From positions 52,255 through 116,254 of the forward strand of contig JANQEO010000039.1 in the NCBI GenBank assembly GCA_028278325.1: a stretch of DNA of 64,000 bases, in the 5' to 3' direction. A program made the position numbers and the translations under genes. How positions within the stretch are numbered: the first letter of the stretch is position 1; the number at the start of each line of letters is the position of its first letter. Source of the stretch: Candidatus Binatia bacterium (lineage in GTDB: Bacteria; Desulfobacterota; Binatia; UBA1149; JAJCZL01). Positions 1 through 64,000 of this stretch are shown here, piece after piece. A model generated the notes under the pieces. That model saw only the letters and a program-made list of their open reading frames with translations, ran no database searches and was not told the DNA's origin.

Positions 1-512
1 TATGCCTGATCCAGAAGCTCACGCTGTTCCTCGGCTATCCGACCCGCTCGTTGACGGTTACGCTGGCATCTATGCTCGTGTTTACGGGGATCGGAAGCAT
101 GCTATCTGCGGCCTACCAAGGACACCGTAACGGCGCCCTCGCGGTGCTGTTGACCGTTACCGGCCTCGTGACGGTTGCTTATCTATTCGCCCTCGACGAC
201 GTGACGGCCTCTTACATGGGCACTGACATCCTCACCCGAATTTACGTGACCGTCGCGATCATTGCTCCTCTGGGGTTGGCTCTCGGTGGCTTCCTCCCTT
301 TGGGCTTGGCGACGGTGGCGTCGCTGAGCGACTATCGTAGTGAGTACATAGCCTGGGCTTGGGCCGTCAACGGATTCTTCTCGGTCATCGGCTCGGTGCT
401 CACCACCATCCTGTCTATGGTGTTCGGCTTCACCGCGGTGCTAATCTTGGGATTGACGGCCTACGTGATCGCCGTGGCGAGCCTCAGGCGTATCCCGATA
501 GCGTCGTCCTGA
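1..512 (+). CDS. polytopic membrane protein, C-terminal part (5' end outside window)
   Basis: Frame 3 is open from the window edge with no stop (..LIQKLTLFLGYPTRSLTVTLASML..). The product is a series of hydrophobic helices (WAWAVNGFFSVIGSVLTTILSMVFG). Third-codon positions are GC-rich. The stop lies 5 nt before the next start. Confidence 0.6.
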   Translation, partial: CLIQKLTLFLGYPTRSLTVTLASMLVFTGIGSMLSAAYQGHRNGALAVLLTVTGLVTVAYLFALDDVTASYMGTDILTRIYVTVAIIAPLGLALGGFLPLGLATVASLSDYRSEYIAWAWAVNGFFSVIGSVLTTILSMVFGFTAVLILGLTAYVIAVASLRRIPIASS

Positions 513-517
513 CTCCG

Positions 518-1750
518 ATGGATTGGCCGGATCTGTTGCCGTCGGCCTCGATTGACGAGGTTTCGCCGGCCGGCGTCCCCGGCAAGGATGTCGACCTGCG
601 CGAGACGATGGCAGCCGCCGGCCTCGACGCCTTCATCAGGATCGCCTATGCCGACGGCGTCCCGGTCACCGTCGTCGTCAACGATGCTCACCGCTTTACG
701 GACACCCGTAGCTTCCTCGATGCGTTTTTCGGTTTGCTCGACGGCGGGCATAGCCGTGCCGCGCGGCCTCCCTTGCGTCTGTTGGTGGCGGCGGGGAGCC
801 ACATCGCAGACAAACAGGAACGTCACGATCATCTGGAGAAAATTCTCGGGCCTCACCGCCAACGCTTCTGGGAGATCGAGTGGCATGACGCCCGCGATGC
901 TAGCTCTCATGCAAAGATCGGCGGTGTGGAAATGCACCACTGGATGGAGCAGGCCGGCGTGTACGTTGGCTGCGGCAGTATGGAGCCCCACTACTTCGCC
1001 GGCGTCACCGGCGCCCACAAAACTCTGACGGTGGGCGTGATGTCGGTGGACGGGCTGCAGGCCAACCATGCCAAGGCCATGTCACCCGAGGCGACGGGTC
1101 TGCACCTGGACGGAAACCCCGTCTACGATTCGATAGCCGGGACCATCGCCGACCTGGAGAACGCCGGCGCGCGCTTGTTCGCCCTCAACGAAGTCATCGT
1201 CGGCGGAGAGCTGGTGGCGGCTACCGCCGGTCACCCAATAGATGCGCTTGCGGAGGGCCTGCCGGTGGTGCGTTCCGTATTCAGCCACAAGGTGCCACGC
1301 TTGCAGGACTTGGTCATCGCCTGCGTCGAGGCGCCTCTGGACCGTGACTTCTATCAGGCCGACAAGGGCATCAAGAACACCGAGGCTGCCGTGCGTGACG
1401 GCGGCGCTCTCTTGGTGGAAGCCGAATGCGCCGGCGGAGTCGGCCTCGACAGCTTCCTCGATCTCATGCGCGAGGCAAAGACCTACAAGGAAGCGGTGGA
1501 GGTGGTCAGCCAGCGTGGCTATCGCTTGGGCGACCACAAGGCCGTACGCTTGTTGGGCCTCATACAAGCACGTGGTGTCCACGTCGGCGTCATCAGCTCT
1601 CATCTCGACCCGTCGCTGGCGCGTGTGTTGCGCGTTGCGATCCTGAGAACCCATGATGAAGCCGCCGAATGGGTGCACACTCATTTGGGGAAGGCCATTC
1701 ATCACGCGACTGTTGTAAACGACGCCGGCAACCTTACGCTGGTCACCTGA
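518..1750 (+). CDS. LarA-family (nickel-pincer cofactor dependent) 2-hydroxyacid racemase/epimerase homologue
   Basis: I prefer ATG 518 over the ORF-track start at 359, which overlaps the upstream gene. The product aligns by eye with L. plantarum LarA. VVVNDAHRFT matches the SSDHTRP block, AAGSH the His108 position, MEPHYFAGVTGAHK the His174 and Lys184 positions, and LQANH the His200 position. Confidence 0.75.
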   Translation: MDWPDLLPSASIDEVSPAGVPGKDVDLRETMAAAGLDAFIRIAYADGVPVTVVVNDAHRFTDTRSFLDAFFGLLDGGHSRAARPPLRLLVAAGSHIADKQERHDHLEKILGPHRQRFWEIEWHDARDASSHAKIGGVEMHHWMEQAGVYVGCGSMEPHYFAGVTGAHKTLTVGVMSVDGLQANHAKAMSPEATGLHLDGNPVYDSIAGTIADLENAGARLFALNEVIVGGELVAATAGHPIDALAEGLPVVRSVFSHKVPRLQDLVIACVEAPLDRDFYQADKGIKNTEAAVRDGGALLVEAECAGGVGLDSFLDLMREAKTYKEAVEVVSQRGYRLGDHKAVRLLGLIQARGVHVGVISSHLDPSLARVLRVAILRTHDEAAEWVHTHLGKAIHHATVVNDAGNLTLVT

Positions 1751-1770
1751 CTGGTAAGGGCGGCGAAGGA

Positions 1771-3396
1771 ATGGCTAGGCACGGCAAGCGGTCGATCACG
1801 GCTAGACAACCCCGAGGCGACACCGGCGAGTTCCGCCGCCTGCAGGACCCCGATGACATCGAGCCGTTTCTCGAGGATGCCGCGCACTATCCGGGCGGCA
1901 GCGCCGCACAGGTGTGCTTCCCCACGAACGAAGCTCAGATAGCGCAAGTTCTGGCCGCCGCAGGCTCGCAGCATACGGGTGTCGTAGCGGTCGGCGCTCA
2001 GACTTCGCTTACGGGTGGGGCTACTCCGAAAGGAGAGATCGTCATGTCCACCGCTGCCATGGCCTCGTTGATCTCCTGCGAGGCCGGTGGTGTGGTGGCC
2101 CAGCCGGGGCTGGTGCTACACGATCTCATCGGAACCCTCGACGCCCGCGGTGCTTACTATCCGGCCGTGCCCACCTTCGACGGTGCAACCGTAGGCGGCA
2201 TCGTCGCCACCAATGCTGCAGGGGCGGCAACTTTCAAATACGGCACTACGCGGGAGTGGGTAGAAGCGATCACCGTCGTGCTCGCCTGCGGCGACGTCCT
2301 CGATCTGCGCCGCGGTGAAGTGCTGGCCGACGCGGACGGTGTCTTCGAGATCGAGTTGACCGACGGTAGCAGCATCCGTCTGACAGTGCCTGCCGTTGCC
2401 ATGCCTGCGGTGCCCAAGAAGTCGGCGGGCTACTTTGCCGAGCCGGGCATGGATCTGATCGATCTCTTCATCGGTGCCGAAGGAACTCTTGGCGTGGTAA
2501 CCGAGGTTCACCTGCGCGTGATGGACGAACGCCCGGGCGTGATCGTCGGCCTGGTGCCGATGCCTGATGAAGCCGCACTTATTGACCTAGTCGGCGAGCT
2601 TCACCGCGAGTCGCTGAAGACCTGGAGCGCTCAGGATCCGCGTGGCATAGACATCTCCGCGATCGAGTACATGGATTGGCGCAGCCTGGAACTGCTGGAG
2701 CAAGACGGGGTCTACGAGCGCCTCGGTCTGCGCCGACCGCCGGGCGCCGCCGCGGCCTTGGTATTCCAGGCCGAGCTGCCCGAAGGTACCGGCGCAGCCG
2801 ACGCCCGCGAGCAGATCGCAGGCTCGGCGGACGGTGGTCAGGACACGCCGCTTACACGTCTGTGCCGGGTGCTGCAGGCCCACGGTGTCTTCGAAGAAGC
2901 CGTACCGGCCCTGCCCGATGAGACTTCCCGGCGCAACGCCATCTTCGCTCTGCGCGAAGCCGTTCCGGAGGCCGTCAACCGTCGTGTGGGAGAGATTCAA
3001 CGCAGGGTCGACGCCACGGTGACGAAATCCGCCGGCGACGTGATAGTACCGTTCGAGTCCTTAGGAGAATCTCTGCGCCGCTATCGTGGGGCTGCCGACA
3101 GCTATGGACTCGACTTGGTGGTATGGGGGCATGTGTCCGATGGTAACGTTCATCCCAACGTCATCGCACGCGACGGGGCCGAGATGGAAAAGGCGCGCAG
3201 TCTACAACTCGACATAGGCCAGTGCGCCATAGACCTGGGCGGCTGCCCCATGTCGGAGCACGGCGTCGGCCGCAATCCCGTCAAGAAAGAACTGCTGCGC
3301 CGGCTCTATGGTGATGCAGGCCTGGAATCCATGCGGGCGGTGAAGCGTGCACTGGATCCCGAAGGCGTTTTGTCGCCCGGGGTGCTCTTCGACTGA
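1771..3396 (+). CDS. FAD-linked oxidase (GlcD / D-lactate dehydrogenase-like)
   Basis: ATG 1771 follows a GAAGGA Shine-Dalgarno-like motif. The N-terminal half looks like a PCMH-type FAD-binding domain (VAVGAQTSLTGGATP, GGIVATNAAGAATFKYG). The C-terminal MSEHGVGR block is typical of this family. The stop TGA shares 1 nt with the next ATG (tgATG at 3394-3398). Confidence 0.8.
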   Translation: MARHGKRSITARQPRGDTGEFRRLQDPDDIEPFLEDAAHYPGGSAAQVCFPTNEAQIAQVLAAAGSQHTGVVAVGAQTSLTGGATPKGEIVMSTAAMASLISCEAGGVVAQPGLVLHDLIGTLDARGAYYPAVPTFDGATVGGIVATNAAGAATFKYGTTREWVEAITVVLACGDVLDLRRGEVLADADGVFEIELTDGSSIRLTVPAVAMPAVPKKSAGYFAEPGMDLIDLFIGAEGTLGVVTEVHLRVMDERPGVIVGLVPMPDEAALIDLVGELHRESLKTWSAQDPRGIDISAIEYMDWRSLELLEQDGVYERLGLRRPPGAAAALVFQAELPEGTGAADAREQIAGSADGGQDTPLTRLCRVLQAHGVFEEAVPALPDETSRRNAIFALREAVPEAVNRRVGEIQRRVDATVTKSAGDVIVPFESLGESLRRYRGAADSYGLDLVVWGHVSDGNVHPNVIARDGAEMEKARSLQLDIGQCAIDLGGCPMSEHGVGRNPVKKELLRRLYGDAGLESMRAVKRALDPEGVLSPGVLFD

Positions 3397-4283
3397 TGGG
3401 CCGAGCCGAGATCTTGGTAGTAGGGGCTTCCGGGCTCGTCGGTTCCGAGCTTATGCGACATCTGGGTGGCCGTGCGGCCGGTACCTGCAACAGGCATCCG
3501 TCGCCCGGCTTGCTGGCATGCGACATCACGGACGCAGACCGGACAGCCAAGGTCGTGGAGGCTGTTTCCCCTCGCGTGATCATCCATACGGCCGCGCTGA
3601 CCGACGTGGACTACTGCGAGACCGATCCCGACGCCTCCCATGCAATCAACGTCGAAGGCACTCGCAATGTCGCTCGGGCGGCGGCCCAAGCCGGAGCCCG
3701 CTACATCTTCGTTTCCACCGATTACGTCTTCGGCGGAGAGCAGGGTCCCCACAAGCCCCACGAGGCGTTCGCGCCCGTCAACGTCTACGGAGGTCATAAG
3801 GCCGAGGCCGAAGGCATCGTGGCGGCCACGGTCGACGACCACGTTATCCTCAGAGCTTGCGGGCTCTACGGCTACCAGCCCGCAGGCAAGAACTTCGTGC
3901 AGGCCGTCTTCGAGTGCGGACGGACCGGTAAGGAAATGCGCGTGCCTCTAGACCAGTGGGGCAGTCCGACGCTGGCGTCAGACATATCCGAGGCGGCGAC
4001 ACGCATCGCCGACAGCGATATGCGCGGGGCTGTGCACGTAGCGGGGCCGGACTACTTGACGCGTTTGGACCTTGCACGGCGGGCAGCGGACGCTTTCGGC
4101 CTGGATCCGGCCTTCATCCACGGTGTGACTACGGCGGAACTCAACCAAGCCGCGCCGCGTCCCTTGAAGGCCGGGTTGGATGCATCCGACACCGCGACAG
4201 CGCTAGGCATGCACTTCGTCGGCATGGGCGAAGGGCTGGTGCGCATGCGCGCCGCGCTCGAAGCGGCGGGCTACTCGATGTAG
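3396..4283 (+). CDS. RmlD-like NAD(P)-dependent sugar-nucleotide reductase (dTDP-4-dehydrorhamnose reductase family)
   Basis: Rossmann motif VVGASGLVGSEL, plus VSTDYVFGG and YGGHK (YxxxK), as in RmlD-type reductases. The 3' end overlaps the convergent gene by 13 nt. Confidence 0.75.
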   Translation: MGRAEILVVGASGLVGSELMRHLGGRAAGTCNRHPSPGLLACDITDADRTAKVVEAVSPRVIIHTAALTDVDYCETDPDASHAINVEGTRNVARAAAQAGARYIFVSTDYVFGGEQGPHKPHEAFAPVNVYGGHKAEAEGIVAATVDDHVILRACGLYGYQPAGKNFVQAVFECGRTGKEMRVPLDQWGSPTLASDISEAATRIADSDMRGAVHVAGPDYLTRLDLARRAADAFGLDPAFIHGVTTAELNQAAPRPLKAGLDASDTATALGMHFVGMGEGLVRMRAALEAAGYSM

Positions 4284-6115
4284 CCGAGGGCGCGAAGTTT
4301 CTCGAGGCGCCGCTGATCGATCTCGGCCGGTGCCGGAGGGACGCTGGCGGTCAGGGCGACCAGCTGGCTCAGAGAGCGGCGGCGCGCGTCGCAGTTGCGC
4401 TCATAGCCGTCGAGAGCGGCTTGCAGCTTGGCTATCTCGCCACGGCGCTCATCGTATACGTTGCGCGTCTCTCCTGGGTCGGCCTCCAGATCATAAAGTT
4501 CGTAGCGGAAACCATCGCTGGTTCGTATGCGTACAAGGCGCAGAGGCCACTGAGTCGCGGAATATGACGGCGGTATCCACTCGGGATCGCTTCCGTCCAC
4601 AGTAAACACGCGAGGCGAGTTGGCCTCGGCGAATATGGGCTCGCTTTCAGCGGGTCCGTCTTCCAAGAGATGATCGGCCAGAGACCGCGCCGAGACGTGG
4701 ATGGGGGGCTCGATGCCGAGAAGGTCGAGTACTGTCGGCATGATGTGAATCAACCCCATCGGTCCCCCACGCTTTACCCCGGCCGGCAAGATACCCGGAG
4801 CCCGCATCAGCAGGGGCACGTGAAGAATTTCATTGGTGAGATGGCCGGCATGGTAGAGGTGCCCATGCTCGCCGAACTCCTCTCCGTGATCCGACGTCAC
4901 GATCAGTATCGTGTTCTCTCCGAGACCAAGCTCGTCCACTCCTCGGATCAATGCGTCAACCTGTTCGTCCGTGTATGCGATCTCGGCGTCGTAGAGATCG
5001 AGTAGCTTGCGGGCTTTGGATGCATCGGGCTCGCTCGGAAACATGCCCGCATGGGACTCGGGCGGCGTATAGGGGCTGTGGACTTGGTAAGTGTGAAGGA
5101 AAAGGAAAAAGGGTTCGTGAGTGTGACGCTCCAGCCATGACTGGCCGGCATCGAAGATCTTCTCGATGTGGCCTTCTACGTGCTTGCGGCTGCTGCCGAC
5201 CTCCTCGAAGTAGCTTTCGAAGCCCCGGTTGAAACCCGTGTCGGCGATTAGCAGTGCGTCCTCCGTGAAGGCTGCCGTGCGATATCCGGCTCTCCTCAAC
5301 ACTTCGGCCATGGTCAGTACGATGTTGCTCTGGGGCGGAAACAGAGTGTCAATCTCCGCGAACCCCGTGCGCGGGTTTACGCCCGAGAGCATCGCCGTGT
5401 GACCATATATGGTGTTGGTTGCCTGGGAGTAGACTCGGTCGACGACGACCCCCTGTTCTCCGAAGATGCGGTCCATGTTGGGACTCGTATCCCGTTCGTA
5501 GCCGTATATGCCCAGGTGGTCGGCGCGAAGCGTATCGAGGGATACGAGGAGCACATTGGGAGGTCTGTTGTTCGTTGCCTTGGTCGTTATGACCGGCGCC
5601 GTCATGTGCGCGAAGAGGTCGGGCCCGCCATCGCTCTCGACCGACATCTCCAAGGTCGTCTCGCCCTGGTAGCGGCTGAGGTCTACGATGGTATCGTGCC
5701 AGCCCGTGCTGCTGCCGGCATCGACGGAGAGGCGCCGCTCGAATACGTTGAGGCCCTCGCCTTCTCTGACCACCGAAATCGAGAAGGTGACGTTCCTTGG
5801 ATTCTTGCCCTCGTTCTCCGCTCCGTAGGCGAACTCGAGACGGGCGCCGTAGGGTAGCTCGATGTCGGCAACCGCATCGACCGTATTGCTGGTCGAACCC
5901 GGGGCCGCCAGGACGACGCGGGTGTCATCGTCAAGCGCGGCACGCGGGAAGTGAATCGTGGAGCCGTCGAGGGGCATGACCGCCTCGTACAGGATGTCGG
6001 CCAGCCTCGTGTGCACGACACGTCCGTGATCGCGGGTGCAGCCCGCCAACAGTGTGAGCGAACAAAGTACGGCCAGGATCGCCGATCGCGCGTGAGACTT
6101 GGACGAGGATCTCAC
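4271..6115 (-). CDS. secreted lipoprotein, sulfatase-like alkaline-phosphatase-superfamily hydrolase/transferase (Thr at nucleophile position)
   Basis: Lipobox LTLLAGC. The metal-binding block is NVLLVSLDTLRADHLG. At the position of the C/S-x-P-x-R formylglycine motif the sequence reads T-N-T-I-Y-G-H-T-A-M-L-S-G. A later SDHGEEFGEHG block is also present. The start overlaps the upstream stop by 4 nt. Confidence 0.75.
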   Translation of the reverse strand: MRSSSKSHARSAILAVLCSLTLLAGCTRDHGRVVHTRLADILYEAVMPLDGSTIHFPRAALDDDTRVVLAAPGSTSNTVDAVADIELPYGARLEFAYGAENEGKNPRNVTFSISVVREGEGLNVFERRLSVDAGSSTGWHDTIVDLSRYQGETTLEMSVESDGGPDLFAHMTAPVITTKATNNRPPNVLLVSLDTLRADHLGIYGYERDTSPNMDRIFGEQGVVVDRVYSQATNTIYGHTAMLSGVNPRTGFAEIDTLFPPQSNIVLTMAEVLRRAGYRTAAFTEDALLIADTGFNRGFESYFEEVGSSRKHVEGHIEKIFDAGQSWLERHTHEPFFLFLHTYQVHSPYTPPESHAGMFPSEPDASKARKLLDLYDAEIAYTDEQVDALIRGVDELGLGENTILIVTSDHGEEFGEHGHLYHAGHLTNEILHVPLLMRAPGILPAGVKRGGPMGLIHIMPTVLDLLGIEPPIHVSARSLADHLLEDGPAESEPIFAEANSPRVFTVDGSDPEWIPPSYSATQWPLRLVRIRTSDGFRYELYDLEADPGETRNVYDERRGEIAKLQAALDGYERNCDARRRSLSQLVALTASVPPAPAEIDQRRLEKLRALGYIE

Positions 6116-8391
6116 CGACGCTCCGTTCTTGGCGCGATACGAACCGCTCCGATCGCCGGTTTCACAGGAACTGGTTGTTGTGCGCCGGCGAGCCTCTGCA
6201 CGAGATCTACAATCAAGGAGTAATCGCCGGCGGAGATGTGACCCTCTACTATGATCGTCGCCTGTGTAGTGCTCGAAGCCGCGACGTCGGTATAGAGAGG
6301 CGCGGTAGCCCGTAGGGCCGTCTCACCGTTTCTGCTCTCGAGAGTATAGCGGGCCTCGACCAAGCCGTCGGTTTGTATGTCCAGGCCCGGCCACGTCTTG
6401 GCGCTGAAATTCTCGATAGTCAGCCTTACCGCGGTTTTCATCCACCCACCATCGAATAGGTCGATCACGCGCGGTGCCGACACCCGGAGTTGCCCCGAGC
6501 CCTCGGGCAGGGCCAGCGCGGTGCGCTGCAGGCCGGCAAACGTCGTCGGCCTCGGTCGAGCCGAGAGCAGCATGTCGGTCCACTCGCCGTCGCCGCTGCC
6601 GTCGGCCGGTGCGTAGATGCGCGTATCGCCATCTTCATACACGGTTACGACAGTGCCGGCGAATACGGCGCGGTCCCATGAAACGAGTTCGGCCGGCAAC
6701 ATGTCACGCTTGTGCACGACGAAGTATTCCACGCCGGTGAGACGCCGCAGGTGTGCGACGGCGCCGGGGCCGGGCAGGCCGAACGCGATCCGGCGGAGGA
6801 AATCGTAGCTCGACGGCACATAGGCGCTATAGCCGTTGAGCAAAGGCCGCCAGTGCGACGTGGCGGCGACCATGTAGCGTGCAGCCAGAGTCGCATCGTA
6901 GTCGGCTTGAAGGGGCCAGGGGACCTTTGCCACGGGGCCTTCGGGCATGGCCTTCAGCGCTTCGTGCGCATTGATGTCGCGTTCGTCAGGCAACCCGTGC
7001 CCGGTCGTAGGCAAAGGCGTCCACAGGCAAGTCGCCAGAACGAGTCCGGATACGAGGACCACTGCCGGCATCCGCGCTGTCTTGTTTTCGGCTTGAGCGC
7101 CCACTCTCGTGAGCAGGCTTCGCAGATGCCACAGCCCGATTCCGGCCAAAGGCGGCGCCGCAATACTGATGATGATGCCCCAGCGCAGGGGAGCGCGCAG
7201 GTTTTCGAAGCCCGGGACCAGGGCGGCGGCCCACGCCGCCGGCAAGGGAACTCGCGTGCCTGCGACGGCGAGGTGACGGCCCAGCGACATCACGAAAGCG
7301 GCGATGATGATCAGAAGCAGCCCTGCGGCCATCGCGCGAGCGTTGGCAGCATCGGGGGCGGGGATAGCGCCGGAACTCGCCGGCGCGCGCCCCACAGTAC
7401 GCGTCCGCCGGCCCCCACCCGCTATGGTGAACACGATGCCGACTACGGCGAGAAGAAGAATCGCCGACGGCAGAGCATAGCCGGCGTGCAAGGGCATCGA
7501 CGTGGGCCAAGCGAACAAGTGGCGCGGCGCCAGATGTCCCAACGCGACTGAAAGGGCCACGCTTTCTAGAGACTTGCCCTTCGGTGTGAGTTCGGTGCCG
7601 ATGCCGCCGGTGAGATAAGGGACCGACACCGCTGCCAGCAACACCAATGCAGCAGCGAACGGTAACAGCGTCACGGCGACGTTGCGGCGTGACGGCCGCG
7701 CGGCGATCCACAACGCGGCGATGAGCAAGGGTAGGGTCAGGGCAGTGAAATAGGCGATGTAGTAGGAGCTGAGCAGTTGCAGGCTCAGAGCGACGAACAG
7801 GGACACGGAGCGGGTGGCCGAGCCGGGCTCCAGAAGCAGACGCCCGGTCAAGAGCCAGATCAGCGGAACCCATCCCGAGCTCAAGAGCTGAAGGTGGGAC
7901 AGCTCGGTGATGCGCCATGGCATGGCAATGGCGGTGGCACCGCATAGGAAACTCATCCACGCGCTGCCGGTCAGCCAACGCACCAGCGCAAAAGTGGTGA
8001 TCGCCGTCAACGCGAAGGATGCGATCAAAGCGACTTGGTAGAGTGCCGCCGCATCGAGGCCGGCCAGGGGGAGCAAGGGGAGAGCCACGCCCAGCATGTG
8101 CTCGGAGGCTGTGAGCGCACCCGGCGCGGGGTGGAAGATGTTGGCGTTGAAGAGATCTGACGGGCCCGTGAGCAGGGCATGCTGAACCCAGGCCAGTATC
8201 CACGTGTTCAGGTGGGTGTCGGCGCTATCGAGATGAACGGAGAATGCTTGTGCGCCCTTGAGCGCTTCGAAGTCGACCGTGCAGGCGCCGCCGCATGATG
8301 CGAGAGGCCAAAGCCGCAGAACGGCCAGAGCCGTCAATAGAATGCAGCAGGTGAGGGAGGTTCTCGGGGACGCTGTGGCGGCCGGCTGCAT
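6112..8391 (-). CDS. large polytopic membrane protein with C-terminal soluble domain (possibly GT-C-like glycosyltransferase; function unknown)
   Basis: 759-aa ORF with more than 10 hydrophobic helices in the first ~470 aa, followed by a ~290-aa soluble domain. It is translationally coupled to the sulfatase-like gene. I recognise no catalytic motif with certainty. Confidence 0.6.
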   Translation of the reverse strand: MQPAATASPRTSLTCCILLTALAVLRLWPLASCGGACTVDFEALKGAQAFSVHLDSADTHLNTWILAWVQHALLTGPSDLFNANIFHPAPGALTASEHMLGVALPLLPLAGLDAAALYQVALIASFALTAITTFALVRWLTGSAWMSFLCGATAIAMPWRITELSHLQLLSSGWVPLIWLLTGRLLLEPGSATRSVSLFVALSLQLLSSYYIAYFTALTLPLLIAALWIAARPSRRNVAVTLLPFAAALVLLAAVSVPYLTGGIGTELTPKGKSLESVALSVALGHLAPRHLFAWPTSMPLHAGYALPSAILLLAVVGIVFTIAGGGRRTRTVGRAPASSGAIPAPDAANARAMAAGLLLIIIAAFVMSLGRHLAVAGTRVPLPAAWAAALVPGFENLRAPLRWGIIISIAAPPLAGIGLWHLRSLLTRVGAQAENKTARMPAVVLVSGLVLATCLWTPLPTTGHGLPDERDINAHEALKAMPEGPVAKVPWPLQADYDATLAARYMVAATSHWRPLLNGYSAYVPSSYDFLRRIAFGLPGPGAVAHLRRLTGVEYFVVHKRDMLPAELVSWDRAVFAGTVVTVYEDGDTRIYAPADGSGDGEWTDMLLSARPRPTTFAGLQRTALALPEGSGQLRVSAPRVIDLFDGGWMKTAVRLTIENFSAKTWPGLDIQTDGLVEARYTLESRNGETALRATAPLYTDVAASSTTQATIIVEGHISAGDYSLIVDLVQRLAGAQQPVPVKPAIGAVRIAPRTERR

Positions 8392-8412
8392 CTAACGCCC
8401 GCTCGACCGGTC

Positions 8413-9408
8413 TCAGGTGGATGCGGGCGTTTGCGTTGAGGGCCGGTTGCCGAGTTCCTCGGCGACGGCGTCGATGTCGGCGTCGACCATCAGTTCGACG
8501 AGCTCTCTAAAGTTGACGGTCGGTTGCCAGCCGAGCTCGGCGCGGGCCTTGGAGGAGTCACCGACGAGTAGATCCACCTCGGCGGGACGAATCAGGGCTT
8601 TGTCGATCTCGACATGGTCTTTCCAATCGAGCCCTGCGTGTTCGAAGGCTCTTTCCGTGAACTCTCGAACGGAGTGTGTCTCGCCCGTGGCGATCACGTA
8701 GTCGCGCGGCTTGTCTCCTTGCAGCATCAGCCACATCGCCTCCACGTAGTCGGGCGCGTATCCCCAGTCACGCCGAGCATCGAGGTTTCCCAGCACGAGC
8801 TTGTCCTCCAGACCATGCTTGATGCGGGCCACACCGTGGGAGATCTTTCGTGTCACGAACTCCAGGCCTCGACGATGTGATTCGTGATTGAACAAGATGC
8901 CGGACACCGCGAACATCCCGTAGCTCTCGCGGTAGTTCACAGTCAGGTAGTGACCATAGACTTTGGCTACACCGTAGGGACTGCGAGGGTAGAACGGTGT
9001 CGACTCGTTCTGAGGCACTTCACTGACTTTGCCGAACATCTCGCTGCTCGACGCTTGGTAGAAGCGGATCATGGGGTCGATCCTGCGCACGGCCTCGAGC
9101 ATGCGTGCCACACCGAGGCCGGTCACGTTGCCCGTGTGTAGCGGATCGATCCATGAGGCCGGGACGAAGGATTGCGCCGCCAGATTGTAGACCTCGCTGG
9201 GACGGCACTCTCCGACGGCTTCGACCAGTGAATCCAGGTCGGCCAGATCGGCAGTTAGTAGTTCGATGCGGCCTTCCAGATGTGCGATGCGCCAGGAGCC
9301 GGCATCGTCGTCGGACGACACCACCCCGAACACGCGATAGCCCTTGTCCAGGAGCAACTCGGCGAGGAAGGAACCGTCCTGACCGGTGATGCCCGTGACG
9401 AGTGCCAT
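8413..9408 (-). CDS. gmd: GDP-mannose 4,6-dehydratase
   Basis: [34 protein letters not shown] (YxxxK) and [11 protein letters not shown] are near-textbook Gmd motifs. I chose ATG 9408; the ORF-track GTG at 9435 would add 9 aa. Confidence 0.9.
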
Positions 9409-9451
9409 GCCGGCGGTGTCGACTGGATGAACCACTTGTCAATGTGTAAGA

Positions 9452-10660
9452 ATGTGGGGCGCCTTTTTCAAGCCGACGGCGCGCGCCGAGAGGTTGCTAC
9501 GGAAGTTTCTGTTGCTGGCCGCCACGCTTGTCGCGTGCCTGGCGGTCTTGGAAATTTTGACGCGGGTGGTCGTACCATCACAGGTCGACGTTCCCCATCT
9601 GCGCGTCTATCCCCAGGGTTTCTACACCTGGTATCCCCGTTCCCTCTTCACCTACCATAACCTCGACAAGGTCGAGCCGCCCAGCGCCGAGATTCGCATC
9701 AACGCCGATGGCTTGCGGGATGAGGAAGTGCCGCTTCCGAAGGACAGGGACGAAACCCGTATTCTGGTGCTCGGCGATTCCTTCACCGCGGCGGTTCAGC
9801 TTCCCGAGGAGCAGGTCTATTCGTCGGTGCTCGAAGAGAGGTTGTCGCATACTGCCCGCGACGGGCGTTATCGCGTCATCAATGCCGGCTTCAATGGCGC
9901 GGGCACAGCGCACGAGCTTCTCTACTTCTTGTTCAAGGGCCGCGCGCTGGAACCCGACATCGTCATTCTACAGATCGCATTCAACGATCTCGACGACAAC
10001 ACAGCCCACGATGGTTTCTCTCTGGCCGACGGCGAGCTCGTGATCAGCGACGATGTCTTGAATCCGGCCTGGTGGAAGGCGCCGCTGCTGCGAGCCCGCG
10101 ACGCCGTCGGTAACAGCAGCCTGGTCTTCTATCTGACATACCGCTCGGTAAAGAACGTGTTGCGCGCCTTCAGCGGAGGGGGATCGAGACCGGTCGCGAT
10201 GTCGGGGCCGCGCGTGGCGTTCGCGGCCGAAGCCGACGAAACCACCGAGCAAAGCCATGACGAGGAATCCGCTTTACTGCTGTCCGAGCTGGTCGGCCGC
10301 TTGGTCGACGAGGCCAACGCTGAGGGGATTCCCGTCATCATCATGACCTTGCCGTATCCGCTGTTCTTGGGCGCCGAGGACGAACGTTTCGCCCTCGCCA
10401 AGCGCTACATCAGACGGAGGACGGCGGAGACTCACAGCTGGCTGTTGGAGATGCGCCAGGAATTCCTGAACGCCCACCGGTTGGGCGAGGAGGTGTTCCT
10501 GCCCTACGACGGGCATCTGGGTGTGGCGGGTCACCGTATCGTCGCCGGCGCCTTGGAGCGGGCGCTCTTGCCCTATGCTCAACCGAGGGTCGGCCCCACC
10601 CGGCCTTCCAGCTCGGTACCGAAGAAACAGCGCCTTGCTGCAGTCCAACCAGGTGGTTGA
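9452..10660 (+). CDS. membrane-anchored SGNH/GDSL hydrolase family protein
   Basis: N-terminal TM helix (FLLLAATLVACLAVLEIL). Block I is ILVLGDSFTAA and block III is NAGFNGAG. A block V-like sequence, YDGHLGVAGH, is also present. Confidence 0.7.
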   Translation: MWGAFFKPTARAERLLRKFLLLAATLVACLAVLEILTRVVVPSQVDVPHLRVYPQGFYTWYPRSLFTYHNLDKVEPPSAEIRINADGLRDEEVPLPKDRDETRILVLGDSFTAAVQLPEEQVYSSVLEERLSHTARDGRYRVINAGFNGAGTAHELLYFLFKGRALEPDIVILQIAFNDLDDNTAHDGFSLADGELVISDDVLNPAWWKAPLLRARDAVGNSSLVFYLTYRSVKNVLRAFSGGGSRPVAMSGPRVAFAAEADETTEQSHDEESALLLSELVGRLVDEANAEGIPVIIMTLPYPLFLGAEDERFALAKRYIRRRTAETHSWLLEMRQEFLNAHRLGEEVFLPYDGHLGVAGHRIVAGALERALLPYAQPRVGPTRPSSSVPKKQRLAAVQPGG

Positions 10661-10722
10661 GAGTGGCCGCGGCGTGTAAGAATGTCAGGATACTTTTCAG
10701 ACAGAGTCATAGGAGTAAGTAG

Positions 10723-11625
10723 ATGAAGCGACCTAGAAGCGCCTTCGCCGGGGGCTTGCTTGCCGGAACGTTGATCGGCCTGGTACTCGGTACGAGTGCC
10801 GTGTCGTTGGCCGAGTTCAAGAAGTCGGGCTGGCAGCGGTTCAACGGCATGTTCCGTGCGGGCTACGTCGCCGGCTTCAACGACGCGATCCGCATTGCCA
10901 AGCACAGAGCAGCGGGCAGCTATCTCGATACCGGCTTCAAGGTGCCGATGAACGCGAAGGTCTCCGACTGGCTCAAGACCATCAACCGTCTCTATGAGAA
11001 GAAAGAATACGAGCACCTCGCGGTCTCCCAACTCATACAACTGGCCGGAGAGGAAATGATGGAAGAGTTCGGCCCCGACGCCAGCACGGCCCGCTTGGCC
11101 CAGCTCCAGGGGTTCATAGCCCAACGTCAGGCCGCCGCTACCGAGCGCCTCAAGCAGAGAAAGGCCGCTGAGGCGGAGATGAAAGCCAAGGGCATAGAGC
11201 CGCCCGATCCTCGTGAGCACCCCAAGGTAAAGATGATGGAAGCCCGCCGCGAGACCTTGGAGCTTCTGGGGTTGGACGAAGACTATTGGGATGACACCGG
11301 CAGCAGGTTGAAGAAGGGTTACATCACAGGCTTCAACGACTGCGTATACGTGGCCGAGTTGACGGAGCCGGAAAGCTTCGTCGCGAGCAACTACACGCGC
11401 GCAGACGTCGACTACAAGCGCTGGCGCCGCGCCCTCAACAACTTCTACGGCGATCTGTCCCGTCAGTCTGAGCCCCGTCTGGTGGCCATGGCACATGCTG
11501 GCAGGGCGGTAGCCGCCAAGCACGGTGCTGCCGCGCTGCAGGGCGACAAGGCCGCTGCGCAACGCGCGTATCTGGAGAAAGCGTTGTCGGAGGACGCCTC
11601 CAAGGACCAGCCGGGCGACGACTGA
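10723..11625 (+). CDS. hypothetical signal-anchored protein with internal duplication
   Basis: AGGAG lies 8 nt upstream of the ATG. N-terminal hydrophobic segment LLAGTLIGLVLGTSAVSLA. Two related segments are present (RAGYVAGFNDAIRIA and KKGYITGFNDCVYVA), separated by a charged helical linker. GC3 is high, in contrast to the Arg/Gly-rich antisense ORF 10579..11562. Confidence 0.65.
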   Translation: MKRPRSAFAGGLLAGTLIGLVLGTSAVSLAEFKKSGWQRFNGMFRAGYVAGFNDAIRIAKHRAAGSYLDTGFKVPMNAKVSDWLKTINRLYEKKEYEHLAVSQLIQLAGEEMMEEFGPDASTARLAQLQGFIAQRQAAATERLKQRKAAEAEMKAKGIEPPDPREHPKVKMMEARRETLELLGLDEDYWDDTGSRLKKGYITGFNDCVYVAELTEPESFVASNYTRADVDYKRWRRALNNFYGDLSRQSEPRLVAMAHAGRAVAAKHGAAALQGDKAAAQRAYLEKALSEDASKDQPGDD

Positions 11626-11632
11626 CGAGTAG

Positions 11633-12751
11633 GTGTCAGCAGGCGCCTACATAAAGGGCTTCCTCAGCCATCCGTCGCACAGCGGCGCACAGTTCGATCC
11701 CCTCGACGGGCTGCGCGGACTGGCCGCCATGTTGGTGGTCTTCGCCCATATGAGCCGCGGCGGCGTTCACCTTCACCCGTCGTTGAATTTCGTCGAGTTT
11801 GGAAAGCCCGGTGTATTTCTGTTCTTCGTCCTGAGCAGTTTCCTGCTCACCCAGCAGCTCGTGGGTCGGCCCGGCGCCGAGTTGTTGTCGCCCAGAGCCT
11901 GGAGCCTCTACTTCACGCGCCGCTTGCTGAGGATCTATCCTCTGTTCACGGTAGCGTTGCTCGCAGGTCTGAGCACGCCGTTCATGACCAAAGCCCTGTT
12001 CGGGCCACGACCCGTGAGTTTTTTGGAACATCTCACACTCCAGCAGGGGGCCAAGATCTTCTGGGCCATCCCGGTAGAGGTGAAGTTCTACTTCGCTCTG
12101 CCTTTGCTGGTGCTGGTCTTCGCGTTCGCGCTGCGCCGCAACGCCGCCGCCTTCCTGGTCGTCGCCGCAGCGGCGATAGCTGTCAATGAGTACATGTGGG
12201 CGGCGGGCATAATGAGTTACCGCTCCATACAGCTCCGCCACTATATGCCCGTGTTCGTGACCGGCTTCTGCGCTGCTCTGCTCTTCGAGCGCTTTCGCGA
12301 TTCACCCCAGCGCATCTGGTCGCGCGTTCTGCTGGAAGCCGTCTCCATCGCGAGCCTCGCGGCGGTGACTCTGACCCTGCCCGCTTTCTATCGTTTGGTA
12401 ACCGGAGTTCACGTGGCCGACTACTCGATGGCGGTGCGCCACTACTGGTACGGCATCGGATGGTCGGCTTTCCTGCTGACGCTGATGCTCAGCCGGGGCC
12501 CGGTGTCGGTGTTGTTGGCCAGCCGGCCGGCCAGATTCATCGGCTTGATCAGCTTCAGCGTTTATCTGTGGCACCTGCCGATCATCGAGTACGTGAGGCG
12601 CACTTTCGTGATGACTCCGCCCGCCAAGGTTTTGGTTGTACTTGCGTTGCTCTTTCCCGCGGCGGCGCTTTCCTACTTGGTCATAGAGCGCCCCTTCATC
12701 AACTTGGGCGCCCGCTTGTCGAAGCGCTACGGTCTGCGAGTCTCGGGGTAG
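11633..12751 (+). CDS. acyltransferase family 3 (AT3) membrane O-acyltransferase
   Basis: DPLDGLRGLAAMLVVFAHM is the AT3 signature. About 10 TM helices. SFSVYLWHLPI near the C-terminus. GTG start. The 3' end overlaps the convergent ABC gene by 25 nt. Confidence 0.8.
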   Translation: MSAGAYIKGFLSHPSHSGAQFDPLDGLRGLAAMLVVFAHMSRGGVHLHPSLNFVEFGKPGVFLFFVLSSFLLTQQLVGRPGAELLSPRAWSLYFTRRLLRIYPLFTVALLAGLSTPFMTKALFGPRPVSFLEHLTLQQGAKIFWAIPVEVKFYFALPLLVLVFAFALRRNAAAFLVVAAAAIAVNEYMWAAGIMSYRSIQLRHYMPVFVTGFCAALLFERFRDSPQRIWSRVLLEAVSIASLAAVTLTLPAFYRLVTGVHVADYSMAVRHYWYGIGWSAFLLTLMLSRGPVSVLLASRPARFIGLISFSVYLWHLPIIEYVRRTFVMTPPAKVLVVLALLFPAAALSYLVIERPFINLGARLSKRYGLRVSG

Positions 12752-14577
12752 GAGCCCTGTGGCAGGGCACTCTCGGGTTCGTCGTGCTGTAGCCTGTAGA
12801 GCTTGGAGTAGAGCCCGCCCTTGGCCATCAACTCGGTGTGAGTGCCGAGCTCACGCACGCGGCCGTGATGGAGAACGAGGATCCGGTCGGCATTCTCGAT
12901 GGTCGAGAGACGGTGGGCGATGACTACCGATGTGCGGCCTCGCTGCAGGGTTTCAAGCGCATCTTGTATGAGCGCCTCGGTCTCGGGGTCGACGCTGGAC
13001 GTTGCCTCGTCGAGCACCAACACTTCCGGATCGTGGGCCAGCGCCCTGGCGAAGGAAAGCAGTTGGCGCTGGCCGGCCGAGAAGTTGCCTCCCCGTTCCC
13101 GGACGCGCTCGTCGTATCCCCCGCCCAGCTTGGTGATGAAGCGGTCCGCATTGACGTGCTTGGCCGCAGTGCGAACGCGTTCAGGTGAGATCGTCTCGTC
13201 GCCCAGGCTGATGTTGTTGCCGACTGTATCCGAGAACAGGTAGACGTCCTGAAGCACCGAGCCCATGCGTTTGCGCAGGCTCGAGAGGTTCCAGTCCCGA
13301 ACGTCGACGCCGTCGACCAGGACGCGCCCTGAATCGACGTCGTAGAATCTGGCCAGTAGTTTGGTGATCGTCGTCTTGCCCGAGCCCGTGGCACCCACGA
13401 TGGCGAGGTGCTGGCCGGCAGGGACGGTGAACGAGACGTTTTCCAGAACGGGCTCGCCCTCCAGGTAGCTGAACGACACGTCGTCGAATTCTATGGTGCC
13501 GGCAGCCGCGGGCTCGGGAGCGGGCAGGTCGGGATCTGCAACCTTAGGCTCGAGGTCGAGGAGTCCGAAAACTCTCTCGGCAGCGGTGAGGGCCGACTGC
13601 ATCACGGCATACTTCGTGGAGAAGTCGCGGATGGGGATAAAGAACTTGTTTATGTACTCGATGAAGGCGACCAGGGTGCCGAAGCCGACCGCTTGGCCGA
13701 CCGCAGAAGCCGGCGACATCGACTCGCCGACCACGAGATGGGCTCCGTACCAGATCAGCAGTGCGATTGAGATGCTGCTGACGCCTTCCACGATGGAGAA
13801 CAGCGAAGCCTCGTAGATGTTGGAGCGCTTGTTGGCATCACGATGCAGGCCGTTGAGACGGTCGAACTCGGATGCGGTCTGAGCCTCTCGCGCGAATAGC
13901 TGGATGACCGCCATGCCCGAGATCGACTCCTGCAGGTAGGCGTTGAGCCGCGCTATGCGCTCGCGGATTCGACGGTAGTTGCGGCGTGCCTTGCGGCGGA
14001 AGAAGTCCACGAGGACGATCATCACGGGCAGGGCCGAAAGGGTGACCAGAGCCAGCTTGAGATTGATCGCCATCATTATCGCCACGATTCCCGCCAGCGT
14101 GATGAAGTCCATGAAGATCGTCAGGGCGCCGGCCGCGAACATTTCGTTGATGACGTCGACGTCGCTGGTCATGCGCGTGACCAACCGGCCTACGGGATGA
14201 CGGTCGAAATAGGCGGTCTCCATCTTCTGGACCTTGTCGAACACGGCCACGCGCAGATCGGCCAGAGAGCGCTGAGCGACCAGCATCGTGTAGTAGTGCT
14301 GCCAGTACAGAGCGAAGAACTCACCGATGATGGCCAGCGCGAAGAGCGCCGCCCAGAATCCCAAGCCCTCGGACGTGCCGACCGCGATGTAGTCGTCGAT
14401 GGCCCGTTTCACGATGTAGGGCTGGGCGAGCAGGAAGAACGACGTGACCGGAAGCAGCGCGACGCTCGCTATGAAAGTCCAGCGATAGGGGCGGATGTAG
14501 CGCCACAGGCCCGCCAACATCTGCATGTCGCGGGTGGCGCCGAGCTGTTGTTCTTGTTGAATGCCGCGCGCAGCCAC
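12727..14577 (-). CDS. ABC exporter, fused permease/ATPase (MdlB/MsbA-like half transporter)
   Basis: Six-helix TMD followed by Walker A GATGSGKTT, signature FSAGQRQLLSFARAL and Walker B VLVLDEATS. The GTG start overlaps the upstream stop by 1 nt. Confidence 0.9.
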   Translation of the reverse strand: MAARGIQQEQQLGATRDMQMLAGLWRYIRPYRWTFIASVALLPVTSFFLLAQPYIVKRAIDDYIAVGTSEGLGFWAALFALAIIGEFFALYWQHYYTMLVAQRSLADLRVAVFDKVQKMETAYFDRHPVGRLVTRMTSDVDVINEMFAAGALTIFMDFITLAGIVAIMMAINLKLALVTLSALPVMIVLVDFFRRKARRNYRRIRERIARLNAYLQESISGMAVIQLFAREAQTASEFDRLNGLHRDANKRSNIYEASLFSIVEGVSSISIALLIWYGAHLVVGESMSPASAVGQAVGFGTLVAFIEYINKFFIPIRDFSTKYAVMQSALTAAERVFGLLDLEPKVADPDLPAPEPAAAGTIEFDDVSFSYLEGEPVLENVSFTVPAGQHLAIVGATGSGKTTITKLLARFYDVDSGRVLVDGVDVRDWNLSSLRKRMGSVLQDVYLFSDTVGNNISLGDETISPERVRTAAKHVNADRFITKLGGGYDERVRERGGNFSAGQRQLLSFARALAHDPEVLVLDEATSSVDPETEALIQDALETLQRGRTSVVIAHRLSTIENADRILVLHHGRVRELGTHTELMAKGGLYSKLYRLQHDEPESALPQGSYPETRRP

Positions 14578-16343
14578 TACATCGCCTCGAGTTCTTCGGC
14601 CAGCCGCTGTCTCTGGAACAACTCCGCGTACAGGCCGCCTGCGTTTATCAGCTCGGAGTGGGTGCCGGTTTCTACGATGCGCCCTTCATCGAGCACGGCA
14701 ATCATGTCGGTGTTCTGCACTGCGCTGACACGGTGAGAGATGATCAGCGTCGTGCGGTCGCGCATGACGTCGTCGAGCTCGCCCAGAATGCGGCTCTCGG
14801 TGGCGGCGTCCACGCTGGACAGGGAGTCGTCGAGGATCAGTATCTTGGGGTTCCCGGCTATAGCTCTGGCCAAGGTTATGCGCTGTTTTTGTCCTCCCGA
14901 CATGGTCAGGCCCCTCTCGCCCACTTGGGTATCGAGCCCTTCGGGAAACTCGGCGAGGTCGGAATCCAGGGCGGCCATCTCTACGAGACGGGTCATCTCG
15001 TCGGGCACGAGAGCGTCCATGCCGAACGAGATGTTGTCCTCGATAGACCGGGAGAAGAGGAAAGGATCCTGGGGTACGAAGCCCACCGCATCGCGCAGGC
15101 GCGCGAGGTCCCACTGCCGCACATCTACGCCGTCGACCGAAACGCACCCGGCGCCCACGTCGTGGAGGCGGGAAATCAGCGATACGAGAGTGGACTTGCC
15201 GGAGCCCGTGCGCCCGATGATCCCCACCCTCGACCCGGCTGGTATCGTCAGGTCGATGTCGCTCAAAACGCCGTGCCCGTTGCCGTGTCCGGCGTAGCCG
15301 AAGTTGACGCCATCGAAGCGGATCTCTCCGCTTATCTTGGTGATGGTCATGGGATCCGGCGGGTTCCTGATGGCCGGCACGGTGTCGAGGATCTCGCCGA
15401 GCCTGATCATGGCGGCCTTGCCCCGCTGGTATATCGAGATCATCCAACCGAGGGCCATGATGGGCCAAGCCAGAATGTGCAGGTAACCGATGAAGGCGAC
15501 CAGCTGCCCGAGCGTCAGCGTTCCCCTGATTACCGACAGCCCGCCGTAGTAGAGAACGATCAGCACTCCCAGGGATGAGACTATGCGGATGAAGGGGAAG
15601 ATCTTTCCGCGCAGCTTGGCGACTTCCATGCTCTGGTGTTTGAAATCTTCGTTGAGTACGGCGAACTCGCGCTTGCGCTCGTCTTCACGCACGTAGGCTT
15701 TGACCACCTGGATGCCACTGAGGTTTTCTTGCACGAAGCTCGATATCTCACCGAGCTTTTCCTGGGTGCGCATGACCGATTCCATCATGCGGTGGCTGTA
15801 GTGCTTGACCACCCATAGAAGGATCGGAAACGGTACGATTGCCGCGAGCGTCAACGCCGGCGCCATGTAGAACATCAGCGAGAAAGCATAGACACAGTAG
15901 AGCGGGGTGCTGATGAAGGTCAGGATGCCCGGCCCGAGCATGAGGCGTACGGCGGCTATGTCGTTGATCAGGCGCGACATGAGATCGCCGGTGCGCTGTG
16001 TCTGATAGTAGGATTGGGGTAGGCTCGACAGGTGGGAAAACAACTCGTTACGCAGATCGTGTTCGACGTCGCGTCCGGCATTGAAGATCAGCACGCGGGA
16101 GAAGGTGCGGACGACGCTCTGGGATACGGCGACAAGGATGATCAGCAACGCGTAGGTGGCTACCAGAGAGAGGTTCTCACGGGCGGTTTCCTCGACCCGG
16201 ATGGCATCGACGGCCCTTTGCGTGAGCATGGGGATGGTCATCACCAGGCTCGCCGTTGCGAACAGACAGACGCCCCCGACGGCGTAGCGCCACTTGTAGC
16301 TCGCAATATATTTCGTGATTCGGTGCATCGCGGAGGAACGCAC
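14577..16343 (-). CDS. ABC exporter, fused permease/ATPase (MdlA/MsbA-like half transporter)
   Basis: TMD plus Walker A GRTGSGKST, signature MSGGQKQRITLARAI and Walker B ILILDDSLS. GTG 16343 has GGAG 9 nt upstream. Together with the next gene it probably forms a heterodimeric exporter. Confidence 0.9.
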   Translation of the reverse strand: MRSSAMHRITKYIASYKWRYAVGGVCLFATASLVMTIPMLTQRAVDAIRVEETARENLSLVATYALLIILVAVSQSVVRTFSRVLIFNAGRDVEHDLRNELFSHLSSLPQSYYQTQRTGDLMSRLINDIAAVRLMLGPGILTFISTPLYCVYAFSLMFYMAPALTLAAIVPFPILLWVVKHYSHRMMESVMRTQEKLGEISSFVQENLSGIQVVKAYVREDERKREFAVLNEDFKHQSMEVAKLRGKIFPFIRIVSSLGVLIVLYYGGLSVIRGTLTLGQLVAFIGYLHILAWPIMALGWMISIYQRGKAAMIRLGEILDTVPAIRNPPDPMTITKISGEIRFDGVNFGYAGHGNGHGVLSDIDLTIPAGSRVGIIGRTGSGKSTLVSLISRLHDVGAGCVSVDGVDVRQWDLARLRDAVGFVPQDPFLFSRSIEDNISFGMDALVPDEMTRLVEMAALDSDLAEFPEGLDTQVGERGLTMSGGQKQRITLARAIAGNPKILILDDSLSSVDAATESRILGELDDVMRDRTTLIISHRVSAVQNTDMIAVLDEGRIVETGTHSELINAGGLYAELFQRQRLAEELEAM

Positions 16344-16379
16344 ACTTATAGCTCCGATAGGAAGGCCAAAAAAGACGGA

Positions 16380-17429
16380 ATGGGCGGACTTTTGCCTGTC
16401 GCCGCCTTCTTGTTGTGCACTTTGTCTTCGGGCTGCACGAGCGGCTACTACGCGCGGCTGGCATACGAACAGATGCGGTTTCTCAACGCGGCCACGCCCA
16501 TCGCAGACGAACTCCAGCGCACCACCGACGAAGAGAGACGAGCAAGGCTCGGGTTGGTATTACAAGTTAGACAGTTTTCCGCCGACAATGGCCTGGACCC
16601 GGGCGGGAGCTATCTGGAAGTCTCCGACGTGAACCAGAGCACGGTCGCTCACGTCGTGACCGCTGCGCACCCCGACCGTCTGGAACCTTATACCTGGCGC
16701 TATCCTTTCGTCGGGGAGATTCCTTACCGCGGCTACTTCGAGCGCGAGAGAGCCGAGTCCTTTGCTTCCGCTCTGCGCGACAAGGGCCTCGATACCTTGA
16801 TCGTTCCCGCCGGCGCTTACTCCACGCTCGGATGGTTCGACGATCCGCTGCCTTCGTCACTACTGGAAACAGACAGGGTTTCGCTTGCCACTACCGTCAT
16901 CCACGAGGTCGTTCACCAGCGATTGTTCGTCAAGGGAGACATCGCCTTCAACGAGACCCTTGCGAACGCGGTTGCATTGCGCCTGGCGCCCGCCTTCTTC
17001 GATGGTTTGGGCCAGTCGGAAAGAGGCGAGGAGGCGCGCAAGCGTCACCGAGTATGGCTCGAGCGCAGCGACTTCTACGACGAGCTTTACTCTCGTTTGG
17101 ACGAGTTCTTCGAAACGGCCGAAGGCGAGCGCCTGGCGCGTCGCGAAGTGTTGGCCCGGCGCAAGGAGATCTATGCCGAGGCCCAACAGGAGTACCGCCG
17201 CCGCGGACTGGATACCGGACGGCGCAGCGGATTCCTCGAGGGGGAGCTGGACAACGCCCGTTTCATGGCCCTGCACCGCTATGCCAAACAGGCCGGGCTC
17301 ATGGAGGGGTTCCTGGCGTCTTACCCCGACACGGCGAGTGCTTTGGCATCACTGGAGCGGGTGCTAACCGATCAACCCGACGCGTATCGTGCCCTTGCTA
17401 TTTCAGCCGGTCTGCCGGAAAAAATGTAG
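16380..17429 (+). CDS. putative zinc aminopeptidase lipoprotein (PF10023-like)
   Basis: I chose ATG 16380, which gives a lipoprotein signal (LLCTLSSGC). The ORF-track start 16032 overlaps the divergent ABC gene. TVIHEVVHQRLF..FNETLANAV matches the HExxHQ..NE pattern of the predicted-aminopeptidase family. Confidence 0.7.
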   Translation: MGGLLPVAAFLLCTLSSGCTSGYYARLAYEQMRFLNAATPIADELQRTTDEERRARLGLVLQVRQFSADNGLDPGGSYLEVSDVNQSTVAHVVTAAHPDRLEPYTWRYPFVGEIPYRGYFERERAESFASALRDKGLDTLIVPAGAYSTLGWFDDPLPSSLLETDRVSLATTVIHEVVHQRLFVKGDIAFNETLANAVALRLAPAFFDGLGQSERGEEARKRHRVWLERSDFYDELYSRLDEFFETAEGERLARREVLARRKEIYAEAQQEYRRRGLDTGRRSGFLEGELDNARFMALHRYAKQAGLMEGFLASYPDTASALASLERVLTDQPDAYRALAISAGLPEKM

Positions 17430-17471
17430 TTGAACCGCCGCCGCATTCGAGACGGGGAGAAAGGTTGAACA

Positions 17472-18386
17472 ATGAGTGAGCGTGTAAAAGAGATACTGAG
17501 TTGGTACGCAAGTGAGAACCCGGGGACCCTGACCAATCTGGCCCGTGTCCTCAACCACGGCACACTTGCCGGCACCGGACGCATGGTCATATTGCCGGTG
17601 GACCAGGGCTTTGAGCACGGGCCCGCCCGTAGCTTCGCACCCAACCCCGACGGCTATGATCCGCGCTATCACTTTCAGCTCGGCCTCGACGCCGGCTGTA
17701 ACGCCTACGCTGCGCCCCTCGGTTTCCTTGAAGCGGGTGCGGCCGAGTACGCCGGCGACATCCCTCTGATCCTCAAGCTCAACAACCACGACAGCCTGGC
17801 CCCCGACGGCTCCAACCCCTCACCTTCACTGACCGGATCGGTTCAGGACGCCCTTCGCCTCGGCTGTGTTGCCATCGGCTACACCATCTACCCGGGCTCG
17901 ACCGAGTTCCGTTACATGTACGAAGCCCTGCGCGCTTTGACTCGCGAAGCCAAGGCCAACGGCTTGGCCGTCGTGGTTTGGTCCTATCCCCGCGGTTCGG
18001 GGATCTCCAAGGACGGGGAGACCGCGATCGACGTGGGCGCCTATGCGGCGCAGATCGCCGCGCAACTCGGCGCCAACATCATCAAGGTGAAGCTACCCAG
18101 CGATGTCATCGAGCAGGATGCGGCCCGTAAGGTCTACGAGGCCGAAGGCGTGCCGATCTCGACCCTCGCCGAACGCGTGAGCCACGTGGTGCAGTCGTCC
18201 TTCAACGGGCGGCGTATCGTGATCTTCTCCGGTGGCGGCAAGGCCAGCGATGACAAGATCTTCGACGAGTGCCGCGCCATTCGCGAAGGCGGCGGCTTCG
18301 GTTCGATCATCGGCCGTAACTCCTTCCAGCGCCGTCACGACGAGGCCATCAAGTTCCTCTCGACGGTGATGGAGATCTACGGCTAG
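17472..18386 (+). CDS. class I fructose-bisphosphate aldolase (DhnA/FbaB, DeoC-fold family)
   Basis: LNHGTLAGTGRMVILPVDQGFEHGP and the NIIKVKLP Schiff-base lysine region. The length and motifs fit the bacterial/archaeal class Ia aldolases. Confidence 0.75.
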   Translation: MSERVKEILSWYASENPGTLTNLARVLNHGTLAGTGRMVILPVDQGFEHGPARSFAPNPDGYDPRYHFQLGLDAGCNAYAAPLGFLEAGAAEYAGDIPLILKLNNHDSLAPDGSNPSPSLTGSVQDALRLGCVAIGYTIYPGSTEFRYMYEALRALTREAKANGLAVVVWSYPRGSGISKDGETAIDVGAYAAQIAAQLGANIIKVKLPSDVIEQDAARKVYEAEGVPISTLAERVSHVVQSSFNGRRIVIFSGGGKASDDKIFDECRAIREGGGFGSIIGRNSFQRRHDEAIKFLSTVMEIYG

Positions 18387-19714
18387 AGTCGCTCGAGCAA
18401 TAGACGCCGTTCCTTGGTCATCGGCTCCGGCCGCTTGTATATCGGCAGGTAGTGCCGGATGTCCTCGCCGAGATAGAGTTGACGCGGACGTGTGATCTTC
18501 TGCTCTTCGTCGGTGACCATCTCCGACCACTGAGCCAGCCACCCCGACGTGCGTCCGATGGCGAATAGCACCGGGAACATCGAGACCGGGAAACCCATGG
18601 CCTGGTAGATGATGCCCGAGTAGAAGTCGACGTTGGGATACAGCTTGCGCTCGATGAAGTAGTCGTCACCGAGCGCTATCCTTTCGAGTTCCTTGGCGAT
18701 GTCGATGAGGGGATTCTTACCTGTCTCTTCGAAAACGTCGTGGGCTATCTCTTGGATGATCCGTGCGCGCGGGTCGTAGTTCTTGTAGATGCGGTGGCCG
18801 AAGCCCATCAACTTGGCTTCGCCTTTTTTCACTCCCTCGATGAACTCGGGGATCCGGTCTACCGACTGGATCTCGTTGAGCATGTTGATGACGGCTTCGT
18901 TGGCTCCGCCGTGCAACGGTCCGTAAAGGGCCGCGGTCGCCGAGGCTATGGCGGAGTATGGGTCGACCTGTGAGCTTCCGACCGCCCTGGCGGCGTTGGC
19001 CGAGCAGTTCTGCTCATGGTCGGCGTGAAGGATGAACAGCACGTCGAGGGCGCGTTCGAAGGCCGGCTTGGGCTGGAACTTCTGCTCGGTCATCTTGAAC
19101 ATCATCGACAGGAAGTTGCCGGCATAACTCAGATCATTGTCCGGCAGCACATAGGGCAGGCCGAGGCTGTGACGGTAAGCCAGAGCCGCCAAGGTCGGCA
19201 TCTTGCCGAGCAAACGCCGCGCCTGGAGACGCCGGGACTCCACGTCGAAGATCTCTTTTGCGTCGGGATAAAAGGTCGACAGCGCCGCACAGGTACTTAC
19301 GAGCATGCCCATGGGATGAGCATCGTAGCGGAACCCGTCCATGAACTTCTCGATGTTCTGATGCACCATGGTGTGCATGGTGATGTTGTAGGACCAATCG
19401 TTGAGGTGTTGTTCGTCGGGCAGTTCGCCTTTCACGATGAGATAGGCGGTTTCCATGTAGGAGCTGTGCTCGGCCAGTTCCTCTATCGGGTAGCCTCGGT
19501 AGCGCAGGATTCCTTTGTCTCCGTCGATGTAAGTGACACTGCTCTTACAGGAAGCCGTGTTGAGTAGAGAAGGATCGTAGACGAGTAGTCCGAAATCGTC
19601 ATCGGAGATCTTCATCTGACGGAAGTCCATCGCACGGATACTGCCGTCGGCGATGTCCAACTCGAAAGTCTTGCCGGTTCGGTTGTCGGTTACAGTCAAC
19701 GTGTCTTTAGCCAT
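18383..19714 (-). CDS. gltA: citrate synthase (type II)
   Basis: The N-terminus MAKDTLTVTDNRTGKTFELDI..GILRYRGYPIEELA, plus LHADHEQNCS and GFGHRIYKNYDPRA, are canonical citrate synthase motifs. Confidence 0.95.
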   Translation of the reverse strand: MAKDTLTVTDNRTGKTFELDIADGSIRAMDFRQMKISDDDFGLLVYDPSLLNTASCKSSVTYIDGDKGILRYRGYPIEELAEHSSYMETAYLIVKGELPDEQHLNDWSYNITMHTMVHQNIEKFMDGFRYDAHPMGMLVSTCAALSTFYPDAKEIFDVESRRLQARRLLGKMPTLAALAYRHSLGLPYVLPDNDLSYAGNFLSMMFKMTEQKFQPKPAFERALDVLFILHADHEQNCSANAARAVGSSQVDPYSAIASATAALYGPLHGGANEAVINMLNEIQSVDRIPEFIEGVKKGEAKLMGFGHRIYKNYDPRARIIQEIAHDVFEETGKNPLIDIAKELERIALGDDYFIERKLYPNVDFYSGIIYQAMGFPVSMFPVLFAIGRTSGWLAQWSEMVTDEEQKITRPRQLYLGEDIRHYLPIYKRPEPMTKERRLLLERL

Positions 19715-19823
19715 GTTGCGATTCCTTTCTCGTCCGTCTTTTTGGTGTTGACGGCAACGTTATCAAAAGCAGGAGCAAAGTCACGGTGGCCCGAAGCCGC
19801 GCTGCGGCACGACGCCGGCGTGC

Positions 19824-20531
19824 TTATGCGTCTTCGAGGTCTTGGGTGCGGAGGGATACGCCGCGGGCGAACAACTCCACCAGCGCGTCGGCGTAAGCGT
19901 TGATTGCTTCTTCGGGCGGGTCGAGTCGGCCATGGTAGAGACGCTTGCGCAGAGGCTCGCAGTCGAAATACACGGAAGCCGCACCGAGGAATGCGAACAT
20001 CAAGTGGTCGGGCCTTATCGGTTTCAACAGCTCGACATCCTGGGCTGCCCGGCAAAGACGTTCACAGCGTTCGTATATCAGCCGGAAGTGTTCTTCTACG
20101 AGCCAGTCGAGGCGCGGCGTGTCGAAGGCGGGCTCGGTAAGCATGAGACGCGAGAACTCTCTGTTCTCGGCAATGAACCCGACCACATGTCTGGCCAGGA
20201 TGCGTAGCACTACAAGCGCGTCGAACTCTGAGGATTCCTCGAGCGAGCGCGTGACCCTTTCGCCGAGCTGAGTGAAAGCTCGAGCAGCGACGGCTTTCCA
20301 CAGAGCCGACTTGGATCCGAAGTGGTAGTGGATGAGGGGCTGCGTTACCCCTACGCGCCTGGCGATCGACGCGGTAGTCGCCCCTTCGTATCCGTAGGCT
20401 GCAAATTCGGAGAGGGCGGCGTCGAGTATGCGCTCTTTCGAGATGTCGGCGGAGCGGCGCGTCCGGCCGGCCTCGCGCTGTCCCTGCTCACTCCCAGCGG
20501 CGGGCTGTTCCAATGCGGCTTCTTTGGGCAT
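19824..20531 (-). CDS. TetR/AcrR family transcriptional regulator
   Basis: HTH region ILDAALSEFAAYGYEGATTASIARRVGVTQPLIHYHFGSK. It sits between the beta-propeller gene and gltA, all on the same strand. Confidence 0.85.
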   Translation of the reverse strand: MPKEAALEQPAAGSEQGQREAGRTRRSADISKERILDAALSEFAAYGYEGATTASIARRVGVTQPLIHYHFGSKSALWKAVAARAFTQLGERVTRSLEESSEFDALVVLRILARHVVGFIAENREFSRLMLTEPAFDTPRLDWLVEEHFRLIYERCERLCRAAQDVELLKPIRPDHLMFAFLGAASVYFDCEPLRKRLYHGRLDPPEEAINAYADALVELFARGVSLRTQDLEDA

Positions 20532-20629
20532 TTGTCCGGAGCCCTCGTTGTCCCCTCGGCTCCGTGGCGGGTACTTCTAATGCCTTTGCCAGAGGCAAGT
20601 CAAAGACGCGTCGCGCAAGGCTCCGGGGC

Positions 20630-21745
20630 TCACGGGGTCTCCAGGCTGACGATGCCGACGCGGTCGTCGAAGACACTGGCCAGGTAGATTCTTCCTCCGG
20701 CTTCCAAAGCCGTCGACACCGCGCCGACTTCTTCTCCGTCGTGCTCTATCAAGTCATGTACAGCAAGGGTGCGCGGGTCGATCTCTACGACCTTCCACCC
20801 GGCCTTGCACGGGCTGCGTCCGAAGAAGCAAAGCGCATAGGCCAAAGGCTCAGTGTGGGTGGTCGCCAGCAAGGTACCGCGACTTGTCCAGCCCAGGCCG
20901 TCGGGGTTTCCGCCGATGTCGACGCTCACCGGTGTCTGGCTGGAATCCAGGGGGACGCGATAGAGAAGGCCGGTACCGGTTTCGGTGTAGAGCAGCATAC
21001 GGCCGTCGCGGGTGACCGCCACGCCGTTGGCCATCGCCGATTCGGTGCCTTGCATATGTCGCCACCCCGAGTCTCCATCCCACGTCATTATGTCACCGGT
21101 AGGCTCGCCCAGTAGCGTGGCCCTGATCATGTTCATGAGCGACGGGTCGGGCTGGAAGTTCGACACCACCAGCGTTCCGTCCGGAGCCACGGCGATATCG
21201 TTGGCCTGGAACTCACCTTGTGTGGGGATGCAGGCTTTCCAGGCAAGCTTCGGGTCGGACTCGAGGCCGCTCAGCTCGAAGACCTCGATGGCTTCCCGGC
21301 CGCCCCCTTCGCCTTTGTGGGCGGCAACGTAGACCAACACGCGGCCGTCGCGGGTCGTGGACGTGAGGCCGTGGGGGTAGAAGCCACCTCGGTTGGGAGG
21401 CGCGGTGCAGCCGGAGTCGCCGAGCCCGGGTTCAGGTGAGAAGTCGCCCGGGCCCCCCACGGGCCAGATCGTCCTGACCTTCGAGCTGCCCGGGCGAAAC
21501 AGGGACAGGTAGCCTCCGCCGGCCAGGCTGCCGTCGAAGCGGTAGTTGGATACGAGGACCAGGCCGGCCTCGGACACGAACTCGATGTCCTCGGGGTGGT
21601 CGAAGCCGCAGAGGGCGCCTATGGGGCCCTCTGCGGAGCAGGGAGGCCGCTGCTTGCCTCCGGTTCCTGCTAAGCCACATCCTGTAGCTCCCCACCAGCC
21701 CAGGACCGTGGTGGCCACGATCAGCCCTGCTAGCGCCGACTTCAT
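20630..21745 (-). CDS. secreted beta-propeller protein, SMP-30/gluconolactonase/PON/strictosidine-synthase-like
   Basis: Signal or lipoprotein N-terminus (LGWWGATGC). Repeated beta-strand blades. It is a clear paralogue of 56658..57803, with shared blocks LCGFDHPEDIEFV / VCGFENPADVESV and ..VFDDRVGIV / ..AYDDRIGIW. Confidence 0.6.
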   Translation of the reverse strand: MKSALAGLIVATTVLGWWGATGCGLAGTGGKQRPPCSAEGPIGALCGFDHPEDIEFVSEAGLVLVSNYRFDGSLAGGGYLSLFRPGSSKVRTIWPVGGPGDFSPEPGLGDSGCTAPPNRGGFYPHGLTSTTRDGRVLVYVAAHKGEGGGREAIEVFELSGLESDPKLAWKACIPTQGEFQANDIAVAPDGTLVVSNFQPDPSLMNMIRATLLGEPTGDIMTWDGDSGWRHMQGTESAMANGVAVTRDGRMLLYTETGTGLLYRVPLDSSQTPVSVDIGGNPDGLGWTSRGTLLATTHTEPLAYALCFFGRSPCKAGWKVVEIDPRTLAVHDLIEHDGEEVGAVSTALEAGGRIYLASVFDDRVGIVSLETP

Positions 21746-21966
21746 GGTCCAACCTTCGCCATGAAGCGCAGCCTTTTCAAGGTGAGCCCGCCCGCCGCGG
21801 CCACCATCGTCGGCCCGCGGTTAAAATCTCATCCCGCCCACCCGATAGGGTGGCAAGGGCTATTTTTGCAGCCCTTGATATCGGGCTAAGTTTGGAGGTG
21901 CGGCCCCACCATCAAGAGCTCCCGCAGGAGTTCCTGAAGGCTCGGCCGTTTGCCGGCGTTTTATAT

Positions 21967-23421
21967 ATGAGAATGATCCGAACCGCTGTGGCTGCAGCCA
22001 CTGTGTCTTTGTGCTTTGCGGCAACCGACGCCCGGGCGGACCAGCCGGTTTTCGACGCTTCCTTCGTTCTCAGCGGTCATGGTGAACTGGTCACCACCCA
22101 AGACGATGTGGCGCCCCGGGTGGCGGCCGCGGGCGGAGTCATGATCGCGGCCTGGCACGCGTCTCCAAAGGAGAAGGTCGTGCGCGCCGACAACGATGTA
22201 TTCATCTCGCGGTCGGATGACGGCGGGCGGACCTGGTCCGACCCGGTTCAGTGGCCCGACAGAAGCAACGGCGGCCACGGCGACAGCAGGTTCCCCTCGG
22301 TGGCGACCGACGGCGATGGGACGTGGGTCGTGGTATGGCAGTCCACCGACAGCCTCGGCGGGCGAACCAGGACCGACGAAGACATACTGTTCGTTCGATC
22401 GGTCGACGGAGGCGTGACCTGGTCCCAGCCTGCTCCCGTCGGCATGCATCCCACTCGTGATTGGGGCGCCGACATTCGTCCGAAGATCGCCAGCGACGGC
22501 GACGATGCCTGGGTGGTCGTATGGAGCTCGCGCGATCCCCTTAACAACTCTCTCGGCGGCGATGCCGACATTCTTTATTCCCGTTCCCTCGACGACGGCG
22601 CCACATGGTCGGATGCTGCGGCCATACACGACGATGCCCTCACGGATGCGGGCTTCGATCTTGATCCTTCAGTTACCAGCGGCGCGGCGGCTGGTCACTG
22701 GCATGTGGCGTGGTCTTCCAACTCGGCCCTCAGTGGCGGCATTAAGGCCGACACCGATATTCATCTGGTATCTTCAGTCAACAACGGTGCAACCTGGACC
22801 TCGCCGGTGGCGCTCAACGACAGCGCCGAAGAAGACCTCGGCGACGACACCCAGCCCCAGATCGGAGGGCGGCGTGGCGGCGAGTTGATAGCCGTGTGGA
22901 CGTCGGGAGGCACTTTCGGCGGATCCACAGGCATGGACCGCGACGTCGTGGCTGCCCGGTCGGTGGACTTGGGCAAGACCTGGACCGTCCCCAAACCGCT
23001 GAGCACCTACGAGGCAGGCGACATCCATCACGACGCCGCACCTCAGCTGATAGCGTGGGGGCAGAAAGACTGGTTCGTGGCCTGGCATTCCTGGAACGGG
23101 TTGTTGTCGGAGGTGGCAGGAACCATCCCCGAGACCGGCTCGGCCCGCGACCTTCACACCGGCAAGGTCGACGGTGATACCGACATTTTTCTGGCTCGCT
23201 CAGCCGATGGCGGGGTCTCGTGGACCGCACCGGTGGCGGTGGATCGTGCTGCCGGGCGGGACCTGGGCGAAGACCTCTATCCCCACCTTGCAGCTACCGA
23301 TTCCGGTGCCCTGCTCGTGGTCTGGCAGGCCATCAACCGGGAAGGCCGTTTGAAGCGCATCGATCGCGACATCGTTGCCTCGATGGGTGCCTGGCCCGCC
23401 GCTCCCGACGGGTCGCGCTGA
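21967..23421 (+). CDS. secreted BNR/Asp-box repeat protein (sialidase-like beta-propeller)
   Basis: I chose ATG 21967, which gives the signal peptide MRMIRTAVAAATVSLCFAATDARA. Six Asp-boxes are present: SRSDDGGRTWS, VRSVDGGVTWS, SRSLDDGATWS, SSVNNGATWT, ARSVDLGKTWT and ARSADGGVSWT. Confidence 0.8.
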   Translation: MRMIRTAVAAATVSLCFAATDARADQPVFDASFVLSGHGELVTTQDDVAPRVAAAGGVMIAAWHASPKEKVVRADNDVFISRSDDGGRTWSDPVQWPDRSNGGHGDSRFPSVATDGDGTWVVVWQSTDSLGGRTRTDEDILFVRSVDGGVTWSQPAPVGMHPTRDWGADIRPKIASDGDDAWVVVWSSRDPLNNSLGGDADILYSRSLDDGATWSDAAAIHDDALTDAGFDLDPSVTSGAAAGHWHVAWSSNSALSGGIKADTDIHLVSSVNNGATWTSPVALNDSAEEDLGDDTQPQIGGRRGGELIAVWTSGGTFGGSTGMDRDVVAARSVDLGKTWTVPKPLSTYEAGDIHHDAAPQLIAWGQKDWFVAWHSWNGLLSEVAGTIPETGSARDLHTGKVDGDTDIFLARSADGGVSWTAPVAVDRAAGRDLGEDLYPHLAATDSGALLVVWQAINREGRLKRIDRDIVASMGAWPAAPDGSR

Positions 23422-23539
23422 TCGAGCTTTTCATCGGCTTTGGACTCTGACCCGCCGCGTGTGATTTGGCTGAGGGTCCAAGCTATGGTTTGAATGCTGC
23501 CCCAGCGTTGATGCGAAGAGAGGTGAAAGAATAGCCGCG

Positions 23540-24559
23540 ATGAGGCAGCACGCATTCTCCCTGCGCATGCACCTGACGGAGCTGCGAGGGTCCGGTCAGC
23601 TCGACCGGGAATTGGCCGACATCATCCTCGACCTGGTTTCCGCAGCCAAGATAATCTCCTGCGAGGTAAACCACGCCGGACTGATCGACATTCAAGGAAT
23701 CGCCGGAGTCACGAACGTACACGGCGAGGACGTCCAGAAGCTCGACATCTACTCCAACGATCTGCTGGTCAGCATCCTGCGTCAGACCGGTAGCGCTTGC
23801 GGGATCGCCTCGGAGGAGTCCGAGGACATGATCGCGCCTTCGACGGCCGGCCATAGCAGCAACTACATCATCTTCTTCGACCCTTTGGACGGGTCGTCCA
23901 ACATCGATGTCAACATCAGCATCGGAACCATCTTCTCGGTGTACCGGCGCGTGTCCCAGTCCGGCCCGGCCCAGCTGGACGACTTCCTGCGCAAGGGAAG
24001 CCACCAAGTCGCCGCGGGGTACTTCGTCTACGGCTCGAGCACCATGCTGGTCCTCACCACCGGCAAGGGCGTCACAGGCTTCACTCTCGACCAGACCTCA
24101 GGGCAGTTCCTGAGGTCTCATACCGAGATCCGCGTTCCCGAGCGCGGCAAGATCTACAGTTGCAACGAGGGCAACGCGGCCAAGTGGGACGAGGGCACTA
24201 AGCAATACGTGCAGTCTCTCAAGACCGCCCAGCCCGACGGCCGAGGCTCGTATTCGGCCCGCTATGTGGGCTCTCTGGTCGCCGACTTTCATCGAAACCT
24301 CTTGAAGGGCGGCATATTCCTGTACCCCGGCGACTACAGCGACGCTTCCAAGCCGCCCAAAGGCAAGTTGCGTCTCATGTACGAGGCCAACCCGATGTCG
24401 ATGATCGTGGAAGCGGCCGGTGGCGCCGCCACCGATGGGCGCACGCGCATTCTCGACATACAGGCCGAAGACATCCATCACCGGGTTCCTCTCATCATCG
24501 GCAGCGCCGCCGATGTCGCCGATTACGAGGCCTATGTGGCCGCGGGCGGCCGTCCGTAA
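23540..24559 (+). CDS. fbp: fructose-1,6-bisphosphatase class 1
   Basis: Colinear by eye with E. coli Fbp (IIFFDPLDGSSNIDVNISIGTIFSVY, GKLRLMYEANPMSMIVEAAGG). Confidence 0.95.
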   Translation: MRQHAFSLRMHLTELRGSGQLDRELADIILDLVSAAKIISCEVNHAGLIDIQGIAGVTNVHGEDVQKLDIYSNDLLVSILRQTGSACGIASEESEDMIAPSTAGHSSNYIIFFDPLDGSSNIDVNISIGTIFSVYRRVSQSGPAQLDDFLRKGSHQVAAGYFVYGSSTMLVLTTGKGVTGFTLDQTSGQFLRSHTEIRVPERGKIYSCNEGNAAKWDEGTKQYVQSLKTAQPDGRGSYSARYVGSLVADFHRNLLKGGIFLYPGDYSDASKPPKGKLRLMYEANPMSMIVEAAGGAATDGRTRILDIQAEDIHHRVPLIIGSAADVADYEAYVAAGGRP

Positions 24560-24699
24560 CACCCGTCACCCGGTTGACTACGCGCGCATTAGGTTCCGCA
24601 TGTATTCCTATAACGTACTTGTTTGTTCTTAGTGCGCGCGCCTTGATTCAGCGTAGCTGAAGCGGGATTTGGCTCAGCGTTTGCACACCACGACCCACG

Positions 24700-26460
24700 A
24701 TGGGTCCGGTGCGCGTCATTCGAAACGGGATGCTGGCTCTGACAGCCGCGGCGCTGTTGGCTTTGCCCGAGCCGGCGGCAGCTCAGTACGACTGTACGGT
24801 CACGTTCTCCCTCGACGACGCCGTGACTCTCGGAGCCTTGTCGGTCGATGTGGATTATGACGAGGCGATAATAGACTTCGACGGCAGCGGCGCATCCGTG
24901 GTCTGTGCCGGCCTAAACCCCTCCGCCTTGGGCACTTTCAACGAGGACGAGGGCACGGGAGTGCTCAGCCAAGGCTATCTGGCGCCGGCCGGTGTAACAG
25001 GGCCCACGGACCTGGCCGCCTGCGATTTCGTTTCTACGTTGCCGCCGGTGCCAGGGGACTTCCCCGCGACGGTAACCAGCGCAACCGATCCTTTCCTGTC
25101 GCCGGTCAATCCTCTGCCTACGGTTTCCGTGACCGATATCTCCTGCACGGGTGGCCCGACCACGACAACGTCTTCGACGACCACGACCACCCTGGGGCCG
25201 GGATCCACCACCACGACCAGCACCACGACGACCACGACTCTGCCGTCGAACTACTGTGACGTCACCATTGTCTTGCTCCTGCCTTCACCACCGATAACCC
25301 TTGCCGCTCTTCAGTTCGACGTTGACTACAGCGGAGCGGGCGGACAGATCGAAGGCACCGGCAGCAATCCGTCATGCGCTTCGTTGATCGGCGGCGTGCT
25401 CGCGACCTTCTCGGACAACGACGCGGGTGAAGTGCTCTCTGGGGCCTACGTCAGCTTGAGCGGTATCGCATCGCCCAACTTCATCGCCCAGTGCGGTTTC
25501 CTCTACGACACCGTTCCGCCGGGCATAAACGATTTCACCGTCACCGTCACCGATGCGACGGCGACGAACCCGGCCGACAATCCGGTTACGACTCTCATGA
25601 GGGTCTCCAGCGTCGACTGCGTCGGCGCTACCACTACGACAACCACGACTTCCACCACGACCTCCACCACGACTACGTCGACCAGCACGACCACGACGAC
25701 CGTGCCCGTTTGCGGAGACGGCATCATGCAGTCGGGTGAAGAGTGCGACGACGGAGTGGCCAACTCCGACACCATCGCGAACGCCTGCAGAACCGACTGC
25801 GCGTTGCCCTGGTGCGGCGACGACGTGGTCGACACCGGCGAGGAGTGCGACGACGGTAGCTCCAACAGCGATGCGGCGCCGACCGCGTGCAGGCTCGACT
25901 GCACCGAGCCCGCTATGTGCGGAGACGCCGACGACAACGGCTCCGTCACCGCGGGCGATGCCCTCAGGGTTTTGAGGGCCGCAGTAGGAATTCCGGAGAT
26001 CTGTGAGTACTCACGCTGCGATTCGAACGGTGACGGGTCGCTTAGCGCCAGCGATGCGCAGAGCATTCTGCAGTCGGCCGTAGGTCAGTCCATCGTGCTC
26101 GACTGCTCCCTCGACGTCATGTTGAGGCTCGACGATGCCGTCACCCTCGGCCAGCTGGATCTGTCAGTGGACTACTCGGCTACCGGCGATACCTTCGTCG
26201 GCGAGGCGACTGCGGCGAGCTGCGCGGTGGTGATAGGTGGCGGAGTCGTGGCGACCTTCGACAACGACACCCAGGCGGAGTCCTTGAGTGTAAGCCTGAG
26301 TTCTGCGGGCACCTTCTCCGGCCCATTCAACCTGGCCGAATGCGATTTCTTCCACCGCGTGGCGACACCGAACCCCGGTGATTTCGTGATACAGGTCGTC
26401 GGTGCCCAGGACGGCGGCGGGTCTCCCGTCGCGCCGCCCAGCGTGTCGGTCAACTACTAA
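24700..26460 (+). CDS. secreted mosaic protein: 3 cohesin-like domains, 2 Thr-rich linkers, 2 ECDDG Cys-rich repeats, one two-segment dockerin-like module
   Basis: Signal peptide (ALLALPEPAAAQ). Three ~120-aa paralogous domains start at about 24787, 25252 and 26101, each with D(D)AVTLGxLxxxVDY and ..CDF.. blocks. The Cys-rich repeats are CGDGIMQSGEECDDG and CGDDVVDTGEECDDG. The dockerin-like module is GDADDNGSVTAGDALRVLRAAVG plus CDSNGDGSLSASDAQSILQSAVG. Confidence 0.8.
   Translation: MGPVRVIRNGMLALTAAALLALPEPAAAQYDCTVTFSLDDAVTLGALSVDVDYDEAIIDFDGSGASVVCAGLNPSALGTFNEDEGTGVLSQGYLAPAGVTGPTDLAACDFVSTLPPVPGDFPATVTSATDPFLSPVNPLPTVSVTDISCTGGPTTTTSSTTTTTLGPGSTTTTSTTTTTTLPSNYCDVTIVLLLPSPPITLAALQFDVDYSGAGGQIEGTGSNPSCASLIGGVLATFSDNDAGEVLSGAYVSLSGIASPNFIAQCGFLYDTVPPGINDFTVTVTDATATNPADNPVTTLMRVSSVDCVGATTTTTTTSTTTSTTTTSTSTTTTTVPVCGDGIMQSGEECDDGVANSDTIANACRTDCALPWCGDDVVDTGEECDDGSSNSDAAPTACRLDCTEPAMCGDADDNGSVTAGDALRVLRAAVGIPEICEYSRCDSNGDGSLSASDAQSILQSAVGQSIVLDCSLDVMLRLDDAVTLGQLDLSVDYSATGDTFVGEATAASCAVVIGGGVVATFDNDTQAESLSVSLSSAGTFSGPFNLAECDFFHRVATPNPGDFVIQVVGAQDGGGSPVAPPSVSVNY
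25159..25239 (+). repeat. Thr/Ser-rich linker coding low-complexity tract (linker 1 of cohesin/dockerin protein)
   Basis: Run of ACN/TCN codons encoding TTTTSSTTTTTLGPGSTTTTSTTTTTT. Confidence 0.9.
25630..25701 (+). repeat. Thr/Ser-rich linker coding low-complexity tract (linker 2)
   Basis: Encodes TTTTTTTSTTTSTTTTSTSTTTTT. Confidence 0.9.
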
Positions 26461-26461
26461 T

Positions 26462-27925
26462 TCACTCAGACAGCCCGAAGGCCTGATCGACCAGGTCGGT
26501 AGCGATCGATAGTGCACTGTCGCCCAGGCAGGTCGGCACTGGCGACATCTCGAAGTGACAGCCCAGCAAGCCCGTAGTGTCCTTGCATGCGTCAATCTGA
26601 GAGTCGGCCTTCGACTGGAACTTGCCGATGTCGGCAGCCACTGCCGTCGGGCAATCGACCGGGCTGACGGCCTGGATGTTGGACACCTCGCAGGTGCCGA
26701 GGCTCTTGTGGATGCCTTTGAGGGCCTTCTGTATGCCTTTGCTGAGCTTCTTCTGGCACTTGGCCGCGTCGACCGTGCCTGCCGTGTTGCCGGGAAGGTC
26801 GGGGGGCGCGGTGCCCAGACTGTCGATCAGCGCCTGGTTCATGGCCTCGTCCTGGCGGCAGATCAGGCAGTCTACGTACTCGCTCATCGTGTTGACGCTT
26901 ATGCTGTCACAAGACCCGCCGCAGGTTTCGGGGATTCCCAGCAGTGAAGGCGTGAGGAACAGGGCTTCGCACTTGCGGTCTTTCTCGCCGCCGATCTTGC
27001 TACGCAGCTTGGCCTCGGCCTTCAGCAGCTTCAGGTCACGCCTGCCCGTATCGCAGGCAACGCCCGTGACCTCGTCGACGTAGCAGCGCGACCACTCCTT
27101 GAAGTGAGTCTTGGAGTAGCGCCTGAAGTTCTTGTCCACGTCGCTCAAGCAGGCCTCGCGGTCCGCCGGCGGCCCCAAGACCTCGACGAGTCCCAGTCCG
27201 CTCACGGGGATGTCGATGTCGGGCTCGTCGGGATCGTCCGAGGACACGCGGAAAGTCCCGGACGCCAGGGTCAGTGCCGGAGGCGCGAACACGACATCTA
27301 CGGTTTCGCTGCCTCCCAGCGGAATGCTGAACGGCGGCGTCGGGCCGTTCGCCAGGCTAAACGTGGGGTCTGATCCCGGCAGGAGCTGGTAGTCGGTGAC
27401 CATGACGGGGTCGCTGCTGCCGTTGTTGCGAATCGTGACCGTCGTGGAGACGACCTCGCCGACGTCGGCCACGAATCCGATGGTTCCCGGCGACACGTCG
27501 ATATCCAAAGGCTCGAGGCAGGTCGGGACCAGAGGTGTGATGTAGGTGTCGTAGCCCAGCGGCGCTCCAACAGCGTCTTGGAAGTTGGAGCAGTCGTAGC
27601 CGGGCAGGGTCATGTAGGTCAGGATCTCGTCGACGTTGGTGAACCCGTCCGAGTCGCTATCGAATGTCTCGATGTCAGTGAGGGACTGGGTAATCGTCTT
27701 GCCGATGTAGAGCTGCTGCTCTACCGCCTGTCCGAAGAGGTTGCGGCCTCCGGTGCCGGTCCACAGGAAATGGCACACGCCGCAGGCGTGGAGGTCATCG
27801 CTTTCCTGGACCCCGTAAAGGGTAACGAAGTTGTCGAAGTAGCTGGGCCGGGCCTGGCTCGCGCTGGGAATTGCGAGAACGGCGAACAGGGCTATCGACG
27901 CCGATACGGTTGCTGCCTTGAGCAT
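26462..27925 (-). CDS. secreted monohaem c-type cytochrome-like protein with Ig-like (choice-of-anchor-D-like) domain and C-terminal Cys-framed helical domain
   Basis: I chose ATG 27925, 5 nt after the upstream stop, giving the signal peptide MLKAATVSASIALFAVLAIPSASQA. One CXXCH (ACGVCH). A Ca-loop-like DSDSDGFTNVDE. A beta-sandwich-like segment (..VSTTVTIRNNGSSDPVMV..DPDEPDIDIPVSGLG). The C-terminal ~232 aa are colinear with the C-terminus of the upstream cytochrome. Confidence 0.75.
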   Translation of the reverse strand: MLKAATVSASIALFAVLAIPSASQARPSYFDNFVTLYGVQESDDLHACGVCHFLWTGTGGRNLFGQAVEQQLYIGKTITQSLTDIETFDSDSDGFTNVDEILTYMTLPGYDCSNFQDAVGAPLGYDTYITPLVPTCLEPLDIDVSPGTIGFVADVGEVVSTTVTIRNNGSSDPVMVTDYQLLPGSDPTFSLANGPTPPFSIPLGGSETVDVVFAPPALTLASGTFRVSSDDPDEPDIDIPVSGLGLVEVLGPPADREACLSDVDKNFRRYSKTHFKEWSRCYVDEVTGVACDTGRRDLKLLKAEAKLRSKIGGEKDRKCEALFLTPSLLGIPETCGGSCDSISVNTMSEYVDCLICRQDEAMNQALIDSLGTAPPDLPGNTAGTVDAAKCQKKLSKGIQKALKGIHKSLGTCEVSNIQAVSPVDCPTAVAADIGKFQSKADSQIDACKDTTGLLGCHFEMSPVPTCLGDSALSIATDLVDQAFGLSE

Positions 27926-27930
27926 CGTTC

Positions 27931-30375
27931 TCACGGGTAGGCTACCTCCGTGAATACGGGCGCGGCCGCCCCGATGGCCGACTCGACGCAGGTCTGCACG
28001 TCCATGGCCGTGCCGGCGCCTCCGCAGCCTGCCAAGCCGGTGAAGTCGGTGCACTTCGATATCTTGTTAGAGGCCTTGGCCATCGCGTCCGCGATGTCTC
28101 CGTCCGGGTCTGTCGAGCAGTCCTCTGCCGGGTTGTTGGCGCCGGTGCGGTTGTCGTCCTCGCAGCTTGCCAGCGCCTTGGCCCAGGCGGCCGACAGTTT
28201 CACGGAAGCCTTGGCGATCAGCTTCTGACACTTTCCGGGATCGCCTGAGACCGTCGGCGGCAAGTCCGGAGGCTCGCTGCCGTAGGCGGCATCCAGAGTC
28301 TGGCCGGCGAGATGGTCGGCCGTGCATGCGGCGCAGTCGGCCAGGGAAGCGTTATCGAACAGTGTGATGTGGCTGCACGGTGCCGGGCATATCGAGGGCG
28401 CGGCGTCGCCATGGCCTATGGACATCGGCGTCAGATTCACTCCGGCGCACTTCTTGTCCTTGGCGCCGCCGACACGCTCGCGAAGCTTCTCAGCAGCTTT
28501 GGCCACACGCTCGTCGCGCCGGGTCTCGTCGCAGCTCAGACCTTTGGCCTCGCTCCCGAAGCACTTGGCCCACTCGCGCGCATATTTCTTTTGATAGCGG
28601 GCCTGGTTCTTGGAGACGCTCTTGTGGCAACGGTTCACGACGTCGGTGTCGGTCTCCAGGAAGCCGTAGGCCATTACGACGGGCTCAGACTTGCCGTGGT
28701 CGTTCCACAGGTCGAACAGGATGTTGCCGGATGCCGTGGTTACGTCCGTGTCACGCAAGAACTCGATGTATTCCTTGGATGCGGTCTGGTAGTAGAGCGT
28801 CGCCTCGGCCTGCACCGCGTCGACTCCGACGGGATAGACCACATCGTCCCAGTACTGACCGTCCAGGAAGGTCACGCCTACCGGGTCGCCGTCGAAAGCG
28901 TCGAAGGCGGCGTTGGTGAATCCGCGCGGCGGAATCCGGTTGTCGAACTCAATCGTGTCGTTGAGAACGAGGTGGAAGCTCGGTCCGGGATTCAGGCCCA
29001 AGGTCATCGCCCAGCCGGGGCTCAGCCCGTGGATGGTTTCCCACACGTAGAGATAGGGATCGTAGTCGGGGTCCATCGGCAGAGCTTCGTATCCCAGCAG
29101 GTCGGCGGTAGAGAACACGTAGCGGCCGGACTCGAAGATGACGTTACGGTCGGCGTCGAAGGCGCGCACATGAAGCCACATGCGCCGTCCTTCGGGGTAA
29201 CCCGTCGGCAGCTTGTGACCGGTCTCGTTCCTCACCGTCACCGTGAGATCGCCGGCGTTGAGAGACATCGACATCGTCGCGGCCTTACGCAGGTTGCGTA
29301 TGGCTACTTCTACCGAGTCGGCCATCACGTCGGCGTCGACCTCGGACCCGAAGGCCGGGTGGTGGGGCAACACCGTCGGTATGAAAGTGTTGGCGCCCTC
29401 GAAGGTGTGAAGCGGAACATCGTCGCGGGTCAGTCCCGTGTTCGCATCCTTACCCGACACGTCGGGCATGTGGCAGTCCTGGCAGGTCGAGACGGTATCT
29501 TTGTTACGCCCGAACTGCGGTGCAATGACGCCGGTGGTGGCGTACTCGCTCGCAGCCCATTCGTCGTAGGTGACCTGCTCGGGGAAGCCGAGTGTCGGAT
29601 CTCCCGGGGTGTCCAGGGGATTAGGCACGTAGTTGCCCATGGCGTCGCGCGTGAACACTGGGTTCCTGAGGTTGTGACAGGTCCCGCACATGTCGGAGCT
29701 TTCGTGGAATGGAGAAATGATCGTCGTGCGGTCGGGTATGTGCGGGTCGCTGCCCAGATCGCCGATGATGTCGAAGGGGCCGCGCATTCGCGCTTCGGGA
29801 TCCACCACCATCATGGCGTTGCCGAAGGCGGGGACCGGATCGGCCAGCGCAGCCAAGATTGCGGCATCCTCGGTAGGGTTCTCGGGATCGGCGAAAGGAT
29901 CGACCATGCGATGGCAGACGGAGCACTGCACCCCCTCACGGTCGTCGGCCGTCATTGCAGTGCCGTCTTCGGGTGTAGAGCGCCCTTCGAGCCAGCCCTT
30001 GGGCATGTGGCAGCGCAGGCAGGTCTCACCCGAATCGACCGCGTCCTGGTTCGCAACCGCCAGTGCCGCTCTCCACAGAGGGTCACGGCCGGCCTGGGCC
30101 ATCATCGATCCCGACCAGTTCAAGAAAGGCTCGACCTCGGGTTGGCCGTATCCGGAATGGCAGGGCGTGCAGTCCGAGGGAGGCCCAAAGTTGTCGATTA
30201 TCGAAAGCGGCTGAGTCCCGGGTGCTTCGAAGTCGTTGCGTGTGGTGGCCACGGGGAGCGACCATGCCGGCACCGCGGTTAAAGCCGCAAAGGCGAGCGC
30301 AAGAACGGCCGGCACGAACCGTGCCGACCGTCTTGTATTGCTTCCCCCCCTTGTAACCACCTCGGCTGACCTCAC
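27931..30375 (-). CDS. secreted pentahaem c-type cytochrome with C-terminal Cys-framed helical domain
   Basis: GTG start with GGAGGAG upstream, followed by a signal peptide. Five CXXCH motifs: CTPCH, CLRCH, CSVCH, CGTCH and CQDCH. A GHKLPTGYPEGRRMW block follows. The C-terminal ~236 aa (27934..28641) are homologous to the C-terminus of the downstream gene product. Confidence 0.85.
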   Translation of the reverse strand: MRSAEVVTRGGSNTRRSARFVPAVLALAFAALTAVPAWSLPVATTRNDFEAPGTQPLSIIDNFGPPSDCTPCHSGYGQPEVEPFLNWSGSMMAQAGRDPLWRAALAVANQDAVDSGETCLRCHMPKGWLEGRSTPEDGTAMTADDREGVQCSVCHRMVDPFADPENPTEDAAILAALADPVPAFGNAMMVVDPEARMRGPFDIIGDLGSDPHIPDRTTIISPFHESSDMCGTCHNLRNPVFTRDAMGNYVPNPLDTPGDPTLGFPEQVTYDEWAASEYATTGVIAPQFGRNKDTVSTCQDCHMPDVSGKDANTGLTRDDVPLHTFEGANTFIPTVLPHHPAFGSEVDADVMADSVEVAIRNLRKAATMSMSLNAGDLTVTVRNETGHKLPTGYPEGRRMWLHVRAFDADRNVIFESGRYVFSTADLLGYEALPMDPDYDPYLYVWETIHGLSPGWAMTLGLNPGPSFHLVLNDTIEFDNRIPPRGFTNAAFDAFDGDPVGVTFLDGQYWDDVVYPVGVDAVQAEATLYYQTASKEYIEFLRDTDVTTASGNILFDLWNDHGKSEPVVMAYGFLETDTDVVNRCHKSVSKNQARYQKKYAREWAKCFGSEAKGLSCDETRRDERVAKAAEKLRERVGGAKDKKCAGVNLTPMSIGHGDAAPSICPAPCSHITLFDNASLADCAACTADHLAGQTLDAAYGSEPPDLPPTVSGDPGKCQKLIAKASVKLSAAWAKALASCEDDNRTGANNPAEDCSTDPDGDIADAMAKASNKISKCTDFTGLAGCGGAGTAMDVQTCVESAIGAAAPVFTEVAYP

Positions 30376-30395
30376 GCCCGGGTGTTCTCCTCCGC

Positions 30396-32285
30396 TTACG
30401 GCGTGCAGTCGTTCGGCGAGAAGAAGAACTGCCCGGCTCCTCCGCCGGCAGCGTTGGCCGTGAAGCAGTTGTTGTGGTTGCCGCCGACCTCGTCGCCGAG
30501 TCCGTGGAACATCGTCGCCCCGAACGGCGCCGGAGACTGCGGGATTCCGCCGTTCTGGTTGAAGTTGTTGCTGCGCACCGTATTGCCCTCGGCGGTTTGG
30601 TCAGGGCTCGTCGGATCGAAGGGCAACGGCATGCCGCCAACCAGCACGTTGATGACCACCTGATCCAACAGTGCGAACCCGAACGTTTCGTTGAAGGTCG
30701 ACAGGTTGTGGTGGATGTCGGAGTTGTCGACCGACAGGATGATCATGCCGGTTCCGCCCGGGATCAACCCTACGGTTCCGGAACCGATGTTCACCGCGTT
30801 GTTGCTGATGTTCACGTTGCTGAACACCTCGTGATCGCTGCCGAGTTGTAGCGGCGGTCCGGGCAGCTTGAACACCAGCACGCCGCCGGAGTTACCAGTC
30901 GCGTAGTTGTTGTGTGTCCGAGAGTACTGAGAGTTCTCGACCTCGATGCCGGCAACGTTGTTCTCGACCACGTTGAAGCGAACCTCGATGTTGGTCGATT
31001 GGCCGACATAGATGCCCGCGTCGATGATCTCCTTGACGTAACTGGTCTCGATGAGAACGTCGTCGCTGGTGACGGGGAAGACGGCATATACCGTCTTGAA
31101 GTTATCGCCGTCACCGACGATATCCCTGAAGGAGACACCCTGGGCGCCGCTCACGAAGATTCCGTTCTCCTCCCAGCTGAACACTTCCAGGCTCTGGAAG
31201 TGCAGGCCATCGACGTTGGCTGCGAAGATGCCGTTGATGTCTGTTCCGCCGCCGTCAGGGATGACGCGGGGCCGGTCGTCTACATGGGCGCCGCAACCGA
31301 CCAGGGAAAGGTTGTCGGTCGTGATCGTAATCTCCTCAGCATAGTTGCCGGAGGCGATGAGGAGCTTGTCCCCGTCCAGGGCCGCGCCCACGGCAGCTCC
31401 GATGGCGCCGGCACCGGGGGTGACCAGCGTGGCCGCCGGCTCGGCATACTGACTCTCGAGTATCTCGTACATATAGGACCAGATCCCGTCGAGTCCGGCC
31501 AGGCTCAGGCAATCCTTGACGTCCTGCAACGTCTCCGCGTCAGGACACGCGAACATGTCGGCGATCGTTCCTATGGGACCCTCGGCCCCCGCCACGTCGC
31601 ACTTCTTGTCGATGCCTTCTCCAGCCTTATCGATGAGCTTGTCGATCTTGGCGTTTGTCTTGGTATCTGTCGGCAGCGTGTAAGTTCCGCCGGAGTGGGT
31701 GCCGACGCACAGAGGCGCGAGATCGCCGGCGACGCCGTCCTTCATGGCCTTGTCGATGCACTTGCTCATCAGCTTGAGGCCCTTGGAGACGACCTTGTTG
31801 CCCTGCTTGTCCAGTTCCTTGGCGCAGTCGGTGCGGGCTTTCGTGTCACGCGGTGTTCCGCCGATACCGTCGATGATCCCGATGAGAACATCGGCGCTGG
31901 CGTCGACCTGGCTCAGAGCGCAGCTCGATATCGCTGTCTCATCCGTCAAGGTCGAGTAAAAACCCGACAGTGCCGCCTGGGCGGCATCGTCCGAGCAGTC
32001 CGAGTTGATCTTGTCGACGGCCTTCATGCGGGCCTTGTCGATCTTCTGTGTATCTTTCTGCTCGGGGCACAGTCCGGGAACGGCCTGCTGGAGGCATTTG
32101 CCCATCGCCTTCATCTTTTTCTTGACATAGAGGTTGGTCATCTTGGTGATGGTCTTCTGACACTTGAGTGCGTCAGGGCCGGCCGAGTTGATGACCGGAG
32201 GCGAGTCGGGCCCCGTGATCGGCTGGGCCAGCGCGGTGCCGGCTGTCAATACGATTGCGGCGCTAATAGCGGCAAGTAATCTCAT
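30396..32285 (-). CDS. secreted protein: N-terminal Cys-framed Lys-rich helical domain + right-handed parallel beta-helix domain
   Basis: GAGGGGGA RBS and signal peptide MRLLAAISAAIVLTAGTALA. Residues ~38-262 contain KCQKTITKMTNLYVKKKMKAMGKC and DCAKELDKQGNKVVSKGLKLMSKC. The C-terminal half has repeated beta-helix rungs (NNVAGIEVENS, NNYATGNSGGVLV, ISNNAVN..). Confidence 0.8.
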   Translation of the reverse strand: MRLLAAISAAIVLTAGTALAQPITGPDSPPVINSAGPDALKCQKTITKMTNLYVKKKMKAMGKCLQQAVPGLCPEQKDTQKIDKARMKAVDKINSDCSDDAAQAALSGFYSTLTDETAISSCALSQVDASADVLIGIIDGIGGTPRDTKARTDCAKELDKQGNKVVSKGLKLMSKCIDKAMKDGVAGDLAPLCVGTHSGGTYTLPTDTKTNAKIDKLIDKAGEGIDKKCDVAGAEGPIGTIADMFACPDAETLQDVKDCLSLAGLDGIWSYMYEILESQYAEPAATLVTPGAGAIGAAVGAALDGDKLLIASGNYAEEITITTDNLSLVGCGAHVDDRPRVIPDGGGTDINGIFAANVDGLHFQSLEVFSWEENGIFVSGAQGVSFRDIVGDGDNFKTVYAVFPVTSDDVLIETSYVKEIIDAGIYVGQSTNIEVRFNVVENNVAGIEVENSQYSRTHNNYATGNSGGVLVFKLPGPPLQLGSDHEVFSNVNISNNAVNIGSGTVGLIPGGTGMIILSVDNSDIHHNLSTFNETFGFALLDQVVINVLVGGMPLPFDPTSPDQTAEGNTVRSNNFNQNGGIPQSPAPFGATMFHGLGDEVGGNHNNCFTANAAGGGAGQFFFSPNDCTP

Positions 32286-32540
32286 CGAATCCCCCTCTCT
32301 GTGGGTTGGATAGTATTTGGCGGCCTTGCGGGAGCCAGAACGTGAGATTCACATCGGGGTTGTCCCTATGTCAACTGACTTTATCCCCCATTAGGGTAGG
32401 CTGTATTGGATTCGCAAAGACCTGTGCGCAAGTCGGGTGAGCCTTCGCGGGATGCAGCCCGTCATGCAGGCCAGTGGGCGGCAGTTGCCTGCATCTGCTG
32501 ACCGTCAAAGTCACATCCCAGGTCGCGCGAAATCTGGTCG

Positions 32541-32996
32541 ATGAAGGCACTGGTCCAGCGTGTTTCCGCGGCTTCGGTAACGGTTTCGGGACAGACAGTT
32601 TCGACGATCGGGCCGGGCTTGTGCGTGTTCGTCGGCGTTGGCACCCACGATGGCGAGGCCGACGCGGCCCTGCTCGCCGATCGCATCGCCTGCTCGAGAA
32701 TCTTTGGGGACGATGACGCAAAGATGAACCTGGCTATCACCACAACGGGGGGGTCCGTGTTGTTGGTGTCGCAGTTCACGCTTATGGCTGACACCAGGCG
32801 TGGCAGACGGCCCTCTTTCGTCGCGGCCGCACGCCCCGAAACTGCCGAGCCTTTGATCCAGAAAGTAGTCGACCATCTTCGTGCTCGAGGGCTAACCGTC
32901 GAGACGGGGCGCTTCGGAGAGCACATGGACATCGACATACAAGCCGACGGTCCGGTCACCATCCTGCTCGACACGAAGGAGTCGCGCAGTGGCTAA
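32541..32996 (+). CDS. dtd: D-aminoacyl-tRNA deacylase
   Basis: MKALVQRVSAASVTV.., SQFTLMADTRRGRRPSF and ADGPVTILLD are canonical Dtd motifs. Confidence 0.95.
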   Translation: MKALVQRVSAASVTVSGQTVSTIGPGLCVFVGVGTHDGEADAALLADRIACSRIFGDDDAKMNLAITTTGGSVLLVSQFTLMADTRRGRRPSFVAAARPETAEPLIQKVVDHLRARGLTVETGRFGEHMDIDIQADGPVTILLDTKESRSG

Positions 32997-33462
32997 GGCC
33001 GGCTTTTGGGCCATAGGGGGCGCCGAGATTTCATTTCGCGCCGACGGCTACTGGTACGCCGACGAGGAGCGCATCGAGAACCGCAAGATCGCGGCGCTGT
33101 TCTCCAAGCACGTACGACGCAACGTCAGTGACGGCGAGTGGGTCATCGATATCGGCATCGACCGTCAACCCTGCAAAGTCGAAGATACGCCCCTGGCTAT
33201 CGTCTCAGTCGACGGCGATCCCGACTCGGGCTTCACGATAACCGCCAGCGATGAGGTGAGTGAGGCCTTGCCTATGTCCACTCTGCGCATAGGAGACGGC
33301 AACGTTCTCTACTGCACCGTCGACCGTGGAGAGCGCGGTATGCTCGACGCGCGTTTCTTGCGTACCGCTTACTATCATCTAGCTACACACATTTCGCAGA
33401 GCGGAAGCGGCCCGGTGCTGAAATGCGGTCCTAAAGTCATCCAACTTAGAGCCCGCCGATGA
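32989..33462 (+). CDS. DUF1285 family protein
   Basis: The GTG start overlaps the dtd stop by 8 nt. ISFRADGYWYADEERIENRKIAALFSKHV...KVEDTPLAIV...ARFLRTAYYHL matches my memory of the DUF1285 pattern. Confidence 0.6.
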   Translation: MAKAGFWAIGGAEISFRADGYWYADEERIENRKIAALFSKHVRRNVSDGEWVIDIGIDRQPCKVEDTPLAIVSVDGDPDSGFTITASDEVSEALPMSTLRIGDGNVLYCTVDRGERGMLDARFLRTAYYHLATHISQSGSGPVLKCGPKVIQLRARR

Positions 33463-33498
33463 GTCTTGGCCGCCCCAAGTTGTGCCTAGAGAGAGGGG

Positions 33499-33533
33499 CT
33501 CTGCCGAGGCCTCGGAGGGAGACCTCGGCAGAG
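33499..33533. other. GC-rich stem-loop with alternative pairings in a convergent intergenic region
   Basis: CTCTGCCGAGG (33499-33509) pairs with CCTCGGCAGAG (33523-33533). The loop begins with a second CCTCGG, which forms the perfect palindrome CCGAGGCCTCGG with the left arm. There is no U-tract. Confidence 0.4.
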
Positions 33534-33581
33534 CGTCGCCTCTTCCATCCTTACAGCTGGTAACCAATCCGCATTGGTCGT

Positions 33582-34388
33582 CTACGGCAATTGGAACGGT
33601 GCTTCAGGTGTCGGGCAGTTGGTAGCGTCGTCGCAGAGGTTGTCTTCAATCGTAACGTCTGCGCTGGTGCAGTCGTCTATCGGCGTCACCACGGAACTAT
33701 CGACGATGTTGGCCAAAAGGCGCACGTGATCGTCGGGAGCGCAGGTGGTCCCAAGGCAGTCGATTCCAGATGCTTCGTCTCGGATATAGTTGTTCTCGAC
33801 CTTCGGCCCGCTACCGCTATCAGTCCCGCACACTACGATTCCTCTGCCTGTGAAGCCGTCGGTCGTTCCGTCGATGAAGTTGTCACGGACGAAGGACGTA
33901 CTCGTGGTCAGCGCGGTACTGGTGAACTGTATAGCATCGCCTCCGGCGTTGATGATGACATTCCCGTGCACCTTCTTTGTATGAGAACTCCCTCCTATTG
34001 CCACGTCGGTCGTCCCGTCGATCAACATGTTCTTGACCTCCGCAGCATCGTCAGCTCCATGTGTGAACGGGCCGTCAATCGTTCCGCCTTGAAGAACGCT
34101 GCCCGAGTCAAAGGCTCTTACGGCTCTGCCGCAGGCGGAGTCGGAACACTCGATCGTGGCCCCGTTAAGGTCTAGGTTCCGTCCGTCATGCATCTCGACG
34201 CAGGTTGAACTCGAGTCGGTCGTCAGGACGTCATTTGGGCTCAGGGTGCGATTCCCGGTCGTCGCGTCGACGACAAAGGGTGAAGAAGAACAATCGGTTA
34301 TAGCTGCGGCGAGGGGGTTGCTACTGCCGAGGGTTGCGAGAACACTGGCAACGACAACAACTGCGATCCGTTTGCTTTCGATTCTCAT
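33582..34388 (-). CDS. small secreted parallel beta-helix-like protein
   Basis: GGGAGG RBS, a signal peptide, and short Gly/Asp/Thr-rich rungs (IDGTTDVAIGG, VIINAGGDAIQF, NFIDGTTDGFTGRGIVV, ENNYIRD). No catalytic assignment is possible. Confidence 0.6.
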   Translation of the reverse strand: MRIESKRIAVVVVASVLATLGSSNPLAAAITDCSSSPFVVDATTGNRTLSPNDVLTTDSSSTCVEMHDGRNLDLNGATIECSDSACGRAVRAFDSGSVLQGGTIDGPFTHGADDAAEVKNMLIDGTTDVAIGGSSHTKKVHGNVIINAGGDAIQFTSTALTTSTSFVRDNFIDGTTDGFTGRGIVVCGTDSGSGPKVENNYIRDEASGIDCLGTTCAPDDHVRLLANIVDSSVVTPIDDCTSADVTIEDNLCDDATNCPTPEAPFQLP

Positions 34389-34639
34389 GTGCTTACCTCC
34401 CTTCTACGTAAGCAAGTCGATTTGGTCGTTTAGACCATGACGCTGCGAGGGCCAGCATCTTCCGGTTAGCGCGGCACGATACAGGCCATGCGCGAAGAAC
34501 GTCTGTTGCGTCACGTGTCTCGATCTCTTATACGACGCGGACCTTCCGTCGGATGACCGGAAATCGTGCTCGGGGACACCTCCCCGCCGCTGGATACAGG
34601 CCGGCGTCGCATCGCGGATGCTGGTCCGGGAAACTGTGA

Positions 34640-35089
34640 ATGCGGATAGCGCTCCTAGAACCCGAGATTCCTCAGAATACCGGCAGCATTGCGAGACTGG
34701 CCGCGGCGACGCGAACGTCTCTGGACTTGATCGGACCACTCGGATTCTCACTCGAGGACCGCTATCTCAAGCGTGCCGGTCTGGACTACTGGCCCCTGGT
34801 CGACCTGACCGTCTACGAAAACTGGGACGAGTACAGCCGGGCTTCGCACGGCGGCCGGCTGATCGCGTTCTCGGCGCGCGCGACGACTCCCTATACCCGA
34901 CACGCTTTCTCGGGCGATGACCGCCTGCTCTTCGGAAAGGAAACCAAGGGGCTGGACAGCGCAGCACTGGCCCAAGCCGGCGAGGATGTTTTCACGATTC
35001 CCATCGACGAGCCCGGTGTGCGCAGTCTCAACCTGGCCAACGCCGTTTCCATCGTAGTCTACGAAGCCCGGCGCCAGCTCGGGCTCTAG
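34640..35089 (+). CDS. trmL: tRNA (cytidine/uridine-2'-O-)-methyltransferase TrmL (SpoU family)
   Basis: MRIALLEPEIPQNTGSIARLAAAT.., LLFGKETKGL and SLNLANAVSIVVYEARRQ are canonical TrmL motifs. Confidence 0.9.
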   Translation: MRIALLEPEIPQNTGSIARLAAATRTSLDLIGPLGFSLEDRYLKRAGLDYWPLVDLTVYENWDEYSRASHGGRLIAFSARATTPYTRHAFSGDDRLLFGKETKGLDSAALAQAGEDVFTIPIDEPGVRSLNLANAVSIVVYEARRQLGL

Positions 35090-35090
35090 G

Positions 35091-35129
35091 AAAGAAAAGG
35101 GGGAGCCGCTTGATGCGGCTCCCCCTTTT
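35091..35129. terminator. bidirectional intrinsic terminator between trmL and the convergent esterase gene
   Basis: AAAGAAAA-GGGGGAGCCGC-TTGAT-GCGGCTCCCCC-TTTT. This is a perfect 11-bp GC stem with a 5-nt loop, an A-tract upstream and a T-tract downstream. Confidence 0.8.
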
Positions 35130-35155
35130 CGAGAGTCAGGTCCTGACGGTACCTG

Positions 35156-37195
35156 CTAGTACGGATACGGGCAGTTGACCGTGCCGTTGGCCAGGTACGG
35201 CGAACCGTCGGCACAAAGGCCGTCCGGACAGTCGCCGTCGTCGACGCAAGCCAGGCCGTTATTGGTGCCGCCTTGGCAGATGTCGACTTCAGGATACGGA
35301 TCGTCGTTGCATGATCCGCCCGGACAGTCGGCGTCGCCGTTGGTCGAGCAGTCCAACCCTGCATTCGTCCCGCCGTTACATGTCGCGATCGGGTTGCAGT
35401 TGCCGCTCGAGCAGATCACCGACGTCCACAGCGGATCGTCGTCGATCTGCTGCTGAATCCAGTCAGCGATTGTGATGCTCACGCCGGTCAGGTCCGTATA
35501 GACCTTGTCGCTGCCGAACATGCCGTGCTCGGACCCTGCGCCGACGTAAGTGGCGTAGTTGTCCCCGGTATTGGCAATCGTGTCCAGGTTCTGGGCCGCG
35601 CGGCCGGCATCCCAGCCACACTGCGACTCCCACCATTGCGGCCACACGCTGTTCAGGAAGCCCGCGGTGAACAACAGGTCACTGGGGTTGGGGTTCGGGT
35701 TGCTCATGACATGGAAGAAGGCCGCCTGGCCTCCGCCGCTGCCGTCGTAGCGACTCGCGAAGTTCGCGAAGTCATGCTCCGGGTAGGTGTTGGCCAGCGT
35801 CTCGTAACCTTTCGGTGTGATCTGAGTCTCTTCGAGTTTGATCTGCTGAACCAGCGGGTCTTCGGCGGCGGTGGCGTCGAAGTTCCAGTTGTCGAAGCTA
35901 TTGTCGAACCAATCCTGGGTGATCACGCCGTCGCCGGCATCGCCGAGCACGTCGAATTTTGATGCCGGGAATACGTTCTTGATCAGGAAGAAGCTGTTCA
36001 GCAACGCGCCGTAAGCTCCGGCGCTGGTGCCCGTCACATAGACCTGCTCGGGATTCACGAAGAGATCGCGTGCCAGTTTCTCCATGGCCTTGGCGTTGAT
36101 ACGGCCAAAGTGATTGACCCGGCCGTTGCCGGGTAGGCCGAGCGGGTTATCTAAGAGTCGTGTCGTTTGGCCCGTATGTACGTCGCCCGTGCAGTAGGGA
36201 ATGAAGACCACGTGCCAGTCGGCGAACGGGTTGGCCGGATTCGTGTAATCGGCGAATCCCGTCGTGTTGAAGGTCGGGTCGTCACCGGCGCCCGCGCTCT
36301 GCTTGAAGGTCTGGGCCAGATTGCAGGAGTCGCGGTTCCAGCAGGCGCCGCCGCCCTGATAATACATGAGCAGCTTGTTGACGCTGCCCTTGCGGTAAAA
36401 GCCCAAGTAAGTGCTTTCGGTGTTGAAGTCCCGCGAGCACTTGGTGTGCAAGACCTCACCTTCGTAGATCAGTTCCTCGGTCGGCGGATTCGGATTCGGG
36501 ATGTAAGTCGTGAAGCTGGCATCCGGCGTGTCCTGGACGCCGTGGGTGTCGTCCATGCTGCCGTCAGTGGCTGCCGCTACTGCGTCACGGATGTTCTGGT
36601 TGGTGACGGCCGGGCAGCCGGGCTTGCCGACCGTGGCCTTGTCGAAGCTCTTGTCGAACTTCTCGTCGGCTTTGTCTTGAATCTTGGTGCGCTTGGTGCC
36701 GGTGAGATCGGTGTCGTACTTCTTCAAGAAGAGAGCCTCGCCCTTGAGCATGCCGCCGCACAGTTTGGCCGCTGCGCCGAGAAGAGAAGACCTACATTTC
36801 TTCTCGTCGTCGTCGCCGGCCGGTACGCCGTCGAGGATCAACGTCTCGATGGCCGCAGTTTCAGTATCGAGCATCCCCTGGGTGGTGGCCAGAGGCGCCG
36901 GGCCGATCGTGCAGTCGACGTTCTTCTTTGCAGCCTTGTCGTCGGACTTATCGTAGGTCTTGTCGAGTTTGTCGCCGGCCTTGGAAAGCGAGTTGGCCAG
37001 TTTGGTGGCGTCGCCGGTTTTCTGGAACTTGCCCATGGCCTTGAGGACCGACTGGCAATACTTGGCCGCGCCCTTGAGCTTGCCAGATACGCAATCGCGC
37101 TGGGGATAACCTGCCTCGGCAGTGCCGACGCTTAGGGCCAAGAACGATGCGCCTACGAAAGTAGCGATCGCGAACAGTGCTGAACGACGAAACAT
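35156..37195 (-). CDS. secreted pectin-acetylesterase/Notum-like alpha/beta hydrolase with N-terminal Cys-framed helical domain and C-terminal mini Cys-knot repeats (paralogue 1)
   Basis: I chose ATG 37195, which has GGAGGAGG upstream and gives a signal peptide. The helical domain spans 36566..37111 (DCVSGKLKGAAKYCQSVLKAMGKFQK). PAE-family blocks are MYYQGGGACWNRDSCN, IPYCTGDVHTG, VTGTSAGAYG (GxSxG), VLGDAGDG and GAGSEHGMF. The C-terminus has CNGGTNAGLDCSTNGDADCPGGSC and CQGGTNNGLACVDDGDCPDGLC, and ends in VNCPYPY. Confidence 0.8.
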   Translation of the reverse strand: MFRRSALFAIATFVGASFLALSVGTAEAGYPQRDCVSGKLKGAAKYCQSVLKAMGKFQKTGDATKLANSLSKAGDKLDKTYDKSDDKAAKKNVDCTIGPAPLATTQGMLDTETAAIETLILDGVPAGDDDEKKCRSSLLGAAAKLCGGMLKGEALFLKKYDTDLTGTKRTKIQDKADEKFDKSFDKATVGKPGCPAVTNQNIRDAVAAATDGSMDDTHGVQDTPDASFTTYIPNPNPPTEELIYEGEVLHTKCSRDFNTESTYLGFYRKGSVNKLLMYYQGGGACWNRDSCNLAQTFKQSAGAGDDPTFNTTGFADYTNPANPFADWHVVFIPYCTGDVHTGQTTRLLDNPLGLPGNGRVNHFGRINAKAMEKLARDLFVNPEQVYVTGTSAGAYGALLNSFFLIKNVFPASKFDVLGDAGDGVITQDWFDNSFDNWNFDATAAEDPLVQQIKLEETQITPKGYETLANTYPEHDFANFASRYDGSGGGQAAFFHVMSNPNPNPSDLLFTAGFLNSVWPQWWESQCGWDAGRAAQNLDTIANTGDNYATYVGAGSEHGMFGSDKVYTDLTGVSITIADWIQQQIDDDPLWTSVICSSGNCNPIATCNGGTNAGLDCSTNGDADCPGGSCNDDPYPEVDICQGGTNNGLACVDDGDCPDGLCADGSPYLANGTVNCPYPY

Positions 37196-37264
37196 AGGAA
37201 CCTCCTCCAATCGGTCCGTGTGGTCGTGATGGACCGGCACCAGGGCCGGATAGTACCAACGCGT

Positions 37265-37294
37265 AGGCTAGGTTCCCGGACCCTCTCATGTCAA
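37265..37294 (-). promoter_or_regulatory. sigma70-like promoter candidate for esterase paralogue 1
   Basis: The minus strand reads TTGACA-N18-TAGCCT, about 70 nt upstream of ATG 37195. Confidence 0.45.
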
Positions 37295-37497
37295 GGGACA
37301 AATCCTTGAACGCACCGCGGCGTAAGCGTCTGCTCTACCCGTCTGGGGCCGGGTTGAGGTGAGTGGCCTGACCGACGGCTAAGCCGGCGGTGTCATGGAC
37401 GCGCCAACTGGGGACATCGCTGGTCGACGAGGAGAGCGCTGTTATCGCGCTCCCCCCGTCATTGTTGATGCTCAGGTGGGGGTGGACCCGCCGAACG

Positions 37498-39537
37498 CTA
37501 GTAGGGATACGGGCAGTTCACGGTGCCGCCGGGAAGGAACGGCGAGCCGTCGGCGCAAAGTCCGTCCGGACAACCGCTGTCATCCACGCAGGCCAACCCG
37601 TTGTTGGTGCCGCCCTGACAGGTGTCGACGATGGCGACAGGGTCTTCGGCGCAGGCCCCTCCCGGACAGTCGGCGTCACCGTTGGCCGAGCAATCTCCGC
37701 CGGCGTTGGTGCCGCCTTGACAGGTCGCGATCGGATCGCAACTGCCATCGGCGCAGATGCGTGACGTCCACGCGACATCGTCGTTCATCTGCTGGTTGAT
37801 CCAGTCGACGATGGTGATGCCTGTGCCGGTGGTGTCCGTGTAGACCCTGTCCAGACCGAACATCGTGTGGGCAGAGCCGGCACCGACGTAGACCTGGTAG
37901 TTGCCGTTCGTCGTGTTGGCCAGCGTCGCAATGTGCTGCGCCGCGCGTCCCGAGTCGTACCCGCAGGTATCCTCCCAGTACTGTGGCCATACGTTGGCCA
38001 GGAAGCCGGCAGTGAACAGCAGATCACTCGGATTCGGATTGGGGTTGAGCATCACGTGGTAGAACTGCGTGAAGACCTGATCGTAGCGGCCGATGAAAGT
38101 CGCGAAGTCGTGCTCCGGGTAGGTGTTGGCGAGATTCTCGAGCCCCTCTTGGAAGACCAGCACGCTTCCCTGGTCGACGTTTGCCAGAATCGGGCTCTCC
38201 GCGGCTGTGGCCGCGAAGTTCCAATTGGGCAAGCCGTTGTCGATCCAGTCTTGAGTGGGAACGCCGTCGCCGGCGTCGCTGAGCACGTCGAACTTGGATG
38301 CAGGGTAAGCGTCTTCTATCAGGAAGACGCTGTTGACTACGGCGCCCAGGCCGCCCGCGCTACTGCCGGTCACGTAGACGTGCTCGGGGTTCACGAACAG
38401 GTCGCGTGCCAACTTCTCCATGGCCTTGGCGTTGACGCGGCCGCGATGGTTGACGCGGTCATGAGCGGGAGGGCCGATGGGATTGTCATAGAGCTTGGTG
38501 GTATTGCCGACGTGGATGTCGCCGGTGCAGTAGGGCACGTACACGATGTGCCAGTCCTTCCAGGGGTTGAGTGGGTTGTCCCAATCGGCGAGCCCGACAG
38601 AGCCGGGGGTCGGGTCGTCGCCGACACCGGCCGTCTGCTTGAAGAGCTGGGCCAGGTTGCAGGAGTCACGGTTCCAGCAGGCGCCGCCGCCTTGGTAGTA
38701 CATGAGCAGTTTGTTGACGCTGCCCTTTCGGTAGAAGCCCAGGTAGGTGCTCTCCAGGCTCGAGTCGCGTGAGCACTTTGGGAACAGCTCTTCACTTTCA
38801 TACATCAACGGAACGAAAGGGTTCGGGGTCGGCACATAGCTTGTGAAGGAGGCGTCCGTGACGTCGACCACTCCGTGCGTGTCGTCCATGGTGCCGTCGG
38901 TTGCCAGCGCTACGGCATCACGGATGTCTTGATTCGTGACGGTCGGGCAGCCGGGCTTCCCGATCGTGGCCTTGTCAAAGACCTTGTCGAACTTCGTATC
39001 AGCCTTGTCTTGGATCTTGTCGCGCTTGGTGCCGAGAAGGTCGGTATCGTACTTCTTCAGGTACAGAGACTCACCCTTGAGGATGCCGCCGCACAGTTTG
39101 GCCGCTGCGCCCAGAAGCGAAGACCGGCACTTTTTCTCATCGTCGTTTCCGGCGGGGACGCCGTCGAGAATCAATGTCTCGATTGCAGTGGTTTCGGTGT
39201 CGAGCATGCCCTGGGTAGTTGCCAGAGGCGCCGGTCCCATCGTGCAATCGACGTCGCCCTTCAGGGCCTTGTCGTCGGCCTTATCGTAGGCCTTGTCGAG
39301 TTTGTCGCCGGCCTTGGAGAGCGAGTTGGCCAGCTTGGTTCCATCGCCGGTCTTCTGAAATTTGCCCATCGCTTTGAGGACCGACTGGCAGTACTTGGCC
39401 GCGCCTTTGAGCTTGCCCGATACGCAGTCGCGCTGGGGATAACCCGCCTCGGCCGTGCCGACGCTTAGGGTCAGGAGCGACGCGCCTACGAAAGTAGAAA
39501 TCGCGACTAGTGCTGAACGACGATGCAAGAGATGCAT
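37498..39537 (-). CDS. secreted pectin-acetylesterase/Notum-like alpha/beta hydrolase with the same N- and C-terminal modules (paralogue 2)
   Basis: I chose ATG 39537, which has GAGGAGG 9 nt upstream. Same architecture as 35156..37195. Some N-terminal stretches are identical (GYPQRDCVSGKLKGAAKYCQSVLKAMGKFQKTGD). The nucleophile motif is GSSAGGLG, and the protein ends in VNCPYPY. Confidence 0.8.
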   Translation of the reverse strand: MHLLHRRSALVAISTFVGASLLTLSVGTAEAGYPQRDCVSGKLKGAAKYCQSVLKAMGKFQKTGDGTKLANSLSKAGDKLDKAYDKADDKALKGDVDCTMGPAPLATTQGMLDTETTAIETLILDGVPAGNDDEKKCRSSLLGAAAKLCGGILKGESLYLKKYDTDLLGTKRDKIQDKADTKFDKVFDKATIGKPGCPTVTNQDIRDAVALATDGTMDDTHGVVDVTDASFTSYVPTPNPFVPLMYESEELFPKCSRDSSLESTYLGFYRKGSVNKLLMYYQGGGACWNRDSCNLAQLFKQTAGVGDDPTPGSVGLADWDNPLNPWKDWHIVYVPYCTGDIHVGNTTKLYDNPIGPPAHDRVNHRGRVNAKAMEKLARDLFVNPEHVYVTGSSAGGLGAVVNSVFLIEDAYPASKFDVLSDAGDGVPTQDWIDNGLPNWNFAATAAESPILANVDQGSVLVFQEGLENLANTYPEHDFATFIGRYDQVFTQFYHVMLNPNPNPSDLLFTAGFLANVWPQYWEDTCGYDSGRAAQHIATLANTTNGNYQVYVGAGSAHTMFGLDRVYTDTTGTGITIVDWINQQMNDDVAWTSRICADGSCDPIATCQGGTNAGGDCSANGDADCPGGACAEDPVAIVDTCQGGTNNGLACVDDSGCPDGLCADGSPFLPGGTVNCPYPY

Positions 39538-39605
39538 GTTGGGGGGCCTCCTCTTCATTGTGGGTAGCTAGGTTGTTCCGGCGAGCCGGGCCGGCCGGCG
39601 GCGCC

Positions 39606-39635
39606 ACGCTAGGTGCGGAAGTGGGGCGATGTCAA
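39606..39635 (-). promoter_or_regulatory. sigma70-like promoter candidate for esterase paralogue 2
   Basis: The minus strand reads TTGACA-N18-TAGCGT, about 70 nt upstream of ATG 39537. The geometry matches the paralogue 1 candidate. Confidence 0.45.
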
Positions 39636-39776
39636 GGAAGGACATTCAATCTCGCTGTGCGGCGCCGTGTTGCATGAAGGCAAGGGGCTAACTAGCATCC
39701 GTGTTTTGGTTGACCGCGGCGGCGAGTCTTCCCCACAAGGGGGTGGCGCGAGGGAAGGCCGTTTGGCGGGTATCAT

Positions 39777-39798
39777 GGTATTCTGAAGGTATTCTGAA
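39777..39798 (+). repeat. perfect tandem direct repeat GGTATTCTGAA x2 upstream of the SCP2/diiron operon
   Basis: Copies at 39777-39787 and 39788-39798 are identical. The repeat ends 24 nt before ATG 39823, and a TATCAT hexamer immediately precedes it (39771-39776). Confidence 0.7.
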
Positions 39799-39822
39799 GC
39801 GAACGGGTTTTCGGGGGCACCC

Positions 39823-40296
39823 ATGGCCGAGTTGACGTTTCCATCGATAGAGTTTTTCCGCGCCCTGCAATCGGCGATGGCCGAGCGAGAGGAAACGTTC
39901 CGGCGTCTAGGTTTCTTCGACACGACCTTCGGCGTACGCGTCACCGGCCCTTCCGGCGTCGAAGCGGAGTATGCGCTGGCTTTCGAAGTGTTCGAGTGCA
40001 CCGACGTGCGCGAGGCGACCGGCCTGACACCGGCTGACGTCGACTTCATCCTCGAAGCGGATGCGGGCGTGTGGGCCGACATGCTTTCCAACATCAAGGA
40101 GAAGGGCGGGGCCGACGTCGAGCACGGGATAAACACGCTCACGCACTTCGGCGATCGCATTAAAGTCATCTACGACGACCCCGATGCTCACGACAAGATG
40201 TTTCGGTTTGCCGAGAGCATTCAAGAGTTCTTCGACTTGGCCGCCGGGTTGGATTTCGATTTCGCGAGCGGAGAGGGGGCGAGGGCCAGCGCCTGA
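39823..40296 (+). CDS. small SCP2/sterol-carrier-like protein (tentative)
   Basis: 157-aa acidic protein. The pattern ..FRRLGFFDTTFGVRVTG..EADAGVWADMLS..GINTLTHFGDRIKV.. resembles SCP2-fold lipid-binding domains. The gene lies 18 nt upstream of the first diiron protein gene. Confidence 0.4.
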   Translation: MAELTFPSIEFFRALQSAMAEREETFRRLGFFDTTFGVRVTGPSGVEAEYALAFEVFECTDVREATGLTPADVDFILEADAGVWADMLSNIKEKGGADVEHGINTLTHFGDRIKVIYDDPDAHDKMFRFAESIQEFFDLAAGLDFDFASGEGARASA

Positions 40297-40314
40297 GGCC
40301 TCGGGAGCAGTTTC

Positions 40315-41445
40315 ATGAGCTATCTGAGCACTGTCGATTTTCTCGAAGACAAGGATTTCGTCGACCGCTACCAGTACACGATGCGCACCGGCGAGATGGA
40401 TCTCTCTTGGATGGACGCGGCCACCGAGAAGGTCGAATGCGAACCGCAGAACCCGCGGCGCGGACTCACCTTCCGTGATCTCGACCTCGGCAGTTACGGC
40501 TTCAGCGAGCTTCCCGAGATCGTTCGCGAGAACCGCAGCTTTGCACCGCGAGGCGCGGAGATCCCCGAGGGCTGTCCCGACGTACAGACCAATGTGAACC
40601 GCACCGCCGACGTATGGGCCTACAACGTCGAGGGCTACTACGAGGAGGCGATGAGCCGTCAGTGGAACGCCTCGACCGACATTCCGTGGACTGCCCTGCA
40701 GGAGCACAAGCTGCCCGAAGACATCGGCAAGGCCTACTCTCAGTTGCTCACCTTCCTTACGGAAGTCGAAATGATCGCCACCGACGTTCCCTGCAAGTGG
40801 ATGTCCTCGCTCAACGCCGACTTCTTCGAGGTGAAGAACTTCATCGCGACCCAGGCCATGGACGAGGCACGCCACGCCGAGATCTTCCGCAAGCGTGCTT
40901 TGAGCACGGGCTACGGGCTCATGCGTGCCAGCGTTCACAACGAGCACAATCTAAAGTTCCTGCGCGACGCCGACAGCTTCAGCGAAGCGTCATTGACTCT
41001 GCACCTTCAGGCCGAAGGCATGGTGCTCACGCTGTTCAGGTTCAGCGAGTTCATAAGCCCCACCGACGGCGACAAGAAACTCTTCCGCCTGGTCATGCAG
41101 GACGAAGCGCGCCATGTGGGCTACGGCATGCAGCATCTCAAATGGGTGCTCGAGCACAGCCCCGAGTCCCGTGAGGTGATCCATCGCCATCTCGACGAGG
41201 CCGAGAACTTCGTGTTCGGCGCCGTCTTTGCCCAGGAGGTGCTCGAGCCCTTCATCATCCTTTCGGGCAAGGGCATGAAGCGAGACAACATAAAGAAGGG
41301 CGTGGAGATCACCGCCAAGTTCAGCATTCAGCAGGTCGACGAATACTTCGAGCGTCTCGAGAAATGCGGGTTGCCCGAGCGGCGTGAGCGCAGCAAGCTC
41401 CATCAGGCCAACGAGTTGACCAAGGCCAACATGGCCTCGATGTAA
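40315..41445 (+). CDS. ferritin-like diiron-carboxylate protein, complete ligand set (putative oxygenase catalytic subunit)
   Basis: Four-helix-bundle ligand pattern: E150/E152 (LTFLTEVEM), then about 30 residues to DEARH (E184..H187), and E234 (LQAEG), then 30 residues to DEARH (E264..H267). This is the E-(~30)-ExxH x2 arrangement of diiron oxygenases. Confidence 0.65.
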   Translation: MSYLSTVDFLEDKDFVDRYQYTMRTGEMDLSWMDAATEKVECEPQNPRRGLTFRDLDLGSYGFSELPEIVRENRSFAPRGAEIPEGCPDVQTNVNRTADVWAYNVEGYYEEAMSRQWNASTDIPWTALQEHKLPEDIGKAYSQLLTFLTEVEMIATDVPCKWMSSLNADFFEVKNFIATQAMDEARHAEIFRKRALSTGYGLMRASVHNEHNLKFLRDADSFSEASLTLHLQAEGMVLTLFRFSEFISPTDGDKKLFRLVMQDEARHVGYGMQHLKWVLEHSPESREVIHRHLDEAENFVFGAVFAQEVLEPFIILSGKGMKRDNIKKGVEITAKFSIQQVDEYFERLEKCGLPERRERSKLHQANELTKANMASM

Positions 41446-41462
41446 CCGGACATAGCTGCTCG

Positions 41463-42551
41463 ATGGCCTACTACGCTGAAAAGGATTTCTTCCAGGACGA
41501 GGCGGCCATAGCCGCGGGGCAGGCCCTCGGCGAGGGCAAGCTGAGACTGGACTGGTACAACACCGACAACGAGCGTGTGGACTGCGCGCCGGCGAACGCC
41601 AAGCGCGGCCTCACCTACGAGGATTGCAATGTTGGGCGCTACGGCTACGACGCCATGCCCGAGGTATTACGCAACCGCTACTCCATGGCTGCGCGCGGCT
41701 CGGTGTTGGTCCCGGGTTTGCCCGACCTCGGCTACGTCGTGAACCGCAAGTCCGACGTCTGGTCGGACAACGTCAGCGAAATGTACGAGGAGGCCAAGGC
41801 GCGGCGTTGGGCGCCCGCCGTCGACATCGATTGGGCGGCTTTGCGTGCACTCGACCTTGCTCCCGAGTTGCAGGCCTCGGTCAGCCAGCTGTGCACGGCG
41901 CTGGAAGAAGTCGCGCTGGTATTGATGGAGTTCTCCGCTCACTGGGTGGCTCTGATCAACCAAGAGTTCCTGGAGCTGAAGAGCTATCTCTGCGCGGTGC
42001 TGATCGACGAGGCCCGCCATATAGAAGTGTTCCGCAAGCGTGCACTCACGGCCGGCGGCCTCAAGCGCGCAAGCGCGACGATCGAGCAGGCCATGAAGGA
42101 GCTCTTGAGTGCCGAGACCTACACCGAAGGTTCTTTGGTGCTCAACGTCATGATCAACAGTCTGTTGCTGGGTGTGTTCAGACAGGCCGCGCGCATTTCT
42201 ACCGCCGATGCACAGCTCTTCAGGCTTTGCATGCAGGACAGCGCCCGCGAGCTGCAATACGGAGTCGGACAGATCCGTTATCACCTCCAGCACCACAAAG
42301 GCCGCGAAGAGTTCTTCCAGGATTTTCTGGACCAGAGCGAGCACGCCTTCGTCGGCGTAGCGGCGAGCCCCGAGCTGCTTGAGCCGCTGATCGTTCTCGC
42401 CGGACGCGGAACTTCCAAGGCCCAGATCGACAGCGGTCGCGAAGAAGTCAGGCTCATGTTGCGCAGGTGCGTGGACGAATACCTGGAGCGCCTCGCCGGT
42501 GTGGGCCTCGACCGCCGCGAGCGCAGCCGCTTGCCGGGTTTCTTCTCTTAA
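41463..42551 (+). CDS. ferritin-like protein, paralogue of the preceding gene with degenerate second metal site
   Basis: Colinear with 40315..41445 (shared blocks RWAPAVDIDW / RQWNASTDIPW and DEARHIEVFRKRAL / DEARHAEIFRKRAL). In the second half, E to N (LNVMINS) and QDEARH to QDSARE remove three canonical ligands. Confidence 0.65.
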   Translation: MAYYAEKDFFQDEAAIAAGQALGEGKLRLDWYNTDNERVDCAPANAKRGLTYEDCNVGRYGYDAMPEVLRNRYSMAARGSVLVPGLPDLGYVVNRKSDVWSDNVSEMYEEAKARRWAPAVDIDWAALRALDLAPELQASVSQLCTALEEVALVLMEFSAHWVALINQEFLELKSYLCAVLIDEARHIEVFRKRALTAGGLKRASATIEQAMKELLSAETYTEGSLVLNVMINSLLLGVFRQAARISTADAQLFRLCMQDSARELQYGVGQIRYHLQHHKGREEFFQDFLDQSEHAFVGVAASPELLEPLIVLAGRGTSKAQIDSGREEVRLMLRRCVDEYLERLAGVGLDRRERSRLPGFFS

Positions 42552-42740
42552 TCGGCGGGCTTTCGCCCACCTGTTGTCCTAACCGCTGCTTTGTCGAGCG
42601 GCTGTTGTCCTAACCGGCGGGCTTGCGCCCGCCTGCTGTCCTAATCGACGCTCTGTCGAGCGGCTGTTGTCTTGACCGGCGGGCTTGCGCCCGCCTGTTG
42701 TCCTAAGCGCTGGCTGGCTAACCGGCGGTTCGGCGGTTTC
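42550..42740. repeat. tandem array of five 31-bp units (two alternating hairpin types, i.e. ~2.5 x 62 bp) plus a degenerate sixth, filling a convergent intergenic gap
   Basis: Units start at 42550, 42581, 42612, 42643 and 42674. Type A is aaYCGGCGGGCTTGCGCCCGCCTGYTGTCCT, a 7-bp GC stem with a 4-nt loop. Type B is aaYCGMYGCTYTGTCGAGCGGCTGTTGTCYT. All units share the tail CTGTTGTCCTAA. Confidence 0.85.
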
Positions 42741-45700
42741 TACTTACACCGCAGAGAGTTGCCGCTGCCTGAGAGGGTGCAGGGCGGTGTGGTGCCGATC
42801 CAGGTTCCGTCGCCGACGGTGAACGTGACGTCTGCGCTGGCCGCCGCACTCGCTGCCGACGCATCGCTGTCCTTGAAAGTGACGTTGAGCTTGTAGCCGC
42901 TGTCCCTGACCTTGATCGTAACTCGCCACAGGCCGTCGGCTTGAGGCGGCGCTGACGGCTTCCACTTGAAGCGATTGCCTTTGTTGTTGGTCGACCAGTC
43001 CGGATCGCCGGGATCGAGTGTCATCGATGCGATCGTGGATGCGCCGTCCTCTATCGACAGGCTCACAGTCTGTGACGGCGGATCGAACACCAGCCCCGAT
43101 TCGTCGAGCTCCTCGCTCTTGAGCTTCACCCGCTGTTCCCCGGCCGCTTTGGTCAGCCGGGTTACCTTCATGGTCTTGGTGATGAAGGGACGCGGCGGCG
43201 GAAGGGTCGTCGTTGTCGTCGAGGTGCTGGTGGTAGTTGTCGAGGTAGTAGTCGTGGTGGTCGTGGCTCCGGGCTCGCAAGCGTTGCCGATCCCGTTCAT
43301 GTCGGTGTCGTTCTGGGTCGGGTTGGGTACATCGGCGCAGTTGTCGGCACGGTTCATGTGCCCGTCGCCGTCCCGGTCCAGGGCCATGCGCGTGCCCGAT
43401 CCGAAGGGAGCGCAGGTATAGGTAAGCTCTTGACCCGGCACCGAAGCCTGCGTTCGGAACGACGATTCCTCGACCGGGGAGCTGCCGTCGTCGGGCTGGA
43501 CGTCCCCGCCCGGCAGTAACAGTGCCGAGATCTGATCGGTTCCCACCGTCCCCTTGATCACCACGTCGCATTGCGTGGATCCCGGACCCAGCAGCTTGGA
43601 GGGATAGGGCGTGGCCGCTGCGGTGATCATGTCGTTGATGCGTGTATCGACGGTCGCCGCACTCGTCGAGGTCTTGGTTATCTGTTGGCCGACGATCGGC
43701 GGCAGGTCGGTATCGAATACGAGCATGAAGGCTTCGATGTCGACGCCCGAGCCTATGTTCGTGTCGAATACATTCAACTCGAAGAACCGCCTGACCGTGT
43801 CGAAGCTGCCGTCATGGGTGAAGCCGAAACCTCGTACCTGAGGTCCCTGGTTGGTGTAGTCCCCGCTCGTCGGCAACCTCGGCGTACGTGCCATGCCGAA
43901 CATGCCGATCTTCTGGTACTGGTTGCGAAGGTGGGGAGTCTTCAACTCGCGCACCGTTCCTTGCTCGGTGGATGTTCCGTCGGCACCGAAAAAGCCTTCG
44001 GACGGTGAGATGATGTGGCAGACGTTGCAGCTGCCGGTCGTGTCCGATGTCGGCCCGAAGAATATGCCGGAACCGATACTTTCATCCGGCCTCAAGGAGT
44101 TGTCGAGTTGCCGTAGCGGATTGGGGGGATACCTGATCTCCAGTGCGAAGTCGGTGAACTTCTGCATGTCGGCTGCAGAAAACTCGCCTTCGTCGCGGCC
44201 GACCAACCCGGGGAAAGCGACGTTGAAGGCGTTGAAGGCCTGCACCGCATCGCCCTGGCGGTCACCGCGCCAGTGCTGGGGACCCATGTCGGCCAGCCCG
44301 CGCAGGCTCTGCGTAATCATCGGGCCCTTGATGGGATGGAAGTCTGTGGGGGCGCCGGCCCTGAGCGGGTTGGTGTTCTCTGCCACGAGGCCGTCGGGAT
44401 CCCCGAGATCCCAGGCCAGGTCGTCCATGTCTCCGAACAAATGGCAGCTTGCACACGACGCCTCGCCGTTGCTGCCGGTCAAGATCGCGTCGTACAGGAA
44501 GGGCCGGCCGTTGATCACGCGCAGAGGCTCGGGATTGTGCAGCGGTACGCGTTGTATCTCGGTGCCGACGCTTCCCAGCGTCAGGTCGACGACCACTACG
44601 GAGTTGTTGAAGCGTGTCAGAGTGAACAACAAGTCACCGTCGACTACTACTCCCGCCGGCCCTCCGCCCGACAGTGTTATGTGATCGGCGGCGTCGGGTA
44701 CGAAGGTGTCATTCTCCAAAGCGTTGGTATCGAAGACGCCGATTTTCCCTGAGCCGAAAGCCGCCAGGTAGAGGGTCTGTCCGTCGGCGCTGATGTCCAT
44801 TCCCACTGGAGTGGAAAGGCTCTTGTCCTGGGCGCCGGCCGGTTGGGGGATGGCGCTATAGTCGATGTGCTTGTTCAGATGTCGGGGCGTGACGGCGCCC
44901 GCCGGCTCGATTACGGTGATGCGGCTCTCGGCGAGGCGCCCTCGCACCGAAGCCGGCTCACCCATGGGCTTGATCGGTCCGGAGATGGTGCCGAATCCTT
45001 CCAGGCGCACTTCGTTGCGTGCTTCCGTGTTCGAGACATAGAGCTTTCCGGAAACCGGGTTGACGGCCATGTTGAAAAGGATGGTACCGACATGGGCGAA
45101 GGAGTCCGTCTCTACCGGCGGATTCGCGTTGGCCGAGATCGCGAACACGTCGAGGTCGGGTAACTCGAAACGCACCGCAGCGCTCCAGTCACGTCCGAGC
45201 TCGTCTTGCCAAGTATCCGAGGTGCCGCCGTCGCGGTTGAGCTTCACGATCAGACCGGTTTCGTTTTTTGCAACGCCTTCCTGGTTCTTGTGAGGCGGAG
45301 GGTAGCCGCCCGGCATGATCACGCCGTCCACACTGCATGGGCCTTCCACGGTTTCCGCCGCGGCGTTGGCCGGGCTGGTGTCGCACACCGAAGCCTCGTT
45401 GAGGGTCGTGGTCTGGTTGCCGGAGCGGAACACGGCGGTGTAGACGGTGGATAGATCGGGGCTGACCGCCAACGCGCGCGGCTTGTCGCCGAACAAGGTC
45501 ACGATGCTGAGCGGAGTGCCGCCCATGGCGGCGCCGAGGCTGTTCGCGTTGAAGACCCAGACGTCGGCACGTCCTACGCCTTCGACGTCGTACTCGCCGC
45601 GCGGATAGGGCGAATTCTGGCCACGGTGGGCCGTTGTGATGAAGGCTCGGTCGCCGCCGCTACCGGCAAAGACGATGTCTCGCGGCTCGTCGCCGACCAG

Positions 45701-46042
45701 CAGCGTTCTCGTGACCCGCGGGACCCCGCTGACGTCGACGATGCTGATGCTGTCGGAAAGATGGTTGACGACCCAGACCTCGGTGTTGGTGCGCGCGGCC
45801 ACCGCGACGGGTTCCATGCCGACGGCCACCGAGCCGGAGCGCGTGATCCCGCCCGGTCCGACGTCGAAGATCTCAAGGGTGTTGTCAGGGGTATTACACA
45901 CGAAAAGGCGGGTCTTGTCCGGTGACAGGGCCAGAGGGCGCACGGGCCCGCTTTCGAAGGTGATGAAGTCGGTTTGGGCTTGGGCAGGCGCCGCAGATAC
46001 GGCGAAGACAAAGGCAATCAAGGCGACGGAGAGAGTTCTCAT
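42740..46042 (-). CDS. secreted fusion protein: beta-propeller region + dihaem cytochrome c peroxidase/MauG-like domain + TSP3-type Ca repeat + Thr-rich linker + C-terminal beta-rich domain
   Basis: I chose ATG 46042, 20 nt after the bcp stop, giving the signal peptide MRTLSVALIAFVFAVSAAPAQA. The N-terminal ~500 aa have YVTN/lactonase-like blade repeats (LFVCNTPDNTLEIFDV, KLYVSNTEARNEV, TLYLAAFGSGKIGVFD). Two CXXCH motifs (CASCH, CNVCH). KTPHLRNQY and GFGFTHDGSFDTV resemble the CCP blocks PSLRN and HDG. The TSP3-like repeat is DRDGDGHMNRADNCADVPNPTQNDTD. The linker is a Thr/Ser run of the type TTTTTTSTTTT... Confidence 0.8.
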   Translation of the reverse strand: MRTLSVALIAFVFAVSAAPAQAQTDFITFESGPVRPLALSPDKTRLFVCNTPDNTLEIFDVGPGGITRSGSVAVGMEPVAVAARTNTEVWVVNHLSDSISIVDVSGVPRVTRTLLVGDEPRDIVFAGSGGDRAFITTAHRGQNSPYPRGEYDVEGVGRADVWVFNANSLGAAMGGTPLSIVTLFGDKPRALAVSPDLSTVYTAVFRSGNQTTTLNEASVCDTSPANAAAETVEGPCSVDGVIMPGGYPPPHKNQEGVAKNETGLIVKLNRDGGTSDTWQDELGRDWSAAVRFELPDLDVFAISANANPPVETDSFAHVGTILFNMAVNPVSGKLYVSNTEARNEVRLEGFGTISGPIKPMGEPASVRGRLAESRITVIEPAGAVTPRHLNKHIDYSAIPQPAGAQDKSLSTPVGMDISADGQTLYLAAFGSGKIGVFDTNALENDTFVPDAADHITLSGGGPAGVVVDGDLLFTLTRFNNSVVVVDLTLGSVGTEIQRVPLHNPEPLRVINGRPFLYDAILTGSNGEASCASCHLFGDMDDLAWDLGDPDGLVAENTNPLRAGAPTDFHPIKGPMITQSLRGLADMGPQHWRGDRQGDAVQAFNAFNVAFPGLVGRDEGEFSAADMQKFTDFALEIRYPPNPLRQLDNSLRPDESIGSGIFFGPTSDTTGSCNVCHIISPSEGFFGADGTSTEQGTVRELKTPHLRNQYQKIGMFGMARTPRLPTSGDYTNQGPQVRGFGFTHDGSFDTVRRFFELNVFDTNIGSGVDIEAFMLVFDTDLPPIVGQQITKTSTSAATVDTRINDMITAAATPYPSKLLGPGSTQCDVVIKGTVGTDQISALLLPGGDVQPDDGSSPVEESSFRTQASVPGQELTYTCAPFGSGTRMALDRDGDGHMNRADNCADVPNPTQNDTDMNGIGNACEPGATTTTTTTSTTTTSTSTTTTTLPPPRPFITKTMKVTRLTKAAGEQRVKLKSEELDESGLVFDPPSQTVSLSIEDGASTIASMTLDPGDPDWSTNNKGNRFKWKPSAPPQADGLWRVTIKVRDSGYKLNVTFKDSDASAASAAASADVTFTVGDGTWIGTTPPCTLSGSGNSLRCK
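43205..43264 (-). repeat. Thr/Ser-rich linker coding low-complexity tract in the CCP-fusion protein
   Basis: Encodes TTTTTTTSTTTTSTSTTTTT. The composition matches the linkers in the 24700 gene, but the nucleotide sequence is not identical. Confidence 0.9.
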
Positions 46043-46061
46043 GGCGGCGGACCGAGTCGGA

Positions 46062-46529
46062 CTATAGGGCTTTGACGGCCTCCAGCACCTCGTCGGCGTG
46101 CCCATCGACTTTGACCTTTCGCCATTCACGGCGCAAGACGCCTTTTGCGTCTATGAGGAAGGTGCTTCGCTCGACGCCCCTTACCTGCTTGCCGTACATG
46201 TTCTTGAGCTTGATCACATCGTAGGCTTTGCAGGCTTTCTCGTCCTTGTCGGAGAGCAGATGGAAGGGGAACCCCTGCTTGTCCTTGAACTTCTCGTGCG
46301 ATGCTGTCGAGTCTCGCGAGACGCCGAGGATCACGGCGCCGGCGCGCTTGAACTTGGCGTGAGCGTCGCGGAAGTCGCCTCCCTCACGCGTGCATCCGGG
46401 GGTGCTGTCCTTTGGGTAGAAGTACAGAACTACCTTCTTGCCCTTCAACGTGGACAGCTCGATGGTCTGATCGCCCGTGGCAGGGAGTTTGAAGGCCGGG
46501 GCTTTCTTACCGACGGCTACAGTAGGCAT
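46062..46529 (-). CDS. bcp: thioredoxin-dependent peroxiredoxin Bcp
   Basis: VVLYFYPKDSTPGCTREG contains the peroxidatic Cys motif. Length and overall pattern fit Bcp/PrxQ. Confidence 0.9.
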   Translation of the reverse strand: MPTVAVGKKAPAFKLPATGDQTIELSTLKGKKVVLYFYPKDSTPGCTREGGDFRDAHAKFKRAGAVILGVSRDSTASHEKFKDKQGFPFHLLSDKDEKACKAYDVIKLKNMYGKQVRGVERSTFLIDAKGVLRREWRKVKVDGHADEVLEAVKAL

Positions 46530-46577
46530 CGGCGTGCTATGCAGGGTTAGCCACCGGTTGTCAAAACGGCCCGGTCT

Positions 46578-49469
46578 TCAGTCGCACTCCAATATGATCT
46601 TGTCGCGGTCGGGTCTTCCTTCGCCTTCCACCGGGCTGGTGATCGACTTGAGCTTGAGACGCTCGCCCTGGGGCACGTCGATTTCGAAGCTATCCGTACA
46701 CACCGAACCCGACACCGCCGGCGGCAGCCACGGCTCGTAGACAACGCCGGTGCCGATGTCACAGCGTCCGTTGCCCTTGCCGAGCGAGGTGTCGCACTCG
46801 TGATCGTTGGGGATGTCGCAAGTCGACTTCTTTATCCCTTTGCGGCAGCGGTCGGGGATGAAGGCGAAAGGCGGCGGTGCTTCGTCATTGGCGATCAAGG
46901 CGCGCACAGCCGCGGTAACTGTCTGCGTGGCGGCGGCCTGGTCGGCCTCTGTCACCTTCACTCGACGCAGCTCGAAGGTCTTGATGTCAGCCGGCACGCA
47001 GGTGCCGACTCCCGGCCTCGCGAAGCAGAGGCCGACGCTGAAGGTGCAAGTCCCTACAGCGGGATTGGCATCACAGGCCGTATTGTCGACGCAGGTCTGC
47101 CGGGTCTTGTCGAGGTTGATCGGAGCCGGCGGGTTGTCGATCGTCCAGGCGCTGTGGCACTCCTTTCTGCTCGTCAGCTCGCGGCGGCCGACAACTCCGA
47201 CGCGCGTGCAGTCGCTCTCGCATCCGCTGTCGGCAACTCCGTTGAGTGCGCCCAGGTCGCATTCCTCGTCGCACTCTTGCTCCCCGTTCCCGCAGACCGG
47301 AATCAGGCACGACGTATCCGAGCAATCATCGACGCCCACGCCGCAGAACAAGTCGAGCGCGCCCGTGGTGTCGCAAACAGGCCCGCTGCAGACGCCGTCC
47401 GGAGGACCGGTGTCACAGTCGGTGTTGGTCGTGCACGAGGCGCCGGTGTTCCCGGCCGTGCACTTGGTCTGCGGCCCCGCCACCAAAGAGCCGGTACAGC
47501 CCGGACCGCAGGTGCTGCCCAGACACAGGCCGTCCAATGCGCCGGGAACCGTGTCGCAGTCGGCGTTGGTGTTGCATGCCGTTCCGGTAGCCAGGCCCGA
47601 GGCGCACTCGCCGTCACCGGTGGCCCTGCCGCAACCTCGGTCACATTGCTCGGCAAGTATGCAAGTGCCGTCACCTGCTCCCGGTGAGCTGTCGCAGTCA
47701 TCGTTGTCGTTACAGGAGGTGCCGAAGGGCCGGCCCGCAGTGCAGCCCCCGTCGAGCTGGCCGTTGCCGCATTCCAACTGGCAGCTCGAGTTGCAGCCGT
47801 CGCCCGAGACCGTGTTGCCGTCGTCGCATTCTTCCGGACCGCCGTTGTTGAAGATGAAGCCGTCGCCGCACACGGCGTTGAAGCAGGTGGTAGGACAGGC
47901 GTCGTTGTCACTGTTGTTGCCGTCGTCGCATTGCTCGAGATCGCAAACGCCGTCGCCGGCTCCCATGCTCGTGTCGCAGTCGGAGTCTTGTTCGCACACG
48001 ATGCTTGCCGGTTGACCGGCGCTACAGTTGCCGTTGATGACACCGTCACGGCATTCCACGTTGGCCGTATTCGAGCAGTCGTTCTCGCAGCCATCGCCGG
48101 GTGTCGCGTTGCCGTCGTCGCAATCTTCCGGGCCTCCTCCCGGTCCGGTCATGCAAGACAGATCCGAACAGGTGAAGCCGTCACCGCAGCTGGCCGGCAC
48201 GCAGGTGTTGGGGCAGTCGTCGGCGTTGCTGCTGTTGCCGTCGTCGCAGGTCTCGCCTGCATCGATGTTGCCGTCGCCGCAGAAGGGTTCGAGGAGACAG
48301 CTCGCGTCGCAGCCGTCACCCGGCGTGGTGTTGCCGTCGTCGCATTCTTCGCCGGGATCGATGATGTCGTCTCCGCACTCGGGCAGTTCGCAGTTACCCT
48401 GACAGCCGTCACCATCGATGTTGTTGCCGTCGTCGCACTCCTCGGTGCCGGCGGTCACCCCGTTGCCGCAGGCCGTGAAGGTGCAGTTGCCGCCAGTTGC
48501 GGCATCGTCGTCGCAGCCGTCGTCGTTGGTCAGGTTGCCGTCGTCACATTCTTCGTCGACGCCCGTCGCGGTAATGTCGATCACCGAGTTTCCGCACAGG
48601 GTGGACTCGGCGATGCCGTTGGAGCCGGTGTCAGTGCAGACCGTAGTCTCGGAGAAGCCGGGAATCGGTTGAAAGCCTTCGCCGACGGCCATGACGTTCT
48701 CGTCGTCGCCGGCAAAGGGGGAATCGTTGATGCCGTCGGCGCCGGTGAGGATCACAGGCAGCGTGAAGTCATCACCTGACGCTGTCGTTTGCAGGATGCC
48801 GTCGGGCCCTGGCGTGATGCAGCTGTTACCGGGGCTTACGCAGGGGAAGCAGTTCACGCTGTTCAGATCGATGAGGTCGTCGCCGGCGTTCGACGAATCG
48901 ATGTTGCTATTGGTTCCCGGGCACACGATAGCCGAGACCACGTCGTCACCGGCAGCCGTCGTGTCCAAGGTGACGTTCAGTCCGGGGATCACGCCGACCT
49001 GCTGGGGTGTGCTCTGACCGGTCGGAGTTATGACGACGTCATCGGAGCCGGGAAGGAATATGACGGTGTTGTCGCAGACGCCGTTGTCGCGGTCGTCGTT
49101 GACGACATCACGACCGGAAATTATTGCACGCGTATTCGGCGAACCCTGCCCAACGGGAATCACCTGGACGTCATCGCCGGCAGCAGTCGAGTCACAGATG
49201 CCGTCGGCGCCGGCAAGGACTTGGGGCAAGGACGGCGGGCTGGGAACCGTGTCGTCACCGGCCGGCGTAGAGTCCAGCGTGGCGTTGGTACCTGCGGATA
49301 TGCATGAGGCAGACGCTACGCCGTTGCCGGCGGCCACGTTTTGCATGTCAGGAGCGGATGCTGCGGGGGCGGCTGCCGAAAGGAGTAACAGCGTCGCCAA
49401 GGCGACTCTCAAGTGTGTGTGCGAGTCGAACTTTGAACGCTGAGCGTGACGCTCGAAGCGGATGCGCAT
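46578..49469 (-). CDS. giant secreted Cys-rich repeat protein (AGDD-type repeats, ECDDGN Myxococcus-type Cys-rich repeats, CxxGxxxGxxC-DCD mini-modules)
   Basis: I chose ATG 49469, which has AAGGGGGG upstream. Seven xAGDD repeats lie in 48684..49286. Seven E(E/T/D/Q)CDDGN units lie in 47769..48596. Four units are of the type C(S/T)AGxxxx(S/T)xCxxxxDCD(T/S)xxGxxDGxC. Confidence 0.8.
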   Translation of the reverse strand: MRIRFERHAQRSKFDSHTHLRVALATLLLLSAAAPAASAPDMQNVAAGNGVASASCISAGTNATLDSTPAGDDTVPSPPSLPQVLAGADGICDSTAAGDDVQVIPVGQGSPNTRAIISGRDVVNDDRDNGVCDNTVIFLPGSDDVVITPTGQSTPQQVGVIPGLNVTLDTTAAGDDVVSAIVCPGTNSNIDSSNAGDDLIDLNSVNCFPCVSPGNSCITPGPDGILQTTASGDDFTLPVILTGADGINDSPFAGDDENVMAVGEGFQPIPGFSETTVCTDTGSNGIAESTLCGNSVIDITATGVDEECDDGNLTNDDGCDDDAATGGNCTFTACGNGVTAGTEECDDGNNIDGDGCQGNCELPECGDDIIDPGEECDDGNTTPGDGCDASCLLEPFCGDGNIDAGETCDDGNSSNADDCPNTCVPASCGDGFTCSDLSCMTGPGGGPEDCDDGNATPGDGCENDCSNTANVECRDGVINGNCSAGQPASIVCEQDSDCDTSMGAGDGVCDLEQCDDGNNSDNDACPTTCFNAVCGDGFIFNNGGPEECDDGNTVSGDGCNSSCQLECGNGQLDGGCTAGRPFGTSCNDNDDCDSSPGAGDGTCILAEQCDRGCGRATGDGECASGLATGTACNTNADCDTVPGALDGLCLGSTCGPGCTGSLVAGPQTKCTAGNTGASCTTNTDCDTGPPDGVCSGPVCDTTGALDLFCGVGVDDCSDTSCLIPVCGNGEQECDEECDLGALNGVADSGCESDCTRVGVVGRRELTSRKECHSAWTIDNPPAPINLDKTRQTCVDNTACDANPAVGTCTFSVGLCFARPGVGTCVPADIKTFELRRVKVTEADQAAATQTVTAAVRALIANDEAPPPFAFIPDRCRKGIKKSTCDIPNDHECDTSLGKGNGRCDIGTGVVYEPWLPPAVSGSVCTDSFEIDVPQGERLKLKSITSPVEGEGRPDRDKIILECD
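47769..48596 (-). repeat. array of seven ECDDGN-type Cys-rich repeats (Myxococcus cysteine-rich repeat type)
   Basis: Repeated C-G-(N/D)-G-x(5-7)-E-E-C-D-D-G-N-x(3-5)-D-G-C-x(3)-C units are visible in the translation. Confidence 0.8.
48684..49286 (-). repeat. seven degenerate ~25-30 aa repeats centred on (T/S/P)xAGDD
   Basis: TPAGDD, TAAGDD, PGSDD, TAAGDD, SNAGDD, TASGDD and PFAGDD, each followed by a short hydrophobic strand (V-x-V-I-P, V-V-I-T-P, etc.). Confidence 0.7.
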
Positions 49470-49516
49470 ACGCGAACCCCCCTTGGCAGCCACCTCTGGC
49501 GGCCGCAGCGCCTTGT

Positions 49517-49546
49517 CGTCTATCGCATCGCGAGTCGGCCTGTCAA
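49517..49546 (-). promoter_or_regulatory. sigma70-like promoter candidate for the 46578..49469 gene (and possibly bcp and the CCP-fusion gene downstream)
   Basis: The minus strand reads TTGACA-N18-TAGACG, about 48 nt upstream of ATG 49469. Confidence 0.4.
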
Positions 49547-49741
49547 CGACAAAACCCTCGGGTCCGTCAGAGATCCTGGCAGATACTCGTGGTTCTCGAC
49601 CCCGTTCGAGCCAAGCGTCCCCCGAATGGGTGAATCGTGCCTAAACCGTTCCCTAATTTGGAGTCAGGTATTTCGGTAGTCGTGCCTTCGGGCAGTTGTC
49701 TTTGCGTGAGATTCGGACGGGGATCAGCACCTTGACAAGGT

Positions 49742-49771
49742 TAGTCGCGGTTGTGTACAGCACGCAGTTGA
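49742..49771 (+). promoter_or_regulatory. sigma70-like promoter candidate for the 49813 giant Cys-rich protein gene
   Basis: TTGACA-N18-TACAGC, about 40 nt upstream of ATG 49813. Confidence 0.4.
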
Positions 49772-49812
49772 ACACCCAGTCAGGCTGCGGCAACGAGCAC
49801 AAGGGGGGCCAT

Positions 49813-52800
49813 ATGGCTTTTCAGCGGATTCGAACTGTTTCGCTGCTTTCTCCCATCGGCGCGGCATTAATTTTTTTAGCCGCCACTGCAACGAACACCT
49901 TCGCCGGCAAGGATCATTGCCGAACTCTCACACTCGACGGCTCCGCCGGAGAAACCTCCACCGATAGCGTGGTCTTTCGCATGGTCGACGAGACCGGCGC
50001 CGATGTCATAGACGAATCGTGTCAGATCACGGTTCAGAGCAGCGAGGACGCCGAAGACTTCGGTGAGCGACTGCCGGTACAATGGTATACCGACGATCTG
50101 ACGATCGCGGCGCCGCCGTGCGCGACCGACGCCGAAGCTCTCGCGTTGGCGACCAAGCCCAACGGCAAGATCAAGTATCCGAAGAAGGTGTGCAGCACCG
50201 GAATCGGTTCGGGCTCGTGCAAGATCAAGTTCACCTACAAGGTCAAGAAGTCGACCGGTGAAGTGAAGAAGGGGCCCCAACTCGACATCTGCTGCTGGGA
50301 GACACCCGACTGCAAGGGAACCAAGTGGGGCAAGGGTTCGGAAGACGACCCCATCAATCTGCAGGTTCGAAACAATAACGTGTCCCTCAGTTTCCTGCCC
50401 GCCGAAGAATCGCTTCCCGCCGCCATCGGCGCCACCAGCGATCTCGTTGTAGACCCGATCGGCATGGAACAGCGGCCCGACCCCGGGATCCAGGACTGCC
50501 GCAAGGTGATAACCGGTTCTACCGACAAGCTGGCCAACAAGATGTATTCGGTGCTCAGGGCCTGCCACCTGGCCCCCGGCGTACCGGATCACTCGGTCTG
50601 TAACACGATTTCGCCTGCGTCGGACCCCGACGGCGACGTCTCCGCAGCCGTGACCAGCCTGCGTGACGATGCCCGCGAGGCGTGTGCGAGCCTCGGCTCC
50701 CCATCGAAGCTGTCCTTCACTGAGTGCCCTGCGCCCTGCGGGGGGATCATCAACGGGCCGAAGTGTGTCGGAGGTCCCAACGACGGCGTATCGTGCCGTA
50801 TCGACTCCGAGTGTGACTCCGAAAGGCGCTGCGCCGCGGGAGTTCTCGGTCCTCCGTGCTCGGACGACAACGACTGTTCGGTAAGCGGCATCTGTCTGGA
50901 TCACGGTTTCTGCGCCGGGCCTTTGTGCTCTATCGATTCGGACTGCGACGCTGCGCCGGGCGACGGCAAGTGCGTGCGTAAGGGTGACGGTGTCTGCAAG
51001 GATCGCTGCTCGGCTCCTGCTGCTACCTTCGGCGATACTTGCGCTGTGGACGAGGACTGCGATTCTGCGCCCAGCGCGGGCGACGGCCGCTGCGGAGACT
51101 GGGGCGAGGTTTCCGATTGCAGTTCGTGTCTTGTGCGAGCAGCGGTCGAGAGCACCATGGCGACGCTGACCGGTCCCACGGGTACGCCGCTGGGTGGGCT
51201 GAGTCCGGAAGGGCTCGACTGTAAGGAGTTTCTCCTCAAGAGCGTCGCGACGCTGCAGAAGGTAGAACTCAAAGAGACGAGCACCTGTCAGAAGCTCGTC
51301 GACAAAGGCAAGATCGCCTTGCCCGACGGTGTCGGCAAGTGCAAGGACGCTGATCGCAAGGGCAAGCGCGCGCTCGCTGCGTCGAAGTTCCAGAATGCTC
51401 TGTTGGACGGTAAGGGTTGCTTCCCGGGCTCCATCGGCGAGCTGGACACTTGCGGCAACGATGCAACCACACTCGGTATCTGCGCCGTTGCCGCAGTCAA
51501 CGACGTCAACGAGGCCTACTCGACTGCCGCCATCCCCGAGTCACGCTGCGGAGACAACAAGCGGATTGGTGAAGAATGCGATGACGGCAACAACACTGCC
51601 GGTGACGGTTGCGCGGCGGACTGCACCTGTGAAGGAACCTGCGGCGACGGCAGCCTGAACCCGTTGGAGGTCTGCGGCGAGCTTTGCGACGACGGCAACA
51701 CCGTCAACGGTGACGGTTGTGACAACAACTGCACGCCGACCGGCTGTGGAAACGGCATCATCACGGCCGGTGAGGACTGCGAGTCGGATTCCGACTGCGC
51801 CGTCGGCCAGACCTGCAATAGCTGCATGTGCGTAGGCCCGGGCGGAGCCTGCCCGGCTTTCTTGGATCTCTCAGTAAACGCGGGCCATGCCGGCGGAGAT
51901 ACCTCTCACGACTTGGGTTGGACGGGGTGGCACCACGCCACTGACAGCCCCGACGGCGCCGGGATACGGCTGGGCCTCGACTGCGATCCGGGCTGCATGT
52001 CTTGCACTGTCACCGGTATCGACCCGGCCAGAGGCAACTGCCGGTGTTCCAACAGCACCGACAACGTCTGCACCACTCCGTTGGCGGCGGCGGCGGAGTG
52101 CGGCGGCGCTCAGTGCGACTGCTATACATCACCGCCACAGCCTGTGGTTGCTGCGGGGGTTCCACTTTGTTCCCTGCCGCGGCTTGGGGCGAACGTGTCG
52201 GGAACATGGAGTCCAGGTCTCGGTGCCGGGGCCCTGAACATCGATGAGTTTTCTGCCGTGTATGTCGGGATCGATGTCGGCCAGCCTTGCCCCGTCTGTG
52301 TCGGCGATCCGGTCGCCAATGACGGGGTACTCGGCGGCACCTGCAGCGGAGGACCCAGCAATGGCTCCGGATGCGATGTGAACGCAACGGATCCGGCCTT
52401 CGGCGACGTCAGCTACAACTGCCTTCCCGATTCGGGCTCTAACATCACCGGTGTCGGGTTGCGGATCAAAAGGACGGATACGACCGGGTCGTTCTCGCTG
52501 CCGGCCGGCCTGACCTGCAGTCCACCTCTGTCGGGACTCGACTGTCCCTGCGCTGTGTGCAGCCTCGACAACACCATCGCCTGCAGCTCTGATACGGACT
52601 GCTCATCTGTCGGGGCCGGTACGTGTTCTGCCGTAGGCTCCGGGGTACCGACGCAACCTAACGACTGCTCCAGTGATGCCTTGGTATGCTCGGATGGCGG
52701 CGCCGGTATACAGGGCTTCTGTTCGTCATCGACCGACACCTATTGTGACGGTCACACCGATGCCAACGGCAGGTTCCTACTTCCTTGCAGCATTCAGGCC

Positions 52801-53106
52801 GACTGCGATGCCCTCGATGCTGAATGCTCCGGAGGGGATTGCGGCCTCTGTGCGGCGGCCGTGCAGCGCAGCTGCTTCCTGGGCAGCATCACGGTGGCGG
52901 GACAGGCCTCAGCGCCGGCGCCGGACGGTTCGGGTAACCCTGATCTCGGCTCGGTGTTCTGCGTTCCGCCCACGGCTAGTGCCGCGGCCAACACCGCCAT
53001 CGGCCTGCCGGGACCGGCGCGGCTGGTGACCGACCATGACAGCCAGCTGGTTTGCTCTGACGGCGTGACGCCTTTCGATTGGCCGGGAGGCAGCAACTGC
53101 CCCTAG
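49813..53106 (+). CDS. giant secreted Cys-rich mosaic protein
   Basis: I chose ATG 49813, which has AAGGGGGG upstream and gives the signal peptide MAFQRIRTVSLLSPIGAALIFLAATATNTFA. It contains Cys-framed helical segments (50491..50745 and 51118..51540), DCD mini-modules (CVGGPNDGVSCRIDSECD, CSIDSDCDAAPGDGKC, CAVDEDCDSAPSAGDGRC), ECDDGN repeats (51544..51765), and a ~400-aa Cys/Gly/Ser-rich C-terminal region. Confidence 0.8.
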   Translation: MAFQRIRTVSLLSPIGAALIFLAATATNTFAGKDHCRTLTLDGSAGETSTDSVVFRMVDETGADVIDESCQITVQSSEDAEDFGERLPVQWYTDDLTIAAPPCATDAEALALATKPNGKIKYPKKVCSTGIGSGSCKIKFTYKVKKSTGEVKKGPQLDICCWETPDCKGTKWGKGSEDDPINLQVRNNNVSLSFLPAEESLPAAIGATSDLVVDPIGMEQRPDPGIQDCRKVITGSTDKLANKMYSVLRACHLAPGVPDHSVCNTISPASDPDGDVSAAVTSLRDDAREACASLGSPSKLSFTECPAPCGGIINGPKCVGGPNDGVSCRIDSECDSERRCAAGVLGPPCSDDNDCSVSGICLDHGFCAGPLCSIDSDCDAAPGDGKCVRKGDGVCKDRCSAPAATFGDTCAVDEDCDSAPSAGDGRCGDWGEVSDCSSCLVRAAVESTMATLTGPTGTPLGGLSPEGLDCKEFLLKSVATLQKVELKETSTCQKLVDKGKIALPDGVGKCKDADRKGKRALAASKFQNALLDGKGCFPGSIGELDTCGNDATTLGICAVAAVNDVNEAYSTAAIPESRCGDNKRIGEECDDGNNTAGDGCAADCTCEGTCGDGSLNPLEVCGELCDDGNTVNGDGCDNNCTPTGCGNGIITAGEDCESDSDCAVGQTCNSCMCVGPGGACPAFLDLSVNAGHAGGDTSHDLGWTGWHHATDSPDGAGIRLGLDCDPGCMSCTVTGIDPARGNCRCSNSTDNVCTTPLAAAAECGGAQCDCYTSPPQPVVAAGVPLCSLPRLGANVSGTWSPGLGAGALNIDEFSAVYVGIDVGQPCPVCVGDPVANDGVLGGTCSGGPSNGSGCDVNATDPAFGDVSYNCLPDSGSNITGVGLRIKRTDTTGSFSLPAGLTCSPPLSGLDCPCAVCSLDNTIACSSDTDCSSVGAGTCSAVGSGVPTQPNDCSSDALVCSDGGAGIQGFCSSSTDTYCDGHTDANGRFLLPCSIQADCDALDAECSGGDCGLCAAAVQRSCFLGSITVAGQASAPAPDGSGNPDLGSVFCVPPTASAAANTAIGLPGPARLVTDHDSQLVCSDGVTPFDWPGGSNCP

Positions 53107-53128
53107 GCGCGGCAGTAGTCTGGAACGG

Positions 53129-55561
53129 TTAGTCGATCAGTCGAGCGCGGCGGCTGGCCACCAGCGCGTCGATGCCGTCGATCCTTCGGGTCGCCCTGCG
53201 GATCTCTTCGCCGAAGTCCTGGCGGCGTTTCAGCAAGTCGTCGCCGCCTTCCAACAGCTCGCGGTTCTTGGCCAGGTCGAGGGCCGTAGAGAACAACACC
53301 TTCGAGACGGACTCCGCGCTGCGGATACGGCGCTGCAGATGATACTGCTTGCCCAGAGCGAGACAGGAGTTAAGGAAGGCGCCCTCGTCGAAGGGCTTGT
53401 CGGTATCGAGTGTCTCGAGCGCGTCGCCGACCACCTGGTAGGCTTCGAAGAAAGGCCTGAGCACGCGGTGGGAGTTCCAGGGCCGAATCTCGCCGAGCAA
53501 ATCGCGTAAATCGTCACGTCCACCTTTTAGTTTGGTCGGCCAGTCGGGATCGTGGACGCCCAGCTCTTCGCGGATCTCCTCGACGAAGGTGTCCTTGTCC
53601 GAGAAGAAGAACTCGAACTTGAGCAGGTCGCGCAGGTTCATGATCTCGCTCCAGAACCCCTCCTGCGCATCCTTGACGTCGTTTTCCATCGCCCTCAGCA
53701 AGGCCAACTCGACGATCGAGCCATTGACGAAGTAGTGGATGATCGTGTTGCGGTAGAAGGCAGCTGCCAGATGCTGGTCCGGCACTATCGCGTAGACCGC
53801 TTCGGGGCCTTCCGAGAAAACCGATACGACACCGTTGTCGATGAGGCGTTGGAGGTTCTGCTCGATGCCTTCCCTGGTCTGTAGCTCGTCGATCCCCGTG
53901 GTCGGCAGCCCTCTCTTGCGGACGTAGGCCCCGAGCTTGTCGACCGGCCCGGCGATCTCTTCGAGGGTAAGAGCACGATCCCCTTTGCCGAGCAGGGCGA
54001 TGGTAAGCAGCGAAGTCGGCGTAATCGGCGTGCTGTTGTTGATGCGCACCATCACTTCGAAGGCGGTTTTTTGCACGCCGATGTTTTGTTCGTCCGGGTT
54101 GGGCTCGGCATCGGGGTTTTGCTCGCCGAGCTGATCGCGCAGCGACAAGGGCTCTCCAAAGCTTATGTGGATGTCGCCGAACTTCTTGTGGAAGCGCCTG
54201 ACCATCTTGATGAACCAGCTCAGGCTCTCGGCTTCCTTGGCTGCGCCTCTCTGCTCGGCTACGTACTCGCCGATGTCCTGAATCTGGTCGTAGCTGATCG
54301 AGACCGGAATCAGCACCACGTCTTCGCTGCGCCCGCGGCGATATGCGTCGACTACGTTGGCGAGCAGGCCGAAGCGCGGCGGCAACAATTTGCCCGATCG
54401 AGAGCGGCCGCCTTCCAGATACCATTCGAGGGGAAAGCGCTTTTCGATCAGATAGTCGATGTAGGCCTGCAACACGTACTTGTAGACGGGGTTGTCCTTG
54501 AAGCTGCGGCGTATGAAGAAGACGCCGCTGCGCCTCACGATCGGTCCGATGGGAAAGAAGTTCATGTTAATGCCGCCGGCCGTGTGGTTGGGCGGATGTC
54601 CATTCTCGTGCAGGGCGTATTGGAGCACGAGGTGATCGAGGTTGGACTTGTGCGACGGCAGAAACACGACGGGGTAGCGCTGAGCGACCTCGTATACTTT
54701 CTCCAACTCCGCTCTATCGTAGTGGAGCTGCTCACCGTAGCCGCGAGTGTAGAGGAGGCGAATCAGCTGTGCGGCGATGTCGATGACATAGGTGCTGTGA
54801 GTGGCCGCGATCTCGTCGAGATACTCGATCGCCTCGTGGGACACTTCGGCTTCGGTTCGGCCCAGCTCCCAGGTCAACTTTGCCAGCCCTCCTTTAAATG
54901 AAGAGCGCGACAGGATCTCCTCGTTGACGAAGCGCGGAACCTTGTAGCGTGTCCCGCGCAGGCGCCGTTCGGCACGTTCGAGCGCCAGGCCGGCCTGGCG
55001 GACGACGAACTCGGCAAGGCCGGTAGTGGCGGCGAAGTCGGTGCCGCCTGCTCGGCGCCAGCGGCTGCGCAATTCGGAGGCGGGCGCGGGGTCGGCGACC
55101 ACGACCCTACAACGCTCGGGGTGGCGCTTGAGCAGCCAGTTTTGCCGTAACTTGCCCGGGTTGTGGGGGTTTCTCAGGCTCAGCAGGCCCTTGCCCACGC
55201 TCTCGCCCGTGCCGTTGCTGTCTCCGCCGAGCCAGGCCACGCGCAGCGGCGCCATCAAAGGATCCTCGTTGGTCGACAAGACCTGTTCGAGACGGGGGTC
55301 GATCTGTCGGGGGTTGTTGTTGGTGCGCGTGGACAGAACGGGGATCACCCGCACCAGGCCCGGTTCGGTCGAGGGCGCGTTGCGCGCTATCCAGTCCTCC
55401 AAGTAGCGGCGCTCCAAGGAACTGCACGCATCGAGGAGGAAGACCAGGCGCTTGCCCTTGGGGTAAGGCCAAGCGGCTTCGCCGGGGGTGGTGCGAGATG
55501 CAGTTCCCGATTGTGCCGCCGCTGTCACTCCCATAGCTCGGTTGCCCACGGGTCCCGGCAA
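53129..55561 (-). CDS. plsB: glycerol-3-phosphate 1-O-acyltransferase
   Basis: ~800-aa protein with the HxxxxD acyltransferase block VFLPSHKSNLDHLVL, plus YLEGGRSRSGKLLPPRFGLL and IPVSISYD, colinear with E. coli PlsB. The exact start is uncertain (55561 or ATG 55534). Confidence 0.9.
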   Translation of the reverse strand: MPGPVGNRAMGVTAAAQSGTASRTTPGEAAWPYPKGKRLVFLLDACSSLERRYLEDWIARNAPSTEPGLVRVIPVLSTRTNNNPRQIDPRLEQVLSTNEDPLMAPLRVAWLGGDSNGTGESVGKGLLSLRNPHNPGKLRQNWLLKRHPERCRVVVADPAPASELRSRWRRAGGTDFAATTGLAEFVVRQAGLALERAERRLRGTRYKVPRFVNEEILSRSSFKGGLAKLTWELGRTEAEVSHEAIEYLDEIAATHSTYVIDIAAQLIRLLYTRGYGEQLHYDRAELEKVYEVAQRYPVVFLPSHKSNLDHLVLQYALHENGHPPNHTAGGINMNFFPIGPIVRRSGVFFIRRSFKDNPVYKYVLQAYIDYLIEKRFPLEWYLEGGRSRSGKLLPPRFGLLANVVDAYRRGRSEDVVLIPVSISYDQIQDIGEYVAEQRGAAKEAESLSWFIKMVRRFHKKFGDIHISFGEPLSLRDQLGEQNPDAEPNPDEQNIGVQKTAFEVMVRINNSTPITPTSLLTIALLGKGDRALTLEEIAGPVDKLGAYVRKRGLPTTGIDELQTREGIEQNLQRLIDNGVVSVFSEGPEAVYAIVPDQHLAAAFYRNTIIHYFVNGSIVELALLRAMENDVKDAQEGFWSEIMNLRDLLKFEFFFSDKDTFVEEIREELGVHDPDWPTKLKGGRDDLRDLLGEIRPWNSHRVLRPFFEAYQVVGDALETLDTDKPFDEGAFLNSCLALGKQYHLQRRIRSAESVSKVLFSTALDLAKNRELLEGGDDLLKRRQDFGEEIRRATRRIDGIDALVASRRARLID

Positions 55562-55611
55562 TAGTATCTGGATCTGAAATCTTGTGGTAGGGCCGCCAGG
55601 AGGCAGGGATT

Positions 55612-56448
55612 ATGCGAATTCTCGGCATATTGGTAATCATCGTAGTGGTCGCCGTCGGTGCGGTGATCTTTTACATCGACTCTCTCGCCAAGACGGCAAT
55701 CGAGCGTGGTTCCAACTACGCCCTCGGTGTGCCGACGTCGGTGGACGGCGTGAGCATCGGCTTTCTCAGCGGTAGGTTCGGGATCAGAGGTCTCGATGTT
55801 GCCAACCCCGAAGGCTTCGAGGCCGAGAACTTCCTCCATTTGGGTGCGGCACGCATGGACCTGCCGCTCGGCAACCTCCGAGAGCAAACCGTCGAGATCC
55901 CTCTGGTCGAGATCACCGACATCGACGTGAGCATCGAGAGATCCCAGGGCAAGACCAACTACGATGTAATACTCTCCAATCTCGAGAAGCTCAGCTCGGG
56001 CAAAGCCGAGCCCGCCGAGGACACGGGTCCGGGAAAGACTTTCGTGATCGGCAAGCTCCTCATCCGTGACGTCTCGGCAAACGTACAGTTGTCTCCGCTG
56101 CCGGGAGAGGTGACCAAGGTCAAGGTGGAGGTCCCGGAGATCAACCTGCAAAACGTCGGCGGCGAGGGAGGCGGTGTCGGCTTTGCCGAACTCTCGGGTA
56201 TCATCACCACTGCCGTGCTGGCATCGATTGCGAAGAACGGCGTCGGTTTACCCGGCGACTTGGTCAAAGACCTCAACAGCGGCCTGTCGTCCCTGGGTAG
56301 CTTCTCGATCGAGTCGGTAGGCAAGGTCGGTGAGCTGGGCGGCAAGCTGGTCGAGGGCCTCGCGACGGAAGGCAAGGAAGGCGATAAAGCCACGGCGGAC
56401 AAGCTCATCGAGGGCATCGGGGGTCTGTTCGGCGGCTCCAAAGATTGA
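55612..56448 (+). CDS. signal-anchored hypothetical protein (AsmA-like N-terminus)
   Basis: N-terminal TM helix MRILGILVIIVVVAVGAVIFY, followed by beta-rich repeats and a Gly/Lys-rich tail. No motif I can assign with confidence. Confidence 0.55.
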   Translation: MRILGILVIIVVVAVGAVIFYIDSLAKTAIERGSNYALGVPTSVDGVSIGFLSGRFGIRGLDVANPEGFEAENFLHLGAARMDLPLGNLREQTVEIPLVEITDIDVSIERSQGKTNYDVILSNLEKLSSGKAEPAEDTGPGKTFVIGKLLIRDVSANVQLSPLPGEVTKVKVEVPEINLQNVGGEGGGVGFAELSGIITTAVLASIAKNGVGLPGDLVKDLNSGLSSLGSFSIESVGKVGELGGKLVEGLATEGKEGDKATADKLIEGIGGLFGGSKD

Positions 56449-56657
56449 CGGTTCCCATTCTACGGTTTCGCGCGCATGGCGGACGCTGGGTCGTCCGCCG
56501 CGCGGACCGGCAATTGTCTCACCACGGCGTCGAAGAATTGACGCCACAATCAAGATAGGCGGCTGCGGGCCGCGTCCTGTGCGGACGCGGCAAACTGCTC
56601 TCCGGCACGGCTTTTGCGACGATTACGGCGCTAGAGTTGTTTGCTGACCGAGTAGTC

Positions 56658-57803
56658 ATGAGCCGTATAGTCGTCATTACTGTTCTAGCCACCCCGATAT
56701 TTCTGGTGGCGGTAGCCATGAGCACACTCAGCGGGGCACGCCCCGCCTGTGACACCGACCCCGGCCAAGGGGCCCTCGGAACCGTATGCGGTTTCGAGAA
56801 CCCGGCCGATGTCGAATCGGTGCCGGCGGCCGGCGTGTTGCTCGTGAGCGAGCGGCGCAGACCCGAGCCTCCTACCGGTGGCGCGATTGCGGCGGTCACG
56901 GTCAGCAAGTCCGGGCAACCTTCTCATCCTCGCCGTATCTGGCCGACTGGTGAGAAGAGCGATATCGGCGTGGGCCCAGGCAAGCCCGCGATCGGTGATC
57001 CCGACTGCAAAGAACCTCCGGTAACGAGCGAGTTCTCGCCTCATGGCCTGACGTCGAGAAAACGCTCGCGGGGTGTCGTACGTGTGGCCGTCATCGCCCA
57101 CGGCAAGAGGGAAGCCGTCGAACTGTTCGATCTGACCGGTTGGGGTGAGAAGGCGCGTCTGAGCTGGCGCGGCTGCGTACGCCTCCCGGCGAACACGTTC
57201 GCCAACGACGTCGGCATCACGGCCAACCACGAGCTGGTGGTCGCCAACGATGTCGCGGTCGCACCCGGACTCTCAGGTATCTACTACAAGCTGACCAAGG
57301 CCTTCGGTTCCAGGGCCGGGCATGTGTCGGCCTGGGCTCCCGGCGAAGGCTGGAAGACCCTGCGCGGCAGCGTCGGTCCAACGGCCAACGGTGTATTGCT
57401 CTCTCGCGACGGCAGGACCGTCTACTACACCGAGCACGGTACCGGCGAAGTGAAGAGCATCGGGCGTAAGAATCGCTTGGCCAAGCGCGACCGTGTAAAC
57501 GTCGGAGGCAGCCCCGACAATCTTTCCTGGAGTGCCCGCGGGGACATTCTCGTCGTTACGCGCTTGAACCCGGTAGCCTCGGCCCTGTGTAGGCTGGGCA
57601 ATCTGCCCTGCCGGAGCGACTGGTCCTTCGTCGAACTCGACCCCGAAAACTTCAGCATCAACAAGCGCCTTCGCCACGACGGAGAAGTTGTGGGCGAGGT
57701 GACGTCGGTGGCCGAGTTCAACGGGCGTTACTTCTTCGGTTCGGCTTACGACGACCGCATCGGTATCTGGAGTCCGCCCATCAAGTCGGCCAAGACTCGC
57801 TAG
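56658..57803 (+). CDS. secreted beta-propeller protein, SMP-30/PON/strictosidine-synthase-like (paralogue of 20630..21745)
   Basis: I chose ATG 56658, which gives the signal peptide MSRIVVITVLATPIFLVAVAMS. It is colinear with the 20630..21745 product. Confidence 0.6.
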   Translation: MSRIVVITVLATPIFLVAVAMSTLSGARPACDTDPGQGALGTVCGFENPADVESVPAAGVLLVSERRRPEPPTGGAIAAVTVSKSGQPSHPRRIWPTGEKSDIGVGPGKPAIGDPDCKEPPVTSEFSPHGLTSRKRSRGVVRVAVIAHGKREAVELFDLTGWGEKARLSWRGCVRLPANTFANDVGITANHELVVANDVAVAPGLSGIYYKLTKAFGSRAGHVSAWAPGEGWKTLRGSVGPTANGVLLSRDGRTVYYTEHGTGEVKSIGRKNRLAKRDRVNVGGSPDNLSWSARGDILVVTRLNPVASALCRLGNLPCRSDWSFVELDPENFSINKRLRHDGEVVGEVTSVAEFNGRYFFGSAYDDRIGIWSPPIKSAKTR

Positions 57804-58912
57804 CCGTAAGTCAGAACCGTCCGGATCGACTCACCCTTCCTCATCAGTTCGAAAGCATCGTTTACGCGCTCGAAGGGCAGGGTGTGGGTGATCAGGTCGT
57901 CGATGTTGACTCGCCCCTCCATGTACCAGTCGACGATCTTGGGAACATCGCGCCGGCCCTTGGCTCCACCGAAAGCCGTTCCCTTCCATGTTCGCCCGGT
58001 GACCAACTGGAAAGGCCGCGTACTGATCTCCTGGCCCGCGCCGGCCACTCCGATGATCACGCTGGTGCCCCAGCCTCGCCTGCAGCACTCCAGGGCCTGG
58101 CGCATGGTGTTCACGTTGCCGATGCATTCGAAGCTGTAGTCGGCGCCGCCACCCGTGAGATCGACGAGGTAGGGTGCGAGGTCGTCGCCCGCCTCGCGGG
58201 GGTTTACGAAGTCGGTCATGCCGAAGTTCTCGGCCAATGGTTGTTTGGAAGGATTCACGTCGACGCCGACGATTCTCTCGGCGCCTGCCATGCGCGCGCC
58301 TTGGATCACGTTGAGGCCGATGCCGCCGAGCCCGAACACGACGACGGTGGAGCCTGCCTCCACCTTTGCCGTATTTAGAACCGCACCGATGCCCGTGGTC
58401 ACTCCGCAGCCGATGTAACAGACCTTGTCGAAAGGAGCGTCCTCGCGGATCTTGGCCACCGCTATCTCGGGGAGCACCGTGAAGTTCGAGAACGTCGAGG
58501 TGCCCATGTAATGGAACAGCGTCTCTTCACCCGAGGAGAAACGGCTGGTCTCGTCGGGCATCAGGCCGCGGCCCTGAGTCGCCCGGATGGCTATACAAAG
58601 GTTGGTCTTGTCGCTGCGGCAGTAGTCACATTTGCCGCACTCGGGGATGTAGAGAGGAATCACGTGGTCGCCGGCCTTGACCGATTCGACGCTCGGCCCG
58701 GTTTCCACCACAACGCCGGCGCCTTCGTGGCCGAGGATGCATGGGAACAGGCCTTCGGGATCTGCACCCGACAGCGTGTACTCGTCGGTGTGACATACCC
58801 CCGTCGCTTTGATCTCGACGAGCACTTCTCCCTGGCGCGGTCCTTCCAGGTTGACAGTTTCGATGGACAAAGGCCGTTCTGCTTGGTGCGCAACCGCTGC
58901 TCGTGTTTCCAT
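57800..58912 (-). CDS. frmA: S-(hydroxymethyl)glutathione dehydrogenase / class III alcohol dehydrogenase
   Basis: VLVEIKATGVCHTDEYTLSGADPEGLFPCILGHEGAG, the CGKCDYCRSDKTNLC structural-zinc site and VFGLGGIGL are canonical class III ADH motifs. Confidence 0.9.
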   Translation of the reverse strand: METRAAVAHQAERPLSIETVNLEGPRQGEVLVEIKATGVCHTDEYTLSGADPEGLFPCILGHEGAGVVVETGPSVESVKAGDHVIPLYIPECGKCDYCRSDKTNLCIAIRATQGRGLMPDETSRFSSGEETLFHYMGTSTFSNFTVLPEIAVAKIREDAPFDKVCYIGCGVTTGIGAVLNTAKVEAGSTVVVFGLGGIGLNVIQGARMAGAERIVGVDVNPSKQPLAENFGMTDFVNPREAGDDLAPYLVDLTGGGADYSFECIGNVNTMRQALECCRRGWGTSVIIGVAGAGQEISTRPFQLVTGRTWKGTAFGGAKGRRDVPKIVDWYMEGRVNIDDLITHTLPFERVNDAFELMRKGESIRTVLTYG

Positions 58913-58943
58913 GGCGTCTGTCTTAGATCGTCGTCAGGCGCAT

Positions 58944-59588
58944 ATGCAAGCGATCCTCTTCGATCTCGACGGCACTCTTCTCGATACCCTGGATGATCTT
59001 GCATCCTCGATGAACGCCGTACTGACGGCTCGTGGCCTGCCCCTGCACGACAACGAATCATACAAGTACTTCGTCGGTGATGGTGTCGAGAACCTGGTGC
59101 TGCGCTCACTTCCCAAAGAGCTACGCCGCGAGCCGATGTTGAGCGAGTGTATCGCGGAGATGCGAGCGGAGTACTCGCGGCGGTGGAATCACAGCAGCCG
59201 TCCCTATCAGGGCATACCCGAGCTGCTCGCCGCCTTGACGTCGAGAGGTATGTCCACGGCGGTGCTTTCCAACAAGCCTCAGCCGATGACGGATCTCTGC
59301 GTCACGAACCTCCTGGCCGGACATAACTTCGCCGCCGTCAGGGGCGCGAGGCCCGGCGTTGCCAAGAAGCCCGATCCGGCCGCTGCGCTCGAGATCGCAT
59401 CAGAAGTTGGGGTCGCGCCTGCGAATTGGCTCTACGTCGGCGACACTGCCACCGACATGAAGACGGCGGTTGCCGCCGGCATGCGGCCTATCGGTGTGCT
59501 GTGGGGCTTCCGTGATGCTGCCGAGCTGTGCGACGGCGGCGCCGAGAGCCTGATCGCACGGCCCTCCGAGCTGCTCGAACTACTCTGA
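58944..59588 (+). CDS. HAD-superfamily hydrolase, phosphoglycolate phosphatase-like
   Basis: I chose ATG 58944, giving MQAILFDLDGTLLDT (HAD motif I). LSNKP is motif II and YVGDTATDM is motif IV. The ORF-track start 58809 overlaps frmA. Confidence 0.8.
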   Translation: MQAILFDLDGTLLDTLDDLASSMNAVLTARGLPLHDNESYKYFVGDGVENLVLRSLPKELRREPMLSECIAEMRAEYSRRWNHSSRPYQGIPELLAALTSRGMSTAVLSNKPQPMTDLCVTNLLAGHNFAAVRGARPGVAKKPDPAAALEIASEVGVAPANWLYVGDTATDMKTAVAAGMRPIGVLWGFRDAAELCDGGAESLIARPSELLELL

Positions 59589-59616
59589 GCCGGCCTACTG
59601 AAGCGCGGCCTCCGTC

Positions 59617-60792
59617 ATGCTAATCTGTTGCGGTGGCTGGAAGAGGAGGCCAGGGGTGGAACTCAACATCGCATTGCTGACCGGTGCGGTCGTCGCCCAG
59701 TTCGTGGCGATCGCGTTTTCCTTCAGGTTGTTTCGCGGGCTCGGTTTCAATTGGGGATGGGTGTTCATCGCCTGCGCGGTGGCTTATGTGGCCGGTGGCT
59801 ATGCCGGGACTTTGGCCAAGGTCGTGTCGGGTGTAGGCGCTGCGCCTCACGACACCGCTACCGCTGCCGGCGTCTTCGTTAGCTCGATTTTCCTGGCCGT
59901 CGGCATAGGGCTGCTCGGACCGCTTCTCGGTAGCCAGAGCGCGGCGGCGAAGGCCATCGTGTTCCCTACTCTGGAGCCCTCGGCGGATCCGTTGCCCGCA
60001 GCTCCATCGCTTCAACACAAGACCGCTACGGCGCCGGTACCGGAGGATCCCGAAAGTGAGGGCGACCACGTGTTTGCCAATGTCGTCAAGGAGTTCCACG
60101 AGCCCCTGGATGAGATGGTAGGCAACATTGGCGAGCTGCTGGAGACCGAGTTGAGCGTGATGCAGCGTGAGCGTCTCGAGGCCATCAAGAAGGCGGCCGC
60201 CTCACTCTCACGCCTGGCCGGAAGCGCCGAGGAGCTGTCAGAGGCCGAGGCGGGCGAGGATGAGCTCGAGATATCGGCCTGGGACATGCACGCGATCTTC
60301 GGCGAGATCATGAAGGAGATGTCGCCGCGGGCTGCGGAGAAGGGCCTACACATAGGTTACTCGATCGCGCCCGGCATCCCCGAGACCGTCTACGGCGACA
60401 AGGGACGGCTGCGCCGCGTGCTCCTCAACCTGTTGGGCAATGCGTGCAAGTTCACCGACAAGGGGGAGATCACCGTCCGTGCCTGCAAACAGGTCGAAGA
60501 CAACAACGACAGCATGATGCTGCGCTTCGACATCATCGATACCGGCAGCGGGATCGGTCCGGCCGCGGTAAAGTCGGTCTTCGAGCCTTTCGGCGGCAAT
60601 GGCGGCTCGGGTGTGGGCCTGGCCGTTTGCAAGAAACTGGTCGAGTCCATGGACGGACGCATCGCCGTGGAGAGCACGCCCGGTAAGGGTTCGAACTTCT
60701 GGTTCACGGTCAGGGTGGGCAAGACTGCCCCTGCAGAGGATACGGCCGAGAAGTCATCGAACGCCGGCAACGCAGCGACGGCGACAGCCTGA
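59617..60792 (+). CDS. membrane sensor histidine kinase (orphan, no adjacent response regulator)
   Basis: 3-4 N-terminal TM helices. H-box-like FANVVKEFHEPLDEM, N-box LLNLLGNACKFT, G1 DTGSGIG and G2 GGSGVGLAVCKKLVE. Confidence 0.8.
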   Translation: MLICCGGWKRRPGVELNIALLTGAVVAQFVAIAFSFRLFRGLGFNWGWVFIACAVAYVAGGYAGTLAKVVSGVGAAPHDTATAAGVFVSSIFLAVGIGLLGPLLGSQSAAAKAIVFPTLEPSADPLPAAPSLQHKTATAPVPEDPESEGDHVFANVVKEFHEPLDEMVGNIGELLETELSVMQRERLEAIKKAAASLSRLAGSAEELSEAEAGEDELEISAWDMHAIFGEIMKEMSPRAAEKGLHIGYSIAPGIPETVYGDKGRLRRVLLNLLGNACKFTDKGEITVRACKQVEDNNDSMMLRFDIIDTGSGIGPAAVKSVFEPFGGNGGSGVGLAVCKKLVESMDGRIAVESTPGKGSNFWFTVRVGKTAPAEDTAEKSSNAGNAATATA

Positions 60793-60809
60793 GCCCTAGA
60801 GCACCCGCC

Positions 60810-60843
60810 AAAGAAAAACGGCCCGCGCTTGCGCACGGGCCGT
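60810..60843 (-). terminator. intrinsic terminator downstream of the thiolase gene (may also serve the convergent kinase gene)
   Basis: ACGGCCCG-(10 nt)-CGGGCCGT, an 8-bp stem at 60818..60843. It is preceded on the plus strand by AAAGAAAA, which reads as TTTTCTTT after the hairpin on the minus strand. Confidence 0.6.
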
Positions 60844-60882
60844 TCGTCTAGAGTCGGTCTTCAGTCGAGAGCCAGGCAGCCG

Positions 60883-62082
60883 TCAGGCAGCCAGCTCTGC
60901 TTTCTTGTACATGGTCACGACGGCAGCGCCGCCGAGACCGAGGTTGTGTTGAAGCGCGACCTTGGCTCCTTCGACCTGGCGCTTGTCGGCCTGGCCGCGG
61001 ATCTGCCAGTTCAGTTCCGCGCACTGGGCCAGCCCTGTGGCTCCCAGGGGATGGCCCTTGGAGATCAGTCCGCCCGAAGGATTGACCACCCACTTGCCGC
61101 CGTAGGTCACCGCTCCCGAGTCGATCAACTCGCCGCCCTTGCCTTCTTCGGCCAGGCCCAGGCCTTCGTAGGTGATCAGCTCGTTGCAAGAGAAGCAGTC
61201 GTGAAGCTCGACGACGTCGACGTCTTCCGGTCCCAAGCCGCTTTGCTCGTAGACTTCGTTGGCCGCCTTCTTGGTCATGTCGGCTCCGACTATCTTTATG
61301 CAGCTACGTTCGTCGAAGGTGCTGTTCATGTCGGTGGTCATCGACATTCCCGCGATCTCCACCGCCTTGTCCTGCAGTCCGTGTTTCTTGACGAACTCTT
61401 CGGTCGCGAGGATTGCGGCGCCGGCACCGTCGGAGGTCGGGCAGCATTGCAGCTTGGTCAAGGGTGCGAACACCATTGGTGAAGCGAGGATGTCCTCGAG
61501 GGAGTACTCGTCCTGGAATTGTGAGTAGGGATTGTTGACCGAGTGCTTGTGGTTCTTGTAACCGATCTTGGCGAATTGCTCGGCTGTGGTCCCGTACTTT
61601 TCCATGTGCTCGCGGCCGGCGTTACCGAACATCTGCGGCGCGCCCGGCGCCTGCTCCAAGCCACGAAGCTCGACCATGAGGCCGAAGTGCTTGTCCATCG
61701 GGTTGATGCGGTCGTTGAACTTGACGCCGAGAGAGCCCTTCTCCATCTTCTCGAAGCCCAGAGCCAAAGCGCACTCGGCCAGGCCGCCCTCTACGAACTG
61801 CTTGGCCATGAACAGAGCCGTCGATCCCGTCGAGCAGTTGTTGTTGACGTTGTAGACGGGGATCCCGGTGGTGCCGAGTTCGTAGACCGCGCGTTGCCCG
61901 GCCGTCGAATCACCGTAGCAATAGCCGACCGCCGCCTGTTCGACTTCCTCGAAAGAGATGCCGGCATCTTCCAGAGCCTTGTTGCCCGCCTCCCGGGCCA
62001 TGTCCGGGTAATCCCAGGCTTTGCTCCCGGGCTTCTCGAACTTGGTCATGCCGACGCCGACTACGTAAACCTTTTTTCCCAT
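60883..62082 (-). CDS. SCPx/SCP2-type thiolase (thiolase-like, nonspecific lipid-transfer-protein family)
   Basis: [19 protein letters not shown].., [13 protein letters not shown] (active-site Cys) and [17 protein letters not shown] are typical of SCP2-thiolases. Confidence 0.85.
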
Positions 62083-62177
62083 GAGACCTTAATCCTCCCT
62101 TTCGGTTGCACGGTCTTGCAATTCTGTATATCCGCGACCGCCCGCAGAAGCCAGCCGCGCAGCCGAGGCGGGGTTGC

Positions 62178-62963
62178 TCAGTCGTCAGCCTGTGCCGGGG
62201 CGATCATGGCTGCGAGCTCGATGTAGATGTCGTCGCGCATCTTGTTGCTGACCTGATGGCCTACGCCGGGGTAGACGTAGAGTTCGGTCTTGATGCCTTT
62301 CGCGCTCAGGGCGTTTACGGACCGGCGGATGCCCTCAGGGCCGAAGATGGGATCGGCTCCGCCATGGAGGGCGACCATGCGGGGCCGCGGGAGCTTAGCG
62401 GGCTGCAGCTCGTCGAGCATGGACTGCGGAATCATCCCGGCCAAGGGAATGGCGCCGCCGATGGATTCGGAATGTTCGAGAGCAAGCGCGAAGCTGAGCA
62501 TGCCCCCTTGAGAAAAGCCTGTCACGATCGGCTTGCCCGTAGTCGGGCGTAGGCCGGAGACGACCTCCACGAACTTGGCCAGCCGGCCCGCCGCTTCTCG
62601 TAACTGCGCGGTACGGTCCGTGCCTGCCGCCATCGCGAACCAGGAATATCCTTCGCCGTGTTCCATGGGGCCGCGCGGCAACAGGATGCGGGTGGCTTCG
62701 GGAAAGTTCTCGAACAAGGGAGCGAAATTCTCCGGGGTGGCGCCCAGACCGTGGATGGCCACCACCATGGGCAGCTCGGTTTCTGCCGGGGCGCCTGCCG
62801 TCACCAGCTCGAGGTACTCCAGACCCGGATCGGGGCCCGGTGCAGTCGCCGACTGACAGGAAACCGCTGCGGCCGCCAGTACCGCGGCAAGAAGAAGTCT
62901 CGGATCGAAACGCTCGAAGCGACGGATGATCAGTCTTCGTCGTCGCTTTCGTGGAGTCCGCAT
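62178..62963 (-). CDS. lipoprotein carboxylesterase/phospholipase-family alpha/beta hydrolase
   Basis: I chose ATG 62963 ([24 protein letters not shown] lipobox), which overlaps the cysH 3' end by 34 nt, so the start is uncertain. Motifs: [14 protein letters not shown], the GFSQGGMLS nucleophile elbow, ALHGGADP and GVGHQV. Confidence 0.7.
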
Positions 62964-63670
62964 TCTCGCTTGAGGCCGAAGAACCGAACCTCGTCCTCGG
63001 TCATGCCTTCGGTAAGCTTGTGCGATGTGTGGATATCGCCGATCGACGTATAGCCTTCGATCCACAGCGGATGGTAGGGCAGGTCGTGCTCGGTGAGATA
63101 GTTGAACACGTTGAGGTCTTGCCAATCGATGATGGGCAGCACTTTGAGACGTCCGTCTTGCATGCCGACTACGTTGAGGTCACGCCGCGTGCTTGCCTGG
63201 TCGCGCCTCAAGCCGGCGATCCAGCCTCGAGCGTTCAACTCGGACAGGGCACGCTTCATGGGCTCGACCTTGTTCACGCGGTTGTATTCGTTGATGCCCT
63301 CCAGGCCTTGTTCCCATAGCTTGCCGTATCGGGCTTCCTGCCAAGCGGCTGATACTTGGGGGTTGTAGACCTTGAGGTTGAGGGAAAGACGGTCGGTAAG
63401 CTCGTCGATGAAGTTATAGGTCTCGGGGAACAGGTAGCCCGTGTCCACCAGCACCACCGGGATCTCGGGCCAGGCCCGCGAGCACATGTGCAACAGCACG
63501 GCCGCCTGGGCTCCGAAGCTCGACGACAGCACTAGGTTGGGCTTGAGCAGATCCAGCGCGAAATCGATCCGCTCCTGGGCCGTCTTCTTCTCGAGCTCCG
63601 CGTTGGCGGCATCCAGATCGATGCTGGACCGGTCGAAGAGTTCGGCTGTGGCTTGTCCGGTGGAGGGCAC
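62930..63670 (-). CDS. cysH: phosphoadenosine 5'-phosphosulfate (PAPS) reductase
   Basis: Strongly colinear with E. coli CysH ([57 protein letters not shown]). It lacks the CC..CxxC Fe-S motif of APS reductases. Confidence 0.95.
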
Positions 63671-63730
63671 GATCCGCTACCATATTGAGACCGCCTGATG
63701 TGTCAACGGCGCGACCCAAAACCCATTATA

Positions 63731-64000
63731 TTACGGTAAGTTCCCGCTCACACCCGCAATCTCGGTCAGGGGGGCCGGCGGTACCGACAGCGCATCCGGG
63801 TCGATGAAGCGCAGCCTGTCGGCGACAAGGCGCAGATTGCGGTTCACGGTGCCTCGTACTCTGACCCTCGTGTTCAGGCCGATGTCGCCGGCCGTCCCGT
63901 CGACCAGAATCGTGCCCGGATTGATGCGCACGGGCACGATGCCGTCGACGGTGAAGCGGCCGGGACCGTCGACCGACGTGATGATGCCGTCGATCTTGAG
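63731..64000 (-). CDS. hypothetical protein, C-terminal part (5' end outside window); DUF5666-like beta repeats (tentative)
   Basis: The frame stays open to the window edge (..LKIDGIITSVDGPGRFTVDGIVPVRINPGTILVDG..VRVRGTV..). The ORF-track M is an internal GTG. Confidence 0.45.
   Translation of the reverse strand, partial: LKIDGIITSVDGPGRFTVDGIVPVRINPGTILVDGTAGDIGLNTRVRVRGTVNRNLRLVADRLRFIDPDALSVPPAPLTEIAGVSGNLP

Follow-up and report, generated by a model that had tools for sequence, protein, structure and literature searches.

The locus examined here lies in a 64,000-nucleotide stretch of Candidatus Binatia DNA (the window) and comprises three consecutive minus-strand ORFs, called g1, g2 and g3 (Table 1). 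An initial annotation had described their products as a secreted beta-helix protein, a pentahaem cytochrome and a monohaem protein that all carry the same unassigned Cys-framed helical domain. This raises the questions of what the domain is and why three such different proteins, encoded side by side, should have it in common.

Organization of the Locus

The coding sequences are separated by 20 nt (g1-g2) and 5 nt (g2-g3) and each begins with a Sec-type signal peptide, as read from the ORF translations; both the tight spacing and the signal peptides are thus as initially annotated. The same applies to the haem motifs, with five CXXCH in g2, one in g3 and none in g1. The unit is flanked by a divergent gene on the g1 side and by a convergent gene on the g3 side. 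The stop of the latter (26460) lies 1 nt from that of g3 (26462), which sets the downstream boundary and leaves no room for a fourth gene. The region upstream of g1 is presumed to contain the promoter of the three-gene unit; searches of 32286..32540 found neither an Rfam element nor a consensus sigma-70 site. The surroundings of the trio are dense in large, Cys-rich secreted proteins.

With regard to the gene starts, the public gene call for g2 is 723 aa long and lacks the first haem motif, and comparison with homologues supports the 814-aa form used here. For g3, translation may instead begin at a GTG at 27937, which is more favourably spaced from the RBS and overlaps with the stop codon of g2.

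Table 1. Positions in the window of the three genes, their modules and the upstream region.
Feature	Position	Strand	Description	Basis
g1	30396..32285	-	629-aa secreted protein: signal peptide, Cys-framed helical domain, TIGR03805 beta-helix	ORF, profile match, orthologues
g1 copy of shared domain	31476..32180	-	N-terminal, residues ~36-270, Lys-rich, two repeats	BLASTP, HHalign
g1 parallel beta-helix	30534..31397	-	residues 297-584	TIGR03805 profile match
g2	27931..30375	-	814-aa secreted pentahaem cytochrome: PHC-family core, C-terminal shared domain	ORF, motifs, homologues
g2 pentahaem core	28651..30243	-	residues ~45-575, haem domain followed by beta-sandwich domains	AF2, Foldseek, profile match
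g2 copy of shared domain	27934..28650	-	C-terminal, residues 576-814, 14 Cys, seven helices, internal tandem duplication	AF2, HHalign
g3	26462..27925	-	487-aa secreted protein: monohaem module, EF-hand loop, Ig-like domain, C-terminal shared domain	ORF, motifs
g3 monohaem module	27521..27856	-	CGVCH at residue 48, EF-hand-type loop D89-E100	motifs
g3 Ig-like domain	27224..27505	-	choice-of-anchor D/ASH-like, residues 141-234	NF012200
g3 copy of shared domain	26465..27175	-	C-terminal, residues 251-487	BLASTP identity to g2 copy, orthologues
g1 upstream intergenic region	32286..32540	-	between g1 and divergent + strand gene at 32541	gene layout

A Predicted Helical Bundle Common to All Three Proteins

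The C-terminal ~235 aa of g2 and g3, previously noted to be colinear homologues, are 38% identical over 204 aa (g2 583-784, g3 259-456; E 9e-40). The N-terminal domain of g1 matched the g2 copy in pairwise BLASTP (24% identity, E 4e-6), and a global-mode HHalign comparison of the g1 N-domain family (87 sequences) with the C-domain family (122 sequences) gave a probability of 98.6% (E 5e-15, 216 columns). In g1, the Cys follow the pattern C-x21-C-x8-C-x23-C ... C-x21-C-x16-C-x35-C, and Lys makes up 9.4% of the family composition. The Cys columns of all three copies align in perfect register. Judged by these alignments, one ~235-aa Cys-framed helical domain is common to g1, g2 and g3, as proposed before.

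Neither Pfam nor NCBIfam contained a match to the shared-domain regions at E <= 0.1, and no sequence match was found in the PDB. The AF2 model of the g2 copy is all-alpha and of high confidence (pLDDT 97.5, pTM 0.92). Foldseek searches with this model yielded no fold match in the PDB (best E 0.7, TM <= 0.42) or in BFVD (best E 0.9). This is in line with the earlier view of the domain as unassigned, and it was not found to correspond to a characterised domain with a mundane role. Known anchoring, sorting and docking domains (T9SS CTD, dockerins, PEP-CTERM, SLH) were rejected as its identity, since there was no sequence-profile or fold match to any of them in Pfam, NCBIfam, the PDB and BFVD.

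HHalign detected an internal repeat (92%, E 6.6e-7). Conservation at >=90% across the domain family is limited to about 10 Cys and one Pro, which points to a structural scaffold and not to a catalytic site; the family as a whole conserves no His, Met, Asp or Glu. A conserved CxxC (C681/C684 in g2) lies opposite a CxxxC, and both are assumed to form structural disulfides. Going by the model, the shared domain is a new type of helical bundle, built from two repeats and stapled by disulfides.

The Pentahaem Core of g2

The five haem motifs of g2 are located at the residues 69 (CTPCH), 119 (CLRCH), 151 (CSVCH), 230 (CGTCH) and 298 (CQDCH), which corresponds to the five named in the initial annotation. 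Across 53 homologues, none of their ten Cys and five His varies. In the same alignment five further His outside the motifs (212, 224, 323, 387, 468) are invariant, and no conserved Cys beyond the CXXCH motifs was found in residues 1-575. This pattern fits five bis-His haems and hence a putative function in electron transfer, not in MccSep-type catalysis. More than 5000 homologues of g2 were found, those with names being mostly Candidatus Binatia.

The AF2 model of the core (pLDDT 89.8) consists of helices up to residue ~340 and of strands from 366 to 574. Its sole significant fold match in the PDB is 5ZE8, T. tepidum c552 (Foldseek E 9.5e-17, probability 1.00, TM 0.66). The beta-sandwich bears the invariant motif N-x-x-G-H-K-L-P-x-G-Y, and the profile match to 5ZE8 is colinear and includes the GHxxPTG motif (GHKLPTGYPeGRRmWL vs HAMPTGAP-FRNLYL). 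Based on this fold and profile match, the g2 core can be assigned to the PHC family of pentahaem cytochromes (PMC11976967; bioRxiv 10.1101/2025.11.18.688581).

Within this family, MccSep is a polysulfide reductase that employs Cys and Sec; MccSep/ExtKL are marked by a Cys as the distal ligand of haem 2 and by a catalytic Sec/Cys (bioRxiv 10.1101/2025.11.18.688581). An assignment of g2 to this type of polysulfide reductase was rejected, as it has no extra conserved Cys and scores 31.9 bits against NF040886 (cutoff 250), with a match to profile positions 244-346 only. An MtrC/OmcA-type outer-surface cytochrome was rejected as well, given 24.2 bits against PF22113 (cutoff 30), an E of 0.09 to 6QYC (MtrC) in Foldseek and a haem count of just five. 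The three-gene unit encodes neither a porin nor a periplasmic decahaem partner.

The Monohaem Protein g3 and the Beta-Helix Protein g1

In g3, the single haem motif, the Ca-loop-like DSDSDG and the Ig-like segment described earlier could all be recovered, the DSDSDG as part of a canonical 12-residue EF-hand loop (D89-S-D-S-D-G-F-T-N-V-D-E100). The Ig-like segment matched NF012200 (choice-of-anchor D) with 41.5 bits, just below the 45-bit cutoff, in addition to weak ASH and HYDIN/VesB Ig matches, and is directly followed by the shared domain.

For g1, the initially described combination of a Lys-rich helical N-domain with a parallel beta-helix holds. The beta-helix matched TIGR03805 (beta_helix_1) with 155.5 bits, above the curated cutoff of 141.5, over profile positions 3-289 of 314, and a PDB profile search yielded generic beta-helix cap matches only. 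About 100 orthologues of 600-680 aa all have the architecture of g1. Seven polar residues (Y400, D422, Y426, R436, E448, E450, N451) are unchanged from Binatia to Hyphomonas homologues, and this acidic/aromatic patch looks like a putative binding or active site. A role as NosD in N2O reductase maturation was rejected (PF05048 21.8 bits vs a cutoff of 23.6; TIGR04247 21.9 vs 300); genes for the ABC partners NosF/NosY were not found in the three-gene unit.

Members of TIGR03805 are found together with c-type cytochromes elsewhere: in Hyphomonas (L081) the gene adjoins that of a TIGR03806 SO2930-family dihaem protein (396.9 bits), and in P0242 TIGR03805 forms one protein with a MauG/MbnH-like dihaem enzyme. 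In the present locus the cytochrome genes g2 and g3 follow directly downstream of g1. The former statement that the operon does not match known layouts therefore has to be revised, since its cytochrome belongs to the PHC family and its beta-helix protein to a family habitually paired or fused with c-type cytochromes.

Conservation of the Gene Order and Fusion in Other Phyla

The comparison covered 22 loci from species-level Binatia genomes and 58 from other phyla. Synteny of the trio, which had been suggested as a check, was confirmed: g2 and g3 are adjacent in 20/22 Binatia loci, and g1 adjoins them in 18 (directly upstream in 17, downstream in one), with flanking genes that vary between loci. 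In the remaining four g1 is not located beside g2-g3, so that its coupling to the haem proteins is frequent but not obligatory. With the searches for a known domain, this means that the initial proposal withstands all three refuting conditions that were attached to it. In every locus, the g2 and g3 copies of the shared domain have ~27-40% identity, compared to 38-66% between orthologues.

In seven loci (L023, L024, L025, L029, L031, L038, L040), from Verrucomicrobiota, Pontiella, Sedimentisphaerales, Krumholzibacteriia and unclassified MAGs, the monohaem, EF-loop and Ig modules of the g3 type are joined to the N-terminal end of the pentahaem core, giving one ORF with six CXXCH.

Distribution of the Shared Domain

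The shared domain is present in 22/22 Binatia loci and in 0/58 loci of other phyla. Altogether, 299 protein clusters match it at E <= 1e-3. Among the best 150 of these 299, the domain is N-terminal in 59, where it follows a signal-peptide-like region in 53 of the 55 complete ones, and the regions downstream of these N-terminal copies belong to no fewer than 35 mutually unrelated groups. Partner regions include amidohydrolase, multicopper oxidase, lectin, cohesin, LTD and beta-helix, and CXXCH motifs occur, again among the best 150 of 299, only in g2/g3 orthologues and fragments thereof. As far as can be judged from these sequences, the domain is a promiscuous secretome module confined to Binatia and not private to the g1-g2-g3 operon.

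Outside Binatia, the pentahaem core has a tail, 54 aa or longer, in 53/58 loci. A Flavobacteriaceae orthologue ends in a T9SS type A sorting domain (40.6 vs 23 bits) and Phycisphaerales orthologues in a GC-type dockerin (37.4 and 36.7 vs 29 bits); FlgD-Ig/T9SS-like and other lineage-typical tails were found too. By analogy, the position after the core appears to be a 'choice-of-anchor' slot, filled in Binatia by the helical domain. Recognised sorting tails are C-terminal, and the domain is mostly N-terminal in carriers other than g2 and g3; the analogy to T9SS domains and dockerins is therefore positional and confined to these two proteins.

Proposed Function and Alternative Explanations

On balance, it seems probable, if by a modest measure, that this conserved Binatia operon encodes an extracytoplasmic redox module, probably at the cell surface, tagged with a lineage-specific anchoring or docking domain. 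Its electron-carrying part would be divided between the pentahaem core of g2 and the monohaem/Ig protein g3, which would act jointly because both modules form one six-haem polypeptide in other phyla. The most likely role of g1 would be that of an electron acceptor or donor, or of a protein acted on by the haem proteins; such an exchange is suggested by the repeated pairing or fusion of TIGR03805 members with c-type cytochromes. The shared domain would stand outside the redox chemistry and most likely localise the proteins by anchoring, docking or sorting, and attachment to one and the same structure of the envelope or the extracellular space would gather all three. A point against one common binding target is that some conserved surface residues might then be expected, whereas family-wide only Cys and Pro are conserved. 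The initial annotation had the subunits joined or targeted by the shared domain; targeting, by a general anchor or docking tag, is the part favoured here, and trio-specific joining is disfavoured by the range of unrelated partner regions and by the T9SS and dockerin tails in the same slot.

Rather unlikely, but worth stating, is a further-reaching idea, in which the bundle represents a new class of docking module that self-associates or binds a scaffold and so builds a Binatia-specific extracellular multi-protein layer. This would follow a cellulosome-like logic, yet with an all-helical, disulfide-stapled module, and the trio would be a surface redox enzyme on an insoluble or polymeric substrate, joined solely by its helical modules.

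Alternatively, the three copies might hetero-oligomerise and thereby hold the beta-helix, pentahaem and monohaem subunits together, replacing the covalent fusion of other phyla. Every member of the operon bears a copy, the monohaem module and pentahaem core must be joined somehow in Binatia if they are one polypeptide elsewhere, the g2 and g3 copies are old paralogues, each conserved separately, and internally duplicated helical bundles are a common protein-protein interaction architecture. Still, this appears rather unlikely, as the many partner regions are haem-free and make specificity for a trio complex impossible, and as g2 and g3 retain their copies in the four loci without adjacent g1. 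Anchoring and assembly would be reconciled if the domain were a docking module of general use that associates with itself.

It is unlikely, too, and to a greater degree, that the domain is a secretion or sorting signal recognised by a dedicated Binatia export or surface-attachment machinery in the manner of a T9SS CTD and perhaps cleaved later. Although the shared slot, the restriction to one lineage and the many otherwise unrelated secreted carriers would agree with this, ~235 aa with seven probable disulfides far exceed known sorting tails in size and complexity, the domain occurs at either terminus and mostly right behind a normal Sec signal peptide, and no candidate machinery was identified.

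The Cys, including the CxxC, might also be redox-active or metal-binding, for example in thiol-disulfide exchange with a sulfur substrate. The polysulfide reduction by MccSep, the nearest characterised PHC relative, as well as the 14 Cys with a CxxC facing a CxxxC would point in this direction. We nevertheless regard it as very improbable, since the Cys count is even, the repeated C-x21-C framing helices is typical of structural staples, family-wide conserved His, Met, Asp or Glu are missing, most carriers are hydrolase-, lectin- or adhesin-like without redox context, and no thioredoxin- or DsbD-like fold was matched. Finally, the notion of functionally unlinked neighbours whose similarity is compositional (Cys/Lys/Ala-rich), for which one could cite a region full of large secreted Cys-rich proteins, is refuted by the domain homology with its register of Cys columns (E 9e-40 and 5e-15), by a gene order kept in most of the 22 species-level genomes despite different flanks and by the fusion of the g3 module to the pentahaem core in other phyla.

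Comparison With Known Systems

Like g2, the PHC family (5ZE8, Geobacter ExtKL/MccSep, lPHC) combines five CXXCH in an N-terminal haem domain with a following Ig-like beta-sandwich containing H-x-x-P-T-G, but the g2 core is larger (~530 aa vs 385-423 aa) and has neither the Cys that ligates haem in MccSep nor its Sec/Cys. A large core is shared with lPHC (Gsu2801, here likened by description, and the lPHCtX of cable bacteria), and lPHCtX also carries an extra terminal domain, which is a truncated haemoglobin there and the helical module in g2.

The position of g1 next to c-type cytochrome genes resembles the TIGR03805/TIGR03806 (SO2930/HNE_0200) pair of Hyphomonas and of Shewanella (SO2930/SO2931). 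However, the partner there is a TIGR03806 dihaem protein and those of g1 are a PHC and a monohaem protein, which makes the Binatia arrangement a variant, and proteobacterial TIGR03805 members (~415 aa) are devoid of the ~235-aa N-terminal domain.

As for the helical domain itself, the T9SS type A CTD, the GC-type dockerin (NF041540) and the type I dockerin are likewise promiscuous, lineage-restricted terminal modules on unrelated secreted proteins. They are ~70-aa beta-sandwiches or Ca-binding loops without sequence or fold relationship to it, whereas the Binatia domain is all-alpha, ~235 aa long and composed of two repeats with 10-14 Cys.

Organization and conservation of the three-gene unit

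The beta-helix protein (g1), the pentahaem cytochrome (g2) and the monohaem Ig-like protein (g3) are encoded by three minus-strand ORFs separated by 20 nt (g1-g2) and 5 nt (g2-g3), as had been described in the initial annotation. Since a divergent gene starts at 32541 and the stop codon of a convergent gene, at 26460, is 1 nt away from that of g3, the unit comprises exactly three genes. The previously reported numbers of CXXCH motifs were recovered from the motif positions, and inspection of the sequences by eye supported a Sec-type signal peptide at the N-terminus of each of the three proteins, whereas no lipobox was seen in any of them. The public gene call for g2 comprises 723 aa (89% coverage), begins past the first CXXCH and contains no signal peptide. 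This is likely a start-codon mis-call, due to which automated haem counts would give four haems; the long form is considered correct because homologues align from residues ~8-44 onward. For g3, a GTG at 27937 may represent an alternative start with better spacing from GGAGG. A scan for riboswitches, promoters and terminators around the operon yielded nothing informative.

Genes of the three-gene unit and other secretome genes of the window
Feature	Coordinates	Strand	Length	Characteristics
g1, beta-helix protein	30396..32285	minus	629 aa	ORF; no CXXCH
g2, pentahaem cytochrome	27931..30375	minus	814 aa	ORF; five CXXCH (residues 69, 119, 151, 230, 298)
g3, monohaem-Ig protein	26462..27925	minus	487 aa	ORF; one CXXCH (residue 48)
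Secreted protein	24700..26460	plus	586 aa	Three ~150-aa modules parted by poly-Thr/Ser linkers; DUF4215/myxo-type Cys-rich repeats; dockerin/EF-hand segment; converges on g3
Secreted protein	33582..34388	minus	268 aa	Weak DUF1565-type beta-helix match (E 0.002)
Pectin-acetylesterase-like protein	35156..37240	minus		Secreted; PF03283; tandem paralogue of the next
Pectin-acetylesterase-like protein	37498..39558	minus		Secreted; PF03283
Probably secreted ORF	42740..46129		971-1136 aa (range of the three ORFs)	TSP3 repeats; weak lactonase/CCP_MauG match
Probably secreted ORF	46578..49493			Three DUF4215 repeats
Probably secreted ORF	49696..53106			No match in Pfam search

Homologues of g2 are numerous (>5000) and occur in Binatia, Planctomycetota and Verrucomicrobiota. 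The named full-length homologues, i.e., those including the C-terminal domain, are assigned to Candidatus Binatia, UBP10, or MAGs labeled as "delta proteobacterium", Myxococcota or Thermodesulfobacteriota. Binatia (UBP10, Desulfobacterota_B) are a globally distributed, uncultured lineage. Among 22 species-representative genomes, g3 directly follows g2 in 20, with one of the other two loci lying at a contig edge, and g1 is adjacent in 18 (ahead of g2 in 17 and behind g3 in one), so that the trio held up in the test of co-conservation set beforehand. The flanking genes vary by locus, with a tilS/ftsH/glmM block in several genomes and dtd plus a DUF4215 protein here. As the gene order is kept while the flanks differ, the trio behaves as a cassette. 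Approximately 30 kb of the window are dominated by large Cys-rich secretome genes. The 268-aa protein is encoded ~1.3 kb upstream of the operon, past two plus-strand genes, and is not kept beside the trio elsewhere.

The pentahaem cytochrome and its monohaem partner

The AlphaFold2 model of residues 1-580 of g2 (pLDDT 89.8) had one significant Foldseek match in the PDB, namely 5ZE8, the pentahaem low-potential cytochrome c552 from Thermochromatium tepidum (E 9.5e-17, probability 1.00, TMt 0.66). The g2 profile aligns colinearly with 5ZE8 in three segments, one with haems 1-3, one with haem 5 and one with the Ig-domain motif N-x-x-x-H-x-[ML]-P-T-G. One family of pentahaem cytochromes (PHC), which occurs in a small and a large version, unites 5ZE8, Geobacter ExtKL and the cytochromes of cable bacteria (PMC11976967). 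The core of g2 belongs to this family and is large in size (~530 aa). ExtKL, renamed MccSep, reduces polysulfide; its haem 2 has His/Cys ligation, and the enzyme contains Sec325 (bioRxiv 10.1101/2025.11.18.688581). In contrast to MccSep, g2 contains no conserved Cys outside the haem motifs, while five additional His (residues 212, 224, 323, 387, and 468) are invariant. From this pattern we infer that all five haems are bis-His ligated and that g2 is probably an electron carrier and not an MccSep-type enzyme. In the 58 loci from other phyla, no conserved neighbor of the pentahaem gene was found, porin included, and these loci therefore do not resemble the ptdABCDEFG cluster (bioRxiv 10.1101/2023.11.21.568154).

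The Ca-loop-like DSDSDG noticed earlier in g3 corresponds to a textbook EF-hand loop (D89-x-D-x-D-G-x5-E100). The Ig-like segment is present as well, with its "choice-of-anchor D" score being just below the cutoff (41.5 vs 45 bits). In seven loci from Verrucomicrobiota, Pontiella, Sedimentisphaerales, Krumholzibacteriia and unclassified MAGs (L023, positions 9182..11875; L024, L025, L029, L031, L038, and L040), a g3-type monohaem module with EF-type loop and Ig domain is located upstream of the pentahaem core within the same ORF, resulting in a single protein with six CXXCH motifs. Following the classical Rosetta-stone argument, this fusion points to a physical and functional coupling, with g2 and g3 working together. 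Several of these ORFs terminate with a conserved domain, the "...RFYRV" tail, that lacks a family assignment.

The beta-helix protein and TIGR03805

The beta-helix proposed for g1 was corroborated, as residues 297-584 score above the curated cutoff of the parallel beta-helix family TIGR03805 (155.5 vs 141.5 bits). An identification of g1 as NosD was considered as well and failed on membership. Searches of the PDB with the g1-family profile yielded nothing useful except generic beta-helix caps. Both g1 and g2 thus belong to known, if poorly understood, families, so that the components, which had been set apart from the Mtr/Omc, Nrf, Hao, Otr and Nos layouts, do correspond to layouts already described. 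In Hyphomonas, TIGR03805 members of ~415 aa adjoin TIGR03806, the "SO2930 family dihaem c-type cytochrome" (396.9 bits). In the protein P0242 (790 aa), found in the search for g1 relatives, a MauG/MbnH-like dihaem peroxidase domain (76-354) is naturally fused to a TIGR03805 beta-helix (428-732), which hints that the beta-helix could be substrate or partner of a haem-dependent oxidative chemistry. Including the operon described here, which is the third independent case, three unrelated cytochrome types are repeatedly coupled to TIGR03805, and the idea of a redox-dependent function of this uncharacterized family is thereby strengthened. Seven residues are invariant from Binatia to Hyphomonas (Y400, D422, Y426, R436, E448, E450, and N451), suggesting a genuine binding or active site. 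A search of the literature on Binatia multihaem cytochromes, TIGR03805/TIGR03806 and SO2930/SO2931 retrieved no study of function; for SO2931, the sole mention is its listing among outer-membrane cytochrome homologues.

Homology, structure and spread of the shared domain

The C-terminal ~235 aa of g2 and g3 had been described as colinear homologues, which agrees with the alignment of g2 583-784 to g3 259-456 (38% identity, E 9e-40). The N-terminal region of g1 is more distant (pairwise 24% identity, E 4e-6). Nevertheless, a global HHalign comparison of 87 g1-family sequences with 122 C-domain sequences (probability 98.6%, E 5e-15, 216 columns) assigns it, at the level of sequence profiles, clearly to the same family, as had been claimed. 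The domain is a tandem duplication of the unit C-x21-C-x8..12-C-x21..27-C, with its two halves aligning to each other (HHalign 92%, E 6.6e-7), and contains 14 cysteines in the copy of g2 as well as in that of g3, presumably paired in seven disulfides; those of g2 include a CxxC (681/684) and a CxxxC (663/667). With very high confidence, AlphaFold2 predicted an all-alpha structure of seven helices from a 122-row alignment (pLDDT 97.5, pTM 0.92). Domain searches, which had been called for beforehand, and a fold comparison assigned the domain to no described family: Pfam and NCBIfam contained no family at E <= 0.1, no PDB chain matched the shared domain when the three protein sequences were searched, and Foldseek searches with the model gave nothing significant in the PDB (best E 0.7; PhoU-like two-repeat bundles with TM <= 0.42) or in BFVD. 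Within PDB and BFVD, the domain thus has no solved relative, which stops short of the claim of a new fold.

A word-indexed search with the g3 copy retrieved five g3 orthologue fragments and suggested extreme rarity. This was refuted when a profile was compared exhaustively with 1.84 billion cluster representatives, which yielded 299 clusters at E <= 1e-3 (87 at E <= 1e-10). Among the best 150 of these 299, the domain is placed C-terminally in 21 carriers, mostly g2 and g3 orthologues, and N-terminally in 59, where a signal-peptide-like hydrophobic stretch directly precedes it in 53 of 55 complete carriers. Within the same best 150 clusters, at least 35 groups without relationship to one another can be distinguished among the regions that follow the N-terminal domain. 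The few partners recognized by Pfam are amidohydrolase, multicopper oxidase, lamin-tail domain, cohesin, legume lectin, YHYH, DUF4215, and DUF1565/beta-helix. CXXCH motifs are restricted to g2 and g3 orthologues and their fragments. Among loci fetched through the cytochrome, the family HMM matched 22/22 of Binatia type and 0/58 from other phyla. The domain is therefore a general module of the Binatia secretome and not private to this assembly.

The N-domains of the PF03283 esterase pair are likewise Lys-rich, Cys-containing and helical, with a C-x11-C pattern unlike that of the shared domain, to which they show no HMM match and an HHalign probability of <= 3%. Their C-terminal tails are Cys-rich with repeated "C.GGTN.G..C......DCP.G.C" motifs. 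A pectin-acetylesterase-like protein in locus L001 (5061..6998), however, gave a half-domain match to the shared domain.

Possible functions of the shared domain

That the three proteins are joined or targeted by the shared domain, as proposed initially, is in line with its presence in all of them; its promiscuity beyond the trio favors targeting by a general anchor or docking tag over a domain specific to this assembly. An assembly module specific to the trio is an attractive explanation, as the g3 module is fused to the pentahaem core elsewhere, but it is weakened by the occurrence of the domain on at least 35 groups of unrelated proteins without haem. Both views would be compatible with a general docking module that associates with itself. 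It is also possible that the domain is a cleavable sorting signal, for which its size and mostly N-terminal placement would be atypical. The even number of Cys framing the helices and the non-redox partner regions make redox-active cysteines unlikely. Conservation of at least 90% across a set of 60 diverse carriers is confined to ten Cys columns and one Pro, a pattern pointing to a disulfide-stapled scaffold and not to a catalytic or cofactor site.

A position comparable to that of the domain in g2 is occupied in other phyla, with 53 of 58 non-Binatia orthologues carrying a lineage-typical tail of at least 54 aa after the pentahaem core. A Flavobacteriaceae MAG has a T9SS type A sorting domain here (40.6 vs 23 bits), and GC-type dockerins (37.4 and 36.7 vs 29 bits) terminate orthologues from Phycisphaerales. 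The other tails comprise FlgD-Ig/T9SS-like and type I dockerin/EF-like segments, the "RFYRV" tail in Verrucomicrobiota and Pontiella, and a tail of ~135 aa ending in "...SNGLHVDYC[ND]" in other Planctomycetota (L034, L039, L051, L054, L057, L059, L064, L066, and L078). The latter has no Pfam or NCBIfam match and may be another lineage-specific anchor module. In Binatia, exactly this post-core position is held by the Cys-framed domain, and the g3 copy follows the choice-of-anchor-D-like Ig domain. Domains named "choice-of-anchor" are those seen with alternative anchors in different lineages. Based on the shared slot and the Ig neighbor, we read the Binatia domain as the anchoring, docking or sorting module of this lineage, reused over much of its secretome, and the pentahaem protein as a cytochrome that is located at the surface or outside the cell in the different phyla. 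In such an arrangement, electrons would be exchanged between the single haem of g3 and the five haems of g2, with the beta-helix protein g1 or its bound substrate as a further donor or acceptor, and the helical domains would co-localize the three proteins at the envelope or cell surface.

Taken together, the initial observation was confirmed and withstood the tests aimed at refuting it. Its interpretation calls for two corrections, in that the families of cytochrome and beta-helix are known, albeit poorly understood, and that the shared domain is general to the Binatia secretome. The locus is read as a probable surface cytochrome/beta-helix system whose anchor-like domain family is specific to the lineage and had not been described before. 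Being well defined, confidently foldable and attached to a large and varied share of the Binatia secretome, this family is a candidate for a new Pfam entry and would offer a handle for predicting surface-displayed proteins; the immediate value of the locus lies in annotation and hypothesis-building over mechanism. For the widespread large pentahaem cytochromes, the comparison ties them to a specific monohaem module and, through the T9SS and dockerin tails of Bacteroidota and Phycisphaerales at the same slot as the Cys-framed domain of Binatia, supports their assignment as surface proteins.

What the first reader, a model, noticed from the sequence alone, without database searches (positions are those of the whole stretch)
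26465..51540. One Lys-rich, disulfide-framed helical module is reused in at least seven secreted proteins with unrelated catalytic parts
Seen in sequence: the recurrent unit is Cys, then ~20-25 residues of amphipathic Lys/Ala-rich helix, then Cys. Examples: KCQKTITKMTNLYVKKKMKAMGKC and DCAKELDKQGNKVVSKGLKLMSKC (31500..32174). DCVSGKLKGAAKYCQSVLKAMGKFQK and KCRSSLLGAAAKLCGGMLKGE (36566..37111 and 38899..39447). RCHKSVSKNQARYQKKYAREWAKC and KCQKLIAKASVKLSAAWAKALASC (27934..28641). ACLSDVDKNFRRYSKTHFKEWSRC and KCQKKLSKGIQKALKGIHKSLGTC (26465..27160). DCRKVITGSTDKLANKMYSVLRAC and DCKEFLLKSVATLQKVELKETSTC (50491..50745 and 51118..51540). The module is N-terminal in the beta-helix and esterase proteins, C-terminal in the cytochromes and internal in the 49813 giant protein. 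Inference: it may be a shared targeting, anchoring or assembly domain, functionally analogous to dockerin, SLH or CTD sorting domains. Alternatively it could be a common ligand-binding domain. I cannot name a Pfam/TIGRFAM family for it from memory.
Basis: partly seen in the sequence, partly recalled or inferred. Interest (0 to 1): 0.8.

Follow-up and report, generated by a model that had tools for sequence, protein, structure and literature searches.

The report
Unannotated disulfide-stapled helical domain, Binatia secretome
Six secreted proteins in this window share a real, previously unannotated 200-250-residue helical domain, which is widespread in uncultured Binatia-type bacteria, has no match in Pfam, NCBIfam or the PDB, and probably localises its cargo rather than catalysing anything.

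Summary
The core observation holds, with corrections. Six proteins carry the module, not seven. The quoted Cys-helix-Cys strings are only helix 1 of a larger unit. That unit is about 100 aa, has three helices and six conserved Cys, and always occurs as a tandem pair.

Homology goes beyond composition:
- Leave-family-out HMMs beat composition and Cys-fixed shuffles.
- An HMM built only from foreign sequences finds all six proteins and nothing else in the window.
- hhalign links the divergent esterase variant to the canonical family at 96% probability.

An exhaustive profile search of 1.84 billion representatives found 627 proteins, almost all with two units. Those that carry source names are "hypothetical" proteins from Binatia, Deltaproteobacteria or Myxococcota MAGs. 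No Pfam or NCBIfam model covers the module.

AlphaFold2 models are confident (pLDDT 91 and 89). Foldseek finds no PDB or viral relative (best E 0.1, TM 0.37 or less).

Helices 1 and 2 carry solvent-exposed ladders of conserved lysine (K:R 7:1).

The module follows the signal peptide in about 54% of relatives. In choice-of-anchor V proteins it sits where related proteins carry MYXO-CTERM.

Function is inferred, not shown. My best reading is a non-catalytic tethering or docking module.

The parts
26465..27160 (-). Module of protein A (gene 26462-27925). It is C-terminal and follows a GEGP-like dihaem region and a choice-of-anchor D domain. Unit 1 is 26813-27160 and unit 2 is 26465-26770.
   Evidence: HMM hits (E 2.7e-41 with the foreign-only HMM); NCBIfam; translation.
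27934..28638 (-). Module of protein B (gene 27931-30375, a multihaem c-type cytochrome). It is C-terminal. Unit 1 is 28279-28638 and unit 2 is 27934-28242.
   Evidence: E 5e-42; Pfam and NCBIfam cytochrome hits; 38% identity to the A module over 204 aa, E 5e-43.
31446..32174 (-). Module of protein C (gene 30396-32285, a TIGR03805 parallel beta-helix protein). It directly follows the signal peptide. Unit 1 is 31863-32174 and unit 2 is 31446-31838.
   Evidence: AlphaFold2 model pLDDT 90.8, pTM 0.90, two three-helix units.
36530..37105 (-). Module of protein D (gene 35156-37195, a PAE-family esterase). It is N-terminal and is the divergent variant: C1-x11-C1', lacking C2, C3, C4 and C6. Unit 1 is 36824-37105 and unit 2 is 36530-36808.
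   Evidence: hhalign 96.4%, E 1.3e-9; foreign-only HMM E 5e-7; AlphaFold2 pLDDT 89, six helices.
38863..39438 (-). Module of protein E (gene 37498-39537), a paralogue of D with 90% identity in the module. Unit 1 is 39157-39438 and unit 2 is 38863-39141.
   Evidence: E is identical to P0001, the top hit.
50485..51543 (+). Module of protein F (gene 49813-53106). It is internal. Unit 1 is 50485-50739 plus 51094-51180, interrupted by a 118-aa Cys/Asp-rich insertion at 50740-51093. Unit 2 is 51205-51543.
   Evidence: Foreign-only HMM E 4.7e-10, with both units at the expected places. The CPAPC and DCxxC motifs are shared with B.
26462..32285 (-). The C-B-A gene cluster, with intergenic gaps of about 20 and 5 nt. 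All three products carry the module.
   Evidence: The same three genes are adjacent in L002, L003 and L004 (same order) and in L005 and L006 (order B-A-C).

Best explanation
**Shown**
- The six proteins share one homologous, previously unannotated extracytoplasmic domain.
- It is a tandem duplication of a unit of about 100 residues, forming one compact all-alpha domain of 200-250 residues.
- Each unit has three helices:
  - Helix 1 runs from C1 to C2.
  - A short loop carries C3.
  - Helix 2 ends at C4.
  - A further loop carries C5.
  - Helix 3 carries C6.
- The domain is shuffled between N-terminal, C-terminal and internal positions.
- Its fusion partners include beta-helix proteins, c-type cytochromes, PAE esterases, trypsin-like proteases, beta-propellers and choice-of-anchor domains.
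- The named relatives are all from Binatia, Deltaproteobacteria or Myxococcota MAGs.

**Inferred**
- The cysteines form intradomain disulfides after Sec export.
  - In an up-down-up bundle, C2 and C3 sit at one pole and C1, C4, C5 and C6 at the other.
  - The D/E variant keeps only C1 and C5.
  - The likely pairs are therefore C2-C3, C1-C5 and C4-C6.
- The rigid scaffold displays conserved lysine ladders on the outer faces of helices 1 and 2 of each unit, opposite an acidic helix 3.
- Most likely the domain is a non-catalytic localisation module.
  - The lysine ladders would bind a common acidic partner, either an envelope or matrix polymer or an acidic protein.
  - Enzymes and cytochromes carrying the module, such as the co-encoded C-B-A trio, would then be held at the same extracytoplasmic site.

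**Confidence**
That it is a real new domain family: about 0.95. That it is a tethering or docking module: about 0.4.
For: **Homology**
- Leave-family-out HMMs and shuffle controls.
- Foreign-only HMM.
- hhalign at 96.4% probability.

**Family size and architecture**
- 627 representatives at E 1e-3 or better and 76 at 1e-10 or better, out of 1.84e9 proteins. Nearly all show two stretches.
- Position in the top 150: 81 N-terminal, 32 C-terminal, 9 internal, 28 module only or fragments.
- A signal-peptide-like N-terminus in 114 of 136 that start with Met.

**No known family**
- Pfam and NCBIfam do not cover the module.
- The source names are all 'hypothetical protein', from Binatia, Deltaproteobacteria or Myxococcota MAGs.
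- Related genome loci are a Deltaproteobacteria MAG and a Candidatus Binatia MAG.

**Fold**
- AlphaFold2 gives pLDDT 90.8, pTM 0.90 for C and 89.0, 0.86 for D. Each model is two three-helix units.
- Foldseek best E is 0.11-0.19 with TM 0.37 or less.

**Cysteines**
- Six columns are 68-100% Cys.
- Units mostly hold 6, 8 or 10 Cys.

**Lysine ladders**
- They lie 152 and 138 degrees from the hydrophobic faces of helices 1 and 2.
- K:R is 7:1 in the ladder columns against 0.37 in the rest of the same proteins.
- Helix 3 has an exposed acidic face.

**Localisation role**
- The module lies C-terminal to choice-of-anchor V domains, where the MXAN_6652 profile's last roughly 40 positions stay unmatched (from memory, its MYXO-CTERM region). 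It is also C-terminal to choice-of-anchor D domains.
- 0 of 87 proteins with downstream domains have a hydrophobic C-terminal tail.
- A and B end without any tail.
- Module proteins are encoded side by side in five loci from other assemblies.
Against: - No binding partner is identified, and nothing was tested experimentally.
- The module as a whole is not basic: mean net charge is -1.5 and 31 of 56 modules are net negative. Simple polyanion binding is therefore not obvious.
- Polyanion binding would normally tolerate Arg, yet Lys is strongly preferred. This is unexplained.
- The choice-of-anchor argument rests on how those NCBIfam families were named, which I recall from memory. It is positional only.
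- Co-encoding of module proteins fits hetero-oligomerisation or a shared substrate equally well.
- The C-terminal-tail heuristic cannot see beta-sandwich sorting domains, and some relatives are fragments.
Confidence: 0.4

Rival explanations
1. The module is a protein-protein assembly domain. It would homo- or hetero-oligomerise, basic ladder against acidic helix-3 face, joining co-encoded partners into one complex. Candidates are the beta-helix protein, the multihaem cytochrome and the dihaem protein of the C-B-A cluster.
For: - The three-gene cluster, with the module on every product, is conserved in L002-L006.
- Charge is segregated within a near-neutral domain: Lys ladders against an acidic helix 3.
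- Relatives with three or four units exist: P0089 has three stretches and P0068 has four.
Against: - Most family members sit on proteins with no evident partner set.
- No multimer prediction or co-evolution test was possible.
- The positions of the module (N-terminal, C-terminal, internal) do not distinguish this from tethering.
Confidence: 0.25
2. The module is a substrate- or ligand-binding accessory domain, like a carbohydrate-binding module (CBM). It would bring enzymes and cytochromes to an acidic polymer or a mineral or humic surface that is their substrate, rather than to the cell.
For: - The partners include polysaccharide-type folds: PAE esterase, parallel beta-helix, BNR/sortilin and lactonase propellers.
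- The Lys ladders are solvent-exposed.
Against: - The partner set is very heterogeneous (proteases, cytochromes, choice-of-anchor domains), which argues against one substrate.
- There are no aromatic platforms among the conserved exposed positions.
- The module's net charge is about neutral.
Confidence: 0.17
3. The module is a folding helper, pro-domain or redox (thiol-disulfide) module that acts in cis on Cys-rich cargo and is dispensable afterwards.
For: - It lies right after the signal peptide in 54% of relatives.
- Many cargos are themselves Cys-rich: F, the C-termini of D and E, and DUF4215 partners.
Against: - C-terminal and internal positions are common: 41 of 150.
- There is no CxxC-type redox motif conserved across the family. 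The C6-x2-C6' pair occurs in only half of the units.
- No cleavage motif is conserved between module and cargo.
Confidence: 0.08
4. There is no real domain, only chance resemblance of Lys/Ala-rich amphipathic helices flanked by cysteines.
For: Pairwise BLAST between some families is insignificant: D/E against the others gives E above 0.09. The leave-out HMM did not find F under the default filters.
Against: - Shuffle controls.
- Foreign-only HMM.
- hhalign at 96.4%.
- 627 database relatives with the same two-unit architecture.
- Confident and concordant AlphaFold2 models.
Confidence: 0.02

Closest known systems
SLH (S-layer homology) domains
   Same: - All-alpha, built of tandem repeats.
- Found at either end of otherwise unrelated secreted enzymes and surface proteins.
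- Non-catalytic. SLH tethers cargo to an acidic envelope polymer, which is the role proposed here.
   Different: - No sequence or profile match.
- SLH has three repeats of about 55 aa with a TRAE-type motif and no disulfides.
- This module has two repeats of about 100 aa, six Cys each and Lys ladders.
- Binding was not shown here.
Dockerin type I (cellulosome)
   Same: - An internally duplicated helical module.
- It is appended to many different secreted enzymes of one organism.
- It gathers them on a common partner.
   Different: - Dockerin is about 60-70 aa, is a Ca-binding EF-hand-like domain and is usually C-terminal.
- Pfam Dockerin_1 does not hit the module. It does hit the neighbouring protein J.
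- No cohesin-like partner is known here.
C-terminal sorting signals of choice-of-anchor proteins (MYXO-CTERM, PEP-CTERM)
   Same: The module occupies the same slot, after choice-of-anchor V and D domains.
   Different: - Those signals are short (Cys or PEP motif, then a TM helix, then a basic tail) and are processed by dedicated sortases.
- This is a folded 200-250-aa helical domain.
- It is mostly N-terminal and has no TM segment.
Duplicated helical bundles in the PDB (PhoU, ferritin-like/ADO, TenA)
   Same: They top the Foldseek lists. PhoU, from memory, is likewise built of two three-helix repeats.
   Different: - The matches are not significant (E 0.1 or worse, TM 0.18-0.37).
- Those proteins are cytoplasmic and lack disulfides.
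- Their conserved metal ligands are absent here.
PDB 4o5j_A, listed as 'Uncharacterized protein' (from memory the Helicobacter pylori SabA adhesin ectodomain; unverified)
   Same: It is the only PDB sequence reached by the family profile. It is a helical extracellular domain with disulfide-closed loops.
   Different: - E is 0.0076 at 18 bits, and the match covers only part of unit 2 with long gaps.
- Foldseek does not recover it.
- I treat it as unproven.

Membership tests
New family defined here (two-unit Lys-ladder, disulfide-stapled helical domain) | Two tandem units, each matched by one unit profile. | tested here: met
   All six window proteins give two unit hits at the expected places. 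Nearly all of the top 150 database hits have exactly two stretches.
New family defined here (two-unit Lys-ladder, disulfide-stapled helical domain) | Six conserved Cys per unit (columns 5, 27, 37, 61, 71, 85). | tested here: inconclusive
   - A, B and F keep all six, with two extra in unit 1 of each.
- Unit 2 of C keeps all six. Unit 1 of C lacks C5.
- D and E keep only C1 and C5 and add C1'.
- D and E are members by profile comparison but are a variant on this feature.
New family defined here (two-unit Lys-ladder, disulfide-stapled helical domain) | Each unit has three helices, and the pair folds as one domain. | tested here: met
   AlphaFold2 of the C module (pLDDT 90.8, pTM 0.90) and the D module (89.0, 0.86) each gives 3+3 long helices. 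A, B and F were not modelled.
Dockerin_1 (PF00404) | A match to the profile with paired Ca-binding loops. | tested here: not met
   No hit on the module in the six proteins or the 150 relatives. There is no DxDxDG motif.
SLH (PF00395) | A match to the SLH profile, with three repeats of about 55 aa. | tested here: not met
   No Pfam hit. The module has two repeats of about 100 aa.
MYXO-CTERM / PEP-CTERM type sorting signals | A C-terminal TM helix with a basic tail after a signature motif. | tested here: not met
   - A and B end in soluble helices.
- 0 of 87 relatives with downstream domains have a hydrophobic C-terminal tail.
- The MXAN_6652 profile is matched only up to about position 160-185 of 203.
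TIGR02232 / DUF4215 cysteine-rich acidic repeat | A CxDGxxxxxE-CDDGN type repeat. | tested here: not met
   The hits lie elsewhere: F residues 616-679, plus H and J. None falls inside the module.
PhoU-like or ferritin-like duplicated helical bundles | A significant structural superposition. | tested here: not met
   Foldseek E 0.1 or worse, TM 0.18-0.37.
Any family in AlphaFold DB, ECOD or InterPro beyond Pfam and NCBIfam | A structural or profile match. | not testable with these tools

The most novel reading that the evidence does not exclude
The Lys-ladder domain is the cargo half of a previously unknown docking system of Binatia-type bacteria. The strictly lysine-based ladders would recognise, or be covalently cross-linked to, a specific acidic partner. 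That partner could be an envelope polymer or the acidic Cys-rich repeat proteins encoded nearby. The result would be a cellulosome-like extracellular assembly of multihaem cytochromes and hydrolases.
Probability: 0.12. Interest if true: 0.8.

Novelty: new variant of a known kind. Interest (0 to 1): 0.55.

Why it matters
- Binatia are abundant, uncultured soil and sediment bacteria, and their secretome is almost wholly unannotated.
- This domain marks hundreds of secreted proteins, including extracellular cytochromes, esterases, proteases and beta-helix proteins. It has no Pfam, NCBIfam or PDB counterpart, so a family model would at once annotate a large set of "hypothetical" proteins.
- If it is a tethering or docking module, it would reveal how this lineage organises extracellular electron-transfer and hydrolytic proteins.
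- The confident models with no Foldseek match, and the lysine-specific ladders, make it an attractive target for structure determination and for a simple binding screen.

Tried and rejected
- **Word-indexed homology search, B module alone:** nothing found. The same search with short module-only relatives returned five proteins. Only the exhaustive profile search worked.
- **The search for related loci with the broad alignment:** The C-type sub-alignment found only two genomes.
- **PDB by sequence profile:** only a marginal 4o5j hit.
- **Foldseek against PDB (twice) and BFVD:** nothing significant.
- **Literature:** the searches 'Binatia + multiheme cytochrome', 'choice-of-anchor' and 'Binatia / signal peptide / cysteine-rich' gave nothing on this domain.
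- **A basic polyanion-binding domain:** weakened, because the module's net charge is about neutral.
- **Acidic DUF4215/TIGR02232 repeat proteins as obligatory neighbours:** not supported. CDDGN repeats occur in the window (H, F) but in only one of the foreign loci.
- **The LolA-like TP_0789 gene as a dedicated partner:** it sits next to the trio in L002-L004 but is absent from the window and not among the genes called in L005.
- **Standalone secreted modules:** at least P0026 is probably a split gene in a frameshift-prone assembly.
- **Disulfide geometry:** could not be read, because model coordinates are not exposed.
- **Cys presence/absence patterns:** too alignment-dependent to fix the pairing.


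Full report
**1. What is there**

The peptides fall in six genes:

| Protein | Coordinates | Description |
|---|---|---|
| A | 26462-27925(-) | GEGP-like dihaem region, then choice-of-anchor D |
| B | 27931-30375(-) | multihaem c-type cytochrome |
| C | 30396-32285(-) | TIGR03805 parallel beta-helix |
| D | 35156-37195(-) | PAE-family esterase |
| E | 37498-39537(-) | PAE-family esterase, paralogue of D |
| F | 49813-53106(+) | 1097-aa Cys-rich protein |

The annotations come from Pfam and NCBIfam. All six start with a signal-peptide-like N-terminus.

**2. The real unit is larger than described**

- Aligning the regions shows that 'Cys, about 22 residues, Cys' is only the first helix of a unit of about 95-130 residues.
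- Its layout is: C1, helix 1, C2, a short loop with C3, helix 2 ending at C4, a loop with C5 (often GCP), then helix 3 with C6.
- Each protein has exactly two such units in tandem.
- In A, B and F, unit 1 has an extra Cys pair. The motifs are CGGSC or CPAPC, and DCxxC.
- In F, unit 1 is interrupted by a 118-aa Cys/Asp-rich insertion (window 50740-51093).
- D and E are a variant: C1-x11-C1', with C5 kept and C2, C3, C4 and C6 lost. The Cys pair quoted for them is therefore not equivalent to the pair in the other proteins.

**3. Is the similarity more than composition?**

- Pairwise BLAST is strong only for A against B (38% over 204 aa, E 5e-43) and D against E (90%). It is marginal elsewhere.
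- Profile tests settle the question:
  - An HMM of the 12 units finds only these six ORFs in the six-frame window. The next hit is at E 1.2.
  - HMMs built without one family still recover that family: A 5e-6 and B 4e-4, C 1e-9, D 5e-3. F was not recovered with this small training set.
  - Each unit scores 13-27 bits against the HMM lacking its own family. Of 500 composition shuffles and 500 shuffles with Cys positions fixed, the maxima are 7.5-15 bits. Only D1 is reached, once.
  - An HMM built solely from foreign database sequences gives A, B and C about 1e-40, F 4.7e-10, D 5e-7 and E 2.8e-5. Both units fall at the right places, and the next window hit is at E 0.35.
  - hhalign of the D/E-like subfamily (D, E, P0060, P0085, P0118) against 55 canonical modules gives 96.4% probability and E 1.3e-9. 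It aligns 166 columns with both units in register.
- The refutation criterion 'compositional only' is not met.

**4. The family outside the window**

- The exhaustive profile search of 1.84 billion representatives returned 627 proteins at E 1e-3 or better and 76 at 1e-10 or better. Almost every one has two matched stretches.
- Among the top 150, the module follows the signal peptide in 81. It is C-terminal in 32 and internal in 9. In 28 it makes up the whole sequence, and these are mostly fragments.
- At least one apparent standalone, P0026, is probably a split gene in a frameshift-prone assembly.
- No Pfam-A or NCBIfam model covers the module in any of these proteins.
- The partners are diverse:
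  - From Pfam, of 150 proteins:

    | Partner | Proteins |
    |---|---|
    | parallel beta-helix / NosD-like | 17 |
    | DUF4215 | 8 |
    | PAE | 3 |
    | PPC | 3 |
    | trypsin | 2 |

    Lactonase, NHL, FG-GAP and BNR propellers and further cytochromes also occur.
  - From NCBIfam, of the first 93 proteins: choice-of-anchor D in 14, of which 11 also match the GEGP dihaem model, and choice-of-anchor V in 4.
  - A follow-up NCBIfam scan of ten selected proteins found seven with choice-of-anchor V.
- Names given by the sources are all 'hypothetical protein', from Candidatus Binatia, Deltaproteobacteria and Myxococcota MAGs.
- The two genome loci recovered are a Deltaproteobacteria MAG and a Candidatus Binatia MAG.
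- The window itself comes from a metagenome assembly.

**5. Structure**

- AlphaFold2 on the C module with a 68-sequence alignment gives pLDDT 90.8 and pTM 0.90. The model is all-alpha, with three long helices per unit.
- The D module gives pLDDT 89.0 and pTM 0.86, with six helices in the same 3+3 pattern. This supports D/E membership at the level of fold.
- Foldseek finds nothing significant:

  | Query and library | Best E | TM |
  |---|---|---|
  | C model against PDB | 0.11 | 0.30 or less |
  | D model against PDB | 0.16 | 0.37 or less |
  | C model against BFVD | 0.19 | not significant |

- The top hits are generic duplicated helical bundles such as PhoU, ferritin-like proteins and TenA.
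- A sequence profile against all PDB chains gives one marginal hit, 4o5j_A at E 0.0076. I do not rely on it.
- Model coordinates are not exposed, so disulfide geometry could not be measured.

**6. Conserved features and what they suggest**

- Over 230 units, Cys occupies six columns at 68-100%.
- Units mostly contain 6, 8 or 10 Cys. This fits full pairing in an oxidising compartment.
- For an up-down-up three-helix unit, C2 and C3 lie at one pole and C1, C4, C5 and C6 at the other.
- D and E keep only C1 and C5, which points to C1-C5, C4-C6 and C2-C3. The two C1' residues of D/E-like proteins always occur together and may link the two units. All of this is inference.
- The most conserved non-Cys residues are lysines:
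  - They sit at columns 4, 11, 15, 22 and 26 in helix 1, and at 45, 48, 52 and 59 in helix 2.
  - Their helical moments point 152 and 138 degrees away from the hydrophobic faces, so they should be solvent-exposed.
  - Helix 3 has an exposed acidic face.
  - In the ladder columns K:R is 7:1.
  - The rest of the same proteins has K:R 0.37. Housekeeping ORFs of this 62% GC window have K 3.5% and R 7.4%.
- The whole module is nevertheless near neutral, with mean net charge -1.5. The attached domains are strongly acidic, with mean net charge -22.
- Why lysine specifically is selected remains unexplained.

**7. Genomic context**

- C, B and A are adjacent on the minus strand, with gaps of about 20 and 5 nt.
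- The same three genes, each with the two-unit module, are adjacent in L002, L003 and L004 (same order) and in L005 and L006 (order B-A-C).
- A module-bearing PAE esterase lies 3 kb away in L005, as D and E do here.
- A LolA-like TP_0789 gene flanks the trio in three loci, but is absent from the window and not among the genes called in L005.

**8. Function**

- Nothing catalytic is conserved. There is no His or Met ligand, and the C6-x2-C6' pair is present in only half of the units.
- The domain is extracytoplasmic, rigid and promiscuous.
- Three observations favour a localisation role:
  - It sits after choice-of-anchor V domains, where the MXAN_6652 profile's last roughly 40 positions are left unmatched (from memory, its MYXO-CTERM region). 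It also sits after choice-of-anchor D domains.
  - A and B have no other C-terminal signal.
  - None of 87 relatives with domains downstream of the module has a hydrophobic C-terminal tail.
- That the 'choice-of-anchor' names denote domains seen with alternative C-terminal anchors is my recollection of the NCBIfam definitions.
- My best reading, at about 0.4, is a tethering or docking module whose lysine ladders bind a shared acidic partner.
- Rivals and their probabilities:
  - hetero- or homo-oligomerisation of co-encoded partners, 0.25
  - a CBM-like substrate-binding role, 0.17
  - a cis folding or redox helper, 0.08
- The hypothesis that the acidic DUF4215 repeat proteins encoded nearby (H, J, F) are the docking partner is attractive, but neighbourhood does not support it in the other loci.

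**9. Comparison with known families, and novelty**

- Functionally the closest analogues are SLH domains and dockerins. The closest positional analogue is the family of C-terminal sorting signals.
- The module fails the defining sequence or architectural features of each.
- It is therefore a new domain family of a familiar kind, the shared accessory module of secreted proteins, with a confident predicted fold that has no detectable solved relative.
- I could not search AlphaFold DB, ECOD or InterPro beyond Pfam and NCBIfam. 'Not yet described' therefore holds only for the libraries tested.

**10. Verdict**

- The function remains inferential.
- Interest is moderate, about 0.55. This is a useful new family for a poorly known phylum, with an odd lysine-specific surface, but it is not in itself a new kind of biology.

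Noticed in passing
window 26462-32285 (-); L002 7917-13766; L003 7740-13731; L004 5729-11446; L005 7602-13430: A beta-helix protein, an ~800-aa multihaem cytochrome and a ~485-aa dihaem/choice-of-anchor-D protein form a conserved three-gene cluster in Binatia-type MAGs. Every product carries the module. The function of the trio is unknown.
   Followed up: partly
window 50740-51093 (+): F unit 1 carries a 118-aa Cys/Asp-rich insertion in the loop between CPAPC and DCSSC, so one domain sits inside another. Similar 'C.GG.N.G..C..D.DC' repeats occur in the C-termini of D and E and in H.
   Followed up: no
window 25921-26064 (+), protein J 24700-26460: J has a Pfam Dockerin_1 hit just above the gathering score (24.3 against 22.9 bits). 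It also has TIGR02232 repeats and poly-Thr/Ser linkers. A dockerin-like segment next to the module-rich region is curious.
   Followed up: no
family-wide unit alignment (columns 4, 11, 15, 22, 26, 45, 48, 52, 59); e.g. window 32100-32170 in C: The exposed ladder positions are Lys, not Arg (7:1), in high-GC genomes where the rest of the same proteins favours Arg (K:R 0.37). This lysine-specific selection is unexplained.
   Followed up: partly
L002 6828-7610 (-), L003 6730-7515 (-), L004 4713-5495 (-): A LolA-like TP_0789-family gene (57-59% identical between loci) lies divergently upstream of the trio in three loci. It is absent from the 64-kb window and not among the genes called in L005.
   Followed up: partly
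window 40315-42551 (+): Two tandem paralogous ferritin-like di-iron proteins (376 and 362 aa; weak RNR-R2 and DUF455 hits) sit between the esterases and the large secreted proteins.
   Followed up: no
window 42740-46129 (-); L007 15320-18736: G is an 1129-aa secreted protein with beta-propeller/lactonase, CCP/MauG-like haem and TSP3 hits and a poly-Thr linker. It lacks the module. An 1138-aa gene with a faint Lactonase hit lies near module and PAE genes in L007, hinting at a conserved secretome island.
   Followed up: no
L007 6247-8294 and 12555-13794: The ERZ250394xx/395xx assemblies show genes split into pieces (AIRS in three, PAE in two). Apparent standalone module proteins such as P0026 may therefore be frameshift artefacts.
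   Followed up: partly
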